Shown one piece after another: positions 1 through 64,000 of a stretch of 64,000 nt of DNA. Position numbers and translations under genes: made by a program. Position 1 is the stretch's first letter. Every line of letters begins with the position of its first letter. This DNA is from a virus. The stretch is from the IMG/VR virus record IMGVR_UViG_3300020048_000052, positions 1 to 64,000 of that record. The stretch is one strand, 5' to 3'. The notes below the pieces were generated by a model. The model saw only the letters and a program-made list of their open reading frames with translations, had not been told where the DNA came from and ran no database searches.

Positions 1-463
1 AGAACTTAAAATCCTCTTCATATCTATCATTATCGCCATGCTTGCCTTTTCTATTCATGCTCAAATCTGCCGGTATATCGATAAGAATTTCCACGCCTGG
101 CTTTATTAAACAGCTCTGTAACATCTGAACGAAAATTTTATTAAGACCTTTTGATATAGCATAAACTTCTTGACTTAAAATATATCTGTCCAAAACTAAA
201 AAGTCAACACCATCATGATTTAATTGCTTAAACCATTGTTGTTGAGCCTGTTTGTCTGCCGCCATAATAAATTCAATTGTTTGGTCGTCAACATCATATT
301 TCTTGTATAACCATTCCTGTATGAGCTTGCCAGTTGGTGTATCATACCTATGAAATTCAGATTTGACTACATTCTTACCAGCTTTTCTAAGCTTTTCTAC
401 TAAAACATTTGTCTGAGTAGCTTTACCACATTTGTCAATTCCCTCGAATGCAATAATTTCCAT
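1..463 (-). CDS. tmk: Thymidylate (dTMP) kinase, runs off window start (not in ORF track)
   Basis: Manual translation from ATG at 463: MEIIAFEGIDKCGKATQ (P-loop) ... LVLDRYILSQ (DR motif) ... DRYEED. Confidence 0.85.
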   Translation of the reverse strand, partial: MEIIAFEGIDKCGKATQTNVLVEKLRKAGKNVVKSEFHRYDTPTGKLIQEWLYKKYDVDDQTIEFIMAADKQAQQQWFKQLNHDGVDFLVLDRYILSQEVYAISKGLNKIFVQMLQSCLIKPGVEILIDIPADLSMNRKGKHGDNDRYEEDFKF

Positions 464-467
464 CAAA

Positions 468-689
468 TTAAACACCTTCCTTATCTAATTTATAGTTCCC
501 ATCATAACGAGGATATAATGGAGTTAAATGTGAAGAGTCCATTTTTTGTATTCTGTCTGTGGAACTTGCAATAATGCATTCTTCACGTTTAACTCCATAA
601 AGACATATAAGTTGATGAGCACTTATATGATGTATTTGGTTGTCGTTTTTACTCATCATACTACCGGGATATACAATATACTTAATCAT
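468..689 (-). CDS. Hypothetical protein (73 aa)
   Basis: ORF with GGTG RBS, tightly packed between neighbours. Confidence 0.65.
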   Translation of the reverse strand: MIKYIVYPGSMMSKNDNQIHHISAHQLICLYGVKREECIIASSTDRIQKMDSSHLTPLYPRYDGNYKLDKEGV

Positions 690-699
690 TTTGCACCAC

Positions 700-1218
700 C
701 TATAACGGCTTTAAATGTTCAAGGTTTATTTCCAAAGACCTTTCGACAACTCCGAACATTTCTACATAAACTCTAGCCTTATATTTGTTTTTGATAATAG
801 ATTTGCATGTACCAACAAAATTTGCAAAAGGTCCACCAATAATCATAACTCTCTTATTTATTAAAGAACTATAATCTACAACGCTTTGCTTATCTTCAAG
901 ATTTTTTATATGCTCAACTTCATAATCTTTTATTGCCACAGGTCTAGAACCTTCTTTTAAAAACGAGATAACTGGAGTAGACCTTAAAATTTCTTTCCAT
1001 ATTAGAGAATCTTCTTCAAATTCGAATAATACATAATTTTCAAACATAGGATAGGTGATGATTTCTTTTTTTCCATCTTTTACTACTACTTTAGAAAGCA
1101 TCGGATACCACATCTTAACATCTGCAAATTCTTCGTGTTTATGAAACGAATTAATCAATTGATTAAGATACCCTTTATAAAAATAGCCAACATACCATTT
1201 TTTAGACACAATCATCAC
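700..1218 (-). CDS. nusG: NusG-family transcription antitermination factor (NGN + KOW)
   Basis: KKWYV N-terminus, PMFENYVLFEF (NGN), STPVISFL, and KOW motif RVMIIGGPFANFVG...VYVEMFG. Confidence 0.85.
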   Translation of the reverse strand: MMIVSKKWYVGYFYKGYLNQLINSFHKHEEFADVKMWYPMLSKVVVKDGKKEIITYPMFENYVLFEFEEDSLIWKEILRSTPVISFLKEGSRPVAIKDYEVEHIKNLEDKQSVVDYSSLINKRVMIIGGPFANFVGTCKSIIKNKYKARVYVEMFGVVERSLEINLEHLKPL

Positions 1219-1225
1219 CTCCTAA

Positions 1226-1888
1226 TTATTTGTAAAATGGTCGATTCAAAAGAGGAATTGGATAAGCCTTCGTAATTTCATTAAAAGTCTCTAATTGTTT
1301 TTTATTTAAACTACCAATATAGTCTTTATTCTTATGTAAAAAGAGCTCACTGGTAAGCATTGACCCTATCCAAAAAGCATCTGCTAAGTCTTCACCGTTC
1401 TTACCAAACTGACCAACATCGAAACCAGTCTTATATGCAGCCAGAACCATTTCAGATTTTTCTGCCGAACCGCTGCCTGTTGCAAATTTCTTTACCTTAG
1501 ATGGTTCATAATCTCTAAACGGTATTCCGGAACGGTAAAGTTGAAGTCTTACCATTTCGCCAACTCCACCTATCTGAAATACCGAATTTGATTTTGCTCC
1601 AAAAGCATAGTCTTCAACTGCTGCATAGTCAAATTTATGTTTTTTAGTCAGATTGATTAAGAATTCGAAAATATTATTAAGGCGCTTTGTTTCTGTGTCC
1701 CTATTTAATATTGCATGTTCGTTTTTACTATTCTTAATAACTCCTGTAAAAAACCAAAAATCTAGTACTTTGAAGTTTTGCATTTTGACGAATGCAGTAC
1801 CATTTAAACTAGGGTCTATACCTAATATAATAGCCGATTCTGGTGAGACTTTTTCAATTGCACTAACCTTCTTTAATACTTTTTGCAC
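1226..1888 (-). CDS. ruvC: RuvC-like Holliday junction resolvase
   Basis: ILGIDPS, AVEDY, PSKVKKFATGSGSAEK, DLADA catalytic pattern. Confidence 0.85.
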   Translation of the reverse strand: MQKVLKKVSAIEKVSPESAIILGIDPSLNGTAFVKMQNFKVLDFWFFTGVIKNSKNEHAILNRDTETKRLNNIFEFLINLTKKHKFDYAAVEDYAFGAKSNSVFQIGGVGEMVRLQLYRSGIPFRDYEPSKVKKFATGSGSAEKSEMVLAAYKTGFDVGQFGKNGEDLADAFWIGSMLTSELFLHKNKDYIGSLNKKQLETFNEITKAYPIPLLNRPFYK

Positions 1889-1901
1889 TTGGCATCACCC
1901 C

Positions 1902-2261
1902 CTACTTAAAATATTTTATCCTAATCTTTAATTTCTTAGTTTTTGCTAAATCAATCATATGTTTAGTCCCTTTAGATTTTCCATCCCAAAAAGCTACTAA
2001 AGCATCTGAATAATTAGCCATTTCTGCGTTCCTTCTATATCCAGCAGACTTTCCGTAATTATCCCAGTCAGCCGGAAACATAGAAACTTTTATTCCGCGA
2101 TTTTCAGCATATTTAGAACCCAATTTATCTGCGCCTCTTGCACAACCGCAAACAATTTCTAATTCAGATTTGTCTATATCTTTAAAAACATAATCTAAAT
2201 ATTTTTCTAATCCTTCATAATCTGAAAAATCTCTACAACCTGCAACTATAACTTTAAACAT
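1902..2261 (-). CDS. SLOG-superfamily protein (YspA/DUF2493-like)
   Basis: KVIVAGCRDF, GCARGAD, ADWDNYGKSAGYRRN, AFWDGKSKGT. Confidence 0.85.
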   Translation of the reverse strand: MFKVIVAGCRDFSDYEGLEKYLDYVFKDIDKSELEIVCGCARGADKLGSKYAENRGIKVSMFPADWDNYGKSAGYRRNAEMANYSDALVAFWDGKSKGTKHMIDLAKTKKLKIRIKYFK

Positions 2262-2558
2262 CTTAATCCCACCCGAATGTAGAATATTTATTTTTCTCCA
2301 TCCATTAATCTACATATTTCATCAAATTCTCCAGTCTCCCTAGACTTTAAATGAACTGGGCAATTGCTACAATCTAACCCGCCCCATTTAGCCCTATATT
2401 GCTGTCTATGAAGCATACCTCTAATATTAAACTTACCGTCTATTTCTGTCTTACAACATTCAGAACAAGTTTTAACTAAACAATTTCTTTTATCGTCATG
2501 TACGACTATAGAATAATTATACTTCATCTTAATCCCACCCGAATGTAGAATATTTATT
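2259..2558. repeat. Perfect 34-bp direct repeat (2259-2292 and 2525-2558) flanking a 79-aa ORF
   Basis: CATCTTAATCCCACCCGAATGTAGAATATTTATT read at both positions. Confidence 0.95.
2288..2527 (-). CDS. Hypothetical Cys-rich protein (79 aa)
   Basis: ORF with CSECC and CSNCPVH; its start codon lies inside the repeat. Confidence 0.65.
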   Translation of the reverse strand: MKYNYSIVVHDDKRNCLVKTCSECCKTEIDGKFNIRGMLHRQQYRAKWGGLDCSNCPVHLKSRETGEFDEICRLMDGEK

Positions 2559-4691
2559 ATGCTTTGTTACTTTAATGACATTCGGTAGCGAATCCCTTAT
2601 CTCTGGCTCATGTGATATAGCAAATATCTGGCTAAAGTCAAAATCATCTATTAATGTTTTTGCAAGTAATTTAAAAACATATTGCCTATTGACTTCATCC
2701 AACATCCCAAAAATTTCATCAAATACTATTAGTTTTAGATTTACTCCGATTCTTCTCTGTAATAATCTTACAAATGCCAACCGTATTGCCAATGAAATAA
2801 GTACCTTCCCGCCACCAGACTCAAGATTAAAATCTATTTCGTTTCCTCCGGTAGTGATAATGATATTTAATTCGTCCTTCTTTTTCTTTTGCCTTTCATT
2901 TCCGCATTCAGGACATTCAGTTTTTCTATAATTCTTAGGAAATGGAATACCACATACCAAACAATTTGGTTCCCAAGAATCTAATTCCCTATCTGGAGTA
3001 AATTCTATTGAAATATCAGAACCGATACTCTCTAATATTAAATTAGCTTCTTCCTCAATTTCGCCAAATGCAGATTCAATCTGGTTAGAAGGTATACCGT
3101 TTTTTCCAAACATATAAGCAACATATTTATGTAAACTATGCTTTTTAGTTAAACCTTCTATTTGTTTTGCTGCCTCAGCAGCTTTCTGTCTCTTTTGCTT
3201 TATTTGTTGCAGCTCTGCTTGTTGTAGTGCCACATTATTTATTATATCACTAAGAATTTTTTTATTATCAGCTATTTGCGCATTTGTTGCATTTTTTTGC
3301 GCCTGCAAATCGTCAGTATCGATTGACTCAAGAGACTCTAATTGTTTCTCTTTCTGTTTTAATAATGCCTTTTGTTCTATTAATAAAGATTTTTTAGACT
3401 TTATTTTTTCATTAAGAGATTTTATTTTTTCATCAATTTCAGATACAGTTTGTTCCTTTTTAAGTCTTTTGAGTTCGTTTAAATTTTCAACATGTACAGC
3501 ACTTTCTTCTTCCAACGATTCAATCTTATCAGAAATAACTTTTAATTCTGCATCTAATTCAGTTATCTCTTTCTGCTTTATCGTACCTTCTTTTCTTAAA
3601 TCAGCTTTTGAAGTCTCAATTGTTTCCAGTGATGTGCATTCATTTCCTGTAACAGGGCAAATTGCATCGAATTCCTTTAGTGACTCAAACTGCTTCTTAA
3701 GCCTATTAAATTCTGCCTTAAGGTCTGATAGTTTAGATTGTGTAGTTTTAAAAGATTTTTTTAATTCTAAAATCTTTTCTTTTAAAGTAGCAATTGCTTT
3801 ATTATAGTCTTCATCACTCTTATGCTGTTTTATCTTTTTTTCAGTTTCAATTGCTACAACTTTCTTTTCATCAAACTCTTTAATATCAGATTCATAATCT
3901 ACAATATCCTCTTCAGCCTGCTGAATTGCTTGTTTAATCTGTTTAATAGATTTAGAAACATCAGCCTTTTCGCCGGCCTTTTTTAATTGGTTATTAAAAC
4001 CTTCCAGAGCCTTATTAAGGGCCTCTAATTGCGTCTCTATTTGGTTTTTTTGGTTATTTAATATGTTAATACGTTCGCGAATTTGATTATCTCTATCAGG
4101 GTCTGGATTATCGTCTACCACCAATTGCAACTTATCGATTTGAGACTGAATTTCTGAAGCCCTGTTTTTAGCCTCTTCCTCAAACTGTTTCCAATATCCT
4201 TTTTCAAGCCAGCGCCTGATAATTTGGCTTTGACCAGTAGGTCCTGCATCCATAAAAGTATGAATATCGCCTTGCAAGAAAAACGAAGTCATTATAAAGT
4301 CTTCATAACTTAAGCCAATATAATTATCAATCTCTTCCTGAACAACTTTTTTATCGGCGCCTTCATGCCCTGTCATTTCAAGAATAATCTGATTATCGCT
4401 TGTTCTGCCTCTCCTTATAATCATACCGTCATCAAATTCTAATTCACAAATCATATCCTCTTCTGGATAGTTTTTATTGATTAGAAATATTTCCTTTTTA
4501 GCACGGGTCTTACCGTACAATACATACGATATAATTTCTACAAAAGAAGATTTACCGGAACGATTGGAGCGTTTTGGTTCATTTGCCCATTCACCGACAA
4601 TGCTTATAATTTTCTGTTCTTCGCCGAATGTTATTTCACTCCAATCTCCAAAATGAAGGAAATATTGACATCCAATTCTTCTTAAGTCCAT
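2529..4691 (-). CDS. sbcC: SbcC/Rad50-like SMC ATPase
   Basis: Walker A SNRSGKSS, long coiled coil with CPVTG hook, ESGGGK signature, VFDEIFGMLD Walker B/D-loop, ISH. Confidence 0.92.
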   Translation of the reverse strand: MDLRRIGCQYFLHFGDWSEITFGEEQKIISIVGEWANEPKRSNRSGKSSFVEIISYVLYGKTRAKKEIFLINKNYPEEDMICELEFDDGMIIRRGRTSDNQIILEMTGHEGADKKVVQEEIDNYIGLSYEDFIMTSFFLQGDIHTFMDAGPTGQSQIIRRWLEKGYWKQFEEEAKNRASEIQSQIDKLQLVVDDNPDPDRDNQIRERINILNNQKNQIETQLEALNKALEGFNNQLKKAGEKADVSKSIKQIKQAIQQAEEDIVDYESDIKEFDEKKVVAIETEKKIKQHKSDEDYNKAIATLKEKILELKKSFKTTQSKLSDLKAEFNRLKKQFESLKEFDAICPVTGNECTSLETIETSKADLRKEGTIKQKEITELDAELKVISDKIESLEEESAVHVENLNELKRLKKEQTVSEIDEKIKSLNEKIKSKKSLLIEQKALLKQKEKQLESLESIDTDDLQAQKNATNAQIADNKKILSDIINNVALQQAELQQIKQKRQKAAEAAKQIEGLTKKHSLHKYVAYMFGKNGIPSNQIESAFGEIEEEANLILESIGSDISIEFTPDRELDSWEPNCLVCGIPFPKNYRKTECPECGNERQKKKKDELNIIITTGGNEIDFNLESGGGKVLISLAIRLAFVRLLQRRIGVNLKLIVFDEIFGMLDEVNRQYVFKLLAKTLIDDFDFSQIFAISHEPEIRDSLPNVIKVTKHNKYSTFGWD

Positions 4692-5173
4692 CAGATTGCA
4701 CCTACCTTTCTAATTATATTTTCTGCAATTTTTTGAACTTCGTCAGCATCCTTATGTTTCTTTTCTAAAAGCCAAACCTCTACGGCCCTAAGTGGTGATA
4801 TGTCTGCAGTTAGCTTTTTAATTCTTGCTCTGCGCTTTTTAAGAACTGACGGAACTATAGGTTTAACCACATATGCATGCTGACTTAAAAATTCAAACAA
4901 TTCTTTTACATTAATCTTAAATGCATCGTCTTGATTTACTTTTATATTAACTTTGACAATAGCATCTTTTATTTCATCAATGTCTATTTTAGGTATTTCA
5001 ACTCTGCAACCTGGGTATGTAAAGTCAAAATCATATTGAGTAAACTTCCTTGTTTCAATAGGTATTGCCTTCAACCCTGGTATTGAAGAAACATCTAAAA
5101 GCTCTTTAACTTTTTGTTGTTTAGCAATAACCTTCTTAACCTTTTTAATCGGTTTTTCAGCCATTATATTCAT
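4691..5173 (-). CDS. Probable detached C-terminal (capping / SbcC-binding) part of SbcD
   Basis: IPIETRKF...DAIVKVNI...RRARI...SPLRAVEVWL resembles the post-nuclease region of SbcD; lies between sbcD and sbcC. Confidence 0.55.
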   Translation of the reverse strand: MNIMAEKPIKKVKKVIAKQQKVKELLDVSSIPGLKAIPIETRKFTQYDFDFTYPGCRVEIPKIDIDEIKDAIVKVNIKVNQDDAFKINVKELFEFLSQHAYVVKPIVPSVLKKRRARIKKLTADISPLRAVEVWLLEKKHKDADEVQKIAENIIRKVGAI

Positions 5174-5348
5174 TCCTTTCTACTTTATAGTGGCGAGATT
5201 TTCTGCTATAAAGTCCAACATATCCCTCACAATCTATAAAATAATCATTTAAAACAAAATTTAGAACTATACCATAATACACCTTGTCTCTTCTTTTCTT
5301 ATCTTTAAATATTATCTTTACATTGTCGCCTATTTTTATTTCGCTCAT
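5157..5348 (-). CDS. Hypothetical protein (63 aa, possibly SH3-like)
   Basis: ORF overlapping both neighbours' start/stop codons. Confidence 0.55.
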   Translation of the reverse strand: MSEIKIGDNVKIIFKDKKRRDKVYYGIVLNFVLNDYFIDCEGYVGLYSRKSRHYKVERNEYNG

Positions 5349-6127
5349 ATTTCTACCTCTAAGTGAAAGAATGATTTAGTCTCAGTTCTTTCTCCAAAAT
5401 CGTTTATAGATACGCTCCCTGTTATTATAATCGGAGCACCTGCAAGATTTGGTATAATCTGAGGCTTATGATAATGACCGTTAAAAATATAGCTTATTTT
5501 CTTGCTTTTCTTTAAAACATCAGGGAAGTCTTCATGAGCACCTTTTATCATTATTTCTTCAGAACCAACCTTGGCACCAGAAATATCCATATGTCCCATA
5601 ACTATATTGCATTCATTTTCATCCAAATCTTCTTCAAGCAATTCAGACTTATGATTAATAAACTCTTGTGCAGTTTTATAACCTTCAGCCGCTGCCATAG
5701 ATTTTGATATATGAGGCAATGTAATTAAATTTAGACCCCGTCTAATTTCGCGATTAACAACATCATGGTAAATATTAAGGCAATCGAAATCAGCAGCTCT
5801 AATAGGCTCTAGCGCCGACGATTTACCTCGTTCGTCAATAACATCGTGGTTGCCGGCAATAACAAATGTCGGGATTTTCATAACATCTAAATGGCGATAT
5901 TGCGATATTGCAAAAGCAATAGATTCAGCGCGAGGTCTTACCCCATGAAATATATCGCCTGGTTCTAAATAATATACTTCGTTTCCATTTCGCTTTAAAT
6001 CTATTGCATAGTCTATTGACTGCTGTTTTGCTTTAAATATATCTGCATTTCTGTCAATACCTTCAGTCTTTAAGTCATAATGATTGTCGCCGCTAATTAT
6101 TAAATGAACTATTGCCAAATTACTCAC
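5345..6127 (-). CDS. sbcD: SbcD/Mre11-like metallophosphoesterase nuclease (nuclease domain only)
   Basis: GDNH, GDIFH, AGNHD, GHMD and GHYH motifs; adjacent to sbcC. Confidence 0.9.
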   Translation of the reverse strand: MSNLAIVHLIISGDNHYDLKTEGIDRNADIFKAKQQSIDYAIDLKRNGNEVYYLEPGDIFHGVRPRAESIAFAISQYRHLDVMKIPTFVIAGNHDVIDERGKSSALEPIRAADFDCLNIYHDVVNREIRRGLNLITLPHISKSMAAAEGYKTAQEFINHKSELLEEDLDENECNIVMGHMDISGAKVGSEEIMIKGAHEDFPDVLKKSKKISYIFNGHYHKPQIIPNLAGAPIIITGSVSINDFGERTETKSFFHLEVEI

Positions 6128-6821
6128 CTATCTTTCTTCCAAAACTATTTCCATCATGATAACCTTTCTTATAAGCATTACCATCATTGCTATTATTAAC
6201 AGGTGCGTTACGACCTTTCTTAAAACCTTTATCTTCAACTGCTTTAATAACAGCTTTATCTTGAACAAGCATTAATCCCCAACCGTTCTTGTCAACTTGC
6301 TCAGTAAATTTTGCATCAAGGCCTGCAATATAACCATTGATATAATCGTTCTTTATACCACTCTTATATGACTTATCTTGAAAGAAAAACGAACTACTAC
6401 ATTTGGCATCTGCATATTCTTTTGAAAATTTTTCAATTTCAAAACCGGCGTAGCTGAATACTTCACGCGCAACATCAACATCCTCCTTTAAACCTATCAT
6501 ACAAACACAATTTGCATTTTTAAAATTTTTAATATAAGACGTACATTTAAAGTTCTTTGCAACTACATAGGCCAATTGCTTAACCCACCATCTATTGCGC
6601 TTTCTTGGAGTAAATTCTTCATCGACTATATCTTTTACTTCATGCTTTTCCTCTGCATCTTTTATTTGGCTCAAATCGATTTTATGCTTAATCATCATAT
6701 CTTGAGCCTTTAGAAGGGCGGCTTGCCCTTCTTCATACGTTCCGGCTTTTTCAGACAATTTGAGTAATTGTCTTATCTTATTTGTCAAATTCTCATTTCT
6801 GTCAGATATGAAATGTGCCAT
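6120..6821 (-). CDS. DUF2786-like protein
   Basis: N-terminal KIRQLLKLS...EGQAALLKAQDMMIKH motif and C-terminal AYKKGYHDG. Confidence 0.75.
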   Translation of the reverse strand: MAHFISDRNENLTNKIRQLLKLSEKAGTYEEGQAALLKAQDMMIKHKIDLSQIKDAEEKHEVKDIVDEEFTPRKRNRWWVKQLAYVVAKNFKCTSYIKNFKNANCVCMIGLKEDVDVAREVFSYAGFEIEKFSKEYADAKCSSSFFFQDKSYKSGIKNDYINGYIAGLDAKFTEQVDKNGWGLMLVQDKAVIKAVEDKGFKKGRNAPVNNSNDGNAYKKGYHDGNSFGRKIGE

Positions 6822-7258
6822 TATTGCACCACCTTATCCGTACCAACAACTTTAAAATCAGACATCCATCTTTCTTTTGTTATTTCATGGAAACCTATAG
6901 TAGATTCTTCTGCCATACCTAAAGGAATCAATGGAACTTCTGCATTTGTTTCAGCCACAAAGCACTTGCCGTATGCAGTCATATGATGTGCTGCAAGAAT
7001 ATGAACCTTAAACCCGTCAGTATTTTCATAATATTTTCCAATCTCAAATCTAAAACCGTTATAAATTACAGCCATAGCAGAGACTTTCGAATTGTTTATT
7101 TTTGCAATATCTGCACAGATTGCTTGAAAATAAGTGCTTGCTTCAATCTTGTTTAGCAGAGTAGCCCTATCAATATTTACTGTTAGTAAATTCTTTTCCT
7201 CTTTGCAAAAATAACCAATGTCGGTTTTGATAATAATGTTTTTGACTAATTCTCCCAT
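6821..7258 (-). CDS. Hypothetical protein (145 aa)
   Basis: ORF with GAGGTG RBS downstream of a conserved promoter. Confidence 0.7.
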   Translation of the reverse strand: MGELVKNIIIKTDIGYFCKEEKNLLTVNIDRATLLNKIEASTYFQAICADIAKINNSKVSAMAVIYNGFRFEIGKYYENTDGFKVHILAAHHMTAYGKCFVAETNAEVPLIPLGMAEESTIGFHEITKERWMSDFKVVGTDKVVQ

Positions 7259-7293
7259 AAAATCACCTCATAATTTAATTTTGTCCTAATATA

Positions 7294-7322
7294 ATTATAT
7301 CAACAAAGTATTAAAAATTAAC
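7294..7322 (-). promoter_or_regulatory. Conserved phage promoter GTTAAT-N14-TGATATAAT
   Basis: Exact consensus match; one of 10 copies. Confidence 0.8.
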
Positions 7323-7325
7323 GCT

Positions 7326-7356
7326 AAAAAGCCCTGTTTATAACAAACAGGGCTTT
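7326..7356 (-). terminator. Intrinsic terminator after recA
   Basis: GCCCTGTTT/AAACAGGGC stem followed by a T-run on the minus strand. Confidence 0.8.
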
Positions 7357-7365
7357 AAAATAGTA

Positions 7366-8547
7366 TTAATCTTCGTCATCGTCATCATCTTTATCAGATT
7401 CAGACATTTTAATATTTCCTTCAAGAATCATTTGGTATGCCTTGTCCTTGATTTTTTCCAAAATCTTCGGATTTTCTCTAAGGAACATCCTTACCTTTCT
7501 TTCACCAACGAGATTCGATGTAAAAAATTCGCTTTCATACGAAGTAGTAGTTGCTTTTGAAATAATGCCCTGCATCATTGCTTCTTCCAAAGTCGCCCTT
7601 ACATCGTCAAATCCTAGCGGACATTCGCCAATACCATTCGAAGTATAGAACGAACCTTCTTGCATTGGATAACCAAGCTTATTCTTTTCAAGTTTAAATC
7701 TATGGCTCCTACCTGCAATGACTTCATCTGAACCAACTTTTTCTTTAATCTCACCGGAACGATTAACACGAATCCTAATTGATGCGTAGAACTGTAATGC
7801 TTCACCACCAAAAGACTTCCATTTTGGTTCCCATGGTTTTGCACCAACATTGACACGTTCTTGATTTATGAATATAACGGCAACATCAGTACCTCCAACT
7901 AAAGCATTCAGTGTTTGCAACCAGTCTGACATAAGTCTAGCAGTCAAACCATAATTAGCATCGCCTACCTTTGCTCCTTTGGCAAGCTTTGCTGCTGGAA
8001 CTGCAGAAGCAACTGAGTCAAATAGAATATACAGAAGCACATGTGCTGGAATCAAACCTTTTTGCTTCTTTTCATTAAAGTTAATAATCATTTCGTTTAT
8101 TTCTTGAGCACTGTCTTCCAAAGTCATAATTGACTTACCATCTTTACCTTGCTTTCTATAAAGACAATTTTCAAGATTTAAACCAAGTGCCTCAATCCAT
8201 TTCTTATCATTTGCTGCTCTTTCATGGTCCCACATTGCTGTAAGATGTCCAGCTCTTTGAGCTGAAGCAAGAATTTCAATTCCGAGCGCTGTTTTGCCGC
8301 CTCCGTTAGGGCCATGTAATTCGTATATACCGCCGGTAGGATAGCCACCGAAAATAGAAGCTCTGTTATAAGACAGCAGTCTTGCAGGTACAAATTTCAA
8401 TTCTTCTTTTTCATCAAAAGTCATACCGCCTTTAATGTCTCCTGCAATCATTTTAAGCATGTCTAATTGCTCATCATTATTTTTACTTGGAACTGCCTTT
8501 TTAACTGGTGCTTTCTGTTGTATCTTTTTCTTAATAGGGGGTGCCAT
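7366..8547 (-). CDS. recA: RecA/UvsX-family recombinase
   Basis: ELHGPNGGGKT Walker A, FDSVAS, IFINQER, GGEALQFYASIRI, EKNK. Confidence 0.95.
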   Translation of the reverse strand: MAPPIKKKIQQKAPVKKAVPSKNNDEQLDMLKMIAGDIKGGMTFDEKEELKFVPARLLSYNRASIFGGYPTGGIYELHGPNGGGKTALGIEILASAQRAGHLTAMWDHERAANDKKWIEALGLNLENCLYRKQGKDGKSIMTLEDSAQEINEMIINFNEKKQKGLIPAHVLLYILFDSVASAVPAAKLAKGAKVGDANYGLTARLMSDWLQTLNALVGGTDVAVIFINQERVNVGAKPWEPKWKSFGGEALQFYASIRIRVNRSGEIKEKVGSDEVIAGRSHRFKLEKNKLGYPMQEGSFYTSNGIGECPLGFDDVRATLEEAMMQGIISKATTTSYESEFFTSNLVGERKVRMFLRENPKILEKIKDKAYQMILEGNIKMSESDKDDDDDED

Positions 8548-8843
8548 TATTCTACCTCCCTTGCAATAGAAGCATTAGCCCAAAACACTGCTTCTTCAAG
8601 TTTTGTAATAGCTAAAGATTTTTCCCTACTTTCAGGGCAAAATTCATTAAACATTAAAGCCAATTCTTTAGCCTTATCCCTAACGTTTTGATAAATCTCC
8701 GGCTGACCCGGTTTTGGTGCATGATAACTAAATCTGGTTTCAATGTCATTAATTGATTGTTCTTTTTTAGTCATCTGTTTTGGCATTTCGCACCCTGGCT
8801 TTCCGCAAAACGGAGTTCTGACATTTGGATTACATTTGCACAT
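8547..8843 (-). CDS. Acb2/Tad1-hairpin-like protein, candidate anti-CBASS/Thoeris nucleotide sponge
   Basis: RFSYHAP...KAKELA...CPESREKSLAITKLEEAVFWANASIAR resembles the Tad1/Acb2 helical hairpin (SRE-x-A-x-T-x-EEA-x-W). Confidence 0.7.
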   Translation of the reverse strand: MCKCNPNVRTPFCGKPGCEMPKQMTKKEQSINDIETRFSYHAPKPGQPEIYQNVRDKAKELALMFNEFCPESREKSLAITKLEEAVFWANASIAREVE

Positions 8844-8856
8844 ATTCTAACCTCCC

Positions 8857-9030
8857 TTATTTTAATCCATTAAACCAACGAACTTGAGCTAATGGTATAT
8901 GACGAGTATCGCCGTCTTCGAGTTTAATCCAAAGAAGATAAGCACCGGCTCTTGCTTCTACAGCATCAAACTCTTCAATATACCCATCAAACCATCTTAC
9001 CTTTACTTTAAACGGTTCTTTACTTTTCAT
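8857..9030 (-). CDS. Small hypothetical protein (57 aa; not in ORF track)
   Basis: Manual translation MKSKEPFKVKVRWFDGYIEEF...VRWFNGLK with an AGGAGG RBS, directly downstream of a promoter copy. Confidence 0.7.
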   Translation of the reverse strand: MKSKEPFKVKVRWFDGYIEEFDAVEARAGAYLLWIKLEDGDTRHIPLAQVRWFNGLK

Positions 9031-9057
9031 ACTTAACCTCCTTACATTTATATTTAT

Positions 9058-9086
9058 ATTATATCATTATTTTGTCTCATATTAAC
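9058..9086 (-). promoter_or_regulatory. Conserved phage promoter GTTAAT-N14-TGATATAAT
   Basis: Exact consensus match. Confidence 0.8.
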
Positions 9087-9087
9087 G

Positions 9088-9116
9088 AAAAAAGAAGCCC
9101 CACGTTTGTGGGGCTT
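9088..9116 (-). terminator. Intrinsic terminator
   Basis: AAGCCCCAC/GTGGGGCTT stem plus T-run on the minus strand. Confidence 0.8.
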
Positions 9117-9142
9117 AATTGGGGGTGTGGGTCTGCAGTTTA

Positions 9143-10345
9143 TTAAAAAGGACTTACATCCTCGCCGCATTCAGGGCATGTTTTACTATCAGCAGGAATA
9201 TCTTTTCCGCAAGATGGGCATTCGATTATTTCTTCTTCTTCAAATTCAGCCTCGCAGTGAGGGCAAACGCTTGCATCTTCATCAATCATCTTACCGCATG
9301 AAGGGCATTCAACTTGAGGTTTAGCTTTTGGCTTTTCGGTTTTCTTAACAACCTTTTTGTTTGAAGGAGCTGGTTTTTCATCGTCAGAATCGTCATCCTT
9401 TTTAGCAGGTTTTTCGGTTTTCTTAACTGCTTTTGCATCCTTCTTAACTGGTTTTTTGTCAGCCTTTTCTTCAGATTTTGAAGATTTTTTAGAAGATTCT
9501 TCCTTAGAATCGTCAGCCTTTTCATTTTGTCCACCGGTACGATCAAGTTCTTTTGGGTCAAAATCATCAGCAGCAGAAAGGTCAAGGCCAAGGTCGTCAG
9601 CATCATATACAAGCGATTCCCTGATGATATATGCAACTTTAGCCTCGTCTGTAATTTCTGTCAAAATTGAAAGGTCAAGGCCTTCGCCATCAAGCAGCTC
9701 CTGAATTTCTTCAGTAACTTCAGCCTTATTCCAAGTGGCATCATACATTTCACTCGCCTGTGCATCTTTATCAAATACCAATTTGAAAGCATATGGGTTT
9801 TTGAAAGGATTACCTTCCTCTTCACCTTCCTCTTCAATCTGGTCTTCAATAACCTTTGTGATTTTTTTGCCGAGCGATTTGGGAGCAGTAAGCTTCAATA
9901 CCTTTTCTGGCTTTGCATTGTTGATTACGCCAAACAGATATTCTGTTTTATATGAAAGATTTTTCTTCCAACCATAACCTTCAGCGCCGATAATTTCTCC
10001 CTTGTTATACTCTACTTCTTCATCGCCTTCACCAACGCGAAGGATAATTTCATCGTTGTCGATATCCTCATCATCTCTAAGTGCTTTACGTAGCTGGCAG
10101 ATAAGACAAGATTTTACATCTTCGTGAATAATCATCGCCATGTAAACTTTCTTAACCTTTTTATTATCTTCCATTACGTTTGCATAAACCGGAAAATAAT
10201 GTGCATCTCTTTTGAAAATTCCGCTTGCTGGATGCAGCCAAACAATCGCCTTGCCAAGTTCTTTCAAATCAAGGCTTTCCATATCTCCACCGCGGGGCTT
10301 GGTGTCTTTCATAAATTCGTCGATACCCATTTTACCTTTTGCCAT
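9143..10345 (-). CDS. Probable single-stranded DNA-binding protein (gp32-like) with Lys/acidic linker and two C-terminal double zinc ribbons
   Basis: Position next to recA; core with CLIC; acidic tail ending in PF; CPSC-x-CPHC and CPSC-x-CPEC. SSB call rests on context. Confidence 0.5.
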   Translation of the reverse strand: MAKGKMGIDEFMKDTKPRGGDMESLDLKELGKAIVWLHPASGIFKRDAHYFPVYANVMEDNKKVKKVYMAMIIHEDVKSCLICQLRKALRDDEDIDNDEIILRVGEGDEEVEYNKGEIIGAEGYGWKKNLSYKTEYLFGVINNAKPEKVLKLTAPKSLGKKITKVIEDQIEEEGEEEGNPFKNPYAFKLVFDKDAQASEMYDATWNKAEVTEEIQELLDGEGLDLSILTEITDEAKVAYIIRESLVYDADDLGLDLSAADDFDPKELDRTGGQNEKADDSKEESSKKSSKSEEKADKKPVKKDAKAVKKTEKPAKKDDDSDDEKPAPSNKKVVKKTEKPKAKPQVECPSCGKMIDEDASVCPHCEAEFEEEEIIECPSCGKDIPADSKTCPECGEDVSPF

Positions 10346-10359
10346 TTGAACTTCACTCC

Positions 10360-10584
10360 TTATTTATTTAATTCTTTTTCAATTTTTTCAGAAAGCCTTA
10401 ACGCAGTGTTAGCAGCTTCTTCAGGGTCATCAGCATAAACTTTAATAGAATATTTTTTTGTCCCTTTAGAATCTGTTTCAATCTGAACAGAAGACTGCGA
10501 CCTTACCAAAGTTACTTCGGGCTGTCCTGTTTTAGGCTCTACTACTGCCTCGTCATCCTGATTTTTCTTTACCTTCTTCTCCAT
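10360..10584 (-). CDS. Hypothetical protein (74 aa)
   Basis: ORF with RBS, coupled to neighbours. Confidence 0.7.
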   Translation of the reverse strand: MEKKVKKNQDDEAVVEPKTGQPEVTLVRSQSSVQIETDSKGTKKYSIKVYADDPEEAANTALRLSEKIEKELNK

Positions 10585-11222
10585 TAATCCTCACCCCCTT
10601 TATTTGGAGTAACAACTATCTTTTTCTTTTCAGAAAGCCTACCTTGTGTCTGCAACATTGATTTTTTACTTTCAAATTGTGCAGCCAAAGATTTAAGAAG
10701 TTCTACAGCCGTTTCCAATTCCCTTTTTTCTCTTAATAACCGCTTATATTCTGGAACATGAAGGACAATCCAATTTTCAATTTTCTCCTTAGTGATTTGC
10801 CCATTCAATTTCTTTTCCTTCCTCATTTTTTCCAATTCCTCTGAAGCACGAGTAGCCAATGTAGCATATTTGACCCGGAAGGTGAGGTCGTTAAATTTTG
10901 CTAATTTTTCTTTGGCTATAACATAAATCTGTGTTGCTTTAAATGCCCATTCGGGAGCAGCATCTATTGCTTCTGAAAGAATATCTGGGTCCAATCTTGA
11001 CTTACCAACTTTGATATGTTTCTTGAGCTGTTCATAAACATCTTCAATATTTATTTGGTTTAAGTCTTTAATCAAAAACCCAAACCTTGTAACAGGCTCG
11101 TCTAAATCTTCATTATCAAGACCAGAATCATCAATTTCTTCAGATTTTTCGAATGCATCTTCATCTAAAGTTTTAGTTTTTTTAAGAACTTTTTTAGTTC
11201 CGCCAATTTTTACTTCAGGCAT
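10584..11222 (-). CDS. Helical protein, possible UvsY-like recombination mediator
   Basis: Long amphipathic helices; context with SSB/RecA; the function is inferred. Confidence 0.4.
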   Translation of the reverse strand: MPEVKIGGTKKVLKKTKTLDEDAFEKSEEIDDSGLDNEDLDEPVTRFGFLIKDLNQINIEDVYEQLKKHIKVGKSRLDPDILSEAIDAAPEWAFKATQIYVIAKEKLAKFNDLTFRVKYATLATRASEELEKMRKEKKLNGQITKEKIENWIVLHVPEYKRLLREKRELETAVELLKSLAAQFESKKSMLQTQGRLSEKKKIVVTPNKGGED

Positions 11223-11233
11223 AATATCACCCC

Positions 11234-11935
11234 TTAAGCATATGAAAGGTCATCAAAGACAACCGGGATTTGGACTTTCATTTCGTCCAACAAAGGTTTA
11301 GCTACTTGCACCATCTGTGGATGAGGTTTTCCAGTAGTACCTAATGCGCGAAGCCTAAAGAAATGCCTCCACTCTCTTAAGTCCATTGTAACAACGATAT
11401 CAGACTTGACAGAATGTAATAGCACCGAACGTGCCAATTGTGCAGGACAACCAGAATTTACAAGCGATATGTAGTGCCTTTCAGAGTCTTCGATAGCACC
11501 TAACCATTCAGAAATCCAGTAATTAACAAGTTCTGCAGTTACAAGAATCTGTTCATTATTAACTGGATGCTTATAGGTCTTACCAACTTCTGCTTCCATA
11601 ATTTCACGAATATCAATTACGGTAATTTCTGAGCCGCTTTTTTCTTTACCATAATTGCAATACCTTGTAGATTCTTGTGCATATGAAGCAATACGGTGCC
11701 GAACAATTTCATGTGTAACTCCTCTATCTACAGTAAAAGTTACAGTTACAAAATGATGTTCAATCATTGCCTCGTGGCCGCTTTTAATTAAAGAAGCAAC
11801 GAACTTTTTTGCCGACTCATCAGTTATTTTATCCTCAGATTTATAGCAAGTTCTACCTGCTTTTTCGATTTTTCTAAGGATAGCTAAACCATCAATGCCT
11901 TCTTCTATTGCGAAGCCAGGTTTAATAATCTGCAT
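11234..11935 (-). CDS. thyX: Flavin-dependent thymidylate synthase (canonical)
   Basis: AGRTCYKS, GHEAMIEH, THEIVRHRIASYAQESTRY, ARSVL, REWRHF, HPQM. Confidence 0.95.
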   Translation of the reverse strand: MQIIKPGFAIEEGIDGLAILRKIEKAGRTCYKSEDKITDESAKKFVASLIKSGHEAMIEHHFVTVTFTVDRGVTHEIVRHRIASYAQESTRYCNYGKEKSGSEITVIDIREIMEAEVGKTYKHPVNNEQILVTAELVNYWISEWLGAIEDSERHYISLVNSGCPAQLARSVLLHSVKSDIVVTMDLREWRHFFRLRALGTTGKPHPQMVQVAKPLLDEMKVQIPVVFDDLSYA

Positions 11936-11958
11936 TTTAACCCCTCCTTTATAATATA

Positions 11959-11987
11959 ATTATATCAGTCTAGTAACAAAAATTAAC
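11959..11987 (-). promoter_or_regulatory. Conserved phage promoter GTTAAT-N14-TGATATAAT
   Basis: Exact consensus match upstream of thyX. Confidence 0.8.
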
Positions 11988-12003
11988 ACGGAATGAATTA
12001 AAT

Positions 12004-15000
12004 TTATATCAAATCGTCCATCAAAATAACCTTTTTTCTTTCATCGTCCTCATCTATATAAAAACAAGGTTCATCATTTTTACTCTTACCAGGTTTAACT
12101 TTAATCGCAACTATATTTCCTTCTTTAAGCAAATCTTTATATGGAGTATACATCTCTGGCCATACAGTGATACTTGCCTTTGTTTCATCCTTGCCTTGAA
12201 TATCTACAAAACACATTGTACCTTTAGAAATTTTATATGGATAAGCTTTAGTAACTATGCCATAAAGTGTTCCTCGTTTCCATTTCTTACCTTTGGCAAG
12301 TTCGCTAACTTCTTTAATACCTTTTTTCTGGATAACATCGCCATATTTATCTAAAGGGTTAGCACTAAAATAAAACCCAAACAAATCTTTTTCCAAAGCC
12401 ATTTTTTCATCAAAAGTCAAATCCTCTTGTCCCATTTCTTCTTCAACTTTTGCCAATATTTTTGAAAAATTCTTTTTACCGCCATTATTCCACCTTGTAT
12501 ATGCTTCCAATAACGTTTTCCTATGCTGATATAGAGAATCGAAAGACCCTGTCTGGATTAAAGCCTCCACAACCCTCTTATTAACTAACCTCCACTGCAT
12601 GTCAGCTCCAAAGAATGACTCTAGCGAGGTGTATGGTTGGTGTGCGACAATTTCAGGAACTGCAGCCTCTCCAACACCTTTAATAAACGTTAAAGAAGGA
12701 ATAATCGTTTTATCATCTTTCGGTACCCAATCGATTCCGGATATGGAGATGTCGGGCGTACCAATCTCTAATTTCATTTCTGAAATTGCCATTTTAACGT
12801 ATTTTTCTATTTTGTTTTCACCAGTTTTATGCCCTGCTTTACCTTTCTTTTCCTCATTTTTTGTCCTGCTTAGGAATGCAGCTGCATAGTCTGCTGGATA
12901 GTAATGTTTCAAGAACATATTTTGCATAGCTATTATAGCATAACTACAACTGTGAGATTTATTAAAAGAATAATCAGCTGCGGATGCCATAGCATCAACA
13001 AGCTTTTGTAGTTTTTCATATGCCAATCCAGTTTTTTGATGAGCACCTTCTTTAAAATGTTCAATCATATCATAGAATTTTTTAAGATTTTCAGGAGATG
13101 CAGTAGACGCTTTGTTTATATACTTTATTGTTTTTCTTGATTTATCAGCTTCAACCATTGTAAAACCGCCAACTCTATGCATTAAAGCCATTTGCTGTTC
13201 TTGATAAACCAAAACATTATATGTCGGCCCTAACACTGCCTCAATCTCTGGATGCATATAGTCAATATCATCTGAATGCCTATTTTCGATAATCATATCA
13301 ACACCGCCAGCTCTTAATGTACCGGGGCGATATGCAGCATTAACAATAATTAAATCTTCAAATCGTTGCGGCTGAATGTCTTTTATAAACTTTGTAATAC
13401 CTGATGATTCGAACTGAAATATTCCAGCTGTATGACCTTGCCTAAATCGTTCTAACAGTTTGTCGTCTTCAAGGTCTATTGCATCAATGTCAATATTTAT
13501 TCCTTTTCTTCTTTTAACAGATTGTAATGCTCGATTAAGAATAGTACAGTTATTTAATCCCAAAATATCAAACTTAAGTAACCCTATATCTGATATTTCA
13601 CGAATATCTCCACCTTCTTGTAAGCCTGTAACGATTTGTCCTGATGCTCTATTAATAGGTGCTAATTCTTCCATTTTTCCAGGAGTTACAACAACGCCTG
13701 AAGCATGCATTGAATAGTTCCTTACTTTACCTTCATAGAACTTACAAGCCTCAAAAAATTCTGTATTATTTTCTACAAACTCTTTAATATCTGGTGCTGG
13801 AGTTTCGCGAATTTCAACTTCTTCGCCTTTTCGCATTCGCTTAATACAAGATACACCCATTATTCTATCCAAATTTTGCTGAATAGTCTGGTCATCATTA
13901 CACAATTTTTTGAATTTATCTATAATTCCCCACGGTAAGCCAAATACCTTAGATAATTCTCCAATTACACTTTTACAACCCCAAGTACCAAACGACATTA
14001 TATGAGCAACTTTTTCAGGACCATTTTTCTTTATTAACAGCTCCTCAATTTCATATCTTCTTTCGCTGTCAAAGTCAAGGTCAATATCTGGCGGGTCGGC
14101 ACGTTCTTCGTTCAAAAACCTTTCAAAGAATAATCCATATCTTATTGGGTCAACCTTTGTTATTTCTAACAACCATGATATAAGAGCACCTGCAGCACTA
14201 CCTCTACCTGGACCTTTGAATAAGTCAGTTTCAACGCAATAGTCTGTAAATTCTGAAACAATTAAGAAGTAATCTGCATATCCTTTTCCGACTATTACTG
14301 GAAATTCCTTATTAAAACGGTCTTTATAATCTTGTTCAGTAAATCCCGGTGCAGGAAGTAATCCTTGCCGTTTTCTTTTGTTATAACCTCTAATACATTT
14401 CCTTTTTAATTCTGCATTAGCGTCAAAGTTTGGTTCCATACTAAACCTTGGGAATTTAAGAACGCCAGTCTCCATTTCGAAATCAGTTCTATCATAAATT
14501 TCCATTGTCTTATGTAAACCTGAAATAATATCTTTTCTGTCAATTCCATAATCCCATTTCATTGCAGAATGTATTATTTCATTAGAATCTTTTAGATATA
14601 ATTCTCTAGTACTATATCTAAATTTTGAAGGTTCTGCAATAGAACCGCCGTAATACATATCCTTAAAATAATCATGATACTGCACGTGTTCTTTTCTTGC
14701 ATAATGTGCATCAAGACCAACAATCCAAGGTATTCCTAATTCCTTTGCAAATTCAAGAATTTTATTGGTGCAATATCTCTGTATTTCAAGTTCGTTAAAA
14801 TGGAGTTCCACATAAAACCTATCACCAAAAGCATCTCTATAATCACTAAGAAGCTGTTTAGCGGCTTTATCCTGACCACACCTTATATAATAATTAAACT
14901 TCGATGCCAAGCAAGCAGACGTTGCAATTTGATGCTTAGAAGCTTCGTTCAATATATATTCGTGAGTTAATCTGGGGCGTTTATAAAACCCGTCCCTAAA

Positions 15001-15729
15001 TCCTTTTGCATTAGTCATTAGCAATTCATGATACGCTTCCTTTGTTGGAGAAAGCAGGACTAAATGGCCATAATCGTCATCCAAATAACCACTATCTATA
15101 GCCTCATCATCTTTTTTCCTTTTTTGCCTTTCAAGTGAAGCTTCAATTTTCAATTCGATATTGTCATCAGTATAAATCTCATTACCAAGAATTGGTTTGA
15201 TTGAATAATCTGGACGGTCTGAATCTTTAAAAGCCTTACAAGCTTTATAAAATTTCAAAGCACTTGACATGTTTCCATGCTCTGTTACTGTTGCACCTGG
15301 GAGACCTAATTCAGCAACTCTATTAATATATTCATCAATAGACATTACAGAATCTTTTGTTGAATAATCTGTATGATTATGTACCGGAATAAATGGTATT
15401 GTGTCGATAGTAGGCATAGGGACTTTTCTAGCACTAATCATACCAGAATATTTTTTGTCCATAATAGGTATAATCTTTTCGACTGCTTTTTTAGCTTTTT
15501 CGACCTGTTTGTCAATATCTGATGTCTTCTTAACCTTTTTAACAACTTTCTTAACTGGAGGTTCTGGCTGTTTTACAACCTTTTTAATCTTTTTTACTGA
15601 CAATTTATTCACCTCTTTAATGCAGGCCCTGTCGCATTCCATGCAGTCAAGATATACGACAGGGCCATTTATGATTGGGCAAAACCTACTCATTAACTTT
15701 AAATACAAGCTTATGCATACTATGCCCAT
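12004..15729 (-). CDS. dnaE: DNA polymerase III alpha subunit (family C); true start probably about 15693 (ATG) or 15603 (TTG)
   Basis: PHP motifs HNHTDYS/TEHG/DAHY, GPGRGSAAG, PPDIDLDFD, HASG, KFDILG, YSFNKSH and C-terminal OB fold. Confidence 0.95.
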   Translation of the reverse strand: MGIVCISLYLKLMSRFCPIINGPVVYLDCMECDRACIKEVNKLSVKKIKKVVKQPEPPVKKVVKKVKKTSDIDKQVEKAKKAVEKIIPIMDKKYSGMISARKVPMPTIDTIPFIPVHNHTDYSTKDSVMSIDEYINRVAELGLPGATVTEHGNMSSALKFYKACKAFKDSDRPDYSIKPILGNEIYTDDNIELKIEASLERQKRKKDDEAIDSGYLDDDYGHLVLLSPTKEAYHELLMTNAKGFRDGFYKRPRLTHEYILNEASKHQIATSACLASKFNYYIRCGQDKAAKQLLSDYRDAFGDRFYVELHFNELEIQRYCTNKILEFAKELGIPWIVGLDAHYARKEHVQYHDYFKDMYYGGSIAEPSKFRYSTRELYLKDSNEIIHSAMKWDYGIDRKDIISGLHKTMEIYDRTDFEMETGVLKFPRFSMEPNFDANAELKRKCIRGYNKRKRQGLLPAPGFTEQDYKDRFNKEFPVIVGKGYADYFLIVSEFTDYCVETDLFKGPGRGSAAGALISWLLEITKVDPIRYGLFFERFLNEERADPPDIDLDFDSERRYEIEELLIKKNGPEKVAHIMSFGTWGCKSVIGELSKVFGLPWGIIDKFKKLCNDDQTIQQNLDRIMGVSCIKRMRKGEEVEIRETPAPDIKEFVENNTEFFEACKFYEGKVRNYSMHASGVVVTPGKMEELAPINRASGQIVTGLQEGGDIREISDIGLLKFDILGLNNCTILNRALQSVKRRKGINIDIDAIDLEDDKLLERFRQGHTAGIFQFESSGITKFIKDIQPQRFEDLIIVNAAYRPGTLRAGGVDMIIENRHSDDIDYMHPEIEAVLGPTYNVLVYQEQQMALMHRVGGFTMVEADKSRKTIKYINKASTASPENLKKFYDMIEHFKEGAHQKTGLAYEKLQKLVDAMASAADYSFNKSHSCSYAIIAMQNMFLKHYYPADYAAAFLSRTKNEEKKGKAGHKTGENKIEKYVKMAISEMKLEIGTPDISISGIDWVPKDDKTIIPSLTFIKGVGEAAVPEIVAHQPYTSLESFFGADMQWRLVNKRVVEALIQTGSFDSLYQHRKTLLEAYTRWNNGGKKNFSKILAKVEEEMGQEDLTFDEKMALEKDLFGFYFSANPLDKYGDVIQKKGIKEVSELAKGKKWKRGTLYGIVTKAYPYKISKGTMCFVDIQGKDETKASITVWPEMYTPYKDLLKEGNIVAIKVKPGKSKNDEPCFYIDEDDERKKVILMDDLI

Positions 15730-16219
15730 TTACAAAAATCATTGCAACATCTATATTTAATTTGTCTTGTAAAGCTCTTGTTATTTTATGCACTAAGTAC
15801 ATATCAGAAAATAATTTCTGTTCAACTTCAGAGCTTCTTAGGTGTACATAGCAGTAAATTTTTGAATCCCGAACGAGATAGTGAATTAAACTGATACAAC
15901 AGTCATCCGACCATAAAACTCTTCTGGAATGCAAATCTTCATCAAATAATGAAAACTTTGATAAAAGTTCATTTTCGATTTTACTGTATTCTTCCTTTTC
16001 CAGTTCCTCGATGCTTTTCAAGTCTATCTTGTGACTATTATAATATTCAACCATATTTTTCTTAATATCAGCAATATCAATTTGACTGTTATAAGAAATA
16101 TTAAAACTATGATTGAGGACTTCAATAGTACCTTGTCCGTCAACTAAGACAGGCTTTCCTTTTTCAACTACAAACAATTGAAGATTTTCAATCACTTGCC
16201 TTAAACCTAATCCATGCAT
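15686..16219 (-). CDS. Minimal thymidylate-synthase (ThyA)-fold protein, candidate pyrimidine-modifying enzyme
   Basis: SRR...CCISLIHYLVRD...VHLRSSE...LFSD aligns with the TS core RR...PC...Q...RSxD...N, with Asp at the specificity Asn position. Confidence 0.6.
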   Translation of the reverse strand: MHGLGLRQVIENLQLFVVEKGKPVLVDGQGTIEVLNHSFNISYNSQIDIADIKKNMVEYYNSHKIDLKSIEELEKEEYSKIENELLSKFSLFDEDLHSRRVLWSDDCCISLIHYLVRDSKIYCYVHLRSSEVEQKLFSDMYLVHKITRALQDKLNIDVAMIFVNGHSMHKLVFKVNE

Positions 16220-16237
16220 ATTAGTCTCTCCTTGTTA

Positions 16238-16272
16238 TAAAATGGGCCAATGGCGCAAAGCTCATTGGCCCA
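16238..16272 (-). terminator. Hairpin / weak intrinsic terminator
   Basis: TGGGCCAATG/CATTGGCCCA stem. Confidence 0.65.
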
Positions 16273-16284
16273 CCTTATTAAAAT

Positions 16285-17340
16285 TTAGTCTTCCATAAAC
16301 CTTGCTTTTTCAATATCGGGAAGGCTATCAAAAGTTTCGAAATTAGGCCATTCATCGGGCCTTGTAATATGAATACCGAGCTGTTCCTCAAGGTCCTTAT
16401 AGTTTGTGCATGTTTCATTAAACTCCGCATAGTCATTGCTGTCGGGACATGAATTCCTTCCACACTCCTTAAACAAACAGCCAAACATTTCAGACAGTGT
16501 ATAAGATTTGTGGTACTGGCATTTGCCTGCCCAATCACAACCAGGTCTTAAAAATGAACCAAGCAACGGATATGCTTCCGACACAGCCCTAGCTGTTTGC
16601 CATGCAATAGCAACTGTATCTTCCATTTCGCAGAATTTCATTCTGGTACTGCACATATTCCTCAATGCCATAAAGTTAATCGAAAACGAAAAACCATAAA
16701 CTACATAAAGAGGTAGTACACAGCGAGCTGCCTGCCAAGAACCTTTACCAACGTCAACAATATCTGCATATGTCTGTTTAACATCGCACATAACACGCTT
16801 GATATTCCAAAAAATATTGCATTTGTCAATTGCTTTTTGCTGCTCTGCTGTAGGTGTTTTGATGATATTACTGCGCCATTCATCGAAAATTTGAATTTCA
16901 TCTTCTGTTGGCCAAAGTGCAGTTGGAATCCTTATTGAAGCATCTTTCCAATTGTTATCCCTCATACCTCTTGCAGAAAATACAACACCAAGTCTTGCTC
17001 TTGCAATCTGATCGAATGCCGCACGTGATGGCCCTTCTACTGCAAAAGCAAATTGAGGTACTTCCAATGCCAATGGTAACGCTTGGCCTCTTAAAGCTGC
17101 CTTAACAACTTCAAATCTGTTTTCAGGCGATGTCATTTCCCATTTATCTACCTCTTTACCCCAGCATGTAGTAGCCAGAATATACATTGGTTTATAAGGG
17201 TTTGCAATGACAGATTCGATAAGTTTTACCGAAATTCCTTCAACACCTTTTAAAAATTTTGTTTCAAGTTTTGGGTCTTGGTCTGGAAGTGTCCCCATAA
17301 CTCTCCTAAGTTCATTGATACGCGTAGTTTCGTTACTCAT
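16285..17340 (-). CDS. Divergent second ThyX-family flavoprotein
   Basis: LALEVPQFAFAVEGPSRAAFDQIARARLG (RHR changed to RAR), WQAARCVLP, Cys-rich C-terminus. Confidence 0.75.
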   Translation of the reverse strand: MSNETTRINELRRVMGTLPDQDPKLETKFLKGVEGISVKLIESVIANPYKPMYILATTCWGKEVDKWEMTSPENRFEVVKAALRGQALPLALEVPQFAFAVEGPSRAAFDQIARARLGVVFSARGMRDNNWKDASIRIPTALWPTEDEIQIFDEWRSNIIKTPTAEQQKAIDKCNIFWNIKRVMCDVKQTYADIVDVGKGSWQAARCVLPLYVVYGFSFSINFMALRNMCSTRMKFCEMEDTVAIAWQTARAVSEAYPLLGSFLRPGCDWAGKCQYHKSYTLSEMFGCLFKECGRNSCPDSNDYAEFNETCTNYKDLEEQLGIHITRPDEWPNFETFDSLPDIEKARFMED

Positions 17341-17369
17341 AATATCCTCCTTTATTGGTTTATAATATT

Positions 17370-17398
17370 ATTATATCACAAAAGAATCATTTATTAAC
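17370..17398 (-). promoter_or_regulatory. Conserved phage promoter GTTAAT-N14-TGATATAAT
   Basis: Exact consensus match. Confidence 0.8.
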
Positions 17399-17420
17399 AC
17401 ATTATAGACGGCAATTTTCT

Positions 17421-18554
17421 TTATATAAATACCTTTTTATTACGATTTTCATAGTATGCTTGGTTTATTGGCTGATATCTACTAAAGCAATTATCACATT
17501 TTCCGGAACAGAATGTTTTGTTGAAATTTCTTTTCCATATTTTTATAATGCTTTCAGAATTAACATTGCCAAGGCCTGTAAATGAAGTTTGTCTTTCCAT
17601 TAAGCAATCGCTGAACTTTTGCAATTCCCAAAATGTTCTTTCTCCATATTCATCTGTATCATCAGCAATCATCTCGCACGGAAATACATTTCCATCAGAA
17701 CCTATAGCTAAATGAATTTTATTTATGATGCATGGATAATTACCGAATGTCACTTTTCTAACATCTTCATCTTGTGAATATGCCTGTATAAGGCTGTCAT
17801 AAAGAAACTGCAAATTGTTTTCGGGTATTCTTTTGTGATAGTTCTTACTTATCATATCGTTTAGTTGTTCTAAAATTATTTCAATTTCATCTCTACCAAT
17901 ACAGAGGTTTCCATCACCGTGCATAGGATAAATCATAAGTCTATAGATATTATTTTCTGCAGAAAACTTAATAATGTCGCGAATGTCCATGCAATTACTT
18001 TTCTGTATTGTGAAATTTATTCCAACCTCTTTTTGATGCTCTTGAGCCTTTCTAACGTTAGGCAAAATCGTTCCATATAAATTATCGAGGCCCCTAATAA
18101 AAGTGTATCTAGCAGGGTCTAGAGAATCAATAGAAAAGCGTATCCACCTTAAGCTTGCCAATTTCGAAAAATCGAAATTCTTTTTAAAATTACCTGTGCA
18201 AATAATTCCAAGGTCAAAATTTCTTTTCATATCCAGAATTTTATCAAAATCTGGATGGAGAATTGGGTCACCGCCAGTTAAGCAGATTGACTCTACTTCA
18301 TTTTCATTACAGTCATCCCATATTTCTTTTAAAATAGAAATGTCCAAATTATTGCGATTTTTAGTTTTCCAATGACCGCACATATTACACCGGTTGACGC
18401 AGTAGTCAGTAACTAAAATATGCAACGATATCGGGCCTTTCAAAGCTTCTTTTTCAATAAGCTTTACATACGGCAATATTTTCTTAACTGTCTTTTCTCT
18501 AACTACATCCATGTTAAAGCACCTCCTGATTATATTTATAAGGGCAACCATCAT
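17421..18554 (-). CDS. Radical SAM enzyme with SPASM/twitch domain (likely start about 18512)
   Basis: CVNRCNMC, LTGGDP, RFSIDS, C...GNVFPCE...LGNV...CDNC. Confidence 0.9.
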   Translation of the reverse strand: MMVALINIIRRCFNMDVVREKTVKKILPYVKLIEKEALKGPISLHILVTDYCVNRCNMCGHWKTKNRNNLDISILKEIWDDCNENEVESICLTGGDPILHPDFDKILDMKRNFDLGIICTGNFKKNFDFSKLASLRWIRFSIDSLDPARYTFIRGLDNLYGTILPNVRKAQEHQKEVGINFTIQKSNCMDIRDIIKFSAENNIYRLMIYPMHGDGNLCIGRDEIEIILEQLNDMISKNYHKRIPENNLQFLYDSLIQAYSQDEDVRKVTFGNYPCIINKIHLAIGSDGNVFPCEMIADDTDEYGERTFWELQKFSDCLMERQTSFTGLGNVNSESIIKIWKRNFNKTFCSGKCDNCFSRYQPINQAYYENRNKKVFI

Positions 18555-19032
18555 CAGAAATTTCCAAATGCATAACTGGAACGTTATTTCTTATCATAGC
18601 TTCCTTTAACTTGCATTCTGCAATTTGTTCTTTGCCTGCCTTACATTTCATACAGACAAGCAAAGCATATTCACAAATTTCATAAAAATCTTCTGTAACA
18701 ACAACCATATTTGATTCTATTTTTTCCATTTCTTTAAATTCCCTAATGGCTTCAGTCTTTTGTTTTACTATTATTTCAAGTTTTTTCATTTCATTTATTA
18801 CATCATGCTTATATTTGTCATCAAGATTTTGAAAGTACCAATCTATAACTTTTAGGCAGAATGACCTTGACATTTTCATAAACTTAATTACAGACTTTGG
18901 TCTTTTAAGTTCTTCAAACTTGATAATCAAATTATTCATGAAGTCAACGAGAGTCCCTAAAATAATAGTATTATATCTGTCTTCCTTATTTAGATATCGT
19001 TTCATCTTTATCAACTCCTGAAAATAAATCAT
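18514..19032 (-). CDS. DUF5651-like protein
   Basis: MKRYLNKEDR N-terminus and C-x2-C...C...VP...CPY C-terminus. Confidence 0.6.
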   Translation of the reverse strand: MIYFQELIKMKRYLNKEDRYNTIILGTLVDFMNNLIIKFEELKRPKSVIKFMKMSRSFCLKVIDWYFQNLDDKYKHDVINEMKKLEIIVKQKTEAIREFKEMEKIESNMVVVTEDFYEICEYALLVCMKCKAGKEQIAECKLKEAMIRNNVPVMHLEISDDGCPYKYNQEVL

Positions 19033-20023
19033 GTGCCTGTTGCATTTTCTCTTTAATATTTATTCCAAACGGGCAATTAGAAGAACATTGGCTGTCACAG
19101 TCTTTACAGTCATTTACATTATATTTATATTTTTCATAACTGTCTTTCATGTCAAGTCCAAACTTTTCTTGATATATTGCGCATTTTAATATACCGGGCT
19201 GCGACATTGCCCAACCATATTTCTGGCATGGCCTGCATTCGTTGCAAAACCTACAAAAGTCAGAACCAAAAAAATCAACTATCTGATTTTCTAAAATCAT
19301 AATTTCTTTTTCAGATAGTTTTTCAGCAAAGCAATATGCATTTGCTATTTGTTGTAATTGTTCTATAGAACGATAAGCCGGAATGATTAAGTCACCATTG
19401 TATGCAGAAAAATTCATAACTTTTTGCAATGTCACAGTGCGTTTAAATTCATTATCAGAAGGCCCTCCAAGCAATATTCCGCTTGCGAAGTTTTTCATAG
19501 TGACTACACTAATTCCTTTTTCTTTTGCACATTGAATAATAGATTCAAACTCCCTATGCATTAAAGAAAATGGTACCATTATTATATCTACAAATCCACT
19601 TTCTATTGCAGTCATTGCAGCAGTAACTGAATGCCCAGAAACACCTACACTTTTTATAAACCCTTTGTCCTTAATATTTTTCATCTCATGTAAAACGTTC
19701 ATAGATTTTTCCAAGGTTTCGTCATCATCTATAAACGAATGGCCAAAATAAAAGTCTACATAGTCAGTATTGAGTTTACCTAAACTATTTACCAAAGACA
19801 AATGAAGTTCTTTGACTGTAGCTGCCTTTGTCTTAGTAGACAATAAATAGGACTCCCTCTGATAGTCTCTAAGCGCATGCCCAAAAAATTCTTCACTAGC
19901 ACCATATGCTGGAGAAGTATCAAAAATCCTAATATCTAGCATATCATATGCATATCTGATTATTCTTTCAGGATGGTCAACAGGATTTACAAAGTAACCA
20001 CCCATTCCCAATTTTGCTTTCAT
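18986..20023 (-). CDS. Aldo/keto reductase with C-terminal 4Fe-4S domain
   Basis: FDTSPAYGASE, LSTK, SLGKLNTDYVD, VGVSGH, CRFCNECRPC...CKDC...CPFGI. Confidence 0.88.
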   Translation of the reverse strand: MKAKLGMGGYFVNPVDHPERIIRYAYDMLDIRIFDTSPAYGASEEFFGHALRDYQRESYLLSTKTKAATVKELHLSLVNSLGKLNTDYVDFYFGHSFIDDDETLEKSMNVLHEMKNIKDKGFIKSVGVSGHSVTAAMTAIESGFVDIIMVPFSLMHREFESIIQCAKEKGISVVTMKNFASGILLGGPSDNEFKRTVTLQKVMNFSAYNGDLIIPAYRSIEQLQQIANAYCFAEKLSEKEIMILENQIVDFFGSDFCRFCNECRPCQKYGWAMSQPGILKCAIYQEKFGLDMKDSYEKYKYNVNDCKDCDSQCSSNCPFGINIKEKMQQAHDLFSGVDKDETISK

Positions 20024-20036
20024 ATTAAATCTCTCC

Positions 20037-20483
20037 TTATAATAAGCGTTCAGCTGTTAACAGAATTTGTTCCATACACTCATCTATACAATATTTAGAA
20101 GTGTTTATATTTAATACTTTTAAAGAAGTATTTTCTAAATACTGCCTATATTGTTGCTTTACATAATCAATCTGTTGTAAATCAATATCTTTTTCATCAT
20201 GTTCTATAAACCTTTTCTTAATATCTTCAGTATCGGCAAAAACATGAACAAACATAACTGGAATAGGAGATTTTGTTAAAAAACTTTCCAAATTTCTAAA
20301 ACTTTCCAAACTTGGAGTTGAATTTTTATTATGAAGCCTCCCATAAACATACTGACATGGAGTAAACCTGTCCACGCAAATATGTTGGTTTGTTCTTTTT
20401 AAGATATTTTTCATAAGTGTACTTTTGCCAGTCTTATCGCAGCCGACGAAAAGCAAAATTGCCATTTTAAAAACCCCCTTCAC
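20037..20483 (-). CDS. Short dNMP-kinase-like P-loop protein (second nucleotide kinase)
   Basis: FVGCDKTGKST, VDRF, INTS. Confidence 0.8.
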   Translation of the reverse strand: MKGVFKMAILLFVGCDKTGKSTLMKNILKRTNQHICVDRFTPCQYVYGRLHNKNSTPSLESFRNLESFLTKSPIPVMFVHVFADTEDIKKRFIEHDEKDIDLQQIDYVKQQYRQYLENTSLKVLNINTSKYCIDECMEQILLTAERLL

Positions 20484-20499
20484 CTTAAATATACACCTT

Positions 20500-20542
20500 C
20501 TAGAACCCTGCTAGATTAACAAACACAGGGTGCCTAATATGT
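20500..20542 (+). repeat. 43-bp dispersed repeat, copy 1
   Basis: 41/43 identical to the reverse complement of 51194-51236. Confidence 0.92.
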
Positions 20543-21499
20543 TTATATGTTCCACTTTTCGACTATATCTAGAAGGTCTATAAACGGTATAATCAAATTA
20601 CTTAATTCAGATGGAATACGATTAGTATTGTCATAACAATCTTTAAGAAAAACCACATAACCTTCTTTTGCAACATCGATCGCAATCTCAATACAATCTT
20701 CTACCATAAAAAGCATTTTAGGAAATTCTTTTATGATTTTAAGATGTTTCTCTTTATCCCAAATAATAGCGTCGAAATATATATTGTTTTCCTTAAGGAA
20801 CTTTAATGTGTCCGGATAAATAGTGTAATATTCCTTATAAGGGCGTGCTGTAAGAATTACCACTTTATATCCTTTTTGATGAAGTAAATTAGTAAATTCT
20901 GAAGCATGTTTGCAAGCAGGCATAGAAGATTTCCATCCTGACTGGCGATAGTCAGACTTAAGTCTTTCATAATAAATCGTACCAAGCCCTGCCTTTGCTT
21001 CTTCTAATGAATTAAATTTCTGTCCAACTCTCGCCCGAACAAACTCCAAGAACCAAAATGGATATTCTCCTAAGACGCCATCAATGTCAACTGCTGCAAT
21101 CTTTTCGTCTTTGTCAATAAGTTTTAAATCATGTTCTTGTGTCCATCTCTGGTCAACAACCCAGCTTTTTCTAAGATATTCCTCATAATAATCTTCAAAG
21201 GTCATACCCCAGATTTGTGCAAGTCCTACTGAGAATTTATTGACATCGATTATTTCTTCATATAAATTCGAAGGAATAAATTCTGTTTCAATATTGCGAT
21301 GCTCTTTCCAATTCGGAATTTCATCCAGCACTTCCATTGATTCTTTTACTATAGAAAGCAATTGGTTTTTAGACCAAAATACTTTTTCTTCCATAGTCAT
21401 GTCTTCCATTTCTTTACCTATCTTTGCCCTGTAAAACTTCCTGTTAAATTCTAACTGAACGTCCCACAAATGCTTAAGCTTGTCTTTATCGTTTTGCAT
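20543..21499 (-). CDS. Fusion of all-alpha NTP pyrophosphatase (dimeric dUTPase/MazG-like) and HAD 5'-nucleotidase
   Basis: N-terminal KESMEVLDEIPNWK...EEIID; C-terminal VDIDGV, ILTARP, VEDC. Confidence 0.82.
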   Translation of the reverse strand: MQNDKDKLKHLWDVQLEFNRKFYRAKIGKEMEDMTMEEKVFWSKNQLLSIVKESMEVLDEIPNWKEHRNIETEFIPSNLYEEIIDVNKFSVGLAQIWGMTFEDYYEEYLRKSWVVDQRWTQEHDLKLIDKDEKIAAVDIDGVLGEYPFWFLEFVRARVGQKFNSLEEAKAGLGTIYYERLKSDYRQSGWKSSMPACKHASEFTNLLHQKGYKVVILTARPYKEYYTIYPDTLKFLKENNIYFDAIIWDKEKHLKIIKEFPKMLFMVEDCIEIAIDVAKEGYVVFLKDCYDNTNRIPSELSNLIIPFIDLLDIVEKWNI

Positions 21500-22403
21500 T
21501 AATCAAACCCCCATCTCTACAAATTTTGACAATATCATCTGTTTTTATATCATGGTCCCAACTTGCATATCTTCCAAGAAACAAAATATCATTTATTTCT
21601 TGAACCTTACCGCTCTGAATCTGACCAACAGGAATAACGTGATGTTCGCGAGAATACATTGACCAAGTTTGAATTATAGACTTATAACTCTTATTTGTCG
21701 TATATTCTATTGAAGCCTTTCCATTTCCTGTTTTAGATATCCTATGATATCCGTGAGCTGAGTCTGGGAAATATATATAATCAAACTCCCCAAAGTCAAT
21801 TTGGTCTTCATTCATTACTACAAAAACCTTTTGAACATACTTAAGTTCTTGTTCTGGTTGCAAGTTTGAAATTTTAAAGAATACCGGTGCAGGAATTGTC
21901 GATACCAAACTATCATATCTTAAAATTTCAGAACCATCAGATTCTACTTTTAAGATATGATTTGTAGTATCGATTAAACTAACTTTACCGTTTATAGGTT
22001 TTTCTATACTATTTACTAAAATACTAACAACTTTGTCCCAATCAATATCGAAATATTCAATAAAACTCTTACCGTCTGACATTATTGAACTTGGTACAAT
22101 AGCTGCCGTATGTAAACATCTTGACTTAATATAATATTTTTTTCTTAAGTCTTCAGATATTGAATTTACAAGCTTTCCTTCTACTTTATAACCTATTTTA
22201 GCGATTTTGATAGGGCATTCTTTTATGCCTAAATCATTAAGAAATTCTTTAGAATATTGATTTACTTCTAATATTCTTGGGCCAACATTTTTAGAAACCA
22301 TTTGACCGCCAATATCTTGAGAAATAATCTTATATTCTTTATTATAATAAGCCGCAATTAAACCGGCAATCCCTCCACCAATAATATACTTTGACAACCT
22401 CAA
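21486..22403 (-). CDS. FAD-dependent oxidoreductase/mutase resembling UDP-galactopyranose mutase
   Basis: IIGGGIAG, GGQ, GPRIL, LVSTIP, YIYFPD, YHRIS, FLGRYASW...TDD. Confidence 0.7.
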   Translation of the reverse strand: MRLSKYIIGGGIAGLIAAYYNKEYKIISQDIGGQMVSKNVGPRILEVNQYSKEFLNDLGIKECPIKIAKIGYKVEGKLVNSISEDLRKKYYIKSRCLHTAAIVPSSIMSDGKSFIEYFDIDWDKVVSILVNSIEKPINGKVSLIDTTNHILKVESDGSEILRYDSLVSTIPAPVFFKISNLQPEQELKYVQKVFVVMNEDQIDFGEFDYIYFPDSAHGYHRISKTGNGKASIEYTTNKSYKSIIQTWSMYSREHHVIPVGQIQSGKVQEINDILFLGRYASWDHDIKTDDIVKICRDGGLINAKR

Positions 22404-22427
22404 AACCTCCTACTGCTTTATAATATA

Positions 22428-22456
22428 ATTATATCACATTTAATACACTTATTAAC
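22428..22456 (-). promoter_or_regulatory. Conserved phage promoter heading the modification cluster
   Basis: GTTAAT-N14-TGATATAAT exact. Confidence 0.8.
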
Positions 22457-22526
22457 GCATTGAGTTTTATTTTTTCTTTCAAAAACAGTATTGTCATTTT
22501 ATTCTATGCAGAAAAATTTGCAAAAT

Positions 22527-22558
22527 AAAAGGGAGAGGTTTAAGCCTCCCCCTTTTTT
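22527..22558. terminator. Intrinsic (possibly bidirectional) terminator
   Basis: AAAAGGGAGAGG...CCTCCCCCTTTTTT. Confidence 0.7.
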
Positions 22559-22568
22559 AAAGTTATAT

Positions 22569-23393
22569 TTACTTTCCAAAATTCTTTAAAGCTTCCTTGA
22601 TAAGCTTTAAAGCTACGGCAGTATCGCCGCCATCATAAATTGCCTTTGTTGTTCCTAAGTGCTTTTGTTTTGCTTCCTCTTCTGTGTATTTTGTGATACC
22701 GTCAACGTCGGAAGAAACTTCAGCATTAAGCTCTACTACAAGAGTTTTGCCGGTGGAAACAGCCTTGAGCAACCTTTTGCCGTCCTTAACATATGTTACG
22801 CCGGTTTTTCTTTCACGCTTTTCAAAATCTTCACCAAGAAGTTCGTCAATTTCTGCAGTGAAAGCTGCAAATTCCTCATTCTTCTTTTGAGTATCTACAG
22901 TTGTGCCTTCGGGACGACCTTTCTTGCCTGACTCTTTCTTTTCTTCTTTACCTTTTGCTTTGCCTTTGTCGACAGCCTTAGTGCTTTTCTTATCAGCTAC
23001 CTTTTTAGCAACGTCGCTTGCTGCTTTTTCAATTTCTTTGTCAGGGTCGGCTTCGCCGTCACCGTCGCCAGCTTCTGCATCTGCATCTTCCCCAGCTTCA
23101 GTATCTTCGCCAGCTTCTGCATCCGCATCTTCCCCAGCTTCTGCATCTTCATCACCAGTGTCTTCGCCGCCAGCTTCTGCATCTTCATCAGCCTCTTCAA
23201 AAGACTCGCCGCAGTAGGGGCATGTTTTTACATCAGGAATGTCTTTTGCACATGAAGGGCATTCATAACCAAGTTCCATTTCAGAAAGCTTTTCGTCGAT
23301 AAGTCCCTCAAGTTCTTTTGCTTTTTTTGAGGATGTTTCAATCCCCAAGTCCTTGCAGCCGCTTTGCAAGGAAGAAACAGTAATTTTACCCAT
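22569..23393 (-). CDS. Hypothetical protein: double Zn ribbon, acidic EDADAEAG repeats, Lys-rich linker, C-terminal globular domain
   Basis: CPSC...CPYC; low-complexity acidic then basic segments; own promoter and terminator. Confidence 0.8.
   Translation of the reverse strand: MGKITVSSLQSGCKDLGIETSSKKAKELEGLIDEKLSEMELGYECPSCAKDIPDVKTCPYCGESFEEADEDAEAGGEDTGDEDAEAGEDADAEAGEDTEAGEDADAEAGDGDGEADPDKEIEKAASDVAKKVADKKSTKAVDKGKAKGKEEKKESGKKGRPEGTTVDTQKKNEEFAAFTAEIDELLGEDFEKRERKTGVTYVKDGKRLLKAVSTGKTLVVELNAEVSSDVDGITKYTEEEAKQKHLGTTKAIYDGGDTAVALKLIKEALKNFGK
23066..23190. repeat. Imperfect tandem coding repeats (CCAGCTTCTGCATC units) encoding E-D-A-(D-A)-E-A-G
   Basis: Five or more units visible. Confidence 0.85.
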
Positions 23394-23448
23394 AATTGCA
23401 TCTCCTTCTTTGATTTTAATTTATTCAGTTTAAATAACTGTTAATTAT

Positions 23449-23477
23449 AATATATCATCTTTTTTTCTAAAATAAAC
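23449..23477 (-). promoter_or_regulatory. Variant promoter GTTTAT-N14-TGATATATT
   Basis: Same spacing as consensus, 2 mismatches. Confidence 0.6.
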
Positions 23478-23495
23478 GACTTTTAGTAAAAAAGT

Positions 23496-24263
23496 TTATA
23501 ATAAATGGATTTTGTTATAAATGTCTTTTAAAACTGGATATATTTTATTTTTTATAGTTCTAGAAACCACCACAGATGCAGATTGTTCAGACGCATAACG
23601 TTTATCATTGAATAGTTTATTAGCAATATCAATCTGTTTCATATTATCTCTAAACAGCATTATAAAAATTTCTTTAGTTTGTTTGTCAAACTTATCAACA
23701 ATACCATTCAAGCAATGATTAAACGTTACTTCATCTTCAAAACTTCCATTTTGTGAAATTTCAAATTCCATTCTATCAGAAAGTGTTTCATCATCCTCTT
23801 CACCGGAAGATGGTGAAAATATACTTACCGACATTACATTAGATTTTCTTTCTTCACTGTATTCTCTTCTTAATTCGTTTTGAAGATAGGCTCCTAAATT
23901 GAACTTTATATATTTTGAAATGCTAGTCGAAGGTTCGTGATAATCTCCGTGTTTTGTTATAACATGAAGCTTATAGACAGATTCTGTCTTAGCCTGTATT
24001 CCGCATATAGGGCATCTAAATCTATATTTATGAATACATTGCCAAACGACTAAATAAGCGATATTGATAAAATCATCTAATGCCATTAAGGTTGAAGGAT
24101 AATTACGCATTTTTTGTTGACATACAGAGTATATGTAATTCCTAACCTCACTGCTCTTTATAATATCCTCAAATATCGCTTCGTCTCCAGTTTCTTTATA
24201 AAGCAAAAATTTAGCCTCATCAAATTTCCTTTCCTCCATTTTGTAAACCCCCATTTTAACCAT
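23496..24263 (-). CDS. Sigma70-family-like RNA polymerase sigma factor with an inserted C2H2 zinc finger
   Basis: Region 2-like DDFINIAYLVVWQCIHKY...SISKYIKFNLGAYLQNELRR; ETLSD; region 4-like KEIFIML...MKQIDIANKL...VSR; CPICG-x-H-x4-H insert. Confidence 0.7.
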   Translation of the reverse strand: MVKMGVYKMEERKFDEAKFLLYKETGDEAIFEDIIKSSEVRNYIYSVCQQKMRNYPSTLMALDDFINIAYLVVWQCIHKYRFRCPICGIQAKTESVYKLHVITKHGDYHEPSTSISKYIKFNLGAYLQNELRREYSEERKSNVMSVSIFSPSSGEEDDETLSDRMEFEISQNGSFEDEVTFNHCLNGIVDKFDKQTKEIFIMLFRDNMKQIDIANKLFNDKRYASEQSASVVVSRTIKNKIYPVLKDIYNKIHLL

Positions 24264-24374
24264 TAAAACAAATTGTCTTAACGGTGTATAATTTTATATC
24301 TATTTGGAAATAATATTTATTATAATATAATTATACACCTCTTTAATCTAAAAGTAAATTCTTTTTTTGCATTT

Positions 24375-26267
24375 TTAGTGTCTATTTGTCATGAGATTCA
24401 TTTCAGTCAAAAACCTACTCGGTTTTAATTCTCTAACTCCACCACCAACAGTAGCGCTTTGAACAAAACTTAATAGCAATCTTTCCTTTGCTCTCGTAAC
24501 TCCAACATATGCTAAGCGCCTTTCCTCTTCTAAACCTATTGGGTCTGAATTTCTACCATGCGGTAAAATTGCTTCGTTCACTCCAATCATAATTACGTTA
24601 TCCCATTCAAGTCCTTTTGACCTATGTATTGTAGATAAAATTACTTTATTCTTTGGTTCGCGTTTTTTCTTTTTAGTGTTTAACATATCTATATATTCGA
24701 TAAATTTCATAATTGTAGGGAATTTTCCGGATGCACGAATAAGTTCTTTTATATTAGACGACCTATTACTTTCTTCATCTGCTTCTCCTTCTTGTTTTGC
24801 AATATATTCATAATATTTTATAGATTCAACTAACCAAGATATTAACGTCTGAGGAGAATCATCTTTCCTTTTTCTAATATCTTCAATAGTCTGTAACAAA
24901 TCGCTTATCTGTGATTCTTGGTTCCTTGTAGTCGGCATATCTTTTAAAGCTTGTTCAAAACTACATCCATTGTTTTTTCTAAATTCTGCAATCCCATCAA
25001 TAAAAGCTTTACCTAAAAACCTAAAAGGGACATTGATTATTCTTTCAAATCCTTCATCAGTCCTACCACCGCAATCCAAAGCAGCATAGAAATAATGTAA
25101 TATATCTTTTATTTCTTTTCTTTGATAAAAATTCATCCCACCAACAAGCTCATATGGTATATTTTCTATAATTAAGCAGTCCTCCATAGCTCTAGATTGT
25201 GCGTTAGTTCTATAGAGGACTGCGATTTGTCCATATTTCTTTTCTTCAAACTCAGGAAGACTTTTAATATATTCGACAACCCTTAATGCCTCTTCATCAA
25301 AATCAGCACTATCAATTATCTTTAAACTTCCATCCTTTTGTTTCTGTGCAGAAAGAACTTTCTGCAGCCTTTTAATATTATTGGAAATAAGTGGATTTGC
25401 AAGTTTACCTACAATTTGCGGGCATCTATAATTTTTCTCCATCCTTATTACTCTAGCACCAAAATTCTGTTCAAAATTAATCATATATTCTGGTACAGCA
25501 CCTCGCCAAGAATATATTGACTGGTCATCGTCTCCAACAACCATTATATTATTACCTGGCAGAGTCATCATCTTCATTATCTCATACTGTGCTTTATTTG
25601 TGTCCTGAAACTCATCGACAATAACATATTTAAACTTTTTCTGCCAATACTCTAAAATTTCTGGATGTTCATCAAAAATCTCCCAACACCGAATTAACAT
25701 ATCATCAAAAGTTAAAAACTGTCTTTCTTCACGATATTTTTCAAATTTTTCATAAGCCTGTTTAAGCAAAAGACCGTGCAGCTGAATATCTACATCGCAT
25801 GGCCTTACCAGAGAATTTTTACAATTAGAAATGAAACTTTCGACTTCGCTTATCCTTGCGTCCTTCCAGTTCATGCATTGATATCCAAGAACATATTTCA
25901 AAAGAGTTTTTGATTTACTGCCGGATGCATCAAGGTCGTATTTAGCTTTAACTTTTCTAAGTTCTTCTAAAAGAATCTTATAACATATTGAATGGAATGT
26001 GGAAACCTGTATTTCTTCAGTATCTACACCCAATGCTTTAAGCCTTTCGTTCATTTCGTTAGCTGCCTTTTTGGTAAACGTAGTTGCCAGAATCTCACTT
26101 GGTTTAGCAACTTTCTGTTTAATCATACGACTTATTCTCTCAACAACAGCAGTAGTTTTTCCGGCCCCTGCCACTGCAACAACAACGCAAGCTCCATCAT
26201 TATGGTTTATAACTTCCATTTGCTGCTCATTAAATTGTTTTTTCTGCTTTACTATTTTTAACGCCAT
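24375..26267 (-). CDS. pcrA: UvrD/PcrA SF1 helicase
   Basis: AVAGAGKT, TFTKKAA, STFHS, VDEFQD, VGDDDQSIY, NYR, YRTN, TIHRSKGLE, EERRLAYVGVTRA. Confidence 0.95.
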   Translation of the reverse strand: MALKIVKQKKQFNEQQMEVINHNDGACVVVAVAGAGKTTAVVERISRMIKQKVAKPSEILATTFTKKAANEMNERLKALGVDTEEIQVSTFHSICYKILLEELRKVKAKYDLDASGSKSKTLLKYVLGYQCMNWKDARISEVESFISNCKNSLVRPCDVDIQLHGLLLKQAYEKFEKYREERQFLTFDDMLIRCWEIFDEHPEILEYWQKKFKYVIVDEFQDTNKAQYEIMKMMTLPGNNIMVVGDDDQSIYSWRGAVPEYMINFEQNFGARVIRMEKNYRCPQIVGKLANPLISNNIKRLQKVLSAQKQKDGSLKIIDSADFDEEALRVVEYIKSLPEFEEKKYGQIAVLYRTNAQSRAMEDCLIIENIPYELVGGMNFYQRKEIKDILHYFYAALDCGGRTDEGFERIINVPFRFLGKAFIDGIAEFRKNNGCSFEQALKDMPTTRNQESQISDLLQTIEDIRKRKDDSPQTLISWLVESIKYYEYIAKQEGEADEESNRSSNIKELIRASGKFPTIMKFIEYIDMLNTKKKKREPKNKVILSTIHRSKGLEWDNVIMIGVNEAILPHGRNSDPIGLEEERRLAYVGVTRAKERLLLSFVQSATVGGGVRELKPSRFLTEMNLMTNRH

Positions 26268-26298
26268 TCTAACAACCCCTTTGTTTATCTATAATTAT

Positions 26299-26327
26299 AT
26301 TATATTAAAAGGTTGGCTCATTTTAAC
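26299..26327 (-). promoter_or_regulatory. Variant promoter GTTAAA-N14-TAATATAAT
   Basis: Same spacing as consensus. Confidence 0.65.
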
Positions 26328-26411
26328 AAAAGATAGTTAAAATTGCATTAAGTTATTAAATTTTTAATCTTTATAATGCATAAACCAATGATTTTCCTTA
26401 TTATATAATAT

Positions 26412-26436
26412 AAAAAGGTAGGCCGACGCCTACCTT
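26412..26436 (-). terminator. Intrinsic terminator
   Basis: AAGGTAGGC/GCCTACCTT stem plus T-run. Confidence 0.75.
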
Positions 26437-26776
26437 AAACTGAAACACCACACATAATTCTATATTTAAAATCATACTCTTTTAATAGATTGTTAATGGT
26501 TTGAGAATTATTATCTATAAAAGATGAAAACGTAATTATGTTTGGTGAAGTAATACTGCAATTTAATTCAATAGATTTATTATAAATCATCAACATCTTC
26601 ATTAGTTCTATACGAGACCATTTTACATTTTTGTTTTTTACCAAGTCTGTAATAAAACTTCTGCGACGTTCGTCTAAACTATAAAATTCTTCAACAGTAC
26701 TTTCTATTAAGTTTTGAATATCTGCAAGATTATACATATATTTATCCCCCCTTATAGTTAATGCGCGGCCACTCAA
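26435..26776 (-). CDS. Hypothetical protein (likely start about 26737)
   Basis: ORF; GGGGG RBS before an internal ATG. Confidence 0.55.
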   Translation of the reverse strand: MSGRALTIRGDKYMYNLADIQNLIESTVEEFYSLDERRRSFITDLVKNKNVKWSRIELMKMLMIYNKSIELNCSITSPNIITFSSFIDNNSQTINNLLKEYDFKYRIMCGVSV

Positions 26777-26969
26777 TCAGATTGGCATTTTCGTTAAAAT
26801 CTGCTGAATTCATAAGCAATTCAAACTCGTTTTCAGTAACCCACTCCACTATAGGTTCTTTACTGTCTGAAGTCAAATCAATCCATTTAATTCTATACTT
26901 AATTATGCCATCTTTAGTTTTGAATTTTGTAATGTTTCGCATAACACCGCCCCTATATATTATATCCAT
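26742..26969 (-). CDS. Hypothetical protein (likely start about 26943)
   Basis: ORF with GGCGGTG RBS. Confidence 0.55.
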   Translation of the reverse strand: MDIIYRGGVMRNITKFKTKDGIIKYRIKWIDLTSDSKEPIVEWVTENEFELLMNSADFNENANLIEWPRINYKGG

Positions 26970-26993
26970 AGATTATAAAAATTAAATGCAGAC

Positions 26994-28265
26994 TTAGTTC
27001 AAATTTTCAAATTTTTTCATATAAACTTTATACAGTTTTTCACAAGTATTAAATGCAGTTCTTATTTGTTTTGGAGTTGCACTGCCTGGGTCTAAAGGAT
27101 TTTTCTCATTCCAGGGTAATTGGACTACGAAACATTGAAAAGTATATTTTATTTTTAGATTTGCCACTTCAATAAAATGGTCTCCACCTTCATCTGCATC
27201 TGGAAATAAAAATATTCTTAATTTCTTACCAGTATTTTCAATAACTCTCTTTTCATATTCCTTTAACAATTCTACCTGAAAATCAGATATTTTATTTCCG
27301 AATGCGCAAAGTACATTCTTATAACACAAACTTTCAAGTCTTAGCTTATCCATCGCACCTTCGACAATAATTACATAATCCAAACTGTCATCCAAATCAT
27401 CATAAGACCAAAGCATAAATTCCATAGTGCTTCCTTTTGGATATCGTGAGCGAGCTTTCTTAACAACGTACCCTGTCAATACATAGTCACACTTAATACA
27501 TTCTAAAGCTGTAAACATATTTGCTTTACCGCATTCAGGGCAAATAACAAATTCGTCTCCACCCTTTTTTATTGATTTAATAGTAGGCAAAATACTTCTT
27601 GCTAAAAATGAAATTAAAACATCTTTCTGATAAAATGGTATGATGATTCTTTTGCGATATAGACCATCATCGCACAACCCAATACCATATTTATCAATAA
27701 GCTCGGGTTTGATTTCTCTACCGCCCTCTAGCAATGGTTTAGTAAGGTAATTCCAATATATTTTATGGCAAGGTTTTAATAATTTAAAATGACCTGTTTT
27801 GTCATCATTCGGTAATTGCGATTCTTTTGGACCTTCAGGACCTTTAGTTAAATCTTCTCTTATCTGCTGTCTTTCATCTAATATTAAACCATATAAAGCA
27901 TCTTCATCTACTTCATCCAGGGTGAACAGTTTGACGATAAACTCTAAAGCTTCTTTATTATCAACCTTTCTTCCCATAGACTGCGTAAGTTTATCTGCAG
28001 TCAGCGTTATAAAGTTACCTCTATAGCCGCAAGAAAAGCAACTGTGAACGCCAAACTTATCGTCATCTGGATTTATGTTAATTGACCAAGAAGGTGATGA
28101 GTCTTTATGCTTTGGGTTTGGGCATACATCCCAAAGTTCAGAACCATAAGGCTTAGCAGATTTAGTAGTTGCGTTTATAGCTTTAAGCAATACCTTAATG
28201 TCAATCATTTTCTTTATTTTTTTAAGCTTTCCTCTTTTAACTATGCTATGAATCATATCTGCCAT
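26994..28265 (-). CDS. dnaG: DnaG-type primase with CHC2 finger, TOPRIM domain and an extra Zn-ribbon insertion
   Basis: CPNPKHKDSSPS...CFSC, RIIIPF, IVEGAMD, FPDADEGG; inserted CPEC...CIKC. Confidence 0.88.
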   Translation of the reverse strand: MADMIHSIVKRGKLKKIKKMIDIKVLLKAINATTKSAKPYGSELWDVCPNPKHKDSSPSWSININPDDDKFGVHSCFSCGYRGNFITLTADKLTQSMGRKVDNKEALEFIVKLFTLDEVDEDALYGLILDERQQIREDLTKGPEGPKESQLPNDDKTGHFKLLKPCHKIYWNYLTKPLLEGGREIKPELIDKYGIGLCDDGLYRKRIIIPFYQKDVLISFLARSILPTIKSIKKGGDEFVICPECGKANMFTALECIKCDYVLTGYVVKKARSRYPKGSTMEFMLWSYDDLDDSLDYVIIVEGAMDKLRLESLCYKNVLCAFGNKISDFQVELLKEYEKRVIENTGKKLRIFLFPDADEGGDHFIEVANLKIKYTFQCFVVQLPWNEKNPLDPGSATPKQIRTAFNTCEKLYKVYMKKFENLN

Positions 28266-28274
28266 AATATCACC

Positions 28275-29741
28275 TCAAAATACATCGTCGTTTTGATTAT
28301 TTGCATATGCTTTAACATATTCTCCTATTACTCCATATGCAGATTCAAATCTATGGTAAACAGACTTATTCATAGCACCACGTCTTTGTTTACCAATTAT
28401 ATATTCAATTATGTCGTCCTCAATCTCTGGGTCATAATATTTTTCTCTATGCATCATTACAATTAAGTCAGCAATTTCTTCATAACCACCGGAGTTTTTC
28501 AATAACTCTATGTTTGGACGTTTATTTCTTTTACCTTTTCTATCTTCACTTCTTTTTATCTGCTGTACTATTGCCATATGAACATTGCATTCCTTAGCTA
28601 TTGCCTGTGTTTTATTCAGTTTTTCTGCTATACAGGAAGCTTCTATTTTAACGTCAGTTAGCTTTTCCCATAAGTCCATAATGCAAACATCAAAAGTATT
28701 TTCCTCTAATATAGCTTCAAGTTCTGACAGACTCAAACTAGGGTTATCAGTCGTAACTAAATTATCGTTTGAAAAAATTTCATCTAAAGCCCATTTGATA
28801 TATTTATCTTCGTCTGCAGTAATTTGATTTGTATATCTAACAAGCTTTTCCAAAGGGACGCCATACATACCGTTTGGTATTACGACATTTTGTTCAATTT
28901 CTTGTTTAATTTTTTCCTTTACAAGAATTGATACCATAATATCTAAATAAGGTAGGTGTCCAGTTTCTAATGGAACTAACAAAACTTTCTTTGGTTCGCA
29001 TATAAACTCACCATCTGCCATCTTACCTCTGGATATTCTTAATGCTATATTTGCCATCGTAGTAGATTTTCCCATACCAGGACGTGCAGACCAAATTGAA
29101 CATTTCTTTCTTGCTAAACCTTCTGCTAATTTTTTATCCAGACCCTGTATTCCAGTTGGGATGAATATGCTTTCCTTTTTTCTTTGTTGAAAATCCTTCC
29201 ACCAAGACTTACGTAATTCTACTCCAGATAATAAATTGGCTTGACTGAAATTCTCAATTATCTCACGCTTAATACTTTCAATTATTTCAGTTATTTTTGA
29301 AAGCTCTGAATGCGGGTCTTCTATTGCATCAGTTAATTTCGTTAAGCGCCTTTCTTTAATATGATACTTAACAGAATCAACTTTAAGTAATTCTACGTGA
29401 TAATCTATATTAGCATTCTCATCAAACAATAGTTCAATTTTTTGTATGTAAATTAAACCACCAAACTCTTCATCTTCTGACACCAATGACTCGAATGTAT
29501 CTAAATCAAACTCCAAATTTTTATCTACCATTCTACATAAAACATTAAAAATAGTCCTATGCTTCTTACCAATCCAATGGTAGGGTTTTAAATCTTTAGC
29601 AAGTCTTTTACGAATTTTTGTAGATTTAAACATGTTAGCAAGGACTATCATTTCGTTTTGAATGTTGAATGAAGCTATTTTGGTTTTTTCTGCCACAGTA
29701 TCACCCCCGTTCCATTTAATTATATCCATTGAATTAATCAT
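28275..29741 (-). CDS. dnaB: DnaB-like replicative helicase (likely GTG start about 29696)
   Basis: SARPGMGKST, IMDLW, VQQIKR, LKNSGGYEEIAD, KQRRG. Confidence 0.9.
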   Translation of the reverse strand: MINSMDIIKWNGGDTVAEKTKIASFNIQNEMIVLANMFKSTKIRKRLAKDLKPYHWIGKKHRTIFNVLCRMVDKNLEFDLDTFESLVSEDEEFGGLIYIQKIELLFDENANIDYHVELLKVDSVKYHIKERRLTKLTDAIEDPHSELSKITEIIESIKREIIENFSQANLLSGVELRKSWWKDFQQRKKESIFIPTGIQGLDKKLAEGLARKKCSIWSARPGMGKSTTMANIALRISRGKMADGEFICEPKKVLLVPLETGHLPYLDIMVSILVKEKIKQEIEQNVVIPNGMYGVPLEKLVRYTNQITADEDKYIKWALDEIFSNDNLVTTDNPSLSLSELEAILEENTFDVCIMDLWEKLTDVKIEASCIAEKLNKTQAIAKECNVHMAIVQQIKRSEDRKGKRNKRPNIELLKNSGGYEEIADLIVMMHREKYYDPEIEDDIIEYIIGKQRRGAMNKSVYHRFESAYGVIGEYVKAYANNQNDDVF

Positions 29742-29747
29742 ATTAAC
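29719..29747 (-). promoter_or_regulatory. Promoter GTTAAT-N14-GGATATAAT
   Basis: Consensus with one mismatch. Confidence 0.7.
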
Positions 29748-29763
29748 GCAATGATTCTATTCT

Positions 29764-30462
29764 TTATCTCTGACTATCACCAACGAATGTAAGTATATCA
29801 CAGTTACCACGAATCATATCATGAATTGGTTTTGAAATTAACTTATCAAGCCCTGGTAAATCTTCATCAATTGCATCGAAAGGTATTTGTGAAGTATAAA
29901 ATGTAGGAAGCATATTCAAATCCCTCCAACGAATAACATCGTCTAAAAATGATATTTCGTGGCCGCTCTTTGTTTCAGCAATTTTTGAAATATCATCAAT
30001 CCAAAGTCCTGCAATTGTTTTTATGCCTCTTCTGATATTAAGCTCTTTCTCATTTAAACCTGATGGGAAGATTAGCTGACCAACTGTAGTTCCTTGTATG
30101 TAGTAAAAGTTGTTCATAGTCGGTTCTTTTAAATTGCCTTCCTGTTCCTCTTCTATAAGTTTAGAATTTTCTTGTTCAAAAATATCTATAATTTTTTTAG
30201 CCAAATGAGTAAGCAACCAAGTTTTTGCAACCCCTACAGGACCGCACAGATACAATCCCCTGCCTTGTTTCAGATATTCTCCAACATTGTCATAGTAATT
30301 CATAAACTTATTGAACATTTCTTCATTTCTTTTTTTCTGTTTTGCATTGTCTCCTATTATTCTAAACTCGCTTATGTCGTTATCGATATATTTTATTGGA
30401 AGGTTTGAGCGAGCGTATTTCTTATACGACTGTGATTTGAGTCTTTCAACTGTATACATCAT
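29764..30462 (-). CDS. DnaC/IstB-like AAA+ helicase loader
   Basis: GLYLCGPVGVAKT, LWIDD, RWR...PTFYTSQ; directly upstream of dnaB. Confidence 0.82.
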   Translation of the reverse strand: MMYTVERLKSQSYKKYARSNLPIKYIDNDISEFRIIGDNAKQKKRNEEMFNKFMNYYDNVGEYLKQGRGLYLCGPVGVAKTWLLTHLAKKIIDIFEQENSKLIEEEQEGNLKEPTMNNFYYIQGTTVGQLIFPSGLNEKELNIRRGIKTIAGLWIDDISKIAETKSGHEISFLDDVIRWRDLNMLPTFYTSQIPFDAIDEDLPGLDKLISKPIHDMIRGNCDILTFVGDSQR

Positions 30463-30716
30463 TTACCTCCTTTTACATGTCCGATAATAGGAAGTGTAAA
30501 CTCTTCTTTCAAATCCAATTTATTCATCATATCGTTCAGCTGTGCAATGAATATCTTACCTTCGATGTTGGCTGGCACATAATAGACAACAAACTTCTTC
30601 CAAAAATCATTTCCATCATAAGGCCTGCCATATTTCCAATACAATCTGCATATCAATTTGCATATTGCAGTTTTGATTTTACTTATTCCAAATATCCTTC
30701 TCAGCATAATTTGCAT
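30459..30716 (-). CDS. Hypothetical protein (85 aa)
   Basis: ORF coupled to neighbours. Confidence 0.55.
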   Translation of the reverse strand: MQIMLRRIFGISKIKTAICKLICRLYWKYGRPYDGNDFWKKFVVYYVPANIEGKIFIAQLNDMMNKLDLKEEFTLPIIGHVKGGK

Positions 30717-31245
30717 CCCCTTCTTTTCTTTTTTTAAGAACTTTTTTCTTAACCTTTATTTGAGAATTTTGAAATTCCTTAATAAAATAACCGCGTGGCC
30801 CAAAAATACTATTGAAATTTGGTAATCCATCTGGAAAAGCTTCTTCAGTCATCCACCATTTTACAATAAAGCAGATATAATCTTTCAATTCCGTTTTATT
30901 GTTTACAAAGTACATTTTCAAATAACTTTCAATTTTACTTCTTTCTTTAGACATCATGTCGTTTCGAGGCCTTCCAATAAAAAATGAATCTTCTTTACCA
31001 ACAGCGTCTAAATAATTCTGTAAATAAAAACCAATAAAATCAGACATAGTCCATTTGTCAACAGTCTTGCTTTTCCAATGACTAAGTGATGGAAATTTTG
31101 AAGGCTGAGACCTATCAGTCCTTGGCCCTGTTTTACCTTTCCGCTTTGGCTCCTTTTTGTCAGTTTTTATAAATGAAACGATATCATCAGCACTTAAACA
31201 GTTTTTAACTGGCTTTATCGGGTTTTGTTTTTTTATTTTTTGCAA
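30679..31245 (-). CDS. Hypothetical protein, possible replication initiator / loader partner
   Basis: First gene of the loader-helicase-primase operon; WTMSDFIGFY motif; the function is inferred. Confidence 0.55.
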   Translation of the reverse strand: MQKIKKQNPIKPVKNCLSADDIVSFIKTDKKEPKRKGKTGPRTDRSQPSKFPSLSHWKSKTVDKWTMSDFIGFYLQNYLDAVGKEDSFFIGRPRNDMMSKERSKIESYLKMYFVNNKTELKDYICFIVKWWMTEEAFPDGLPNFNSIFGPRGYFIKEFQNSQIKVKKKVLKKRKEGDANYAEKDIWNK

Positions 31246-31308
31246 TTATTTCACCTCACAAACATTTGACAAATGCTATACTCTGACTGTAAATTTAACC
31301 ATAATAAA

Positions 31309-31337
31309 ATTATATCAAAATGTTTTCAATTGTTAAC
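31309..31337 (-). promoter_or_regulatory. Promoter GTTAAC-N14-TGATATAAT
   Basis: Consensus with one mismatch. Confidence 0.75.
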
Positions 31338-31339
31338 TC

Positions 31340-31685
31340 AAGAGTATTTATTTGAAAACCAAAAACTGTCAAAATGGCTTTTCGCTAGAAACTGCATAGT
31401 CTTTCTCAAGACCAAGCTTTCTTTAAGACTAGAATTTTCTCTTAAGTCTAAAAATAGACTAAAATTCTATAAACAACAGCTTCTGTAAAGCTCTGAAAGA
31501 GATTTACATCTTCCGAAGATGTTTACATCTGAGGAATACACCCCTTATAATATATTTATATAGCTTATATAGCTTTTAAAAGGAGGGGTGTGGGGAGGAA
31601 ATTTTTTATTCCAGATTTTTACCAGGGAAAATAGATGCACTGTCTACCTGTCGGTAGACAGGATGGCCATACGGCCAATTGCTGT
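31340..31685. other. Structured non-coding region with several hairpins; candidate replication origin or ncRNA
   Basis: Inverted repeats at 31445-31460, 31506-31522, 31539-31590, 31640-31661 and 31664-31677. Confidence 0.45.
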
Positions 31686-31687
31686 TG

Positions 31688-33211
31688 TTATTTCTTTTTC
31701 GTTATTTCCATTATGTGAAGATATTCATCTATCGCCTCTGGATTATCTAGAATTTCAACATTCTTAAATAGCTTATTAATCATTTTTAGTTGTTTATCAG
31801 AACCTTTAACTTTAGAATCAAAGAAATAATACCAGATTGCATTTGTCTTACCTTCTGCAATCCTTTTTATCCTACCTGTTTGCTGGATAATTCTACGTTC
31901 GTTAGAAGCTGTCGGTGTAGAAGTAAAGCCTCGGCTTAGTCTTTTTATGTTTAAGCCTTCGTCTGCAACTGTAGTTCCAATAACTACATGGAGGTCTCCT
32001 TTTTCTTGAATCCTCTTTATAGCTTCGTCACCTTCTGCTTTATATTCTGTACCACCAACTAAAAGTTTTGCTTCTATACCTTTTTCGCCAAGCCATCTTT
32101 GCCAATTATGACAGAATCGACGCCTATCTGATAGCAGTATGCAGAATTCCCCATTTTCTGCTTCTGCTTTAAGGAATCTATAAATTAGTCTGTTTCTGTC
32201 TTGGTCTAAAATTATCTGTTCAAGATATTCGTTATTGTCAATATATTCTATTTCCTGTTCTTCCCAAATAGCATTTCCATCAGAATCATTACCTTTAAAA
32301 ATTCTATTCTTAAACTCTTTCATAGTTCCTTTATATTCAAAGTCTGTATGTACTACTACCATTTTGACATCCATAGAAACATTATTTTCTTTTAAATCTT
32401 CTTCAGTAATTTCATGTAAAACTTTACCGAACTGGTCTACAACAAGAAAATGCTTACCGTCTTTTCTTTTTAAAGTTGCAGTAGCTCCAATTCTATATTT
32501 CGATGGAAATACATCTACAACTTCTTGGAAAGTTGATGCTGCATATCTATGAACTTCATCACAAACAATGCATCCAAATTCATCTTTATATTTTATAGCC
32601 GACCTGAGGAGTGATTGTTGTAGAGCTACTGTTATCGGTTTGACTCTGTTTTTGCCTTTTGCAATTCCCCCAATCAAACCGATTTCATTTTTAGGTATTC
32701 CAAATAGCTGATGTATTTCATCAAACCATTGTTGTTGTAGTTTTTGTTCATGTACTATAATTAAAGTCCTTTGACCAATTTTTTCTATAGTCTTAAGCAA
32801 AATTATAGTTTTACCACAGCCACAAGGTCCCTGTATCAAACCATTCTGGAAATAGTATAATTGATTAGACGGCTTTATCTGATAGTCTCTTAAAACTATT
32901 GAAGATTCAAATTTATATGGTAAAGACAATCTATTGTCAATATATTCTAGTTCAACATTATATTCTCTTGCAATTTGCTTTAGTTTATAAGTTGCACCTC
33001 TTGCAATAGACATCTCATCTTTAACAATGTCATAACTCGTAAGACTTTGTGGAACTCCTTTCGTACCAAAGCCCATCATCTGCGCTTTATAGTATAAAGG
33101 GTTTTTATATGTTAGAGATTTTTTCAATTCTTTAAACATATCTTTAGGCAAGTCTTTCCACTTAAGTCTTAACCTGCTATCTATAACAACATTAACCATC
33201 AGTTTGCGCAC
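31688..33211 (-). CDS. SF2 DExH helicase (UvsW/Rad25-like)
   Basis: LRDYQ, GPCGCGKT, CDEVH, ATAT, ADEGLN, QQTGRIKR. Confidence 0.9.
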   Translation of the reverse strand: MRKLMVNVVIDSRLRLKWKDLPKDMFKELKKSLTYKNPLYYKAQMMGFGTKGVPQSLTSYDIVKDEMSIARGATYKLKQIAREYNVELEYIDNRLSLPYKFESSIVLRDYQIKPSNQLYYFQNGLIQGPCGCGKTIILLKTIEKIGQRTLIIVHEQKLQQQWFDEIHQLFGIPKNEIGLIGGIAKGKNRVKPITVALQQSLLRSAIKYKDEFGCIVCDEVHRYAASTFQEVVDVFPSKYRIGATATLKRKDGKHFLVVDQFGKVLHEITEEDLKENNVSMDVKMVVVHTDFEYKGTMKEFKNRIFKGNDSDGNAIWEEQEIEYIDNNEYLEQIILDQDRNRLIYRFLKAEAENGEFCILLSDRRRFCHNWQRWLGEKGIEAKLLVGGTEYKAEGDEAIKRIQEKGDLHVVIGTTVADEGLNIKRLSRGFTSTPTASNERRIIQQTGRIKRIAEGKTNAIWYYFFDSKVKGSDKQLKMINKLFKNVEILDNPEAIDEYLHIMEITKKK

Positions 33212-33226
33212 CTCCTTTATAATTAT

Positions 33227-33255
33227 ATTATATCAATAGTGCGATTCTTTTTAAT
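33227..33255 (-). promoter_or_regulatory. Variant promoter ATTAAA-N14-TGATATAAT
   Basis: Same spacing as consensus; heads the replication region. Confidence 0.65.
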
Positions 33256-33446
33256 GCATTTATAAAATAATTTTTTAATTTATAAACCCCAATTTAAACC
33301 AACTTCCAGAGTATTCTATTACCATGTTAGACATTCCCAGATTTATTTTTGCCTGCCTTCCTATGTAAATTTATATGGTTCGAATTCGTTAAAATAGACA
33401 GCATTCTAGATGTTATTTGAATTTCCTATTATATTTAAAAATCTGC

Positions 33447-33473
33447 AAAAAAATAGGAGCCCCGAAGGGCTCC
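33447..33473 (-). terminator. Intrinsic terminator ending the late/lysis region (C-UUCG-G loop)
   Basis: GGAGCCC-TTCG-GGGCTCC followed by TATTTTTTT on the minus strand. Confidence 0.85.
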
Positions 33474-33500
33474 AAAATAAAGATAAGGAGACGTTATATT

Positions 33501-33956
33501 TTAAATGTCTTTTTCACAATCTGTTTGTTCCTGCTTAACTTCCAAAAGTGGTTCTGCTTTGATTGATTTGCTTTTGATTTCATCAAGTCTTGCCTTAATC
33601 ATATCATTAATCTTTTCATTTAGATTGGCATAGCTTGCATCGAGTAATTCGAGCACCGGTTGCGTTAAGTTAGATTTAACTTTTTCAATAGAAATTTGTT
33701 CCAACTGCCTAATCTGTTCGGGAGTCAGCTTCCCTAAATTTGCCTCTTTCCATTTTTCGACTAGAGTCTGATTTAAAACACCGACTGTGTCGTTAATGGC
33801 ACCCTGAAGAATACCAAGTGCTTTCCATACTCTATCATCCTGGATTTTAGGCATTACTTTGGCAAATCCGTATGCAATTAATCCAAGCAATAAAGCCTGA
33901 ACTAAAGCTGCTACGATATCTACCAAGTGGTTTAAAATTACACTGTCCATAATCAT
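33501..33956 (-). CDS. Probable holin (single N-terminal TM, LL-H-like)
   Basis: Hydrophobic N-terminus; overlaps the endolysin stop. Confidence 0.6.
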   Translation of the reverse strand: MIMDSVILNHLVDIVAALVQALLLGLIAYGFAKVMPKIQDDRVWKALGILQGAINDTVGVLNQTLVEKWKEANLGKLTPEQIRQLEQISIEKVKSNLTQPVLELLDASYANLNEKINDMIKARLDEIKSKSIKAEPLLEVKQEQTDCEKDI

Positions 33957-35371
33957 TTTCCTCCATTCTTTTCTTCAATGTTTTTTAATATTGTTCCAAA
34001 CGTCCCCATATCTAATATTTCTAGTTTATCATGGACTTCAGTTATATAGCCTTTTTCTAATAAGTAATCTACGCCTTTCTGTTTCCAGTCTTTAAGAACT
34101 ACCGGTTGTGCGAGTTTTACTTTTTCAAAAATTGCTATAATACTTTGTCCATACGTAGTACCTGGCACGGCCCATCTACCATTCAGGTCTTCCCAGTTTG
34201 GTGCGACGCCTCTTGTAACGAGGTCAAATCTTGGGTCAATCTTTTCACCAACAAGAGGTTGTGTATTTGCATAAGCTTTCAGATGCTGAATCTGAGCAAT
34301 GATGCCTTTGACATAATTCTCGAAACTTGCACCTCCGGCTCCTCCTCCAGTTGCTCCAATGCCTGCAAAGTTGTTTTGTTCTGGCTTAACATCGCCACTA
34401 AAAGAAAAATTACCAGTTTCGTGTAGACTTTGGCAAAATGCTTTATCTCCAGATATACCTTCTTTTTTGCCTTCATCTATGAATGTCTGACAGAACTTAA
34501 CTACATTTTCTGGAGTTATTAAGCCAATATTGATTTTTGGGTTTGAATTAATACCTAACAGATATCCTGCCATATGTTCTGCAGAAACTTCAGAACCACC
34601 ACAAATCATATGCTTAACTGGTTCTGGCTGTGCTTGTTCTGGTTTTTCATAGAAATAAACGTCTAGCGAATCTGTATTTCTTTGGATTCTTCCAGTTTTC
34701 CCTTCGCCATTATTTATTTTTTGATGAATAGTAGCAACAGCATTATCAAAGTTAGAAAGTGCCATTATTTGCACATCGTCTATAATAACTCTGTACATAA
34801 TTTTTGCAGGTTCTGCAGTATTTTGATTTGCTCCAATGAATTTTAACAAAGAGCTTGCCAAACTATTTCCTTCAGCAATAAGCTCATCTTCAGTATCAAA
34901 TGCCAAATAGTCATTACTGTCCATGAATCCGTATTCAGTAATAATTGCAGGCATTTTAGTGCTTCTTATTACTGCATAATAGTCACCGTTGCTGCCTTCT
35001 CTTGAATATGTTGCTCTAGAACCATGTCCGTTTTGTCCTAGGGAGGCAAAGCCAGCTGCAACAGATTCAGCCATTTTAGTTCCGACGCCGTAATAGATAG
35101 AATGGATAACCTCATAACCATCGCCACCTCCAGCATTATGATGTACAGAAACAAAATAATCTGCACCCCAGTCATTAGCCATTTTACATCTTCCATCTAG
35201 ACTAACTGTAATATCTGTCCTTCTAGACATCATTACTTGCTGTCCTGCAGCCAATAATTTCTTTTCAAGCTGCAAAGCTACTATAAGATTTATTGCTTTT
35301 TCTGTAACTTTACTATTTATGGCGCCCGGGTCGCTTCCACCATGTCCTGGGTCAATAAACCATTTTGCCAT
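33953..35371 (-). CDS. Endolysin: Amidase_3 plus GH73 glucosaminidase
   Basis: IDPGHGGSDPGA, VSVHHNA, AIITEYGF; HETG...QNNFAGIG...LNGRWA. Confidence 0.9.
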   Translation of the reverse strand: MAKWFIDPGHGGSDPGAINSKVTEKAINLIVALQLEKKLLAAGQQVMMSRRTDITVSLDGRCKMANDWGADYFVSVHHNAGGGDGYEVIHSIYYGVGTKMAESVAAGFASLGQNGHGSRATYSREGSNGDYYAVIRSTKMPAIITEYGFMDSNDYLAFDTEDELIAEGNSLASSLLKFIGANQNTAEPAKIMYRVIIDDVQIMALSNFDNAVATIHQKINNGEGKTGRIQRNTDSLDVYFYEKPEQAQPEPVKHMICGGSEVSAEHMAGYLLGINSNPKINIGLITPENVVKFCQTFIDEGKKEGISGDKAFCQSLHETGNFSFSGDVKPEQNNFAGIGATGGGAGGASFENYVKGIIAQIQHLKAYANTQPLVGEKIDPRFDLVTRGVAPNWEDLNGRWAVPGTTYGQSIIAIFEKVKLAQPVVLKDWKQKGVDYLLEKGYITEVHDKLEILDMGTFGTILKNIEEKNGGK

Positions 35372-35395
35372 ACCAATTCCTCCTTGCTTTAGATA

Positions 35396-35417
35396 TATCT
35401 AGACACTGTCTAAGTTG
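35396..35417. promoter_or_regulatory. Quasi-palindromic motif TATCYAGACACTGTCTAAKTTG, copy 1
   Basis: 20/22 identical to 51151-51172; both copies lie just upstream of an RBS. Confidence 0.55.
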
Positions 35418-35445
35418 GTTTTTATATATCCCATATATAATTCCA

Positions 35446-35955
35446 TTATTTTGCAGGTACGATGTCTTTAGCGGCCTTTAGAAGCTCTATAAGATTCGTG
35501 CCTACTAATGCTGCTACTAAAACTACAGCAATCGAAATAATTCCTATAACAATCCATTTCGGAGTTTGCTTTCCAGCCTCTGTATTCCAAAATGATTCTT
35601 TTTTACCAGACGTATCAGATTGATTAGTGCTCTTATTTGTTTTAAGTTCATTTGTTTCAGACTTTATTTCGCAGCGAATGTCTTTAATATCATCTTCGTG
35701 TTTCTGCCTCATGTCTTTCAAAAGTAGAGCATTCTGTTCAGATATTATTAATAGTCTTTCACTTATAACTTTTAAGTCTGTAATTTCTGTAGAGTGAGAA
35801 TCTAACCGTTTTTCTGTTACTCTGCCAAGTTCGCTAAGTTGTTTATCATAATTGGTCTTGAATTCGTTAAAAGTTTGTACGCTCACGCTTCCGCCTCCGC
35901 TTTCTCCATTCATGATGAAACACCCCTCCATTCCAGATGATATTTCGCTATACAT
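35446..35955 (-). CDS. Coiled-coil protein with C-terminal TM (XhlA/holin-like lysis accessory)
   Basis: EKRLDSHS coiled coil; WIVIGIISIAVVLVAALVG; upstream of the endolysin. Confidence 0.55.
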   Translation of the reverse strand: MYSEISSGMEGCFIMNGESGGGSVSVQTFNEFKTNYDKQLSELGRVTEKRLDSHSTEITDLKVISERLLIISEQNALLLKDMRQKHEDDIKDIRCEIKSETNELKTNKSTNQSDTSGKKESFWNTEAGKQTPKWIVIGIISIAVVLVAALVGTNLIELLKAAKDIVPAK

Positions 35956-36029
35956 ATATAAATAAAATGTTTAGAACTTTATATTAATGTATAACTATCT
36001 ATCGATATATGAATTTTCAAATCTATTTG

Positions 36030-36060
36030 AAAATAGGGCTAGAGTGAGTTGCTCTAGCCC
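36030..36060 (-). terminator. Intrinsic terminator after the tail genes
   Basis: GGGCTAGAG/CTCTAGCCC stem plus TATTTT. Confidence 0.75.
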
Positions 36061-36066
36061 ATGAAT

Positions 36067-36510
36067 TTATTTGGGACGTTTCCACTTACCTTTGACTTTT
36101 GAATAGCCTCTTTGCAATTGTTTCCACGTTCCTTCAATTTTAACCCAACCGTCTTGTACAAATATCCATAAGTCTTCAATTTTTATTCTAAGTTTAAGCC
36201 TTCCAGAAGATAAGTCTGCACCTACATAGTTTAAATCTACAAAACTTCCATTATCTACTGTAACTTCAATTCTTGCCATATTTTCAACAAACGGCACTTC
36301 ATAGAAAGTATATCTGTTACCGACTGTTTCAGATACTGGTATTGTTTCTGAAAAGATTTCAGCATCTGAAGAATTTTTAAGCGTTACAGTATAAGACGAA
36401 GGGGCATTTGAAGACGTTGCAAAAACTCCCGATAAAACTGTACTTCTTGCTAAAGCAAAACTTATGGGATATTCATTTGACATTGTAAAAACTTTAATAT
36501 TCATTTTCAA
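36067..36510 (-). CDS. Tail-associated hypothetical protein
   Basis: C-terminal WVKIEGTWK...KVKGKWK motif typical of tail fibre ends. Confidence 0.55.
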   Translation of the reverse strand: MKMNIKVFTMSNEYPISFALARSTVLSGVFATSSNAPSSYTVTLKNSSDAEIFSETIPVSETVGNRYTFYEVPFVENMARIEVTVDNGSFVDLNYVGADLSSGRLKLRIKIEDLWIFVQDGWVKIEGTWKQLQRGYSKVKGKWKRPK

Positions 36511-36518
36511 ACACCTCC

Positions 36519-39500
36519 TTATGGTCTTACTTTCATAACTACTAATGCAGATGCTTTTGGAACTGTTACTGTCCCAGTGTAAGCATTCCCTTTAAGGTCA
36601 TACCATATTCCTTCTGGCAATGTATAGCTTCTACCAGAAGATGTAGAAGCGTTTGCCAGTGCGATGCAGTTATCAAATTCTCTGCTGAATAGGTAGTTAT
36701 TCCATACATAGTCTGATTTCGGTTCGCCTAAGCGAATCCTCATTTCAGGAAGCATCTGAATATGGAATACTTCTCCATACCTTACTGCTTCGTCTTCATC
36801 TTCTCCGTACTCTGTTAACTGATGCATTGTCATATAAGCATTTGGGAACCATCCCATTAAGAACAATGCGAAGTTCATCATCCTTATATCCCAGTTTTGT
36901 GGGGTTCCTCTTGCCAAACAAACAATAAACTTGCCGTGGTCCCTACAATATCTCATCAATTCTATAATACCACGAACCATCCACATGTTGTTTGTAAGCT
37001 GGTTGATTGAACTTTCTGCTGTCATTCCAACTTGGTCATCCCAACCTGTAAAGTTTTCAATTAAGAATCCATCAAACGGATAAATCAATGCCATATCTGC
37101 CGGTGAGTATTTGCCTGAATTAGGGTCGATATCTCCGTTTGTAAGCCTTTTGGGAGAACCATCTGAACTATAGTTTGCATCAACTGAAGCACCATAGTTA
37201 CAACATAGATATTTACCTTTTAGTCTACATTTAAACCCAAGATATTTAAGCGTCCTTGCCTGTGCATATTGTCTATCCATAAAGCTTAAATAGTTGAGCA
37301 ATGGTGTTTTCTTAAAGCTGAAGTCAAATCCTGCAGATGTCTTATATTCTTCTCCCCAAAAGTCATCCAAATAAATCCCATCTACATACGGTTTCATTAT
37401 GAACATTATTCTGTCCATATACCATTGGAACATTTCCTTTTCCCTCCAATTGTACAACCTTCTATAGTCAGGAGCTCCGAATGGAGATTTATAACCCTCA
37501 AGGCTTAAAGAATACCACCATTTTCTGTTTCTGAAAATATAAGCTTGTGCACGCTCTACCGGTGATGCATACATTTCGTTCTTATCTGCAACATAGTCGA
37601 AATATTCAGAAAAATTGCAATAGTAATATGGGAACGTATCAAATAGTTCTTGCATTCTACTTAAATATCCAGAATCTAAAGTTGAAATACTCATTGGAGT
37701 GTCCATTGTCTGTTCTTTGTTAAACTCAGGAGACCTAAATACTGTCCATCCTTGTACTTGGTCACCTTCATGCCTGAAGTCCTTGAATCTTTTCTTATAA
37801 ATAACTTCAAGATATAGTTTATCAGAAAATAAATCATCAAAACCAACAATCTCTCTGAATGACTTAAACTGTGTTATCAGAGGCATTACTTCTATTTCTT
37901 TTGTAGCAGTTACGCTTCCATATGTCGCAGTTAGTTTTACTATACCAGCAAACACCTTAGGAATAAACAAAGCCCTTGCATATCCTAAAACATTAGTGCT
38001 GCTAATTTCGATCTCTCCTGCTGGGTCATTGGAAGTCAATTGAATTGTTTGTGCTCCTATTGCTACATTTTCGTCACCTTTTTTAAGTTTAAGCGTAATT
38101 GGTATATATCCCTGACTAACCGTAAAAGTATCTTGACAAACTATTTCAATATCATCAGGGTCCTCAACTACTTCACTTGAAATTTCAGTACAAGTGATAC
38201 TTCTTATATAAAGGTCTGCTGCCGTGCATCCCCAGTTTGAAGATATAGTACATTTCAACGAGCATTTGAATATATAGTCTGTAACATTATCAACAACTTT
38301 TGGATTAACAGTAAATTTTAATGTAGTCCAATCAGTGTAGTTTAAACTACCTTTTGGGAAAGCTGCTTCGCTAAGCGCTTCTAGATATATTGCAATCCTT
38401 TCAAACGGCCAATCTGCATTGCTATTATCTTTGAATTGACCATTCGGACTAGAGAAGAATACATCGTTAAATCTTAAAGCGGCAGCATCTGCAAGCGTAC
38501 TCGTTAATGTACCTTTGAGCGTTATTGCAACTTCAATTGGGTTTTTAGTTTTTGGTATTTCAAATTCTTGGCAAAGCTGTGCAGTGCCATTGCCCGCATG
38601 TACAAAGTGGGCGCATTTTACACCATCTTTTGTTTCTGCAGTTATTGCCGTATTTCCAACAGGAGTTGGCATCGTAGTATACCATGCTGAAATTCCATCT
38701 GCAAATTCAGGATTTGTTGCTCTCTGTAACGAATTACCTGAAACGAATAATTCTGGAGCAAACATTCTAAATTCGCTTGTAGCACCAGCAGCCGGATGAA
38801 TACGAACCATCAGTTTAGGATAAGGTTTTCCTGCAAAGGCTGGATATTGAACTGGGTCATAAGTACAGTATTCCATGAATGGAGACGTAGGTAATACATA
38901 TTCATGCTCGTTTGTATCTGAAGCTTTTACAGTAAAATCATTAAGACTCTGTATTGGAGCTCCATCTTCAAAACACATTATTACTCTTACAAGCATGTCT
39001 GCTGTTGTACTACTGCATTTATACTTAAATTTCAATCTCAATTGGTCGCCTGCAGTGATTTTCATAATAGGTAGGTCAATATACCATTTTTCTTTAGCTG
39101 TATTTGTATCAACTATTCTCCATGCATTGCCATTGGTAGAATCTAAAACCATTGATGAAGTCACATTTGCCAATCCTGTTTCGTTTGGCATGTTTGACAT
39201 TTTGAAGCCCGAAGGATAATTCGCACCCTGGTCTATTATACTCATATCCCCATTTTCAAGAAACTCTGGAATCTCTAGAACTGGGTCTAGCGGTATAATT
39301 TCGAATGCCGATACCTTATATTCAATGCCTGCACCAAAACTCAAATCTACGTTGACTGACAGGGCTTCTTCCTGTATTTGGATTTTAAAGCTTATTGTTT
39401 TATATTCAGTGCCTATTGAAATTCCATGATTATTTATTCCCCAACGCTCTTTATCATGCTTGTTTCTTACACCAAATGTAATATTTACATAACCACCAGA

Positions 39501-42500
39501 AGCGAGAGCTTTAGCGGTGAGATTAACTTGGTATTGCATACCACCTTTTATACCTATGCGAGAATAATAAAGTCTTGCCTGTGTGTTTCCACCATTCTTA
39601 AAATGTATTATATTTTTTTCAACATCTAAAACAGTATCTCTTTCGACAGACCAAGGTACGTTAGCCGGTGGTGAAGGGAATATTTCAGTGTAAGCTGGAT
39701 ATACTTGGTCTCCTAATAAACTACATCTGAAGTCTCCATTTGGGACTATATTCGGATATAGGTTAGGGTCGCTTTCCCATAAAATTAATTGTCTGTCAGC
39801 ATCTGGAAATTGTGGTTCTGAGTCGAATATCTTTACTGGATTCATCTCTCCATAGTACTTTTCGCATATCAAATCATATAGCAGCATTGAGTGAGGTAGT
39901 TCGTCTTCTTCATGTGCTATATAAATAAATAGTGTAGTACCTACAACGTTGAAAAACTTTGGTACGGCAGTAGGAGTTATTTGACTACGTATTGCAAGGT
40001 TATCAAAGAATATTAGTTTTTTAGTAGTATCATTAAATACTACATATTTATCAAATACCTTAGAAAAACCTATTAAAGAACCAGCAATTCCAGAAGGAAT
40101 ATTAAACTGGCTAGTCACAGCTCCAGTCATATTTATTTTTGTTATAGAATTACCTCTTAATATTGCAAATCCATTATCTTCTTTTACAATTCCTAAGATA
40201 TTTGTAAAGACTGTACCTGCAATACTTATTACAGAACCATCAGACAGCTTAACTATTTTACCCTGGTCTGTTACATAATAGGCTTCATCACTATCATTAC
40301 ACCAGCCTTTTACATCACCAAGTTCTGAATTACCAATTTGATATACTTCAGCTAATTGATATTCATCATGATAAAACAGTTTTGTTCCTGCCGACATATA
40401 AAACATTTTTTTGTTTGGCAGATAAATACCGCCATTCATTTCTTTCTTCGTAGTATCAACGCTTTTGAAAATGCTTAGCTTTGTATAATCATATCTTGAT
40501 ACCCAGTCTTTAAATAAGTCATCAAAATATAAAACCCCATCGTTCAGCATATATACTAAAGCAGTATTTGAAGTTGGTGGTTTTCCCTGCTGAGTGTTTG
40601 CAATATGCCCATCATCATAATAAACATATCCCATTTCTCTAAGCTCTTCTGTAGTGATTTCGTCTAATAAGCAATTATCTCCCCAAATAGGATAATTCAT
40701 TTTCATTACATAATAGAATGAAGATTCTAAGAAGAACCAATCTCTACCAACTGTGTTTTGTAACTGACTCCAAGGCGTAGCCTCTTCTGTTACATAAATT
40801 CTATAACCAACAGCACCTTCACTTGGTGTAATTTCTATTGGTACTTTGCACTGAGGTGGTTTAATGACACCTGATACTTTCACACCGTTTACGCCTTCAG
40901 CTTTACCTACAATAATATTTGATTTAGTAGTTTCACCTTGAGCATTATAGGCTGTTACACAATAATATCTCCTACCCATATGCTGAGCAGAAAAATTTGC
41001 ACCAGTTTCTTTCCAAGTATGGATATGCGAAAGATGTGGTGGTTTTAAGTATGGCAGCATCATAATTCCATTGTATTTGACCATTACAGAATCAGTATCA
41101 GAACCTACATCATATGCATTGCTTTCAAAATCTCCTTGTGTAAAAGGTACTGTTTCATACACTTTTACAGTAGATAATCTTCTGCAAAGTTTTGGAGAAA
41201 TATCTTTTATATTACCATCAGTGATATAAACAATTCCCTCGTATGGGTCATCTTCATGCATTAGCTGTTCTTCTGTAAATTTTTTGAAAAAGTCAGCTTT
41301 AACTTTGCTTATTCCCATTGGTTCTGGTAAGCCAACAACTCTTGTATGGTCTGCTCTAGCCATCTGACTAATAGTTATTTCTTCTTCAGTACCATTAACT
41401 GCATTTATGTCGCCATCTGTTATCCCTAAGTCAGCAGCAGTAAGAGCCAATTTACCTATTGTAAGGTTTCCAGTAGTACCGGTATTTTCAATACGAATGT
41501 CTACTGATTCAACTGGATAGCCTGCAATAAATTCTACTAGCTGTTCTTTCCATACTGTAGACTCTATTACATCCAATTGAATTTCTTTTAAAGATAGTAT
41601 ATTTTTAAACCTATCTCTAAGTTCAACAATAATCTTTCCTTGACATCCTAAAAGCGAGCGATAAGGTACTTTAAGCGTATACATATTCAAACTTGAATTT
41701 GTTACTATACCTCTTTGTTCAAAATAGCCTTCTGGCTTAACATCGACAGTGGCCAAGAAATTTACTACTGGTAGAGGCGTTGAGTATGTTGCCTTAGTTG
41801 CATTTTCCATTTCAAATCCAAGAACGTTTCCTTTAACATTAATATCTGAAATTGCAACGGCAAAATCTCCGTTTATAAGTAAATTGTCAGATACGACTGA
41901 ATCATCTTTTACAATCTGCAATTGTTCTAGTTTTAATCCAGTAATAAATAACTGTCCAGTAGATGCGCCTCTTACTAGCATATGGACAAATCCATATAAG
42001 AAAGGATATTCTGCAGTTATAATCTGAGAAGCCTCTCTCCAGGGTGATGATGTTGATGCTGTGTCCATAAATAGATAAGTACCACCAGAGTTTGTTTCAG
42101 ACCAGTTATTGTCTAAAATAGCAGCACTATATCCCTGGAAATTAACCTGCGGAGTAACAGAAAAACCAACTGTTTTATAGAAGAAAGATATCTTCATATA
42201 ATGTTTATTCGTTTGATTAAGCTCAAAACATTGAGTTAAACCATAGTTCTGAGGCATATCAGAAGGCGGTGTCCCTTGCCTTACTTTGGGGTCTGTAGCA
42301 TCGAGTTTAACCAATTTGTATGGGGTTATATTATAGTATATTGGATTGTCTGTCAATGAAGCTAATTGAGCTTTGTCTTGGTCAGTAGGGTCAATCCATT
42401 GACCTCCGGCATCCAAAAATCCTTGATAATTTTCTTTAGGGTCGTTGCCAACTATCGAAACCCAATTACTACCATCATACTTATATAATGTATCATTTTC

Positions 42501-43805
42501 TTGGACTTTTACCTGTTTGACTCCGATTGAAGCTGCTAAGGCATTTCTTTCTGCAATTGTATTTACATTAACAATTGCAATTGCATAACCTGGCCATTCT
42601 GGTCCTCCGCAATACCACCAATCATCAGGGGCAAGGCCTCCACCTCCGGGCCTGATAAATCTATGAGAATCAGTTGGTGCTCCATATCCTGTTTGAAATT
42701 CACTACCAACAACTGATATATTCCCTTCTGTGCTTTTCATAAACAATGGGTCATCTATGAATTGAGGATATAAGTCTGTCGCATCATCTGAAAAAGTATT
42801 TTTTTCAATATCGTTCAGAAATACAACGTGCTCCCCTTTTGTTATGTCCCAAACAGGATTTCCTTCTAACCATATAAGCTTAATTATAACGTCTCCAAAG
42901 TCATTTGTATAAGCAGTTCTAAACTGTCTACCACTACTTTGATATGGAGTAACATCGACTATATGCCAAGAAGGCGGTTCTAATTTAGGATTTGGCGAAG
43001 GTAAGTAGTGATTTATGTCTGGGTCACTAGCACCATAATTTGGAGAAGATGCGCCATAACCAACAAAATTAAGCATATAACTGCTATAATACCCTATTGC
43101 AAATAACCTGTTTTTGTCTTCAAGGCTTTTATCAATAGTATCAACTGCCAAAGGCCTAACTTTGTATTGGTCATAATAAGTCTTATTTGAATATTCTTCT
43201 CTATTAAATTGAAGATATTTTACTGCTTCAAAAATTCTATTACCTGTTGCGAATTTTTGAGTGCCTTCTTCATTATAGGTAAATAGACTTTCGAATAAGA
43301 TAAAATCGTCTTGATTTAAAACTGGAATTTCTCCAGAATCATTTGCATGGAAGTCTCCATCAACATAGGCTTCTTTTCCGAATACGTGTTCTTGGCTCCA
43401 AGCATTTACAATTACCGGTAAATTGAGGTTCTTACAGTATGATACTATTTGATTCTGTAAACTTCTTGATACATGATAATCATATCCAAATTCATCAAGA
43501 AATATACCGTCAGCACCAGTAACAACCCACTCATCTGCATAATCTTGCATCGTGGAAATGTCTAATTTTGATGGACTTAATTGTCCAACTGGAATGTATC
43601 CGAAAAACTTTGTGACTACATTAATTGTTTTAGTAGCAGCTATAATAGCTGTTGTATTAGCATAGTCAGGATGTGCAGGATGCTCTAATCCATCGCCTAT
43701 AATGACTATATCATAATTTGAAAATTTTTCTGCAGCGGCTTCTACATCAAACAAACCATTGATTGCACTAAGCCAGCCGTAATAGACTAAAACTCTTTTA
43801 AGCAT
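36519..43805 (-). CDS. Giant (2428 aa) receptor-binding / depolymerase protein with two glycoside-hydrolase-like TIM barrels and several CBM/Ig-like modules
   Basis: N-terminal GADGIFLDEFGYD...FES; C-terminal VDGIYLDDF...FDGFLIENF...SREFDN; repeated N-x-x-NGDF/NPEF CBM4/9-like starts; located in the tail module. Confidence 0.72.
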   Translation of the reverse strand: MLKRVLVYYGWLSAINGLFDVEAAAEKFSNYDIVIIGDGLEHPAHPDYANTTAIIAATKTINVVTKFFGYIPVGQLSPSKLDISTMQDYADEWVVTGADGIFLDEFGYDYHVSRSLQNQIVSYCKNLNLPVIVNAWSQEHVFGKEAYVDGDFHANDSGEIPVLNQDDFILFESLFTYNEEGTQKFATGNRIFEAVKYLQFNREEYSNKTYYDQYKVRPLAVDTIDKSLEDKNRLFAIGYYSSYMLNFVGYGASSPNYGASDPDINHYLPSPNPKLEPPSWHIVDVTPYQSSGRQFRTAYTNDFGDVIIKLIWLEGNPVWDITKGEHVVFLNDIEKNTFSDDATDLYPQFIDDPLFMKSTEGNISVVGSEFQTGYGAPTDSHRFIRPGGGGLAPDDWWYCGGPEWPGYAIAIVNVNTIAERNALAASIGVKQVKVQENDTLYKYDGSNWVSIVGNDPKENYQGFLDAGGQWIDPTDQDKAQLASLTDNPIYYNITPYKLVKLDATDPKVRQGTPPSDMPQNYGLTQCFELNQTNKHYMKISFFYKTVGFSVTPQVNFQGYSAAILDNNWSETNSGGTYLFMDTASTSSPWREASQIITAEYPFLYGFVHMLVRGASTGQLFITGLKLEQLQIVKDDSVVSDNLLINGDFAVAISDINVKGNVLGFEMENATKATYSTPLPVVNFLATVDVKPEGYFEQRGIVTNSSLNMYTLKVPYRSLLGCQGKIIVELRDRFKNILSLKEIQLDVIESTVWKEQLVEFIAGYPVESVDIRIENTGTTGNLTIGKLALTAADLGITDGDINAVNGTEEEITISQMARADHTRVVGLPEPMGISKVKADFFKKFTEEQLMHEDDPYEGIVYITDGNIKDISPKLCRRLSTVKVYETVPFTQGDFESNAYDVGSDTDSVMVKYNGIMMLPYLKPPHLSHIHTWKETGANFSAQHMGRRYYCVTAYNAQGETTKSNIIVGKAEGVNGVKVSGVIKPPQCKVPIEITPSEGAVGYRIYVTEEATPWSQLQNTVGRDWFFLESSFYYVMKMNYPIWGDNCLLDEITTEELREMGYVYYDDGHIANTQQGKPPTSNTALVYMLNDGVLYFDDLFKDWVSRYDYTKLSIFKSVDTTKKEMNGGIYLPNKKMFYMSAGTKLFYHDEYQLAEVYQIGNSELGDVKGWCNDSDEAYYVTDQGKIVKLSDGSVISIAGTVFTNILGIVKEDNGFAILRGNSITKINMTGAVTSQFNIPSGIAGSLIGFSKVFDKYVVFNDTTKKLIFFDNLAIRSQITPTAVPKFFNVVGTTLFIYIAHEEDELPHSMLLYDLICEKYYGEMNPVKIFDSEPQFPDADRQLILWESDPNLYPNIVPNGDFRCSLLGDQVYPAYTEIFPSPPANVPWSVERDTVLDVEKNIIHFKNGGNTQARLYYSRIGIKGGMQYQVNLTAKALASGGYVNITFGVRNKHDKERWGINNHGISIGTEYKTISFKIQIQEEALSVNVDLSFGAGIEYKVSAFEIIPLDPVLEIPEFLENGDMSIIDQGANYPSGFKMSNMPNETGLANVTSSMVLDSTNGNAWRIVDTNTAKEKWYIDLPIMKITAGDQLRLKFKYKCSSTTADMLVRVIMCFEDGAPIQSLNDFTVKASDTNEHEYVLPTSPFMEYCTYDPVQYPAFAGKPYPKLMVRIHPAAGATSEFRMFAPELFVSGNSLQRATNPEFADGISAWYTTMPTPVGNTAITAETKDGVKCAHFVHAGNGTAQLCQEFEIPKTKNPIEVAITLKGTLTSTLADAAALRFNDVFFSSPNGQFKDNSNADWPFERIAIYLEALSEAAFPKGSLNYTDWTTLKFTVNPKVVDNVTDYIFKCSLKCTISSNWGCTAADLYIRSITCTEISSEVVEDPDDIEIVCQDTFTVSQGYIPITLKLKKGDENVAIGAQTIQLTSNDPAGEIEISSTNVLGYARALFIPKVFAGIVKLTATYGSVTATKEIEVMPLITQFKSFREIVGFDDLFSDKLYLEVIYKKRFKDFRHEGDQVQGWTVFRSPEFNKEQTMDTPMSISTLDSGYLSRMQELFDTFPYYYCNFSEYFDYVADKNEMYASPVERAQAYIFRNRKWWYSLSLEGYKSPFGAPDYRRLYNWREKEMFQWYMDRIMFIMKPYVDGIYLDDFWGEEYKTSAGFDFSFKKTPLLNYLSFMDRQYAQARTLKYLGFKCRLKGKYLCCNYGASVDANYSSDGSPKRLTNGDIDPNSGKYSPADMALIYPFDGFLIENFTGWDDQVGMTAESSINQLTNNMWMVRGIIELMRYCRDHGKFIVCLARGTPQNWDIRMMNFALFLMGWFPNAYMTMHQLTEYGEDEDEAVRYGEVFHIQMLPEMRIRLGEPKSDYVWNNYLFSREFDNCIALANASTSSGRSYTLPEGIWYDLKGNAYTGTVTVPKASALVVMKVRP

Positions 43806-43816
43806 TCTTGCACCTC

Positions 43817-44512
43817 CTATTCTGCTGCATATTTAAACCAAATATCTCCATTCTGCCCATCTTCTTCAGTAGGGTCAGCCGTAGATACTATAATGTTTCT
43901 TACTTGGCGTGTCGCATATTGATTATTAGAATTGGCAGTTAAAGGTCCTTCCATAGTACCACCGCTCTTATCAAGTTTGCCGCCTATTCCAGAAACTTTC
44001 TGTTCGAACTCTCCATCCGTTATAGTTCCAAGCAATAGATATTGATGGTCTTCCTCACCGGTAGTTTTTGTGATATTGAATGCAGTTACAAACCTTCTTG
44101 TAGTTTCTTCCAAAGCTCTTTGGTCGAGAATTTCGTTTGGAACAGTGTCTTCTGTCTGCTCATTACCAAATCTCTTTAAAGCATCTTCGAAAGTAACTTC
44201 CTTTGTCCACATATCAAGATAAATATCTTCGCCCTCATCGGCTTCTATAGTCAATGTTGTAATTTGAAGAATTTCACCATCAATAACGGCTACTTCATCT
44301 CGAATAGTAAACACTCCTGCATTATATTCAGTAGTACCAAGATTGAAAATACCATCAGTCAAATAGTTTTTAAAGATGGTTTTGACTTTATTCTGAAATA
44401 TTTTTTGCATTTCATTTAATTCAGTTTCAAGAACAAAACCATCTCCACTAAAACGAATAGAGGAAAAACCGGCTTCAGGGTTGAATTTGTCGTTTTGGCT
44501 AAAATCTGCCAT
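43817..44512 (-). CDS. Baseplate/tail-fibre attachment protein
   Basis: VLETELNEMQ motif; KLDKSGGTMEGPL; GQNGDIWFKY. Confidence 0.6.
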   Translation of the reverse strand: MADFSQNDKFNPEAGFSSIRFSGDGFVLETELNEMQKIFQNKVKTIFKNYLTDGIFNLGTTEYNAGVFTIRDEVAVIDGEILQITTLTIEADEGEDIYLDMWTKEVTFEDALKRFGNEQTEDTVPNEILDQRALEETTRRFVTAFNITKTTGEEDHQYLLLGTITDGEFEQKVSGIGGKLDKSGGTMEGPLTANSNNQYATRQVRNIIVSTADPTEEDGQNGDIWFKYAAE

Positions 44513-44530
44513 GTTATTCCTCTCCTTTCA

Positions 44531-45058
44531 TTAATTATTGAAAGTAAATCTGATTTGTCTTTCAATCTCCATGCTGCTTGTTTTAACAATCAAACCGTGT
44601 GTCTTATGGTTTAAGCAAATGCCAGTATCTGCCGAAGCAGTAGCATTACTACCACCAATGATAGAAAATTCTCTCCAGTTACCGTTACATTCGTCATATG
44701 TGAATGTTAATGTAATCAAGATTCTGTTTGTGATTGAGGCAGTAGGGTTACCGCTTCCATCAACATATTGGAATGCACCAGAAGTTAATGCTTTTCTGCC
44801 AATCTCTGTTACGAGTTCAACATCAGAAGCAGTAGCAGCTGGAGGATTTACATCATCCCAATCGCTTAAACCGCTACCAATTGCCCAGTATTTGATACCG
44901 GCATCGCCTTTCAAAGCGCATGCGATTGCTCTAATGATATCATCTACGATAAGGTTTTTATTCCAATCAGTAGTTTCGACTTTTCCGTCTTTATGACGAA
45001 TAATATCTCTGAATTCGCCGACCATTAAATTTCTTACATTACTCATTTTGTCATTCAT
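44531..45058 (-). CDS. Tail fibre/baseplate wedge protein
   Basis: NLIV...YWAIGSG...ELVTEIGRK...ECNGNWREFSI. Confidence 0.65.
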   Translation of the reverse strand: MNDKMSNVRNLMVGEFRDIIRHKDGKVETTDWNKNLIVDDIIRAIACALKGDAGIKYWAIGSGLSDWDDVNPPAATASDVELVTEIGRKALTSGAFQYVDGSGNPTASITNRILITLTFTYDECNGNWREFSIIGGSNATASADTGICLNHKTHGLIVKTSSMEIERQIRFTFNN

Positions 45059-45125
45059 TATAAAATACCTCCTTATTTAATTTGTTTTAATATTAAACCA
45101 TGCTTATTACGTTTCTTAGCCTTTA

Positions 45126-45143
45126 CTAGACCCTGCTAGAATT
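45126..45143 (+). repeat. Partial copy of the dispersed repeat core CTAGA(A)CCCTGCTAGA
   Basis: CTAGACCCTGCTAGAATT in an intergenic gap. Confidence 0.65.
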
Positions 45144-45188
45144 ACGAAATACCATATACCAATATAAACACATGTATAGGTATTTGCC

Positions 45189-45692
45189 TTAGGTTAGACT
45201 GATTTCTACAGTTAATACCCAAGTTGAACCTGAAGCTTTTGTTCCCATTGATTCTACTTTACGATTAAGATTGATAACCGTAGAAGTATCTCCAGCAGTA
45301 CCATTGCCGTTTGCCACTGACCACTCGTTCCAAGCAAAATTGGCTTCAGATGAAGCAAATGTAGATTTGAACACTGCCTTTGCACTGGCACCTGACTGCG
45401 GATATGTTGCGTCCATAGCTTTATAGAACTTGTTTGAACCTTGTAATCCAGTTTGCGTTCTTACAGCTGCAGTTGAGCTATCACCTACGCCAATAAAGGC
45501 ATTGGCATTTGAGAATGCTGTTCCAGCTGCTCCACAAACAAGATTCCACAGCAAATTAATACCTTCATCAAGAAGGCTATTGCCGTCCATTTCCATAACC
45601 TCAAAAGGCTTATTTTCAATAAAGTCCTTGTCGTTATGAAATTTTTCAAGTTTTGATTTGACTGTCCACTTCTTTACACTATCAAGAGTCAT
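45189..45692 (-). CDS. Tail fibre/baseplate protein, similar to 44531-45058
   Basis: NSLL...IGVGD...TQTGL...EANFAWNE...GTK. Confidence 0.6.
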   Translation of the reverse strand: MTLDSVKKWTVKSKLEKFHNDKDFIENKPFEVMEMDGNSLLDEGINLLWNLVCGAAGTAFSNANAFIGVGDSSTAAVRTQTGLQGSNKFYKAMDATYPQSGASAKAVFKSTFASSEANFAWNEWSVANGNGTAGDTSTVINLNRKVESMGTKASGSTWVLTVEISLT

Positions 45693-45831
45693 TTTAATTA
45701 ACCTCCTTTTTGTTTATTTGATTTTCATCCTCAGAATTATATCTATCGATTAGTACCATTTTTTCATCATACTTATCAATAGACACATTCGTAGATACAG
45801 TTCCTTTTTCTTTGTCCATGATTTATCCTCC

Positions 45832-48459
45832 TTATAACCATCCAACTTCAAATTGTCTAACCCAATAAGCAGTATTTGCAGTAGCGCTTCCTTCAATTTT
45901 AAACCAAACGTCTATCTCTCCGTTGAATGCGCTAGATAGTGTGTATTCTGCATCGAATTCTGTCCAATCAAATGCAGAACCTGTTGGTAAGTTAACTCTA
46001 GTATCTGTACTTCCAACTCTAAGTAACATAAATACTTGAGTATCCGCGTTGTTTATATAGCTTGGGTCTGCTTTAATTGACATTCTAAATCTTACTTTTT
46101 TTCCAGAAGCAACTGATACGCCAGTTTGATACCTTAGCATATCGCATACTTGTTGACATCTTATTACTTGACCTCCATCAAGAGGTGTTTGCCCTTCTGC
46201 GATTGTAGCACCGTAGTTGTATGCAAATCCTCCACCGCTACCTAAGCCTAGTTCAAGTTTAGAATTATTCATTATCAATGTAATTGTTGGTTCTGCAGAA
46301 CCTTCATCTAACGTATGCGATTCTGTAGCAGTACCAGAGTCTGAAACACTGATATAAAGCGTTTGAGAAATACCTGTAACTGTTTCTGCAGCTGTACCAG
46401 AGTCTGTAGAATTAATAACTCTTGTTTCAACGTTAGAATTCATTGTATCAGTACCAGTACCAGAGTCTGTTTTGGAAATATTGACTGCCTGTGCAGATTT
46501 TGTATCAGTACCAGTACCAGAGTCTGTTTTAGCCAAGCTTATCGCTTGTTCATACTTATCATCTAAAGCGTCACCGGAGTCGTGCTTCATTAAAGTATAT
46601 AACCAAGATGCTAAAACTACTGTCATATTGTTTTCGTTTAAAGTATAGTCTTGTGCTTCTGAACCACTCATGTCATCGAATTTCCAGTATGCTTGTAATC
46701 CGGATTCGTTTCCATTTGGCCTATAGTCTTGGTCATCTTCTACTTCTATATCAGACATAGCTCTTGAATAAAGCACTAAATCTCTAACTATTCCATCAAA
46801 GAAGTAGCTCGTACCGCCAGTTTTAGCACCAACATAAATACCAGTTCCTCCATCGTCTCCGGCTTCGTCTGTTGCCGTTCCAGATTGTAATACTCCATCG
46901 ATAAATAATTTTGGAGTATTAGTTCCGTCAAATGTTAAATGTATTTGATATTCATGTTCACCATCAAATACTAAATCGCTTGAAGCAGCATTATAATCAA
47001 TGCTATATTCTTTTACTTGAGCAATAATTTTATTTCCTAATAATCTAATGCTCCAGCCAGTATTTGATGCAGTAGAAGCCTGAACAATTCTAGCATAGTC
47101 ATCATTAGATGCTGAAGGTTTTACTTTGACTGCAATAGTTTTAGCTCCAGAACTTAAAGGATTGCTTTCAGTATATGCTCTACTGCTAATGCCATCTAAT
47201 ATTAATCCATAACCGGATGTTAGAGTGTCTTCGATTGTAAACATTTCTTCAAGAACTGTTGGATTAAACACTTCATCTGAAGATTTTATTCTTATAATCA
47301 TAGGCAAGTCAGATTCTGTAGTCCCTGAAGCTGAGAACGTTTCGTATTCCTTAATTTTAATTAAGAAAGGATTTTCATGTTCGTCAGTACTTTCACCCCA
47401 ATGCCTGTCAGCCTCTTCTTCAATATCTACATGCATTTGTTCAGAGACAATATCGAATAGATTTGTTTCTGATGTTTTAGATTTAATTAAGTTTTTAGCC
47501 TCTTCTATTGGTAAGAATATAATCTTACTTGAATCTTCATCAATTGCAACAGGAATATATTCTTCTCTATAAACATACCTATCATTAAAGTAAGTTACTT
47601 CTGATAGAGCATTAGAGAATATTTCATCTTCTGTGATTAATCTTATAATTGTATTTTCTTGATATGAATAATTGAACGGGTTTGAATCTTCTAATGAAGC
47701 CAAGATACTTATGTCAATATTCAAATATTCAATATCTGGTTTTACCGTATAAGACTCCAAATCTTTCAAAACAAATAAGTCATATTCGTCTAGTATTGGT
47801 GTATAGTCTTCTGGAAGCTCAATACTAGATACTAATAAAAATGGATTTGTATATACTGGTAATACCATTTTTAAAATCTCTATTAAAGCCATGACCATAT
47901 CGAACTTCAAAATTCCACCAGCGAGTGGTGTTAACTTAATAACTACATTAGAACCTCTATGTTTTTTGCCTAAATACCTTGAGTTATCTGCATTTCCTGC
48001 TTTATATGTTCTTGGTGTAGTATATCCTTCTAATTCATTATGTTGATTTGTAGACCATGTTCTAAAAACTTTACTACCAAGGTCAGAGATTTCTGTATCA
48101 AAACCAGTTATCTCTTTAGCTACAAATATAACAGATGATTTAGTACCTTTTCTTTTAAATATTTCAACTATATTTTTGATTATTTTTCTTTGGCGCTCAA
48201 TAGGAAGAGTATAACTATATTCATAACCAAATGTCTTACCAAGTAACTTTAGCTCTTCCTGATTAAGATTATCTACCAAATTTACATCAACCATATCTAT
48301 AATCGATTGTAGTATCGGTTCTAAACCACCACCCTGAATGGCTTCAAGCAATCTTTTAAGAATAAGTTTTTGCTCGTTGTCTAACGTTCTATAAACAGCT
48401 GGCAGGTTGTTATATAAATAGTCTTGGCCTAAGGAATCAAAAATTGTTTCATTTGCCAT
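45832..48459 (-). CDS. Baseplate protein (P2 gpI-like N-terminus) with LamG/concanavalin domain and DSGTGT repeats
   Basis: LPAVYR...IFKRKGT; KLFIDG...IYVGA...FFDGIVRDLVLYSRAMS...AYWKFDD. Confidence 0.75.
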   Translation of the reverse strand: MANETIFDSLGQDYLYNNLPAVYRTLDNEQKLILKRLLEAIQGGGLEPILQSIIDMVDVNLVDNLNQEELKLLGKTFGYEYSYTLPIERQRKIIKNIVEIFKRKGTKSSVIFVAKEITGFDTEISDLGSKVFRTWSTNQHNELEGYTTPRTYKAGNADNSRYLGKKHRGSNVVIKLTPLAGGILKFDMVMALIEILKMVLPVYTNPFLLVSSIELPEDYTPILDEYDLFVLKDLESYTVKPDIEYLNIDISILASLEDSNPFNYSYQENTIIRLITEDEIFSNALSEVTYFNDRYVYREEYIPVAIDEDSSKIIFLPIEEAKNLIKSKTSETNLFDIVSEQMHVDIEEEADRHWGESTDEHENPFLIKIKEYETFSASGTTESDLPMIIRIKSSDEVFNPTVLEEMFTIEDTLTSGYGLILDGISSRAYTESNPLSSGAKTIAVKVKPSASNDDYARIVQASTASNTGWSIRLLGNKIIAQVKEYSIDYNAASSDLVFDGEHEYQIHLTFDGTNTPKLFIDGVLQSGTATDEAGDDGGTGIYVGAKTGGTSYFFDGIVRDLVLYSRAMSDIEVEDDQDYRPNGNESGLQAYWKFDDMSGSEAQDYTLNENNMTVVLASWLYTLMKHDSGDALDDKYEQAISLAKTDSGTGTDTKSAQAVNISKTDSGTGTDTMNSNVETRVINSTDSGTAAETVTGISQTLYISVSDSGTATESHTLDEGSAEPTITLIMNNSKLELGLGSGGGFAYNYGATIAEGQTPLDGGQVIRCQQVCDMLRYQTGVSVASGKKVRFRMSIKADPSYINNADTQVFMLLRVGSTDTRVNLPTGSAFDWTEFDAEYTLSSAFNGEIDVWFKIEGSATANTAYWVRQFEVGWL
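46444..46530. repeat. 30-bp coding direct repeat (46444-46473, 46501-46530) encoding KTDSGTGTDT
   Basis: TGTATCAGTACCAGTACCAGAGTCTGTTTT twice, plus degenerate copies nearby. Confidence 0.85.
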
Positions 48460-48460
48460 C

Positions 48461-49843
48461 CTATTTACCTCCCGTCACTGTAACATTAATTGCAACAATC
48501 TTAACCATTTCATTCTCTGCTGGTACTCCTCCGGCAATGTCTACGTCAACGTTTTTAACGTCAACCCATTCCATTAGAGACTGTATTATCTCACCGCTAT
48601 AAAGCTCTTCACCAAAGCCTAATGTACCAACCTTGTATTGGTTCTGAACAAAGTCTATTATTTTAAGACGTATTTCAGAATTTGAAAGGCCTGGGAATGT
48701 ATAAGCTGTTATGTTTACTGTATTCGTTCTATAAATCGGAGGATTTATAGATACTCTAGCCCCAATAAGCTTTCTTTCAACAAAGAATGCATAAATCTCG
48801 CCAAGTCTTTCTGCAGATATTGTTTCACTGTTTTTAAGTTTTATATACATGTTGACCAATGCACCGCCTGCAGAATCTACAGTAGCTGTTGCTTTCTCAA
48901 CATCCGGTAATGTGAGTGCTAATTTAATGAAGTCATCCTTTGTAACAGCTCTCCATAGAGTATAAATCTGCGAAGGTGCTTTAGCTTTTGCAGATGCAAT
49001 TGACTCCTCATCTTCACCGTCGTATGCATCTTCTTGATTTGTTACATAAACATCTGCAATTATGTTGTCTTCATTGTAGATTTGACCTTTAATAACTGTA
49101 ATAGAGTTCATACTAACGTTGCCAATTTCACCACCGCCAATACGATAAGAAGCGAAAATTCTATAATCGTTTTCAGGGATATATCCGTTAACTCCGTTGC
49201 CAAATAATACTCTTGAAGATTTACTTCCATATCTTTCTACGACAAAGTCTTTACCTTCTGAAGAGCTGTTAATGAAGTTATCGATTTCGTCATATTCTTC
49301 ACCCTCAACATATATTTTAACACCGTCTAAAACCTGTTGATAAGTTAAATTATAGATTTGATTAGAAGAACCGTTGCTATACCCAAGAGTTTCTTCTTTG
49401 GTTTCGCCTTGCGTAGCGGTGACTGTTACAGATGTTTGGCCTACTTCTATAATCGCAATTTCATCTGTTTCAAATCTTATAGGGTTAGAGCCTTCAGTTA
49501 AACAGACAGTTCTTGCGGGTATTATAATCATTTTATTTACAGGGGCTGTTATAGAAAATGTCAATGTAACTTTAGCTGGTTGCCAGTTTCTTAGTTTGTA
49601 CCCAAGCATATTACAAATCTTAATGACATTTTCTTTTTGTATAGCACTTTCAAGATACACTTCATTAGAATATCTGTCTAGCGTATATGATAACAAATCA
49701 CCAACCCATGCAAACAACTCAATCATTGCGATTGCAAATTCTGAATCTTTTTTGTTATTAAGCTCTGGTAGCAGGACTGTCAGTCTGCTTATCATTTCCT
49801 GTTTTAGCGAATCGAAATCGCGAGAAGTATAATCAGTAGCCAT
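48461..49843 (-). CDS. Baseplate J/gp6-like wedge protein
   Basis: DYTSRDFDS, LFGNGVNG, YRIGGG...GNV, RAVTKDDF. Confidence 0.9.
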   Translation of the reverse strand: MATDYTSRDFDSLKQEMISRLTVLLPELNNKKDSEFAIAMIELFAWVGDLLSYTLDRYSNEVYLESAIQKENVIKICNMLGYKLRNWQPAKVTLTFSITAPVNKMIIIPARTVCLTEGSNPIRFETDEIAIIEVGQTSVTVTATQGETKEETLGYSNGSSNQIYNLTYQQVLDGVKIYVEGEEYDEIDNFINSSSEGKDFVVERYGSKSSRVLFGNGVNGYIPENDYRIFASYRIGGGEIGNVSMNSITVIKGQIYNEDNIIADVYVTNQEDAYDGEDEESIASAKAKAPSQIYTLWRAVTKDDFIKLALTLPDVEKATATVDSAGGALVNMYIKLKNSETISAERLGEIYAFFVERKLIGARVSINPPIYRTNTVNITAYTFPGLSNSEIRLKIIDFVQNQYKVGTLGFGEELYSGEIIQSLMEWVDVKNVDVDIAGGVPAENEMVKIVAINVTVTGGK

Positions 49844-49863
49844 TTTATCACCTCACTTTCTGT

Positions 49864-50250
49864 TTATTCAATAATATTTCGAGTATATAGAATATTTGTT
49901 ATTTGCAATGGTAAGTTAGAGTATTTTATCGTATATACAATTTGAATCTTAATGACTTCTTCTTCTTTAATAACTGTAATTCCGTTTTCTTTTACGACTA
50001 CTCTTGTTTCGAATTCTGTTATTGCGTCTATAATATACTGCTTAGCAAGCTCTTCGATTATTCTAATATCATATTCAAAAATAATTTTTTTCAAGTCGCA
50101 ACCAAAGCGTGGGTTCATAACTCTTTCGCCTTTAGCTGTTAATAAAATCTGCTTCATAGAATCTTCAATAGACTCTATAAGGCTTTGAGTATATTCAACA
50201 GAACCTTTATAGTCTGATTTTAATGGGAATGAAATTCCAAGTTTAGCCAT
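49864..50250 (-). CDS. Baseplate gp25/gpW-like protein
   Basis: GISFP, ILLTAKGERVMNPRFGC, FETRV. Confidence 0.9.
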   Translation of the reverse strand: MAKLGISFPLKSDYKGSVEYTQSLIESIEDSMKQILLTAKGERVMNPRFGCDLKKIIFEYDIRIIEELAKQYIIDAITEFETRVVVKENGITVIKEEEVIKIQIVYTIKYSNLPLQITNILYTRNIIE

Positions 50251-50261
50251 ATTGACACCTC

Positions 50262-50606
50262 CTATACAGTTATTAATTTAGAAATTCCAGAAATTATTGA
50301 AGCAGTCCCATTATGCGGAACTGTCGAATCGCCAATACACTGGACAGAAACACCATTTATTCTAAGTTTATGTGTAGCATTTCCAAGCTTTCCAACTCCA
50401 GAATCACAATTATCTTGTTCTGACGTTGCCGAACCTTCAATTGCTACAGAAACTCCATTAACTTTTACTTTAGCACTACCGGATGTGATAGTGCCAGTTA
50501 GCACTCCAGCGCCATGAATCGGATTTCCATCTTCATCATAATGCCCTGCATGCTCTCCTGTTGTAGTTCCTCTTATGTTGCTACCAACTAATGCGACTCC
50601 TGGCAT
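50262..50606 (-). CDS. PAAR-like spike tip protein
   Basis: MPGVALVG, ITSGSAKVKVNG, RINGVSVQCIGD. Confidence 0.75.
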   Translation of the reverse strand: MPGVALVGSNIRGTTTGEHAGHYDEDGNPIHGAGVLTGTITSGSAKVKVNGVSVAIEGSATSEQDNCDSGVGKLGNATHKLRINGVSVQCIGDSTVPHNGTASIISGISKLITV

Positions 50607-50610
50607 AATA

Positions 50611-51138
50611 TCACCTCACATCTACAATGCCATTTGGACATTCTAAAATTATATTTCCTTCAGAATGAACAGTAACATTTGAGCCGATAATTATATAAGA
50701 ACCGCTTTGACCATTTGAAACTTTTATTGTATTTGCTTCATCGTCAAATTCTATAGTATGTCCAGATTTAGTCTTAATCATTTTGACTTTACCATATTTT
50801 GCTGTTGCTACATCTGGAACTTCATTATTATCGTTAGGTTTTGTCCACCAAACTCCAGACCAAATTGGATTTGTAGGACAGCCCTGTTCAAACTCTAACC
50901 ATACTCCAGATTCAATCTCTGGAATCATAAAGAATCCTGTTTCATCAGAACCACCATATGGAAGGCAAGGCCAAGCCCATGGTGACATATCTTTGCCATA
51001 AATATCTGGACAGGTAACTCTTATTCTTCCAAGCTTTTCAGGGTCATCTATCTTTTTAACGACAGCCCTAAATTTTCCAAAATATTTTCCTACATTATCT
51101 TTGTCAGATTTACTTTTAAATACGTCTTCAGGGTTCAT
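50611..51138 (-). CDS. Baseplate spike (gpV/gp5 OB-fold)
   Basis: DDPEKLGRIRV, WAWP, PEIESGVWLEFEQG...P, TKSGHTIEFDD. Confidence 0.9.
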   Translation of the reverse strand: MNPEDVFKSKSDKDNVGKYFGKFRAVVKKIDDPEKLGRIRVTCPDIYGKDMSPWAWPCLPYGGSDETGFFMIPEIESGVWLEFEQGCPTNPIWSGVWWTKPNDNNEVPDVATAKYGKVKMIKTKSGHTIEFDDEANTIKVSNGQSGSYIIIGSNVTVHSEGNIILECPNGIVDVR

Positions 51139-51150
51139 TTCATTACCTCC

Positions 51151-51172
51151 TATCCAGACACTGTCTAATTTG
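51151..51172. promoter_or_regulatory. Quasi-palindromic motif TATCYAGACACTGTCTAAKTTG, copy 2
   Basis: Matches 35396-35417. Confidence 0.55.
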
Positions 51173-51193
51173 CCATAAAAACCGTTAATGATT

Positions 51194-51236
51194 ACATATT
51201 AGGCACCTTGCGTTTGTTAATCTAGCAGGGTTCTAG
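51194..51236 (-). repeat. 43-bp dispersed repeat, copy 2 (inverted relative to 20500-20542)
   Basis: Reverse complement reads CTAGAACCCTGCTAGATTAACAAACGCAAGGTGCCTAATATGT. Confidence 0.92.
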
Positions 51237-51246
51237 GGACGTGCTT

Positions 51247-52749
51247 TTATGGCATTTGGCCTACTGTTTCTTCTCCAGTTATACCATCAACTATATAAAC
51301 CTTGCCAGGGTTTTTACTTGCAGTTTTATTTGAACCAGAGCTTTCAGTCGAAGTAGGGTTGTTGATAGGACCTTCGTTTTCGTCTGAAACTTTAGCAGCT
51401 TGGCCGATACCATTTCTTGTGCATTCCAATGAAGTCCTATATCCACCACTATCAATTGTATGCCTTACTGTCTTTACATACCAATTTCCAGACCATTTTT
51501 TGCCTACACCGAATATAGTTACTAAACCTCCAGCCTTTATCTCTGGTATTCCAATACAATCTATATCTGCTTCAAACCATTTTGTAGTGCCACTTTTAGA
51601 CTCGCTATTTTTCATTGCCCCAGCGGCAACATTATCAGTTGTATTTGAAACTTTATTATTAGAAGCCCCTTGAACTGGCGTAAATACTTTTTCTTCTTCA
51701 CCTGTAATACCATTTATTACATAAGAATACTGGCCAAGTTTAGTCGAATTTGTATTGTTTGCCTTAGTAGTAGAAGCAGTTTTGTTTGTAGGGTTAGTTG
51801 TAGTAGATGATGCTGAAGACTTTGCATCTTTAGTTTTAATCTTAGGATAAAACTTTTCAACTTCTCCTGCTCCATCAATATAGTAATATAAAGTCCTTTG
51901 TGTTTTTGATGAAAAATCTACATTTCTGAAAAATAATTTATCACCATAGACTTTAACTGTATATCCTATTCTATCGCCAAGTCTTTTAAGAAAAGCCAAA
52001 TTGTCTTCATTTGTTTGCGGAGTATAATCATATCTTGTTTCCACTACTTCAACATCAGCTTGTAACCCCATTTCCTCAGCAATAGAAGTTGCAATCTCTG
52101 AGTAAGTCATATTTTCCCATACTCTGCTATGCGTTGCTAAAGGATTTGGGCTATCCTCCTCAACAACTTCTGGTGCCGGCTCTTCAGCAGGAGTCTGAAT
52201 CTCTTCTTCTTGTCCAGGGATTTTTAAAACCTGCCCAGGATAAATAAGATTTGGATTAGAACCTATGACATCTCTATTTGCATTGTATAAATCTTTCCAC
52301 CCTGGAAGTCCAAATCTTCTTGAAATTGCAGAAAGATTATCGCCTTTGACTACTGTATATGTCTTTGGTGCAGACGAAGTAGACTCTACTTTGGCCGGTG
52401 CAGGAGATGCTGAGGGAGCAGGTGGTGGTACAACTCCAGAATTTATTTGATAGGCTTGAACTTTTATTTCATTTAAGCCTTCGACATCCTTTATTTTTGC
52501 CTGCTTAACAGCACTTCTTCTATTTAGATATCCATATTGAAATGTTATAACCCCACCAATATCAAGCATAGGGTCATCTACAAATTGCAATAGAGTATCG
52601 TCAATCAAAATTGTCATCATGTCGTCTTTATCATCGACTTCTTCAAATTCAAACTTACTTATTTTATCTGCAAGTTCTGAAGGTGCTTTTTTACCGTCTA
52701 TTTTAATAGTAAAAAACGGATCGTAAGCTTCAGGAATCATAAATGTCAC
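51247..52749 (-). CDS. Baseplate hub (gpD/gp27-like) with inserted LysM domain
   Basis: QTNEDNLAFLKRL, GIPEIKAG...GVGKKWSGNWYVKTVRH; YTVVKGDNLSAIS...NPNLIYPGQVLKIP. Confidence 0.88.
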   Translation of the reverse strand: MTFMIPEAYDPFFTIKIDGKKAPSELADKISKFEFEEVDDKDDMMTILIDDTLLQFVDDPMLDIGGVITFQYGYLNRRSAVKQAKIKDVEGLNEIKVQAYQINSGVVPPPAPSASPAPAKVESTSSAPKTYTVVKGDNLSAISRRFGLPGWKDLYNANRDVIGSNPNLIYPGQVLKIPGQEEEIQTPAEEPAPEVVEEDSPNPLATHSRVWENMTYSEIATSIAEEMGLQADVEVVETRYDYTPQTNEDNLAFLKRLGDRIGYTVKVYGDKLFFRNVDFSSKTQRTLYYYIDGAGEVEKFYPKIKTKDAKSSASSTTTNPTNKTASTTKANNTNSTKLGQYSYVINGITGEEEKVFTPVQGASNNKVSNTTDNVAAGAMKNSESKSGTTKWFEADIDCIGIPEIKAGGLVTIFGVGKKWSGNWYVKTVRHTIDSGGYRTSLECTRNGIGQAAKVSDENEGPINNPTSTESSGSNKTASKNPGKVYIVDGITGEETVGQMP

Positions 52750-53032
52750 CTCCAGAAATTCTGCTAAAACTTGGTAATACTAGAATCGTGCCAGGCTCTA
52801 AAGCTAAAAATGGATTAAATATATCATTCCAATCACATATGATATACCACCACTCAGGCATTTTCCAATAATTATATGCGATTAACTCAAGCCTTTCTCC
52901 ATCTCTTACGACATGGATAATGTTGTCATCAAATTCTTTCTTTTTAAGAATCTTTCTTGAGCCTATATAGAAAGCGTTATTATGTTTATACACTTTCGAA
53001 TTTTCATATCTAGAACCTTGAAATATTGACAA
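52730..53032 (-). CDS. Tail X / LysM-like baseplate protein
   Basis: HVVRDGERLELIAYNYW...WWYICDWN...LEPGTILVLP. Confidence 0.85.
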   Translation of the reverse strand: MSIFQGSRYENSKVYKHNNAFYIGSRKILKKKEFDDNIIHVVRDGERLELIAYNYWKMPEWWYIICDWNDIFNPFLALEPGTILVLPSFSRISGGDIYDS

Positions 53033-53045
53033 AATAATCCACCTC

Positions 53046-53495
53046 CTAATAAGATTTTTTAAGCGTTAATGTTAAGTCTCCATATTTTGGCAAACCATCT
53101 GGAAAGAAAGCTTGCCATTCTATATTGCAAGTATCGATTATACACTTTGCAGAACCGATTTTTGGCCAGACCCATAACACTTTAGGCGGTGCTACTTGTA
53201 ATATATTGTCTGACCTTTTTGTATACGTCCTGTCTTTAAACCAAAAATAAATATCAAGAATTCCTTGACCACCTTTTTCATGCCCTAAAGCGCTTAGAAA
53301 TAACTTAACATCTATTATATCTTCTCCACCTGAAACAAATTGGTAAATAGGACGGTCAAGACCGGGTATTGTAATTGCAGCGTAATTCATTGCCCTATTT
53401 ACCGAAAATGTTTCTGGATTGTATTGAAAGTATTGAATCTCATTGGTGCTCATATCTACAATGGCACCTTTAAAAACTTTTTCATATATAGCCAT
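53046..53495 (-). CDS. Tail tube initiator (gpU / CIS tube-like)
   Basis: FQYNPE, IPGLDRP.YQFVSG, PPKVLWVW, FFPDGLP. Confidence 0.8.
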   Translation of the reverse strand: MAIYEKVFKGAIVDMSTNEIQYFQYNPETFSVNRAMNYAAITIPGLDRPIYQFVSGGEDIIDVKLFLSALGHEKGGQGILDIYFWFKDRTYTKRSDNILQVAPPKVLWVWPKIGSAKCIIDTCNIEWQAFFPDGLPKYGDLTLTLKKSY

Positions 53496-53497
53496 TG

Positions 53498-56400
53498 TTA
53501 TTTCCTCCTATTCTGCAAATCTACATAATCTGCTGTAGCCCTTGCAACTTCCCTACCATCTATTTTGACCGGTACGGTGATTTGAACAGGAGGTAGGTTT
53601 GAACCGTTTTGGCCAGAAGCTCCAGATTGGTTCTGGTTGTTATTGTTGGTTGTATAATTGTTATTTATTACGTTGTTAACTGGAGTGCTTCTATACCCAT
53701 TTTTTGGGCCATCTAAAACAGGTTCAGGCATGGCTGAGGCAATGGCATTTGCAAATGGTAGCATATGTCGTCCGGATAATGGGATTGCAGCTTCTTTAAC
53801 ATTTGGCTGCTCACCAATACCAATGATGCTTGGTCCGTTGAAAAGACCGCCTGTAGCGTGCCCTTTAACTGTTATTGCATTCCATGCCTCACTGATTTTG
53901 CCTCCCATAGAAGACCATACACCTTTGATTTTATCTACTAAACTACCAACCCATGCAAATTTTTCACCAATCCAATTGAAGAATCCTGATGCAGTATCTT
54001 TTAATGAACCCCAAACTCCAGCCAAGACACCTTTTATTCCATCCCAAATTCCAATAATCTTTTGAACTACTCCTGCGCAGATGTCTTGAATGTTTTGCCA
54101 AACTCCGCCCCAAATCCCTTTCAAAGTTTCACCAAGCGTTGTAAAGTCTCCGGTGAAAATAGCTTTGACTACTGCAACAATTGTTAGAACAATGCCTTTT
54201 ATTACTTCGAATATCATCATCCAGATTCCTGCAATAATTGTCCAGCAAGTTAAGAATACGCCTACTATTGCAGCAACTATTGATATGACTACATTGACGA
54301 TACCCCAAATTATACCTATGATTATACCTACTGCTGCAATTATGATTAAGACAACAGCCATTATAGCCTGAAATAAAACGATTCCGATTGTAGCAAATAC
54401 ACCAACTATTCCCCAGAATATCGTTTGTAAGAAAGCCCAAACTTGCTTTCTAAAGATTACGATTAGAACTATTATTGCAATGACTGCAGCTACTATTAAA
54501 GCAGCCACCCAAACAGGAATACCAAGAATACCTGCCACTATACCGGCAATCCACATGAATGCAGTCCATAACCATTTGCCTAGACCAAATATCAATTTAC
54601 CAATCCATGCGATTGCTTTCCAAAGCCATCCTAGTTTTGTAACGATTGTGCCAATAAACTTGGCAACTTTAATTATTGGTGCTATTATTTTCCATATAGT
54701 ACCTACAGTAGCAAGAATTGCCAAAGCAACACCAATCCAATAACCAACCTCTTTCCAAGCATTGGCATTTTCTTGAGTAGGGTTAATCAGTTTTTGTAAA
54801 GCTGGGAAAACTATACCGAATTTTGCAAGTAAAGCACCTAAAGGTTTTAAGACATAGTCTCTAATTCCTGCACCAATAGGTTTAAGAACTTGATTTAGAA
54901 TAAATGTCCATGTGTCTTTAAAACCTGCCTTAATACCTTCCCATAGATATCTTAATCTTGTATAAACCATAAATAGCGTTTTAACTAAATCCCAAAGCCC
55001 TGCATCAACCAGCTTATCATGCAAATCTGCAGATATTGTACCTTTGTCATTAGAAAACGTATGAATTAACTCTCCTAAACCTTGGAATACTAACTTAACC
55101 ATATTGAAAAATTCTTTAATTTTCTTTATAGAATTCATGAATGCATCTGAAATGCCCATGAAATTCGTTTTAAATGCAAAGTATAAAGTACCAGCAAGTA
55201 ATAACAAAGGCCAAAGAGTTATTAAGAATTTTAAAAATTCAGCTCTTAGAAGAACCATTCTTGATTTCATTAATGCAACAGAAGCATTGACTATTTGAAA
55301 TGCAGCACTTAAAATGAATAGTATACCAGTTAGCATTAGAGCTGAACCAGCAACCATAGCAATTGCACTTGCGATTCTAATCAACCAAGGATTCGCTTTA
55401 ACAAATTTTTGAAGTGCTACAACCATAAGCCCTAAAGCCTTTAATCCTGGGCCAAACATTCCAAAAAGAGACTCACCGATAGACTGTTTTAAGTTATTAA
55501 CTCTTTGTACGAATACTTCCCATGCATCTCCCATGTTATTTGCTGCTTTTTCTGCCATATCTAAAGCTACTGGTAAGCCTTTTGACATTGCATCTTTTAT
55601 TTGAAGTGTGTCGTCTTTTAACTGGTCAATATATGGTAGTAAGTTTATAATCGTAGACGTTGCTTCTCTTGAACCAAAAATCTTTCTTAAACCTTCCATA
55701 GAATCTGCAGTCAATTTTCCGTATTGCTGTGCAACATTACTAACTACATTATCATCAGAAATTTCCATATTGTTTAATGAAGCAGATATTCCTTTTGCAA
55801 CCTCTGGGCCAAGTTTTGTTGAAAATATATCTCTTGCATTTTCTAATATATTGATTATAGGCAATAACATGCCTTTGTCATCTGTAAGTTGAATTGGTAC
55901 ATTATGTTTTTTAGCTAATTCAACTGCTCTCGGTGCATTAACTGCTAATGCTCTAAGCTTAGTACCAGCTTCTGAACCTGTCATTGTCTGTTGCAAACGA
56001 CCAAGTACCGCAAATTGTTCTTCCATAGAAATACCTTGCTGTGTTGCTATAGCAGTTGCTTGAGAAAACGCATCACCCATGTTTTTACCGGTAGCTCTAT
56101 AGATTTTAACTGACTGTGCCAAAGCACCAGCAAGTTCATTCATAAATGCTTCGTCTGTAATACCACCTCTAGACGGTTTTAAGATACCCCACATAATAGG
56201 AACAAGTGATTGTATTTCGTCCATAGTAGATTTTGTAGCTTTAGCCAATACACCTGTGGTTGTTGTCATCTTAGTTACCATAGCATCAGACAGTTCATAC
56301 AAACCTGATTTGATTTCATAAGCTGTATTTAAGAATGATTCTTGAGTAGAACCAGCCCATGTGTTTGTAAAGTCTTCTGCTGCAGCTTTTAATCTACCTA

Positions 56401-56683
56401 AATCTTCTACACCAGAAGACGCAACATAAGCCAAAGCCTGTTGCGTCTTTAATGTAGATTTTACAAAGCCTATAGGAGCGGCAGCTGCCATTAAGCCTGC
56501 AGCGAACATATTCATTCCTTCAAATGCAGTTGCCATTGCAGTATTGAATCTAGATGAAAACCTTTGTGCGGTAGCATCTAACTGTCCTAGCGAGGCGGCT
56601 GCTCTGTTAGCAGGTACTGATGCACCGTCTCTTAAAGATAAAATTATTCCAAGACCTAATGTATTTAAACCCACTAACCTCAC
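53498..56683 (-). CDS. Tape measure protein
   Basis: GSEAGTKLRA motif, long amphipathic W/G-periodic helices, GHATGG; follows the tail chaperone. Confidence 0.92.
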   Translation of the reverse strand: MRLVGLNTLGLGIILSLRDGASVPANRAAASLGQLDATAQRFSSRFNTAMATAFEGMNMFAAGLMAAAAPIGFVKSTLKTQQALAYVASSGVEDLGRLKAAAEDFTNTWAGSTQESFLNTAYEIKSGLYELSDAMVTKMTTTTGVLAKATKSTMDEIQSLVPIMWGILKPSRGGITDEAFMNELAGALAQSVKIYRATGKNMGDAFSQATAIATQQGISMEEQFAVLGRLQQTMTGSEAGTKLRALAVNAPRAVELAKKHNVPIQLTDDKGMLLPIINILENARDIFSTKLGPEVAKGISASLNNMEISDDNVVSNVAQQYGKLTADSMEGLRKIFGSREATSTIINLLPYIDQLKDDTLQIKDAMSKGLPVALDMAEKAANNMGDAWEVFVQRVNNLKQSIGESLFGMFGPGLKALGLMVVALQKFVKANPWLIRIASAIAMVAGSALMLTGILFILSAAFQIVNASVALMKSRMVLLRAEFLKFLITLWPLLLLAGTLYFAFKTNFMGISDAFMNSIKKIKEFFNMVKLVFQGLGELIHTFSNDKGTISADLHDKLVDAGLWDLVKTLFMVYTRLRYLWEGIKAGFKDTWTFILNQVLKPIGAGIRDYVLKPLGALLAKFGIVFPALQKLINPTQENANAWKEVGYWIGVALAILATVGTIWKIIAPIIKVAKFIGTIVTKLGWLWKAIAWIGKLIFGLGKWLWTAFMWIAGIVAGILGIPVWVAALIVAAVIAIIVLIVIFRKQVWAFLQTIFWGIVGVFATIGIVLFQAIMAVVLIIIAAVGIIIGIIWGIVNVVISIVAAIVGVFLTCWTIIAGIWMMIFEVIKGIVLTIVAVVKAIFTGDFTTLGETLKGIWGGVWQNIQDICAGVVQKIIGIWDGIKGVLAGVWGSLKDTASGFFNWIGEKFAWVGSLVDKIKGVWSSMGGKISEAWNAITVKGHATGGLFNGPSIIGIGEQPNVKEAAIPLSGRHMLPFANAIASAMPEPVLDGPKNGYRSTPVNNVINNNYTTNNNNQNQSGASGQNGSNLPPVQITVPVKIDGREVARATADYVDLQNRRK

Positions 56684-56687
56684 CCCT

Positions 56688-56876
56688 TTAAGCTTTTGAT
56701 TTGTTTATTTCTTTCTGTTCTCTATCCTTTTCTTCTATTAACCTTTCAAGATACCATGTTCGCTCTTCTTCACTCCACTCCATGACATCTTTATAAGTTA
56801 TTGTAACCAACCCTCCATAAGCAAGAGTGAAGATTTCCTCTCTTAGCGCTTCTTTGCTTTTTTGGGTAAGAAAAAA
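56688..56876 (-). CDS. -1 frameshift extension of the tail assembly chaperone (gpGT-like)
   Basis: Slippery T TTT TTC at 56870-56876 opens the -1 frame ...KEALREEIFTLAYGG...ERTWYLERLIEEK...KSKA*. Confidence 0.75.
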   Translation of the reverse strand, partial: FFLTQKSKEALREEIFTLAYGGLVTITYKDVMEWSEEERTWYLERLIEEKDREQKEINKSKA

Positions 56877-57604
56877 TCCTTTGTAATAGGAAGTTCAGTT
56901 TCGAATACTTCCTTTTCAACCGGACATTTAAGTTCAAGCGTAGTTTCAACTCCGCAATTATGTTCATCCAAATCTTCCTGAAATGCCAATATATCTGCAG
57001 CATCAAGATTTTTGAAAAAGTCGATACTCTTAAATGGCATACCTTCAACCCAGTCTGTATTAATCATAACAGAAAGAGTGATAATGTTTTCTGGATATTG
57101 CTTTCTTGCTTTCATGATTTCAGCTTCATCTGTGCCGGTAGGAAGGTGATACTTAATCTTAGTGCCACAGACAGGGAATGTAAATTCAATATCTTTTGTA
57201 GGTCTGCCATCCAATAAAGTGATTGGCAGTTCGTTAAGTTTTACATTGAACTCATGTTTATCACCACATTCGGGGCATTCTACTTCAAAGGAATACGGCC
57301 CTGGATATGTGATTTTTCTGATGCTGATTATAATAAGATATCTATCTCCCTGCAAAGCAGTATCATAATCGAAGCCTTCAGATTTATCAACAATACAGTT
57401 TTTGGCAATATCATTGATGCCATCTCCGTCGCGCATAGCCTTTCTATTTGCAAGGATATCCATTTCCTGGGTTTTCATACCTCTCAGTTCAACCCAGTGT
57501 CCAGAAGGCAACGGAACAGTTTCGGTCCTGATTTTCTTTTCTTCAGGTTTCTGCTGAATAACTGTTTCTTCACCTTTCTTTTCTAAATTCTTGTCATCTT
57601 TCAT
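56843..57604 (-). CDS. Tail assembly chaperone (T4 gp26-like, Zn ribbon)
   Basis: VPLPSG, GDRY...IRKITY, CPECG, ends DFFLP; lies between tube and tape measure. Confidence 0.8.
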   Translation of the reverse strand: MKDDKNLEKKGEETVIQQKPEEKKIRTETVPLPSGHWVELRGMKTQEMDILANRKAMRDGDGINDIAKNCIVDKSEGFDYDTALQGDRYLIIISIRKITYPGPYSFEVECPECGDKHEFNVKLNELPITLLDGRPTKDIEFTFPVCGTKIKYHLPTGTDEAEIMKARKQYPENIITLSVMINTDWVEGMPFKSIDFFKNLDAADILAFQEDLDEHNCGVETTLELKCPVEKEVFETELPITKDFFLPKKAKKR

Positions 57605-57635
57605 ATTTATTCCTCCATTCTTTTTTTAGACAATG

Positions 57636-57667
57636 AAAATGCCTTCATAATAAAATATGAAGGCATT
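57636..57667 (-). terminator. Hairpin / terminator after the tail tube gene
   Basis: AATGCCTTCATA/TATGAAGGCATT. Confidence 0.7.
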
Positions 57668-57716
57668 GAACATTAAAATTTGAAATTTTATTCTTTTGTT
57701 TTAGTTTATTCGATTT

Positions 57717-58196
57717 TTACGACTTTGCAGTCACAGATACACAATCGATTCCGTCGTTAACAAGAACGAGTTTTTCAACATGCTTCTCTGAAGAGCCGCC
57801 GTCCCAGTCATCTACACCGAATGTACTTGGCCAAGAACCATATACGTTCCATGTTTTTCTGATTGTTCCAGCCCTGTCAATTTGATGGATTTGGATATCC
57901 TTCTTATATTCAGAGTCTGCAACTCCACCAGAGTTATTTGCACGGTCAGCAATCTTCTTCCACCAAGTAAACATATCTACAGAATCAGTTTCGCCACGCT
58001 CTAGAGATAGGTCTTTCGACTTAATCTTACCGGGACTTTTATGAGGTCTTAGTTGCCCACCTTCGTTATATTCAATAACTTCAGCGCTTTCTTCAAGACC
58101 ATCAGCTTTTGAGAAACCGGCTCTTACAAACCCACCGATTGAAACAAGAAAAGCATACTTGTCATAATAATTTGTTTTATAAGCCTCAGCTGCCAT
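57717..58196 (-). CDS. Tail tube protein (T4 gp19-like)
   Basis: GFSKADGL, IEYNEGG, KSPGK, LERG, WNVYGSWP. Confidence 0.92.
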   Translation of the reverse strand: MAAEAYKTNYYDKYAFLVSIGGFVRAGFSKADGLEESAEVIEYNEGGQLRPHKSPGKIKSKDLSLERGETDSVDMFTWWKKIADRANNSGGVADSEYKKDIQIHQIDRAGTIRKTWNVYGSWPSTFGVDDWDGGSSEKHVEKLVLVNDGIDCVSVTAKS

Positions 58197-58220
58197 TTTG
58201 GTTTACCTCCTTCTTTAAAA

Positions 58221-59750
58221 TTAAGACTCTGTTACAGATGAGCCGCCATCCCACTGGTTGATACCGATTTCAACGAACTCACCAGGTTTAGATTCAGCTA
58301 CACCAACATCTAAATGTACTTCTCCGGAATCGATAGTAGCCAAAGTGTTGTTTGTAGTATCGCAGACAACATAATAAGCTAATTCCGATTTGCCGGTTCC
58401 ACCATCATTGAAAGCGCCCTTCTTATACTCTTTGTTTAAGAAAGAGTCAGCTAGCAACTTCAACTTACCCCACAGAATATTATCGTTCGGTTCAAATACT
58501 GACCATTTAGTTCCCTTTTTCAAGGAAGAACCAATGAAGTTGAAATGCAACCGATTGTTAATATATCTCCATAGAGCATCGGAAGACGTTGTTCTTGCGC
58601 CCCATGCAACGATACCTTCAGTGAACGATCTGATAACGTTGATACCATTAGGGTTAAGCTCTGATTGCTGAGTATCATTGATGATTCTTTCAACACCGAT
58701 TGCTGTTTTAAGTTTACCATCTTCAATACCAGCTGGAGCTTTGTGAACGCCTCTAGTACCTGCAACTCTGGCATAAACGCCAGCCATAGCCGCTGAAGGA
58801 GGCATCAATTTCTTTGCTGCAGTAACTGGGTCTTTAATGTAATACCAAGGGTAATACAAAGCGCTGAATGCGTTGTCAATTGCAGCTTCACCAGCATAAT
58901 CACCAGTTGCCAATTTGAATTCTTTTGCTTCAAGATAGTCAAGACCTGCAGGAACATCTCCGATATGGAATGACTTCCTTGCCTGTGCATATGCTGCTAC
59001 AGCGTTTAGAACTGCTCTAGAAGTAACACCAGGGATTGCAATGTTGAGATTTTCATCAACATAATCAAGTGCATATAGACCGGTATAGCTTACAGGGCTG
59101 CCAATATAATCATTGTCTGAAATATTAGCTAAACCATCAGAACCACCAGTCAATGCTGCTTTTACTACAGTAGCCGGAACTCCAGCAGCAAGTTTAACAA
59201 ATGTTACTGCATTCGGTGCAGTTCCGATCGTAATACCATCCAAAGTATCTACAGTTTGCTCGTCAAGAGATGCAATTGCATTAGCACCACTTCCTTTGTA
59301 AAGTTCAACTTTGAATTTAGAAGCGTTTGCAGAAGTAGCTGCAGCAATTGTGATTTTCAAATCACTCTCACCTTCTACTACTCCATCTACCTGTAATACA
59401 TCTACAGGATTTTCAGCTGCTCCATCGTTTAGTTTGACGCTTGCTACTTTGTTTGTCGCAGTATCTGCGTCGGCTACATCTGTGAAATGAACAGTTCTTA
59501 CAGCATAGCATTTAGCACCAGCGCCAGCTTCAATGAAAAATGTTTCTACTGCGTTTGCCAGCCAACCATTGCTGATATAGCTACCGAACTTTTCAGTATA
59601 CTCGGTGAAGTTTGAAACAAGAATTGCTTCACCAACAGGGCCTTTTTCTGCGCAGCCAACAAAAGCTGCAATTCCAACTGAAGCGCCATCGATAGGTTTA
59701 GCGCCTGCAGAACCTTCGTTGATATAAACGTTTGGCGTTTTATGTGACAT
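58221..59750 (-). CDS. Contractile tail sheath protein
   Basis: TPNVYINE, AFVGCAEKGP, LYYPW, PPS...AGVYAR, GVHKAPA, LNPNGINVIR, WGART, VFEPND. Confidence 0.95.
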   Translation of the reverse strand: MSHKTPNVYINEGSAGAKPIDGASVGIAAFVGCAEKGPVGEAILVSNFTEYTEKFGSYISNGWLANAVETFFIEAGAGAKCYAVRTVHFTDVADADTATNKVASVKLNDGAAENPVDVLQVDGVVEGESDLKITIAAATSANASKFKVELYKGSGANAIASLDEQTVDTLDGITIGTAPNAVTFVKLAAGVPATVVKAALTGGSDGLANISDNDYIGSPVSYTGLYALDYVDENLNIAIPGVTSRAVLNAVAAYAQARKSFHIGDVPAGLDYLEAKEFKLATGDYAGEAAIDNAFSALYYPWYYIKDPVTAAKKLMPPSAAMAGVYARVAGTRGVHKAPAGIEDGKLKTAIGVERIINDTQQSELNPNGINVIRSFTEGIVAWGARTTSSDALWRYINNRLHFNFIGSSLKKGTKWSVFEPNDNILWGKLKLLADSFLNKEYKKGAFNDGGTGKSELAYYVVCDTTNNTLATIDSGEVHLDVGVAESKPGEFVEIGINQWDGGSSVTES

Positions 59751-59991
59751 TAGCCGTTACCTCCTCTTTCTTAATTTTTGGTTTTGACGAAGTTGCTGGC
59801 GCAACTTTCACTACTGGTTTGGAAGTTACCATAATCATCTTCCTCTTGATTTTTGACTGAAGGTCTGGAGAGTCGAAGTCTTTGTCTTCTACCAAATCCT
59901 CTGCCAGCGGTGCAAGATGAATTGACCTGTCTTTAGTCAAATTAACGACTAAAGGAAAATTATTCTGATTTTTAATTGTATACATGCTCAT
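59740..59991 (-). CDS. Hypothetical protein preceding the sheath gene
   Basis: ORF with GGAGG RBS. Confidence 0.65.
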   Translation of the reverse strand: MSMYTIKNQNNFPLVVNLTKDRSIHLAPLAEDLVEDKDFDSPDLQSKIKRKMIMVTSKPVVKVAPATSSKPKIKKEEVTANVT

Positions 59992-60008
59992 AACCTCCCA
60001 TCTATATT

Positions 60009-60575
60009 TTATTTTTGGTTAACGTTAAGATTAACTCCTGCAGCAATTTTACCTATAGTTTCTTCACTAGAAGAAAATTCTATTCCCTCAATAACAAAAC
60101 GACCTTCATATTTTGTCAGGTTCGAAACATTAGGTCCTCCAGTCTCCTCCACCGGATTGATAAGTGTCATGTTAAATATCTTACTCTTTTCAGGTTCTTC
60201 ATCAGGCTCTGATACTTTAATCGTTAATTGCTTATTTGTAGAAAAGAATGAAATAATTTTAGAAATAGTCCTAAGGCCTTCAATATCTCCTTCTGAATAA
60301 ACAATCAACTTAAAATAGACATCGCATATCTTTGGCATTGCCCTTTTTATAAAAGTCCCAGCCTCTTTGTCTACAATAATATCTGGGACTTCTGACCTGT
60401 ATATCAAATCTTCACTAATTTCGGGACCTCTTAAGAAAAGAGCAGGATATTTTTGGTCCCTACCTGATGCTAATTCAATGAATTCAGAACTAGCATGAAA
60501 TGAAACGTTATTACAAATGCTCTGTTTCATTTTGTTTGCAATAGTAACAACTGCATTAACTAAAATTTCACTCAT
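60009..60575 (-). CDS. Probable tail terminator/completion protein
   Basis: Position before sheath; YPALFL motif. Confidence 0.55.
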   Translation of the reverse strand: MSEILVNAVVTIANKMKQSICNNVSFHASSEFIELASGRDQKYPALFLRGPEISEDLIYRSEVPDIIVDKEAGTFIKRAMPKICDVYFKLIVYSEGDIEGLRTISKIISFFSTNKQLTIKVSEPDEEPEKSKIFNMTLINPVEETGGPNVSNLTKYEGRFVIEGIEFSSSEETIGKIAAGVNLNVNQK

Positions 60576-61201
60576 TGTTTAGCTCCTCCTTCCTCTGAAG
60601 AAGATGCCTTCTTAACCGGTCTTGTAAGTAGCCAATTATTGATTGCATCTGCATATATTTTTACAATTTGGTCTTCGCATTGCTTAAGAACTGGTTCAAG
60701 AAATGGTCTTGCCGGTACATCCAAATGTGTTGTACTCTTTTTAAGAGGCCTGCCTTGAGCTGCAAAGTAATTTCTTAACCTATCTGTAACATTAATTGTA
60801 TAACCTTTTTCCATACCTGCAGCAATTAGATTTATGTCAATTCCATATCTATTCCTTGCCCCTACAGGTATTCCAACTCCAAAAGATGCATCTTCGCTAA
60901 CCTCTATAGTAAGCGAATTAATCAAATCTCCATGCCTAATTAGAGCTTGGTTTGATTTTACAGAACCAATGCCTTTCAGCTGTGATTTTTCTATAATTGT
61001 AAGCTCGTGAAGTGCAGGGAATGCCTGCCCACCGGGAGCCTGATTTCTTATGCCTTTTTTTATTTCTCTCAATACCAATAAAGCTGCTTTTCTTGCAGCT
61101 GCTTTCAAATGAATCCTTAAGCGTGGGGAGGCATCTTTAACAAACGCCCTTAACATTGGCCAATCGCCTTCTAAAATACAATGCCCAAATTTAGATGCCA
61201 T
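60572..61201 (-). CDS. Neck / tail-completion (virion morphogenesis) protein
   Basis: ALIRHGDLINS, EKG, VPARPFLEP. Confidence 0.75.
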   Translation of the reverse strand: MASKFGHCILEGDWPMLRAFVKDASPRLRIHLKAAARKAALLVLREIKKGIRNQAPGGQAFPALHELTIIEKSQLKGIGSVKSNQALIRHGDLINSLTIEVSEDASFGVGIPVGARNRYGIDINLIAAGMEKGYTINVTDRLRNYFAAQGRPLKKSTTHLDVPARPFLEPVLKQCEDQIVKIYADAINNWLLTRPVKKASSSEEGGAKQ

Positions 61202-61650
61202 TATATGATACCCCCTAAAGGAACTGCATTATCTTTAAGATTTAGAATGAAAAGCGTGTTTTGACCATTCAGAAAGCCGCTTGGCCTAACTTCATCTATA
61301 ATTAGGTTTGTTGTGTTTCCTGCAATAGATAAAACTATATCACCCTTCTTAAGATAACAACCAACTGTGGATTTTATTTCCTCCCAATCTTCTATAGAAA
61401 TAACGATTCTAGCATCAGTCTCCAAGCTGTTGTTGTCATCATTAAATACCCATTTATGAAATTTTTTATTTCTATATTGAGCAATTTCTTCTAATAGAAT
61501 ATTGTCACTGTACTTATTCCCTCCGGGCTCTTTTGGTTGTCTAAATATTTCATCATATTCAGTAGACTCTTTGTCAGGAAATGAAGCAGCATTATCTTCA
61601 GTTATTAAAACCTTGACTTCGATATCCATTTTATTCATTCTTAATGGCAT
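61201..61650 (-). CDS. Probable head-closure protein
   Basis: Synteny; LKKGD...IIDEVRP. Confidence 0.55.
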   Translation of the reverse strand: MPLRMNKMDIEVKVLITEDNAASFPDKESTEYDEIFRQPKEPGGNKYSDNILLEEIAQYRNKKFHKWVFNDDNNSLETDARIVISIEDWEEIKSTVGCYLKKGDIVLSIAGNTTNLIIDEVRPSGFLNGQNTLFILNLKDNAVPLGGII

Positions 61651-61664
61651 GTTGCTTCACCTCC

Positions 61665-62474
61665 TTATAAAAAGTCTATTGTTAATTCACCTTCAAGATA
61701 GTTTTGAAGTATCTTATCTACTTCAGGAACTCCAGTACTTAATTCTCCGCTTTGGAAGAGTTCGTACTCATAGTCGTCAGTCTTCTCAGACTTAATCTTG
61801 CCGCCGATTTGTTTTGAAAGCACTCTATGGTGCTTTATAAGTGAATTTACTGCTTGTTCTATATCGATAGGGACTTGACCAAAACATACAGTTTCTGTTC
61901 CGGATATGATAGGTTTCATGTTGAGTTGCTTATCTATTAGGACTTTGTTGTTTTCGTAATCAATTGAATTTGCAATTAGAATCTTATTGTCAAATATGAA
62001 TATATCACGAATCTCTAATTCAGAAGCATCTTCTACATAGAAAAATTCAGAATTTTCTTCAATGTCTGACGTAATCTTAACTGCAACCTCTTTTTGATTT
62101 TCGATTTCTCCAAAAATAGCATCAACCTCAACATTCCTGACCCCGTCTAGCAATCGTTTTTCGAACCTTATTATTTTACCTATGGCCTCGTACGAAAGCT
62201 TATCTAGAGCAGTTCTAGATTGGTCTGAGTTTACAATATTCACACCAATTAGTTTAACAATAGGAGGCAAGTTAGTTTTTATGAGCTTACCTCCTCCGTT
62301 AAACCTCGGCTTTTGGCTTACAGGAACAAACCAGATATTGAGAAGTTTGGTTATCATCCTTGAATATTGTTGTATCAGTCTAGAAACCTCGCCATCAGAC
62401 ATTTTGGCCTGAGTTATTCCACTATCTCTTACTGATTTAATTGTAGAATAGGCGAGTGTTATCATAGTCATCAA
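61665..62474 (-). CDS. Probable head-tail adaptor
   Basis: AYSTI, VPIDIEQA, IKSEKTDDYEY, TGVPEVDKILQNY. Confidence 0.7.
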   Translation of the reverse strand: MMTMITLAYSTIKSVRDSGITQAKMSDGEVSRLIQQYSRMITKLLNIWFVPVSQKPRFNGGGKLIKTNLPPIVKLIGVNIVNSDQSRTALDKLSYEAIGKIIRFEKRLLDGVRNVEVDAIFGEIENQKEVAVKITSDIEENSEFFYVEDASELEIRDIFIFDNKILIANSIDYENNKVLIDKQLNMKPIISGTETVCFGQVPIDIEQAVNSLIKHHRVLSKQIGGKIKSEKTDDYEYELFQSGELSTGVPEVDKILQNYLEGELTIDFL

Positions 62475-63052
62475 TCCTCTTCATCATGTTGGTCGATATG
62501 AGCCTTTAAGTCTTCCAAGTCTTTGGCTTTATAGCCGCAGAGTTCGCAAACCAAAGGGTCCTTTTCGACTTTTGCTTTTTTCTGTTTCTTTACTCCAGAG
62601 CCACCAACGATTTCTGTTTTATCGGCATCTGTATTTGCAGTTACCGGTACAGAAGGGGCTCCATCTGTGTTGTCCTTTTTATCTTCATCAGACGGGTTTT
62701 TATCTGTGATGTCTTTTTGAACTTCTTCAAGAAGAGCACCTACATTAACGCCCGCTTTCCTTTTTGCTTCTGCTTCGATCGCACTCTTTTCGATAACCTC
62801 ATCGCGGTTCGCAATGTGGGGTCGAAAAGTCACAATAGTTCTTGCAGCTTTCTTATCCGAATCGTTTATGACCGCATTTCCTTCTTCATCGCATTCATAA
62901 AAAAGTTCAGGATAAGCTCTAAACTTACTTGCATCCTGTTCATCAGTTACATAAACAGGTTTGCCTTTATAAAACGCATATCTTCTACTTGAAAGGCCCG
63001 TAATCTTATAACTATGAGCCGTTAAAAGGTCAAAATAAGTTGCCATTTTCAC
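62471..63052 (-). CDS. Hypothetical protein with C-terminal C2H2 zinc finger
   Basis: CELCGYKAKDLEDLKAHIDQH. Confidence 0.7.
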   Translation of the reverse strand: MKMATYFDLLTAHSYKITGLSSRRYAFYKGKPVYVTDEQDASKFRAYPELFYECDEEGNAVINDSDKKAARTIVTFRPHIANRDEVIEKSAIEAEAKRKAGVNVGALLEEVQKDITDKNPSDEDKKDNTDGAPSVPVTANTDADKTEIVGGSGVKKQKKAKVEKDPLVCELCGYKAKDLEDLKAHIDQHDEED

Positions 63053-63061
63053 GCCTCCTCG

Positions 63062-63622
63062 TTAATTGTCTTCTACAGTAAGAACTTCGAATTTTTCTTC
63101 GGCAGTTACTTCTTCTGTAGTTATTGCATAAGCTCCACCTGTAAGAGTGTTGCCTGATTTTGTGATTCTTGCACCGCCATTTACTGCAATTGTTAAAGCA
63201 TTACCAGCCTCTCCAGCTGTTTTGCAAGTAAGAGTGATAACGCCGGCCTCAACAGATGCGTCTAATGCTACATTAGCAATAGTTCCATCGCCATACTCAT
63301 CTGTCTTTTCCTCACCGTTGATTGCTTTTTTAAGATTCAATGCACAGGCTGTAACATCTGCGCCGATTTTTATATCATTTGCAGCCGCAGGTAAATCTAC
63401 GAATTTGTATGTCTGACCGCCAACTGTTACTGTGTCATTTGCGCTTGGGACATCAGCTATAGTGACAGTTCCGCTTGCTTTTATAGCAGCAGTTGTTATA
63501 TGAACATGCGCATCAAACGATGCTTTGATAGACTTAAGGTCTTTAGCGATATCTGTCAAGATACCTTCGAGCTTTTCCATGTTTGACAGGCCTTTGCCTA
63601 TACCTTTTTTCACTTTTGACAT
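63062..63622 (-). CDS. Probable virion structural/decoration protein
   Basis: ASGTVTI...DTVTVGGQTYKF...AGNALT...TLTGGA; follows the capsid gene. Confidence 0.55.
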   Translation of the reverse strand: MSKVKKGIGKGLSNMEKLEGILTDIAKDLKSIKASFDAHVHITTAAIKASGTVTIADVPSANDTVTVGGQTYKFVDLPAAANDIKIGADVTACALNLKKAINGEEKTDEYGDGTIANVALDASVEAGVITLTCKTAGEAGNALTIAVNGGARITKSGNTLTGGAYAITTEEVTAEEKFEVLTVEDN

Positions 63623-63658
63623 GATATTTTTCCTCCATTCAAATTTTTCTTAATAATC

Positions 63659-63693
63659 AAAAGGGCCATTAGCCATTGACGACTAATGGCCCC
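63659..63693 (-). terminator. Terminator after the major capsid gene
   Basis: GGGCCATTAG/CTAATGGCCC stem plus T-run. Confidence 0.75.
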
Positions 63694-63714
63694 TTAAGCC
63701 GAGTCAAGCTTATC

Positions 63715-64000
63715 TTAAAATAGATCGCGTTTTCTGAGGTTAATAGCTTTTACAACCGCATCGTCATTTTCAATGCTGAAGTCTACTTCGTTATAAATAA
63801 CGGTTTCAACTCTGTCGTAATCCTTATTGAACTCAGTGTAGATTCTGGTTGTACCTCTCATTGCAGCAATGAAGTTCTTAGGATTTGCCAACCAGATGAA
63901 AGAACCGTCCTTTGTAGTTGTAAGAGAACCGCTGTTTGTACCAGCATTATCTCCTTCAGAAAGACCGATTTCATCATAAGCATCATTTGCAACTGCCTGA
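63715..64000 (-). CDS. Major capsid protein, C-terminal fragment (not in ORF track)
   Basis: Manual translation ...GSFIWLANPKNFIAAMRGTTRIYTEFNKDYDRVETVIYNEVDFSIENDDAVVKAINLRKRDLF*, an HK97-fold-like C-terminus. Confidence 0.8.
   Translation of the reverse strand, partial: QAVANDAYDEIGLSEGDNAGTNSGSLTTTKDGSFIWLANPKNFIAAMRGTTRIYTEFNKDYDRVETVIYNEVDFSIENDDAVVKAINLRKRDLF

Follow-up and report, generated by a model that had tools for sequence, protein, structure and literature searches.

The tetranucleotide GATC, a known restriction target (Sau3A; PMC6532042), has been almost completely purged from the genome of an uncultured phage, and every copy that survives overlaps a CG dinucleotide. Avoidance of GATC is well known; the CpG exemption is new. 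The genome comprises 111,051 bp (G0 below), and its first 64,000 nt form the window to which the coordinates in Table 1 refer. An earlier note, made from the letters of the window, had listed nine GATC where it expected roughly 150-200, each of them within CGATC or GATCG. Our computed count bears out its positions and flanks, with none missed: the window holds exactly nine copies, where base composition predicts 198 and a maximal-order Markov model 160, and all nine carry the CG overlap. No other 4-mer in the window comes close to the depletion of GATC (O/E 0.056, z -12). Across the whole genome, 19 copies are found where the Markov model predicts 273 (O/E 0.07). Shuffling synonymous codons while keeping the proteins and the codon usage (n=300) gave 241 +/- 11 GATC, with a minimum of 208, and 16 of the 19 observed copies lie inside coding sequence.

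Table 1. Surviving GATC and GGATAC words and nucleotide-modification genes in the 64,000-nt window.
Feature	Position	Strand	Context or description
Surviving GATC	9541..9544	.	cGATCa, one-sided CpG overlap
Surviving GATC	17010..17013	.	tGATCg, one-sided
Surviving GATC	20678..20681	.	cGATCg, two-sided
Surviving GATC	38010..38013	.	cGATCt, one-sided
Surviving GATC	52719..52722	.	gGATCg, one-sided
Surviving GATC	58627..58630	.	cGATCt, one-sided
Surviving GATC	59226..59229	.	cGATCg, two-sided
Surviving GATC	62777..62780	.	cGATCg, two-sided
Surviving GATC	63723..63726	.	aGATCg, one-sided
Surviving GGATAC	1103..1108	+	cGGATACc
Surviving GGATAC	18140..18145	-	tGGATACg, CG-flanked
Surviving GGATAC	43596..43601	-	cGGATACa, CG-flanked
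Surviving GGATAC	46040..46045	-	cGGATACt, CG-flanked
ThyA-fold enzyme	15686..16219	-	177 aa, catalytic Cys and dCMP-type Asp; also in the unpurged relative
Rest of putative nucleotide-modification cluster	16285..22403	-	

All 19 GATC in the genome are CG-flanked, as opposed to 25-27% by chance (P = 4.6e-12). Split by flank, copies outside a CG context number 0 where 180.9 are expected, and CG-flanked copies 19 where 61.3 are expected. The exemption is graded: observed and Markov-expected counts are 6 and 5.8 for CGATCG, 6 and 39.4 for CGATCH, 7 and 29.4 for DGATCG, and 0 and 198.8 for DGATCH, corresponding to O/E values of 1.0 for two-sided sites, 0.19 for one-sided sites (13 versus 69), and 0 for unflanked sites. 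These counts support an exemption that is tied to CpG overlap and scaled by whether one or two strands are protected. The two one-sided orientations are equally frequent even though about 90% of the genes lie on one strand, which rules out a cause at the mRNA level and points to an effect on the duplex. TCGA, or a longer protecting motif, was also considered and rejected: A, C, and T follow GATCG at their background frequencies, and the constraint stops at the 5-mer GATCG, with nothing beyond it.

To place the purge in context, we compared the genome with its relatives. Megablast found no close cultured relatives, and the top tblastn match with DNA polymerase III alpha and sheath proteins, at about 34% identity, is Bacillus phage BCD7. 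Scans of IMG/VR with sheath, terminase, Pol III, helicase, and ThyA-fold family queries returned the same three contigs only. The relatives compared here include a syntenic 107.6-kb genome (G001) and a 42.6-kb fragment of a related phage (G002). A scan of one metagenome for further relatives found none, and a scan of a second yielded two short contigs, both with ordinary GATC. Clues to the host are few. A relative's contig was deposited within a Sedimentibacter sp. MAG, which is the only host clue of that kind; the endolysin of G0 is an amidase/glucosaminidase whose homologues occur in genomes of Bacillaceae, Paenibacillus, Clostridia, and cyanobacteria, a spread too wide to name a host; a MetK search in the atlas narrows the field only to Bacillota; and a terminase search of 400 genomes sampled from one class gave 0 matches.

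G002 follows the same rule, with 0 non-flanked GATC against 66.7 expected and 21 CG-flanked against 22.2 expected (21 of 21 CG-flanked), and so replicates the pattern in a sequence assembled independently from a different sample. The strong depletion of one-sided sites in G0 is not shared by G002. GATC is ordinary in the relatives G001, L004, L098, and L099, and these comparisons support a purge that is lineage-specific. We had considered G0 and G002 as one clade, a grouping that was dropped because the three genomes are mutually equidistant (68-70% nucleotide identity); a single origin of the purge therefore cannot be claimed.

The alignments also reveal how sites were lost. Only three of the 196 GATC sites of G001 that align to G0 are GATC there as well, all three of them CG-flanked in G0, and in two of the three a T/C change in the flank is all that separates the genomes. 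Where G001 has GAT-C, G0 most often has the synonymous GAC-C (37 cases), and one aligned site reads TGATCC in G001, CGATCC in G0, and TGACCC in G002. These observations support selection on the DNA word itself, with sites lost mostly through silent codon changes. The two purged genomes have CpG rho values of 0.68 and 0.61, a milder depletion than the 0.50 of G001, and thus there is no sign of 5mC deamination.

A second purged word in G0 is GTATCC (= GGATAC), the target of BciVI. This and two further words, GGATC and GAAATC, were chosen post hoc after the scan and involve small numbers: non-flanked GGATAC occurs once where 16.8 are expected and CG-flanked GGATAC five times where 7.0 are expected, five of the six survivors being flanked (P = 0.01); GGATC in G001 follows a weaker rule (non-flanked 57 versus 100.8, CG-flanked 21 versus 21.9; P = 0.03); and the CG-flank exemption of GAAATC gives P = 0.16. 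GAATTC was set aside, its survivors being suggestively enriched in CG flanks relative to the Markov expectation and not significantly so relative to the codon-shuffle null. Exemption by a CG flank in other restriction-type words favours a mark carried on the DNA, weak as these secondary signals are.

We consider it probable, if not strongly so, that host restriction drove the purge and that a DNA-borne mark at CpG blocks cleavage; the same degree of confidence, taken jointly with this whole explanation, attaches to the phage being a lytic myovirus of a Gram-positive-type, anaerobic Bacillota-type host. A nuclease of the hosts would cut duplex GATC, probably alongside a second, GTATCC-type enzyme. 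Selection would delete every unprotected GATC, mostly via silent codon changes, and only copies whose terminal G.C pair falls within a CpG step would survive. Cleavage of packaged phage DNA would be blocked by a mark that sits on CpG cytosines or at the CpG step, such that marking of both strands (CGATCG) may confer full immunity, and marking of one strand (CGATCH or DGATCG) partial immunity in G0 and near-full immunity in G002. This difference between the two phages at one-sided sites is accounted for only ad hoc. We infer the host nuclease, the mark itself, and its maker from sequence patterns. The earlier note had proposed a GATC-targeting host defence, with sites surviving where a phage or host enzyme modifies a CG-containing context. 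Word-level selection, lineage specificity, and the graded, CpG-tied exemption agree with that interpretation; its suggestion to look for a C5 methyltransferase elsewhere in the phage genome led to none, and methyltransferases of the N4/N6 and Dam types were likewise not found (six-frame searches with PF00145, PF01555, PF02086, and PF05869, plus family scans).

A candidate source of C5-modified cytosine in the phage DNA is the 177-aa ThyA-fold enzyme. Its AF2 model (pLDDT 93) finds its top Foldseek matches in the T4 dCMP hydroxymethylase and the dCMP hydroxylase of phage HY126, and its C108 and D139, both invariant in 14 homologues, align with C148 and D179 of the T4 enzyme. The protein has Asp at the position of ThyA Asn177; at the position of ThyA Asp169 it carries an RSSE motif (RSSD in 13 homologues), and the Asn of 5-hydroxy-dCMP synthases is absent. 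The rest of the putative cluster encodes a divergent ThyX, a radical SAM/SPASM protein, DUF5651, an aldo-keto reductase, a small dNMP kinase, an NTP-pyrophosphatase/HAD fusion, and a 305-aa protein with no family match, whose description as UDP-galactopyranose-mutase-like was not confirmed by Pfam, PHROGs, or a PDB sequence search. G0 also encodes a dCMP deaminase, and family scans found no glycosyltransferase in the phage. Apart from the DUF5651 gene, the cluster is conserved in synteny in G001, and since GATC is normal in that genome, the cluster does not cause the purge.

Within the explanation by host restriction and a CpG mark, we give about half of the weight to a context-dependent cytosine modification made by the phage and linked to the ThyA-fold enzyme and its cluster, about a third to a host CpG-type methylase as the maker of the mark, and the rest to a globally modified cytosine that would block the enzyme only at position -1. 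Should cytosine be replaced at C5 by the ThyA-fold enzyme, the mark could not be C5-methylation by the host. Our proposal that the phage itself marks CpG cytosines, through a hypermodification built on the ThyA-fold product together with the ThyX-paralogue, radical-SAM, and reductase genes, is tentative.

Among the alternatives, the one that fares best needs no mark on the DNA: the host nuclease would itself have the specificity DGATCH and leave GATC uncut with a C 5' of the G on either strand, one unfavourable half-site weakening cleavage and two abolishing it. All of the GATC numbers fit this reading equally well, including the dosage effect, and our methyltransferase searches found no modifying enzyme in the phage. 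Nevertheless, we regard it as unlikely, although not far-fetched. No GATC enzyme of such specificity is known to us, the GATC sites that survive in phage T7 follow no CG rule, and the review describing the loss of GATC from phage K under Sau3A pressure gives no flank exception (PMC6532042). Moreover, the exemption recurs in words unrelated to it, GGATAC of G0 and GGATC of G001, which is beyond the taste of one enzyme, although these signals are weak.

We find it rather improbable that the purge reflects methyl-directed restriction, in which some hosts would Dam-methylate GATC and others cut Gm6ATC (DpnI-type), the CpG flank or a mark there preventing either reaction. The Type IIM target GATC is avoided by 46 of 46 phages with hosts that encode enzymes of this kind (PMC6286503), and the same symmetry and dosage are predicted; however, this scheme requires two host activities plus a flank effect and leaves the GGATAC purge unexplained. 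Avoidance of the phage's own nuclease, for example one that degrades host DNA and keeps GATC out of the phage genome, could draw on the region at 82-89 kb of G0, where many small early genes lack an assignment, yet we hold it to be very improbable. Six-frame searches of G0, G001, and G002 for MutH/Sau3AI (PF02976) and DpnII (PF04556) found neither, and the nucleases recognised among 86 ORFs scanned with Pfam and PHROGs are limited to RuvC, SbcCD, GIY-YIG homing nucleases, and a 5'-3' exonuclease. The gene at 63062-63622, the sole one common to G0 and G002 and missing from G001, was rejected as a nuclease, as it looks structural. That the pattern is a by-product of codon usage, mutation bias, or assembly, instead of selection on the word, has no observation in its favour and is scarcely credible, given that codon-preserving shuffles never fell below 208 GATC, that dinucleotide and Markov nulls agree with the depletion, and that the pattern recurs in an independent assembly and is lacking in relatives of similar composition.

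Returning to host restriction blocked by a CpG mark, avoidance of restriction sites is usually read only as a record of which enzyme the host has. The exceptions described here would add the immune position to the base, at the CpG step, and the worth of one or two protected strands. For this uncultured phage the prediction is that CpG is marked and that other cytosines are not. If the mark is made by the phage, the pattern would be the sequence-level trace of a cytosine modification that is new and context-specific, belongs to phages of anaerobic Bacillota, and shields them from several enzymes at once (GATC, GTATCC, and GGATC types). Such a read-out could assign a target context to an uncharacterised modification cluster, or predict an orphan CpG-type methylase in the host, and applied across viral metagenomes could reveal context-specific DNA modifications without chemistry.

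Restriction-site avoidance is widespread in phages (PMC6286503), and the closest parallel is Staphylococcus phage K, which escapes Sau3A by having lost GATC (PMC6532042). Both are large lytic phages with Gram-positive-type hosts that have shed a palindrome, GATC, almost totally by codon choice; no flank rule is reported for phage K (PMC6532042), whereas G0 tolerates two-sided CpG sites fully and one-sided sites partly. T7 is also strongly depleted in GATC (6 sites versus 141 expected), but two of its six survivors are CG-flanked, where 40% are expected by chance. The biology of its enterobacterial host differs, with Dam and MutH. In vitro, according to vendor methylation-sensitivity tables, overlapping CpG methylation blocks Sau3AI and DpnI and impairs MboI, and the reasoning of the earlier note builds on such blocking. 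The likeness is that the modified C of GATCG lies inside the site on one strand; the difference is that a CpG methylase is added there, whereas here we infer an evolutionary footprint in a phage genome.

Replacement of cytosine in phage DNA is known from the T4 dCMP hydroxymethylase and the 5-hydroxy-dCMP synthases of RB69, DLP3, and RL38JI (PMC13326640). The G0 protein resembles these enzymes in its ThyA fold, catalytic Cys, and Asp at N177, and in its proximity to genes for a dNMP kinase, an NTP pyrophosphatase, and a dCMP deaminase. It differs in being only 177 aa long and in having Glu/Asp in place of the D169N signature of 5hodCMP synthases, and G0 differs from cytosine-replacement phages in that no glycosyltransferase was found. 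These pathways replace every C, which alone gives no CpG rule; context-specific, post-replicative hypermodification also occurs in phages (PMC8989533). Mycoplasma hyorhinis encodes a restriction-modification system of the Sau3AI family (Mhy3/End3) along with the CG-specific C5 methylases Mhy1 and Mhy2 (PMC13736764). This bacterium has no cell wall, unlike the host suggested by the amidase/glucosaminidase endolysin of our phage, but in it a cytosine-methylation-sensitive GATC cutter and CpG methylases coexist in one genome of the Bacillota lineage.

The phage genome to which the window belongs, G0, is a 111,051-bp IMG/VR virus record rated complete by CheckV, whose first 64 kb make up the window; it has 35% G+C and carries about 90% of its genes on the minus strand. 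The window had been claimed to hold nine GATC sites and to be strongly short of them. Direct counting gave exactly nine, identical in position and flanks, versus 198 expected from base composition and 160 from a maximal-order Markov model. GATC is the lowest of all 4-mers in the window (observed/expected 0.056, z -12) and stands alone, the next-lowest, CTAG, being at 0.61. Genome-wide, 19 GATC were observed versus 273 expected. Codon bias cannot explain this deficit, because permuting synonymous codons within each gene, which keeps all proteins and each gene's codon usage, gave 241 +/- 11 GATC, the minimum over 300 trials being 208.

The claim that survivors overlap CG extends to the whole genome: all 19 G0 sites are CGATC or GATCG, where chance would give 25-27% (P = 4.6e-12). 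Tolerance follows the number of CpG ends, being complete with two (CGATCG, 6 observed, 5.8 expected), about one fifth with one (CGATCH, 6 versus 39.4; DGATCG, 7 versus 29.4) and zero with none (DGATCH, 0 versus 198.8). The two one-sided forms are equally frequent despite nearly all genes lying on one strand, which argues for an effect on the duplex and not on mRNA. Beyond the 5-mer there is no constraint: GATCG is followed by A, C or T as often as the background predicts, so that rules requiring TCGA, ATCGAT or CGATCG only are excluded.

Only a handful of relatives were present in the collections searched. G002, a 42.6-kb fragment from a different sample, obeys the same rule, all 21 of its GATC being CG-flanked. 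A codon-shuffle null built from G002 itself predicts 66.7 non-flanked sites (0 observed) and 22.2 flanked ones (21 observed), and even one-sided sites are undepleted (18 versus 24.9). G001, a 107.6-kb genome with terminal repeats, is syntenic with G0, with proteins 55-80% identical and the ThyX/radical-SAM nucleotide cluster in common, and has 272 GATC versus 311 expected, in all contexts. Three shorter contigs (L004, L098 and L099) also hold GATC at ordinary levels. G0, G001 and G002 are roughly equidistant (68-70% nucleotide identity), which does not distinguish a single from a double origin of the purge.

Codon alignments of 93 G0/G001 orthologue pairs align 196 G001 GATC sites gap-free; three are also GATC in G0, all CG-flanked there. 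Two conserved sites differ only in flank (CGATCC and CGATCA in G0, TGATCC and TGATCA in G001), and the commonest G0 counterpart of G001 GAT-C is the synonymous GAC-C (37 cases). One site reads TGATCC in G001, CGATCC in G0 and TGACCC in G002, the last two being different ways around an unflanked site. The substitution pattern appears as selection on the DNA word would make it, the direction of change being unprovable at this divergence.

Restriction-driven avoidance, from which sites overlapping a CpG at one or both ends are protected, is the best-supported reading of these sequence patterns: host restriction would remove GATC sites from the phage lineage, and a CpG mark would spare those with a CpG-overlapping end. 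The leading alternative is a nuclease whose own specificity is DGATCH; against it, the flank exemption recurs, weakly, for other words. All 4- to 6-mers were scanned against the codon-shuffle null, with occurrences split by CpG flank. GGATAC/GTATCC, the BciVI site, is purged in G0 (6 versus 26, Markov), non-flanked occurrences numbering 1 versus 16.8 and flanked 5 versus 7.0 (P = 0.01), and has normal frequency in G001. For GGATC in G001 the unflanked count is 57 versus 100.8 (z -5.7) and the flanked 21 versus 21.9 (P = 0.03). Because three words in three genomes point the same way, these signals, small and picked post hoc, would favour a DNA-carried CpG mark over a single-enzyme flank preference.

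Other words are depleted too. GAATTC is depleted in G001 (10 versus 34.5, Markov) and GGATC partly so, which suggests a G001 host with different restriction enzymes. GAAATC/GATTTC is about two-fold depleted in both G0 (50 versus 108, Markov) and G001 (40 versus 90), the plus-strand orientation being rarest in G0 (14 versus 32 in codon shuffles); taken overall, its CG-flank enrichment falls short of significance (P = 0.16). CGAAATCG was found six times in G0, in unrelated contexts.

The proposed CpG mark could be a phage-made, context-dependent modification: the dCMP-directed ThyA-fold enzyme adjoins unexplained redox and radical-SAM genes, and context-specific post-replicative hypermodification is established in thymidine-modifying phages (PMC8989533). 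Alternatively, a host CpG-type methylase might mark phage DNA; Mycoplasma hyorhinis has both CG methylases and a Sau3AI-family system (PMC13736764). Host C5 methylation would, however, be impossible on phage cytosines already substituted at C5. Finally, every cytosine might be modified, the nuclease tolerating a modified base inside the site and not at position -1.

The 177-aa protein has a confident ThyA-fold model (pLDDT 93), with T4 dCMP hydroxymethylase, phage HY126 dCMP hydroxylase and thymidylate synthases as best structural matches. In the alignment, Cys108 and Asp139 correspond to T4 Cys148 and Asp179, and neither varies among 14 homologues; the protein does not carry the Asp169-to-Asn signature of 5-hydroxy-dCMP synthases (PMC13326640). 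G0 and G001 may make C5-modified cytosine. Together with the ThyX pair, dCMP deaminase, a dNMP kinase and an NTP-pyrophosphatase/HAD fusion, this protein forms a set resembling the T4 deoxycytidylate-replacement toolkit. The modification cluster does not drive the purge, because G001, also carrying it, keeps GATC. A C5-MTase (PF00145), which the earlier note had proposed seeking elsewhere in the genome, was not found in six-frame searches of G0, G001 and G002, nor were PF01555 (N4/N6), PF02086 (Dam D12) or PF05869 (phage Dam). The MutH/Sau3AI (PF02976) and DpnII (PF04556) nuclease families were not found in the three genomes either, and family scans of 86 ORFs gave no methyltransferase, glycosyltransferase or restriction nuclease. 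MetK has no counterpart in syntenic G001, where GATC is not purged; it could support the radical-SAM enzyme or increase the SAM available for DNA methylation.

Features of the phage genome, in G000 (whole-genome) positions, which equal window positions up to 64,000
Feature	Coordinates	Strand	Observation
Canonical ThyX	11234-11935		Pfam E 2e-38
ThyA-fold protein, 177 aa	15686-16219
Divergent second ThyX	16285-17340		Pfam E 1e-13; no PDB sequence match
Amidase_3 + glucosaminidase endolysin	33953-35371	minus	No G001 counterpart; flanking genes conserved
2428-aa ORF	36519-43805	minus	No PHROG match; 22-24% identity to G001/G002 counterparts, neighbours 50-80%
About 20 small ORFs	82214-88975		Outside window; no G001 counterpart
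Assembly gap	about 83767-83776		Run of 10 N
S-adenosylmethionine synthetase (MetK), full-length	90157-91341 (L002:9157-10341)	minus	Outside window
GIY-YIG/NUMOD3 homing endonucleases, two close together	93643-94326, 94590-95375		Outside window; G001 has one partial match elsewhere
dCMP deaminase	107612-108100

G0 is a myovirus, with sheath, baseplate and tape measure present; it encodes Pol III alpha, UvrD, DnaB, primase, RecA, RuvC, SbcCD and ligase, as well as NUDIX and an amidase/glucosaminidase endolysin. The endolysin's absence from G001 would fit a change of host between these phages, and together with the higher G+C of purged genomes (35-36% in G0 and G002 versus 30-31%) it suggests different hosts. 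The 2428-aa ORF is probably a fast-evolving host-recognition protein, because baseplate genes adjoin it. The block of small ORFs likely comprises early or host-takeover genes and is a possible site of anti-defence functions.

GATC avoidance is common: in phage K it has been linked to Sau3A (PMC6532042), and restriction-site avoidance in phages was surveyed by Rusinov et al. (PMC6286503). That survey does not mention flanking context, searching the literature for CGATC and GATCG gave nothing of the CpG-exemption kind, and no description of a CpG-overlap exemption was found in the literature searched. T7, a classic GATC avoider, has no CG rule (2 of 6 survivors CG-flanked). To these systems G0 adds another phage lineage, one whose host is of Bacillota type, together with a clean dosage series of CpG flanks, a within-lineage control and a candidate cytosine-modifying enzyme.

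Follow-up and report, generated by a model that had tools for sequence, protein, structure and literature searches.

A candidate module for rewriting pyrimidine deoxynucleotides beside the DNA polymerase gene of an uncultured phage

The classic route to removing one canonical pyrimidine combines a dNTP pyrophosphatase, a dNMP 5'-nucleotidase and a dedicated kinase. For example, in the hydroxymethyluracil and uracil phages SPO1/SP8 and PBS2, thymine is excluded by a dTTPase-dUTPase, a dTMP nucleotidase and a dedicated kinase. The dCTP-replacement set of phage T4 comprises the dCTPase/dUTPase gp56, the dCMP hydroxymethylase gp42, the dNMP kinase gp1, the dCMP deaminase cd and the thymidylate synthase td. 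The clusters for glycosylated 5-hydroxycytosine in phages RB69, DLP3, HY126 and RL38J1 include AfhB of HY126, a flavin-dependent dCMP 5-hydroxylase. Such clusters carry a Tmk/YorR-like kinase, a HAD phosphatase and a dCTPase, and that of RL38J1 also a UDP-galactopyranose mutase (UGM) (PMC13326640). Three positions inform on their thymidylate synthase (TS)-fold enzymes: Asp at the N177 position confers dCMP preference, an acidic residue at L143 accompanies hydroxymethylation, and Asn at D169 marks the 5-hydroxy-dCMP synthases (PMC13326640). In post-replicative thymidine hypermodification clusters, a TS homolog is accompanied by tailoring enzymes of the radical SAM and flavin-dependent kinds; these clusters act on 5-hydroxymethyluracil already in DNA via a DNA kinase and aGPT-Pplase enzymes (PMC5889632; PMC8989533).

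Here we compare with these systems a cluster in the 111 kb genome of an uncultured phage, found in a stretch of 64,000 nucleotides (positions 1 to 64,000 of IMG/VR record IMGVR_UViG_3300020048_000052; hereafter the window).

Gene content and recurrence of the module

All eight contiguous genes listed by the initial annotation were found as open reading frames on the minus strand, at the coordinates and with the identities given there, and the module adjoins the gene for a DnaE-type DNA polymerase (12004–15693, minus strand). The start of dnaE overlaps the end of the gene for the minimal TS-fold protein, as had been claimed; the overlap is 44 nt from the first ATG or 8 nt from Met13, the start at Met13 being favored because homologs support it, and it suggests translational coupling. 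Upstream of the first gene lies a promoter-like site (TTAATA, 16 nt, TG-TATAAT; 22428–22455, minus strand), a weak candidate from a consensus scan alone, in which such sites were about as frequent in the region as in shuffled sequence.

The first gene (21486–22403, minus strand) encodes a mini UGM-like FAD protein of 305 amino acids, recognized from its family profile, AF2 model and structural matches, with no Pfam match, to GLF or otherwise. The profile matches eukaryotic UGM (E 4.5e-9), the model (pLDDT 94) is structurally closest to UGMs (VIA Z 23.6 over 300 of its 305 residues), and besides a GxGxxG motif the family has invariant Tyr211, Arg221 and Arg278 that align with Tyr317, Arg327 and Arg447 of Aspergillus fumigatus UGM. 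It has in common with eukaryotic UGM (A. fumigatus, 3ukh) the Rossmann fold for FAD and a beta-sheet domain on the substrate side; the extra segments of the eukaryotic enzyme are missing from the phage protein, which is ~200 residues shorter (305 versus about 510 amino acids). Protoporphyrinogen oxidases, the next structural matches (Z about 20), are nearly as close as UGM, so that the protein need not be a mutase. This mini family was seen in viral clusters only.

The second gene (20543–21499, minus strand) encodes a 318-amino-acid fusion. Its N-terminal all-alpha NTP-pyrophosphatase domain (21125–21499, minus strand), of the dimeric dUTPase/MazG kind, has intact acidic metal-binding motifs; its nearest solved relatives are dUTPases, and a stand-alone counterpart at two loci (L002 and L003) matches Pfam dUTPase_2 at 1e-16. 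The C-terminal HAD phosphatase domain (20543–21124, minus strand) is of the 5'-deoxynucleotidase (NT5C) type, with the DxD, T/S-ARP, Lys and Asp motifs; its stand-alone counterparts match Pfam NT5C, and its actinophage relatives are annotated as nucleotidase or phosphatase. A short P-loop nucleotide kinase of the Tmk/YorR type follows (148 amino acids; 20037–20483, minus strand), with weak Tmk matches and with SPbeta YorR as its nearest cultured-phage relative.

Together with a ThyX paralog and the mini TS-fold protein, described below, these proteins are the core of a module that recurs in 64 IMG/VR loci. Among 34 full-flank loci, which have at least 7 kb either side of the ThyX paralog, we found the mini-UGM in 32, the HAD domain in 32, the pyrophosphatase in 29, the kinase in 25, the mini TS in 28 and an RmlD-like short-chain dehydrogenase/reductase (SDR) in 25. 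These co-occurrence counts are inflated by kinship among the contigs, and after merging paralogs of more than 90% identity the corresponding numbers for the 28 remaining loci are 26, 26, 23, 20, 22 and 20. The clustering is far from chance, since dozens of independent contigs share this gene set, and a lack of co-occurrence elsewhere, which would have spoken against the original proposal, is clearly not what we see. The mini TS was never seen without the mini-UGM among the loci examined; the mini TS is missing from four full-flank loci, and both it and the flavoprotein from two, and therefore the core chemistry is not fixed. The module lies within the replication block, with DnaE adjacent in 24 of the 34 full-flank loci. 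Among cultured phages, the ThyX paralog and flavoprotein families are absent from INPHARED.

In the window, the kinase and ThyX paralog genes are separated by genes for an aldo-keto reductase (AKR), a DUF5651-like protein and a radical SAM/SPASM enzyme. The AKR (345 amino acids; 18986–20023, minus strand; Pfam 2.6e-27) ends in a ferredoxin-like pair of Cys motifs (CX2CX2CX2C and CX2CX3CX3CP). The small Cys-rich DUF5651-like protein (172 amino acids; 18514–19032, minus strand) is a borderline assignment, at 27.4 bits versus a cut-off of 27. The radical SAM enzyme (17421–18512, minus strand; longest ORF to 18554) has a CX3CX2C motif and a SPASM domain, and its real start is probably 18512, since homologs align from Met15 of the longest ORF. 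Its family is tight and found only with the module, members being retrieved down to E 1e-91 and the next matches being unrelated proteins. The order flavoprotein, pyrophosphatase/HAD, kinase, AKR, radical SAM, ThyX paralog and mini TS is kept in six other independent contigs, with radical SAM identities of 54–76%. The slot of AKR and radical SAM in this clade is that of the SDR in other phages, and SDR and AKR are mutually exclusive among the loci examined. The proposal that all eight genes form one pathway thus has to be narrowed: AKR and radical SAM are a clade-specific replacement for the SDR, outside the core, and the DUF5651 gene is optional (in the window and L073; missing in L001, L071, L072 and L074).

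Two thymidylate synthase-related proteins

The mini TS-fold protein (177 amino acids; 15686–16219, minus strand) falls ~90 residues short of ThyA in length and matches no Pfam family on its own, but its AF2 model (pLDDT 97) and the Foldseek matches, led by AfhB and ThyA, bear out the ThyA fold first assigned to it. The top Foldseek match is 9iqu, titled "phage HY126 dCMP hydroxylase-AfhB", and its profile likewise places 9iqu/9iqc first in the PDB (E 9e-14), then T4 dCMP hydroxymethylase (7e-13), with ThyA lower. The catalytic Cys108 is present, as are an SRR motif and Arg128-Ser129; residues corresponding to Cys146, Arg166 and Ser167 are retained in 36 of 37 module-linked mini TS sequences, and Asp occupies the N177 position, again in 36 of the 37. 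In the window protein this is Asp139, accompanied by Glu131 and Asp105 at positions D169 and L143, respectively (E. coli numbering), a signature that looks closer to a hydroxymethylase than to a hydroxylase. Of the 37 sequences, 16 have an RSQN...D signature with Asn as in 5-hydroxy-dCMP synthases and accompany the SDR, whereas the window clade has Glu or Asp at D169. The cofactor may be folate or flavin; an O2-dependent hydroxylase would be odd in the strict anaerobes (Sedimentibacter, Thermosipho) with which relatives of the module are binned.

The ThyX paralog (351 amino acids; 16285–17340, minus strand) has the Thy1 fold (51.8 bits, above the Pfam cut-off). It lacks the RHR motif, as first noted: its motifs read RAR...GxRD, whereas the canonical ThyX of the same phage (11234–11935, minus strand), with an intact RHRIASYAQESTRY motif, reads RHR...SxRY. 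Both changes are invariant across the paralog family. The Arg of RHR, SxRY, QAARxVLP and the last motif is retained, the dUMP-binding arginines being kept, and a C-terminal extension of ~90 residues has five invariant Cys. Although the Thy1 fold and these arginines liken it to ThyX/FDTS (PF02511, TIGR02170), the RAR/GxRD motifs, the Cys extension, a TIGR02170 score of 26.9 bits against a cut-off of 87.9 and the presence of a canonical ThyX in the same genome set it apart.

Proposed function and alternatives

On balance, we think it probable that this cluster represents, in one clade, a widespread module that has been seen only in viral metagenome contigs and that rewrites the pool of pyrimidine deoxynucleotides ahead of replication. 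Its product is most likely an atypical DNA precursor derived from cytosine or uracil. From the families and conserved residues we infer the following substrates and order of steps. The dUTPase-type pyrophosphatase domain would convert a canonical pyrimidine dNTP (dCTP and/or dUTP, like T4 gp56) to the monophosphate, and the fused NT5C-type phosphatase would drain the unwanted dNMP. The Cys of the mini TS-fold enzyme would attack C6 of dCMP so that a C5 substituent is installed, and the YorR/Tmk-like kinase would re-phosphorylate the modified dNMP for use by the adjacent DnaE. The ThyX paralog, having kept the arginines that hold a pyrimidine monophosphate and lost the canonical catalytic residues, may make or further convert a second C5-modified pyrimidine nucleotide. 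Guessing from family membership, the UGM-like flavoprotein and a carbonyl reductase (here the Fe-S AKR with its radical SAM partner, elsewhere the RmlD-like SDR) might tailor the substituent or a sugar-like intermediate.

Alternatively, the genes might serve ordinary nucleotide supply, with canonical DNA and with a ThyX paralog that, though divergent, is a normal thymidylate synthase. The pyrophosphatase would then be a dUTPase, as its solved relatives are, the kinase would act on dTMP, and the HAD domain would be a nucleotidase for salvage; the flavoprotein and reductase would serve the ThyX paralog only as a source of electrons or by recycling its cofactors. The paralog is the sole ThyX- or ThyA-like gene in 8 of 12 genomes checked, including three complete ones, which is also expected of a divergent thymidylate synthase that has kept its dUMP-binding arginines, and dCMP deaminase and trimeric dUTPase genes, often nearby, would provide dUMP. 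However, the window genome, L001 and G006 also encode a fully canonical ThyX, and the window genome and L001 a canonical Tmk, that of the window (2–463, minus strand; Pfam 1.5e-22) being cut by the record start. The parallel canonical set noted earlier is therefore present, with a dCMP deaminase encoded elsewhere in the genome, and ordinary dTTP supply does not depend on the module. Further, that the His of RHR and both the Ser and the Tyr of SxRY are replaced invariantly points to an altered reaction, not to drift, and ordinary supply offers no role for a cytosine-type TS-fold enzyme nearest to dCMP hydroxylase and dCMP hydroxymethylase. To our knowledge, no ThyX requires a UGM-like partner. 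We regard this explanation as unlikely.

Still less likely is a nucleotide-sugar pathway, in which the UGM-like protein and the SDR (or AKR and radical SAM) act with the HAD phosphatase and kinase to produce an atypical activated sugar, which an unrecognized transferase would place either on hydroxylated DNA cytosine, the target in RB69, DLP3 and RL38J1, or on something other than DNA. In both structure and profile comparisons the flavoprotein comes closest to UGM, dTDP-4-dehydrorhamnose reductase is the best named family of the SDR, published 5-hydroxycytosine clusters pair a TS homolog, Tmk-like kinase and HAD phosphatase with sugar enzymes, and the hydroxylase-type Asn occurs in the 16 mini TS that accompany the SDR. 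Nevertheless, the window clade lacks that Asn, the HAD domain resembles deoxynucleotidases rather than sugar phosphatases, and the flavoprotein is far shorter than eukaryotic UGMs. The suggestion of sugar attachment also finds no transferase: GT1 and GT2 were not found in the window phage genome, and the conserved neighbors checked against Pfam (SDR, dUTPase, GroEL/GroES, a PD-(D/E)XK nuclease, a methyltransferase, and one 117-amino-acid protein without a match) include no glycosyl- or nucleotidyltransferase.

That the AKR, DUF5651 and radical SAM genes came in as a passenger unrelated to the five-gene nucleotide module around them, such as an auxiliary metabolic or maturase cassette, would fit their absence from 33 of the 34 full-flank loci, the variable presence of DUF5651 and the nearest named families of the radical SAM enzyme (cofactor and peptide maturases, all far below cut-offs), but it is very improbable given that AKR and radical SAM hold their place in six contigs at divergence to 54% identity, that the radical SAM family has no close relatives outside module-carrying contigs, that the AKR takes the slot of another carbonyl reductase, and that a scan of the coding strand found no terminator-like site within the cluster.

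Comparison with known systems

Pool rewriting of the T4/RB69 style remains the best reading, and within the searchable literature the enzyme combination matches no characterized pathway, as originally stated. The thymidine hypermodification clusters differ in their DNA kinase and aGPT-Pplase families, which were not detected here, and the module's radical SAM enzyme is of the SPASM type. A trio resembling that of SPO1/SP8 and PBS2 is present in the module, with the two hydrolases fused; the canonical ThyX and Tmk of the window phage argue against complete thymine replacement.

In the 5-hydroxycytosine clusters, AfhB (9iqu, 9iqc) is the best match of the mini TS in sequence and structure, and part of the module-linked family shares the RSQN...D signature. 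However, the window protein has Glu at the diagnostic D169 position, the module lacks glycosyltransferases, a sugar kinase/nucleotidyltransferase and arabinose isomerase, its flavoprotein is a cut-down UGM, its ThyX paralog has no counterpart there, and its relatives are binned with strict anaerobes.

Like T4, the window phage encodes, within or close to its replication genes, a pyrophosphatase, a dCMP deaminase, a thymidylate synthase, a dedicated kinase and a TS-fold enzyme whose residue at the N177 position is Asp (gp42 being its second-best PDB match). The module differs in that its TS-fold protein has 177 residues versus 246, its kinase is of the Tmk/YorR rather than gp1 type, its pyrophosphatase is fused to a HAD nucleotidase, and it adds ThyX-fold, UGM-like, AKR and radical SAM enzymes without a glucosyltransferase. 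The T4-type logic first proposed is supported by the cytosine-type Asp, the dUTPase/dCTPase-kind pyrophosphatase and the YorR-type kinase, the last also a component of the 5-hydroxycytosine clusters (PMC13326640). The module is a real, conserved and uncharacterized variant of a known strategy.

Genomic setting and recurrence of the module

The virus record, whose first 64 kb make up the window, is 111,051 bp long and rated complete by CheckV. Nearly all genes of the window lie on the minus strand, and the eight-gene cluster is located within a replication block that opens, in transcription order, with DnaB, primase and a UvrD-like helicase, followed by a sigma-like protein and a Zn-ribbon/acidic protein, and that runs on after the eight cluster genes through DnaE, a canonical ThyX, RecA, SbcCD, RuvC, NusG and a canonical Tmk. 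At the far end of the record lie genes for a dCMP deaminase, a NUDIX protein, a ligase and a flap nuclease. The initial annotation had listed a canonical thyX and tmk as a parallel set, and both were found downstream in this block. Its identities for the eight genes are likewise upheld, with evidence beyond Pfam needed for the 305-aa UDP-galactopyranose mutase (UGM)-like flavoprotein, the 177-aa thymidylate synthase (TS)-fold protein (mini TS) and the 351-aa ThyX paralog. Directly upstream of the cluster (window 22569–24263), the 255-aa sigma-like protein and the 274-aa Zn-ribbon protein, which has acidic repeats, form a pair that keeps the same position in three homologous loci (L001, L070 and L072), and promoter and terminator scans of the cluster region returned no more sites than shuffled sequence. 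Close homologs are labeled in NCBI as metagenome-assembled sequences of Sedimentibacter and Thermosipho, and the phage endolysin combines Amidase_3 and glucosaminidase domains, from which we infer that the host is probably an anaerobic Gram-positive bacterium.

Searching IMG/VR with a ThyX paralog profile recovered 64 loci. The counts given here rest on the 34 in which this gene is flanked on either side by 7 kb or more (full-flank loci), or on 28 after paralogs of more than 90% identity were merged. The search for a conserved neighborhood that had been proposed as a check shows that the module recurs: the flavoprotein and the HAD domain are each present in 32 of 34 loci (26/28 merged), the pyrophosphatase domain in 29 (23/28), the mini TS in 28 (22/28), the kinase in 25 (20/28), an RmlD-like short-chain reductase (SDR) in 25 (20/28) and DnaE in 24 (18/28). 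The flavoprotein always accompanies the mini TS, and the commonest gene order is flavoprotein, pyrophosphatase/HAD fusion, kinase, SDR, mini TS, (DnaE), ThyX paralog. The module is real and conserved. In a distant clade, the ThyX paralog is followed immediately by GroES and GroEL genes (locus L028, 11495–13430, and about 24 other loci). Now and then a class I SAM-dependent methyltransferase joins the module as an extra member (L021, 4991–5737; L047, 4374–5360; Gordonia phage Ranch, 2273–3001).

Among cultured phages, blastn against INPHARED with the whole cluster and tblastn with the flavoprotein gave no match, and tblastn with the ThyX paralog reached only canonical ThyX proteins from PB1-like phages, plus a remote Gordonia match. 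The module is widespread in viral metagenomes, where the ThyX paralog forms more than 200 protein clusters, yet the 50,697 INPHARED phage records searched contain no member of the ThyX paralog or flavoprotein family. Bacillus phage SP-15 is known for 5-dihydroxypentyluracil and was considered as a possible carrier; no Bacillus phage appeared among these INPHARED matches. The nearest cultured analogue, a remote one, is gp69–gp84 of Gordonia phage Ranch (MN234207.1, 269–10819), in which gp69, a small flavoprotein, shares the GRYxxW tail, gp70 is a clear HAD-domain homolog (E 1e-21), gp73 is a methyltransferase, gp75 an SDR, gp80 DnaE and gp81 a MazG protein, and gp84 is a ThyX-like protein of 351 aa in which RQR replaces RHR and a similar tail bears Cys residues (hhalign probability 96.8%). 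Gordonia phages Lambo and Xenia2 (Lambovirus) have such a remote analogue as well. Ranch could be used as an experimental stand-in.

The ThyX paralog and the UGM-like flavoprotein

Conservation within the module is highest for the ThyX paralog, at 45–80% identity over the >200 clusters. Its Thy1 domain (PF02511) scores 51.8 bits against a Pfam cut-off of 24.8, and its score with the thyX equivalog TIGR02170 (26.9 bits) is below the cut-off of 87.9. It had been described as lacking the RHR motif, which is borne out: in place of the signature RHRxxS...SxRY it carries RAR...GxRD, invariant among 40 family members, so that the His of RHR is replaced by Ala and the Ser and Tyr of SxRY by Gly and Asp; the canonical ThyX of the same genome reads RHRIASYAQESTRY at this motif. 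The dUMP-site arginines are kept, and a C-terminal extension holds five invariant Cys and has no relatives beyond its own family in the ESM Atlas. In eight of the 12 genomes checked it is the sole ThyX- or ThyA-like gene, which would fit an ordinary thymidylate synthase. Against this reading, a canonical enzyme is also present in the other four, the window genome among them, and the catalytic residues are invariantly lost. In the distant clade the protein is about 480 aa long or is called as two neighboring ORFs, one of about 270 aa and one of about 235 aa (L021, 9986–11431; L028, 9974–11492; L047, 9992–12122; also L057 and L067), with a 198-aa ORF between the two halves in L047, which could reflect an inserted domain, an intein-like element or a real split.

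The 305-aa flavoprotein has no Pfam match, GLF domain included. A family profile built from 36 homologs matches eukaryotic UGM across the substrate-side domain (E 4.5e-9), and its AlphaFold2 model (pLDDT 94) aligns 300 of 305 residues with the UGM of A. fumigatus (VIA Z 23.6), with protoporphyrinogen oxidases behind as structural matches (Z about 20). The invariant Tyr211, Arg221 and Arg278 align with UGM Tyr317, Arg327 and Arg447, residues of the UGM active site. The FAD fold and the substrate-side Tyr/Arg of a UGM were therefore found, and the uridine-binding helical domain and a GLF match were not. With about 510 aa in eukaryotic UGM, the flavoprotein is some 200 residues shorter, and since the alignment spans UGM chain residues 5–477 with only 305 aa, long UGM segments have no counterpart in it. 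In the ESM Atlas the family is confined to viral clusters, with folds like those of protoporphyrinogen and amine oxidases. Co-folding of the flavoprotein and the mini TS with FAD gave a score of 0.01, the mark being 0.32; this speaks neither for nor against a complex.

Nucleotide handling, the mini TS and exchange of reductases

In the family of the 318-aa pyrophosphatase/HAD fusion, the HAD motifs (the DxD nucleophile and motifs II–IV) are invariant. The window fusion itself has no Pfam match, and stand-alone HAD homologs in loci L002 and L004 exceed the cut-off of the NT5C profile. The profile of the pyrophosphatase domain matches dUTPases of Leishmania and Campylobacter (E 1.8e-4 to 0.01), the domain has a PHROG NTP-PPase match (1.5e-5), and its stand-alone homologs match dUTPase_2 at 1e-16. 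The nearest relative of the 148-aa kinase among cultured phages is YorR of SPbeta. Between the fusion and the kinase, SDR-type modules carry a conserved protein that is about 120 aa long and matches no Pfam family (L028, 4224–4577, and about 23 other loci), which is absent from the window. At the same place, locus L022 has a uracil-DNA glycosylase (UDG)-superfamily gene (7728–8306; Pfam UDG, 7e-13; family-4-like motifs by eye), an odd gene to find inside the module, given that the phage may be handling nucleotides derived from uracil.

The mini TS, with 177 aa, is shorter than T4 gp42 (246 aa) and E. coli ThyA (264 aa). It has no Pfam match at E 0.01, and neither the PF00303 score nor the full folate-binding architecture was found. 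Its AlphaFold2 model (pLDDT 97) has a TS core, and every top Foldseek match has the TS fold; 36 of 37 relatives retain the catalytic Cys108, the Arg-Ser pair Arg128-Ser129 and Arg99, the arginine contributed across the dimer. In the PDB ranking of the family profile, 9iqu and 9iqc lead (E 9e-14), followed by T4 dCMP hydroxymethylase (7e-13), with all ThyA entries behind. Foldseek gives the title of 9iqu as 'phage HY126 dCMP hydroxylase-AfhB' and describes 9iqc as a flavin-dependent monooxygenase with dCMP and FAD.

For the choice of base we applied published residue rules, by which Asp at the position of E. coli ThyA N177 gives preference for dCMP, an acidic residue at L143 accompanies hydroxymethylation, and Asn at D169 marks flavin-dependent 5-hydroxy-dCMP synthases (PMC13326640). 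By alignment, the window mini TS has Asp139 at N177, Asp105 at L143 and Glu131 at D169. It therefore carries the dCMP-type signature of T4 gp42 (Asp at N177 with an acidic L143), and Asp occupies the N177 position in 36 of 37 module-linked mini TS sequences. The Asn at D169 that is typical of AfhB and RB69 gp48 is absent here (Glu131 in the window, Asp in L001) and occurs in 16 of 37 relatives from other clades. The Asp105/Glu131/Asp139 pattern is hydroxymethylase-like. Asn or His at D169 goes with an SDR in 20 of 24 sequences, and Asp or Glu goes with loci that are SDR-free or have the aldo-keto reductase (AKR) and radical SAM genes in 11 of 13, a correlation that is confounded by phylogeny. 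This split suggests two chemical versions of the module, of which one is possibly O2-dependent. The six full-flank loci without a mini TS match were re-examined by profile search, and none was found in any of them; two candidate hidden ORFs were rejected, one being a family-4 UDG and the other a kinase. In L002 and L026, two different short TS-fold genes are present in the module, one of 218–248 aa (Pfam Thymidylat_synt) and a mini TS of about 200 aa (L002, 9333–9989 and 13097–13687; L026, 9240–9986 and 13025–13672), and both proteins of such phages have Asp at the N177 position.

The AKR domain of the window scores 96.1 bits (cut-off 24), and its Fe-S nature is predicted from Cys motifs and a sub-threshold Fer4_18 match. 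The radical SAM protein has the cluster motif CX3CX2C (Cys38, Cys42, Cys45) and scores 43.6 bits with Radical_SAM and 24.4 bits with SPASM, both exceeding the cut-offs, with none of the named radical SAM subfamilies reached at cut-off. This gene pair occurs in only one of the 34 full-flank loci. A single-sequence locus scan with the AKR found no loci, and one with the radical SAM protein found only the contig of L001; profile scans added L070–L075. Beyond the one full-flank locus, the radical SAM family profile yielded five contigs, in every one of which the AKR is directly upstream of the radical SAM gene. Where these contigs are long enough, the kinase precedes the pair, and the ThyX paralog and mini TS follow; DUF5651 is optional in such loci. 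Elsewhere, an extended SDR with dTDP-4-dehydrorhamnose reductase (RmlD) as its best named family stands between kinase and mini TS (L028, 4984–6048, and equivalents). SDR and AKR are mutually exclusive, and both are placed between kinase and mini TS, an arrangement that we read as one putative carbonyl reductase replaced by another, with the radical SAM enzyme as an added partner.

Interpretation and comparison with known systems

Taken together, the module very probably serves pyrimidine deoxynucleotide metabolism, and the balance tips slightly towards its making a non-canonical deoxynucleotide. GT1 and GT2 glycosyltransferases were not found in the whole genome in searches with PF00535 and PF00534, and the conserved neighbors that were run against Pfam include no glycosyl- or nucleotidyltransferase, which leaves a model of sugar attachment to DNA without its last step. 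To our knowledge, flavin N5 serves as a covalent carrier in only two enzyme families, ThyX (methylene) and UGM (sugar C1). Because the ThyX paralog and the cut-down UGM belong to these two families, we also consider a speculative and rather improbable route, in which a cofactor-less mini TS would activate the pyrimidine, the two flavoenzymes would join a sugar-derived or longer carbon unit by a C-C bond to C5 of the pyrimidine nucleotide, and the SDR, or the AKR with the radical SAM enzyme, would trim this unit, giving an undescribed DNA base with no need for a glycosyltransferase.

Hypermodifications of phage DNA defeat restriction enzymes and CRISPR, and have been a source of new enzymology and tools. 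If the module does make a modified base, some share of environmental phage DNA would carry chemistry that is invisible to sequencing and restriction-based methods. The window adds the AKR/radical SAM variant and its exchange with the SDR, the link between the mini TS and AfhB, the split at residue 169 and the UGM assignment of the flavoprotein, and the module is now a testable gene set.

The initial annotation did not recognize this combination from any characterized pathway, and our literature search found no description of the enzyme set either. Known 5-hydroxycytosine clusters hold a YorR/Tmk-like kinase, a HAD phosphatase and a dCTPase, and that of RL38J1 also a UGM (PMC13326640). The logic of the module is that of T4 and of RB69/DLP3/HY126, in which the canonical dNTP is cleared, a TS-fold enzyme modifies the monophosphate and the product is re-phosphorylated, whereas its enzyme set differs from both. 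Compared with characterized pathways, it is distinguished by a ThyX-fold enzyme with rebuilt catalytic residues, by a UGM-like flavoprotein, by the smallest TS-fold proteins seen so far, whose relatives include the recently described flavin-dependent dCMP hydroxylase, and by two interchangeable redox versions, with an SDR or with a predicted Fe-S AKR and a radical SAM enzyme, which may reflect oxic and anoxic hosts.

Follow-up and report, generated by a model that had tools for sequence, protein, structure and literature searches.

ThyX (EC 2.1.1.148; PF02511; TIGR02170; T. maritima TM0449, M. tuberculosis 2AF6) is a textbook enzyme and drug target whose active-site motif is treated as diagnostic. 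In its reaction a flavin-N5 iminium carbon is passed to C5 of dUMP and then reduced. In the ThyA family, T4 gp42 (dCMP hydroxymethylase) and dUMP hydroxymethylases of hypermodifying phages, like that of phiW-14, are paralogues of thymidylate synthase. Such paralogues act ahead of replication to make a dNMP modified at C5, either alongside a true thymidylate synthase or in its stead, and are assisted by a dNMP kinase and a dNTP pyrophosphatase.

Diversification is also described within the ThyX superfamily. PolB, of polyoxin biosynthesis, is a neofunctionalised ThyX paralogue found alongside a housekeeping ThyX (PMC5954106). It still methylates, as a C5-methylase that takes both UMP and dUMP as substrates. 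Bacillus phage SP-15, whose DNA contains a hypermodified uracil, carries two genes of the Thy1 family, gp9 and gp130, and the divergent one was proposed to code for a hydroxymethyl-dUMP synthase (Kropinski et al. 2018, PMC5977210). According to a preprint, the DNA of Pbunavirus phages F8 and 14-1 contains sugar-derived modified thymidines (362 and 390 Da) that take the place of roughly a quarter of T, exclusively in a TG context; it assigns no genes to the modification (PMC12191111). The replication block of Pbunavirus LBL3 codes for a non-canonical ThyX with RTR in its motif and no His in the GH motif, together with a homologue of the small flavoprotein described below (gp57, gp63).

Here we analyse c2, a ThyX-fold protein of 351 amino acids encoded by an open ORF at 16285..17340 (−) in a 64,000-nucleotide viral DNA, hereafter the window (IMG/VR record IMGVR_UViG_3300020048_000052, positions 1 to 64,000). 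The protein is an intact, strongly conserved ThyX relative with swapped signature residues. It shares with canonical ThyX the fold and the equivalents of Thermotoga maritima R78, R80, R90, R147 and R174. It differs by its low identity (15-18%) and by the replacements His79 to Ala, Ser88 to Gly, Tyr91 to Asp and His53 to Leu. It further departs from canonical ThyX by the new invariant FDQ, GxRDN and WQ motifs and by an extra Cys-rich tail of about 90 residues. Enzymes of the T4 gp42 type have an unrelated fold and mechanism, with a Cys nucleophile and no flavin, so that their likeness to c2 is one of function only. Like SP-15, the window phage combines one canonical-like gene of the ThyX family with a very divergent one. 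We tentatively privilege the hypothesis that c2 modifies dUMP at C5 to yield a product other than plain dTMP; the two Thy1 genes of SP-15 and the co-occurrence in Pbunavirus of a ThyX, a homologue of the flavoprotein and modified thymidine were counted as precedents for it.

Fold and Superfamily Membership

The c2 sequence scores 51.8 bits against Pfam Thy1 (cut-off 24.8) over residues 46-258, which together with its fold places it in the ThyX/FDTS superfamily. Its score against TIGR02170, the equivalog model of the ThyX thymidylate synthase proper, is 26.9 bits, under the cut-off of 87.9. A PHROGs search with the protein gave no match. AlphaFold2, provided with an 85-sequence alignment, delivered a model with a pLDDT of 93.4 and a pTM of 0.91. 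Foldseek matches this model to ThyX and PolB structures only (E ~1e-9, 15-18% identity). The exhaustive VIA-align search retrieves five ThyX-family representatives at Z 12.8-15.4 and all other structures at Z ≤4. The ThyX of Mycobacterium tuberculosis and of T. maritima reach Z 15.3-15.4 over 208-215 aligned residues, and PolB (PDB 4P5A/4P5B) reaches Z 14.9. No specific sequence kinship was seen between PolB, which is bacterial, and the c2 family, which is viral.

An earlier note on this DNA had described the gene as a second, divergent ThyX with an altered motif, a Cys-rich C-terminus and its own promoter. This observation is confirmed: the translation of the ORF contains FDQIARARLGVVFSARGMRDNNW, identical to the string given in the note, and all other strings are present, namely ARARLGVVFSARGMRD and six Cys spanning positions 268 to 311 of the protein. 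The note's interpretation fared less uniformly, as detailed below.

A Rebuilt Active Site

The residue register was taken from two alignments, one of the family profile with M. tuberculosis ThyX and one made by hhalign with viral ThyX carrying the canonical motif (probability 99.9), which agree with each other. The remodelled motif, R114-A-R116...S122...G125-x-R127-D128, lies at 16957..17001 (−) according to both. R114, R116, R127, R206 and R233 correspond to M. tuberculosis R95, R97, R107, R172 and R199 and to T. maritima R78, R80, R90, R147 and R174, respectively, and none of the five varies across 85 homologues. We take T. maritima Arg147 and Arg174 to be dUMP-contacting arginines, and Arg182 of the PBCV-1 enzyme to be the equivalent of Arg174, which presumably pairs with the uracil carbonyls. 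T. maritima Arg78, Arg80, Ser88 and Arg90 are listed in PMC3498832 as direct hydrogen-bond partners of dUMP; in the same paper PBCV-1 Arg182 is strictly conserved and bonds an inhibitor that occupies the uracil pocket, through its carbonyl and its hydroxyl. All five dUMP-contacting arginines are thus present in c2, as are the residues universal in ThyX (E93, R106, R114, R116, R206 and R233). The invariance of the nucleotide-pocket arginines makes a dUMP-like ligand the likeliest one and argues against the non-dUMP substrate proposed in the earlier note.

The other half of the site departs from the RHRxxSxxxxSxR(Y) consensus throughout the family, R114, R116 and R127 being retained. A115 occupies the position of M. 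tuberculosis H96 and T. maritima H79, G125 that of S105 and S88, and D128 that of Y108 and Y91. L88, placed by hhalign, falls on the GH-motif His (M. tuberculosis H69, T. maritima H53), which we take to be the folate-side His. The replacements form an invariant set of their own in the 85 sequences, composed of L88-P89, D110-Q111, G125, D128-N129, W202-Q203 and E238; G125, D128 and N129 are unchanged in 85/85. Since the replaced positions are themselves invariant, the active site has been rebuilt and has not decayed. T. maritima His79 and Arg165 are presumably FAD contacts. His79 is lost in c2 and the Arg165 equivalent seems lost as well, from alignments read by eye; these losses were counted against the favoured explanation, in which c2 is presumably a flavoenzyme.

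The altered motif announced in the earlier note, RAR...G-x-RDN in place of RHR...S-x-RY, is therefore real. The RAR triplet named in the note is present but is a weak marker when taken alone, the middle His being T, A, S, Q or N in many viral ThyX. From the proposal of a pyrimidine C5 modifier we retain the core, a constrained ThyX fold with systematically replaced signature residues that coexists with a canonical ThyX; hydroxylation finds no specific support. With its signature residues systematically replaced and a canonical ThyX alongside, c2 may plausibly do something other than make dTMP in the ordinary way.

The Cys-Rich Tail

Six Cys (C268, C274, C288, C293, C298 and C311) are found within a 44-residue stretch of the C-terminal tail, at 16408..16539 (−), in agreement with the earlier count, and together with C237 they form a probable metal site. 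Across 85 homologues C268, C274, C288 and C293 never change. Conservation reaches at least 90% for C311 and for C237, which lies upstream of the cluster, whereas C298 is variable. The tail is the least confident part of the AlphaFold2 model (pLDDT 62-89), and the VIA search with the full-length model gave no separate fold match for it. C268, C274 and C293 align with the PKC...GxC...SCG of viral ThyX that carry the canonical RHR...SQxSQRY; these proteins have another Cys two residues past the R174 equivalent. An eight-member subclade of the c2 family lacks the tail cysteines and keeps the rest of the pocket. The tail is thus no special acquisition of this gene: its core (C-x5-C...C) is common to viral ThyX of canonical motif and absent from one subclade. 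Presence in the former and loss in the latter lead us to view it as an elaborated ancestral metal site, and the tail was rejected as the key novelty of the protein. The Cys cluster probably binds a metal centre (Zn or Fe-S) for structure or electron relay and is probably not the catalytic innovation.

A Virus-Only Family Coexisting with Canonical ThyX

At least 209 relatives of c2, with 43-80% identity and 317-360 residues, were found in a 90%-clustered protein database, all from metagenomes. In an exhaustive profile search the number of clusters rises from 79 (E<1e-30) through 526 (E<1e-10) to 2239 (E<1e-3), and when clustered at 50% identity the c2 branch numbers in the hundreds. The family appears in only 6 contigs, all of them from MAGs, of the 185,579 species genomes examined, a virus-only range that was counted in favour of the non-dTMP reading. 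A tblastn search of 50,697 phage records found no family member, the only matches being distant ThyX of 22-23% identity (Pbunavirus, Gordonia phage Ranch). A search of the literature for a described divergent ThyX family returned nothing on the c2 clade.

In the phylogenetic tree c2 belongs to a supported clade (SH-aLRT 97) marked by FDQ and GxRDN, whose neighbours carry THQ...Q-GGRDND, QCxGD or the canonical Q-S-RY. The sequence relationships indicate that c2 is a vertically conserved member of an old, large virus-only clade. This placement contradicts the idea, implied by the earlier description, that c2 is a recent paralogue derived from the phage's other ThyX, as does its better conservation between related phages.

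Several c2 homologues attain 480-717 residues through inteins, as read from their sequences. Inteins typically occupy critical sites of important proteins. The five independent insertion sites identified (F109|D110, S122|123, G125|126, after N129, and F236|C237) all lie within the conserved motifs, and were counted for the favoured explanation.

The window genome, of 100% completeness according to CheckV, encodes c2, a dCMP deaminase and a canonical ThyX. The latter is located outside the c2 module at 11234..11935 (−), scores 119.5 bits against TIGR02170 (cut-off 87.9) and displays the motif RHRIASYAQESTRY. Three further loci, L001, L002 and L099, hold both types of protein, with c2 identities to the window of 38-75%. 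Between the window and L001, c2 is 75% identical vs 64% for the canonical ThyX; between the window and L002, the values are 63% vs 38%. This coexistence with a better conserved c2 was likewise counted for the non-dTMP reading. Overall, a canonical ThyX accompanies c2 in 2/40 other loci and in 2/10 whole viral records. In the remaining 8/10 records c2 is the sole Thy1 match and there is no full ThyA. It is also the only ThyX/ThyA-type candidate in most related contigs; these are mostly fragments, so that absence of a canonical thymidylate synthase from them is weak evidence, and the observation was counted against the non-dTMP reading.

Gene Neighbourhood

The c2 gene is preceded by an 80-nt spacer that holds a promoter-like site of the form TTAATA-16 nt-TGnTATAAT at 17397-17370 (−) and the ribosome-binding site AAAGGAGG at 17353-17346 (−). 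This promoter form recurs upstream of the gene for the flavoprotein (22455-22428, −), and the alignment of five window copies reads GTTAAtA...TGATATAAT...TTATAAA, in accordance with the earlier claim that c2 has its own promoter copy. The claim rests on the longer alignment because enrichment of the short 13-mer by itself is only slight, with 10 matches against an expectation of 5.5.

ORFs from 12 viral and 80 metagenome loci were clustered, and occurrences were counted on the 40 unique loci that span 8 kb or more. Two partners are found in 39/40 loci each. The first (c0), usually adjoining c2, is encoded at 20543..21499 (−) and consists of a MazG-like NTP pyrophosphatase fused to a phosphatase of the HAD/PNK type. 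Its residues 3-92 match phrog_173 (NTP pyrophosphohydrolase) and residues 132-292 match phrog_415 (polynucleotide kinase); we read the latter stretch, from its sequence match, as the phosphatase part of polynucleotide kinase. The second (c6), at 21486..22403 (−), is a mini-flavoprotein of 305 residues with the UGM/amine-oxidase fold, counted together with its 250-residue homologue, c11 (hhalign probability 97.9). The AlphaFold2 model of c6 (pLDDT 94) has UDP-galactopyranose mutases as best PDB folds (E ~1e-13), followed by amino-acid and putrescine oxidases, PPO and renalase. In Atlas it belongs to virus-only clusters. A short thymidylate-kinase-like P-loop kinase (c5) encoded at 20037..20483 (−) (phrog_761, E 1.2e-8) occurs in 26/40 loci. 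The frequencies of these three partners were counted for the favoured explanation.

Directly downstream of c2, at 15686..16219 (−), lies the gene of a mini ThyA-fold protein (c9) with weak matches to phrog_160 and TIGR03283, to a short thymidylate synthase (9iqu) and to the T4 dCMP hydroxymethylase. It is homologous (hhalign probability 97.3) to the ThyA-like c12, whose best PDB match is the CMP hydroxymethylase MilA and which has an Asp aligned to the MilA Asp. That position is presumably the one of the uracil-selecting Asn in thymidylate synthase. One or the other of c9 and c12 is present in 25/40 loci. A DnaE-type polymerase is found in 24/40, a dCMP deaminase in 12/40 and an NAD-dependent sugar epimerase/reductase in 11/40. 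The proximity of the deaminase, the Tmk-like kinase and a dUTPase-like domain matches the ordinary dTMP pathway exactly and was counted against the non-dTMP reading.

Genes for a radical SAM/SPASM protein, a DUF5651 protein and an Fe-S aldo-keto reductase span 17421..20023 (−), as assigned by Pfam. The radical SAM gene is found in 3/40 loci and the aldo-keto reductase in 2/40, vs 39/40 for the flavoprotein and the MazG/HAD fusion. The block is a lineage-specific insert between genes of the module, and its candidacy as a hypermodification cluster partnering c2 was rejected on these counts. A Pfam scan of the window ORFs in positions 1-36 kb detected neither a glycosyltransferase nor a base kinase or pyrophosphorylase of the sort encountered in known thymidine-hypermodification pathways, nor any other family recognised from them, a result counted against the non-dTMP reading.

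Possible Functions of c2

The fold of c2, the mapping of its motif, its conservation, its synteny and its coexistence with canonical ThyX, all described above, are the observations from which its role can be approached. We propose that c2 works as an enzyme of the ThyX fold, presumably with a flavin, and would hold a dUMP-like nucleotide by its conserved set of arginines. The folate/NADPH and proton-relay side of the site (T. maritima His53, His79, Ser88 and Tyr91) is replaced by L88-P89, D110-Q111, G125 and D128-N129. The enzyme would act in a three-gene module with the UGM-fold mini-flavoprotein and the NTP-pyrophosphatase/HAD-phosphatase fusion, often joined by the Tmk-like kinase. Its most likely reaction would be the transfer to C5 of dUMP of a carbon unit, leaving a hydroxymethyl or larger group. 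After phosphorylation this product would go into phage DNA, and dTMP would come from the separate canonical ThyX.

The most serious competitor, though rather unlikely in our estimation, is that c2 is an unorthodox thymidylate synthase making ordinary dTMP. The partner flavoprotein, perhaps with an electron relay through a Cys-bound metal, would act as reductase and offset the lost NADPH and folate residues, and the canonical ThyX of this phage would be a later and partly redundant acquisition. Retention of the dUMP-contacting arginines agrees with such a role, as does the status of c2 as sole Thy1 match in 8/10 related viral records that have no full ThyA. The dCMP deaminase, the Tmk-like kinase and the MazG/dUTPase-like domain are co-located with it, and a deaminase, kinase and dUTPase-like domain of this kind usually accompany a thymidylate synthase. 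The middle His of RHR varies widely among viral ThyX, and the lower identity of the canonical ThyX (38%, vs 63% for c2) between the window and L002 fits independent late acquisitions of the canonical gene. However, canonical ThyX coexists with c2 in at least three divergent lineages, in which c2 is under tighter constraint. A different invariant set has taken over four ThyX-motif positions as well as the folate-side His, which is more than mere relaxation, and the TIGR02170 score falls far under its cut-off. The absence of the family from cellular genomes, apart from the 6 MAG contigs, is also unexpected for a general-purpose thymidylate synthase. A product other than dTMP is favoured over this variant synthase because of the coexisting canonical ThyX, the tighter conservation of c2 and the absence from cellular genomes.

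A second alternative, which corresponds to the non-dUMP substrate of the earlier note and which we judge improbable, is the modification of a cytosine nucleotide, with c2 converting dCMP to 5-methyl- or 5-hydroxymethyl-dCMP as the ThyX counterpart of T4 gp42. The new invariant acidic and amide residues D110, Q111, D128, N129 and E238 offer possible partners for the N4 amino group, the MazG-like domain may act as a dCTPase, and the coexistence with canonical ThyX mirrors that of T4 td and gp42. Yet the equivalent of T. maritima R174/PBCV R182, which we take to be the partner of the uracil carbonyls, is invariant, and the loci already encode c12/c9, whose ThyA fold and Asp of the cytosine type make it a better dCMP candidate; both features make a cytosine substrate less likely. 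The associated kinase is also Tmk-like. Equally improbable is that c2 is no nucleotide C5-transferase at all and serves as a regulatory or scaffold subunit of a replication or dNTP complex, or as a cofactor enzyme: it adjoins the DnaE-type polymerase tightly in many loci and has lost several textbook catalytic residues, but its pocket is invariant, rebuilt and targeted by inteins, the universally conserved ThyX residues are kept and the partner set is enzymatic.

Returning to the modification of dUMP, a more specific version, which we put forward as a long shot, would have c2 and its UGM-fold partner alkylate dUMP reductively at C5, the carbon unit coming from a sugar and not from the folate methylene, to give a 5-(polyhydroxyalkyl)-dUMP. 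UGM chemistry proceeds through an iminium between flavin N5 and sugar C1. By our own arithmetic, the 362 Da nucleoside of phage F8 fits dU carrying a 1-deoxypentitol-1-yl group (228 − 1 + 135). The dihydroxypentyl-uracil of SP-15 has a C5 chain similar to the polyhydroxyalkyl group considered here.

For c2 itself, SP-15 and Pbunavirus are to be seen as analogies only, because gp130 shows no detectable kinship and the Pbunavirus ThyX is nearer to the canonical type. Kinship of SP-15 gp130 with the c2 family was rejected (hhalign probability 0.4). The Pbunavirus ThyX keeps Q-x-S/T-x-R and scores 120 bits with a canonical-type profile vs 46 bits with the c2-family profile.

Significance

A large virus-only branch keeps the nucleotide-holding half of the ThyX site and rebuilds the other half, and it hardly ever occurs without a second small flavoprotein and a pyrophosphatase/phosphatase fusion. 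Since one complete genome carries both a canonical and a rewired ThyX, the window phage is a good test case whichever function applies. If c2 makes ordinary dTMP, residues held to be essential in ThyX would be dispensable and a two-component form of the enzyme would be indicated. If its product is a base other than thymine, a missing pre-replicative enzyme for phage DNA hypermodification would be identified, and this would bear on restriction evasion, on sequencing artefacts and on strains for phage therapy. Alkylation with a sugar carbon, if true, would represent a new class of pre-replicative hypermodification and a new type of flavin-iminium reaction.

Short ThyA-fold and flavoprotein neighbours of the ThyX-like gene

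Of the 40 unique loci of at least 8 kb that carry the family of the ThyX-like gene, 25 also encode a short ThyA-fold protein, 150-220 residues long. Examples are the 177-aa c9 of the window (15686-16219, minus strand) and the product of L002:9333-9989 in a related locus. These short proteins keep the catalytic Cys and lack the C-terminal portion that follows the conserved His in full-length TS; c12, the ThyA-like homologue of other loci, stops at that His, and c9 appears truncated on its N-terminal side too. An Asp of c12 aligns with that of the CMP hydroxymethylase MilA. The short proteins may be minimal dCMP C5-modifying enzymes.

A virus-only flavoprotein of 305 aa (c6; 21486-22403, minus strand) with a UGM/amine-oxidase fold is also encoded in the window. 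Its cellular relatives are larger, c6 having about 60% of their size, and either c6 or its 250-aa homologue c11 is found in 39/40 loci. Gp63 of Pbunavirus LBL3 is a further homologue. A phage promoter with the pattern GTTAAtA-N-TGATATAAT-N-TTATAAA recurs at least five times in the window, all copies being on the minus strand (17370-17397, 22428-22455 and about positions 9057, 31308 and 33226).

Solely in the window phage and its near relatives (L001, L039) are the module genes split by genes coding for a radical SAM/SPASM protein, a DUF5651 protein and an aldo-keto reductase (17421-20023, minus strand), the last with a 4Fe-4S-like Cys motif at its C-terminus. A phage-encoded NusG/KOW gene (700-1218, minus strand) adjoins those for RuvC and SbcCD.

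Insertions and cysteines in ThyX-related proteins

The structure prediction models with confidence a helical insert of about 40 aa in the ThyX-like protein (residues 145-185; 16786-16906, minus strand), found only in the closest relatives (57-80% identity) and missing from the remaining family. Homologues P0121, P0126, P0122, P0152, P0160 and P0169 bear inteins. Their sequences reveal five distinct insertion points in the family, every one inside the rebuilt active-site motifs, and part of the inserts match a homing endonuclease in size. The near-invariant C237 is the +1 residue of the intein in two homologues.

Viral ThyX proteins P0254, P0257, P0259 and P0262, whose motif is wholly canonical (RHR...SQxSQRY), share four conserved Cys (RLC, PKC, GxC, SCG). 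Since none of these is present in any solved ThyX structure, the sequences suggest that ThyX enzymes which are ordinary in other respects have a metal site not yet described.
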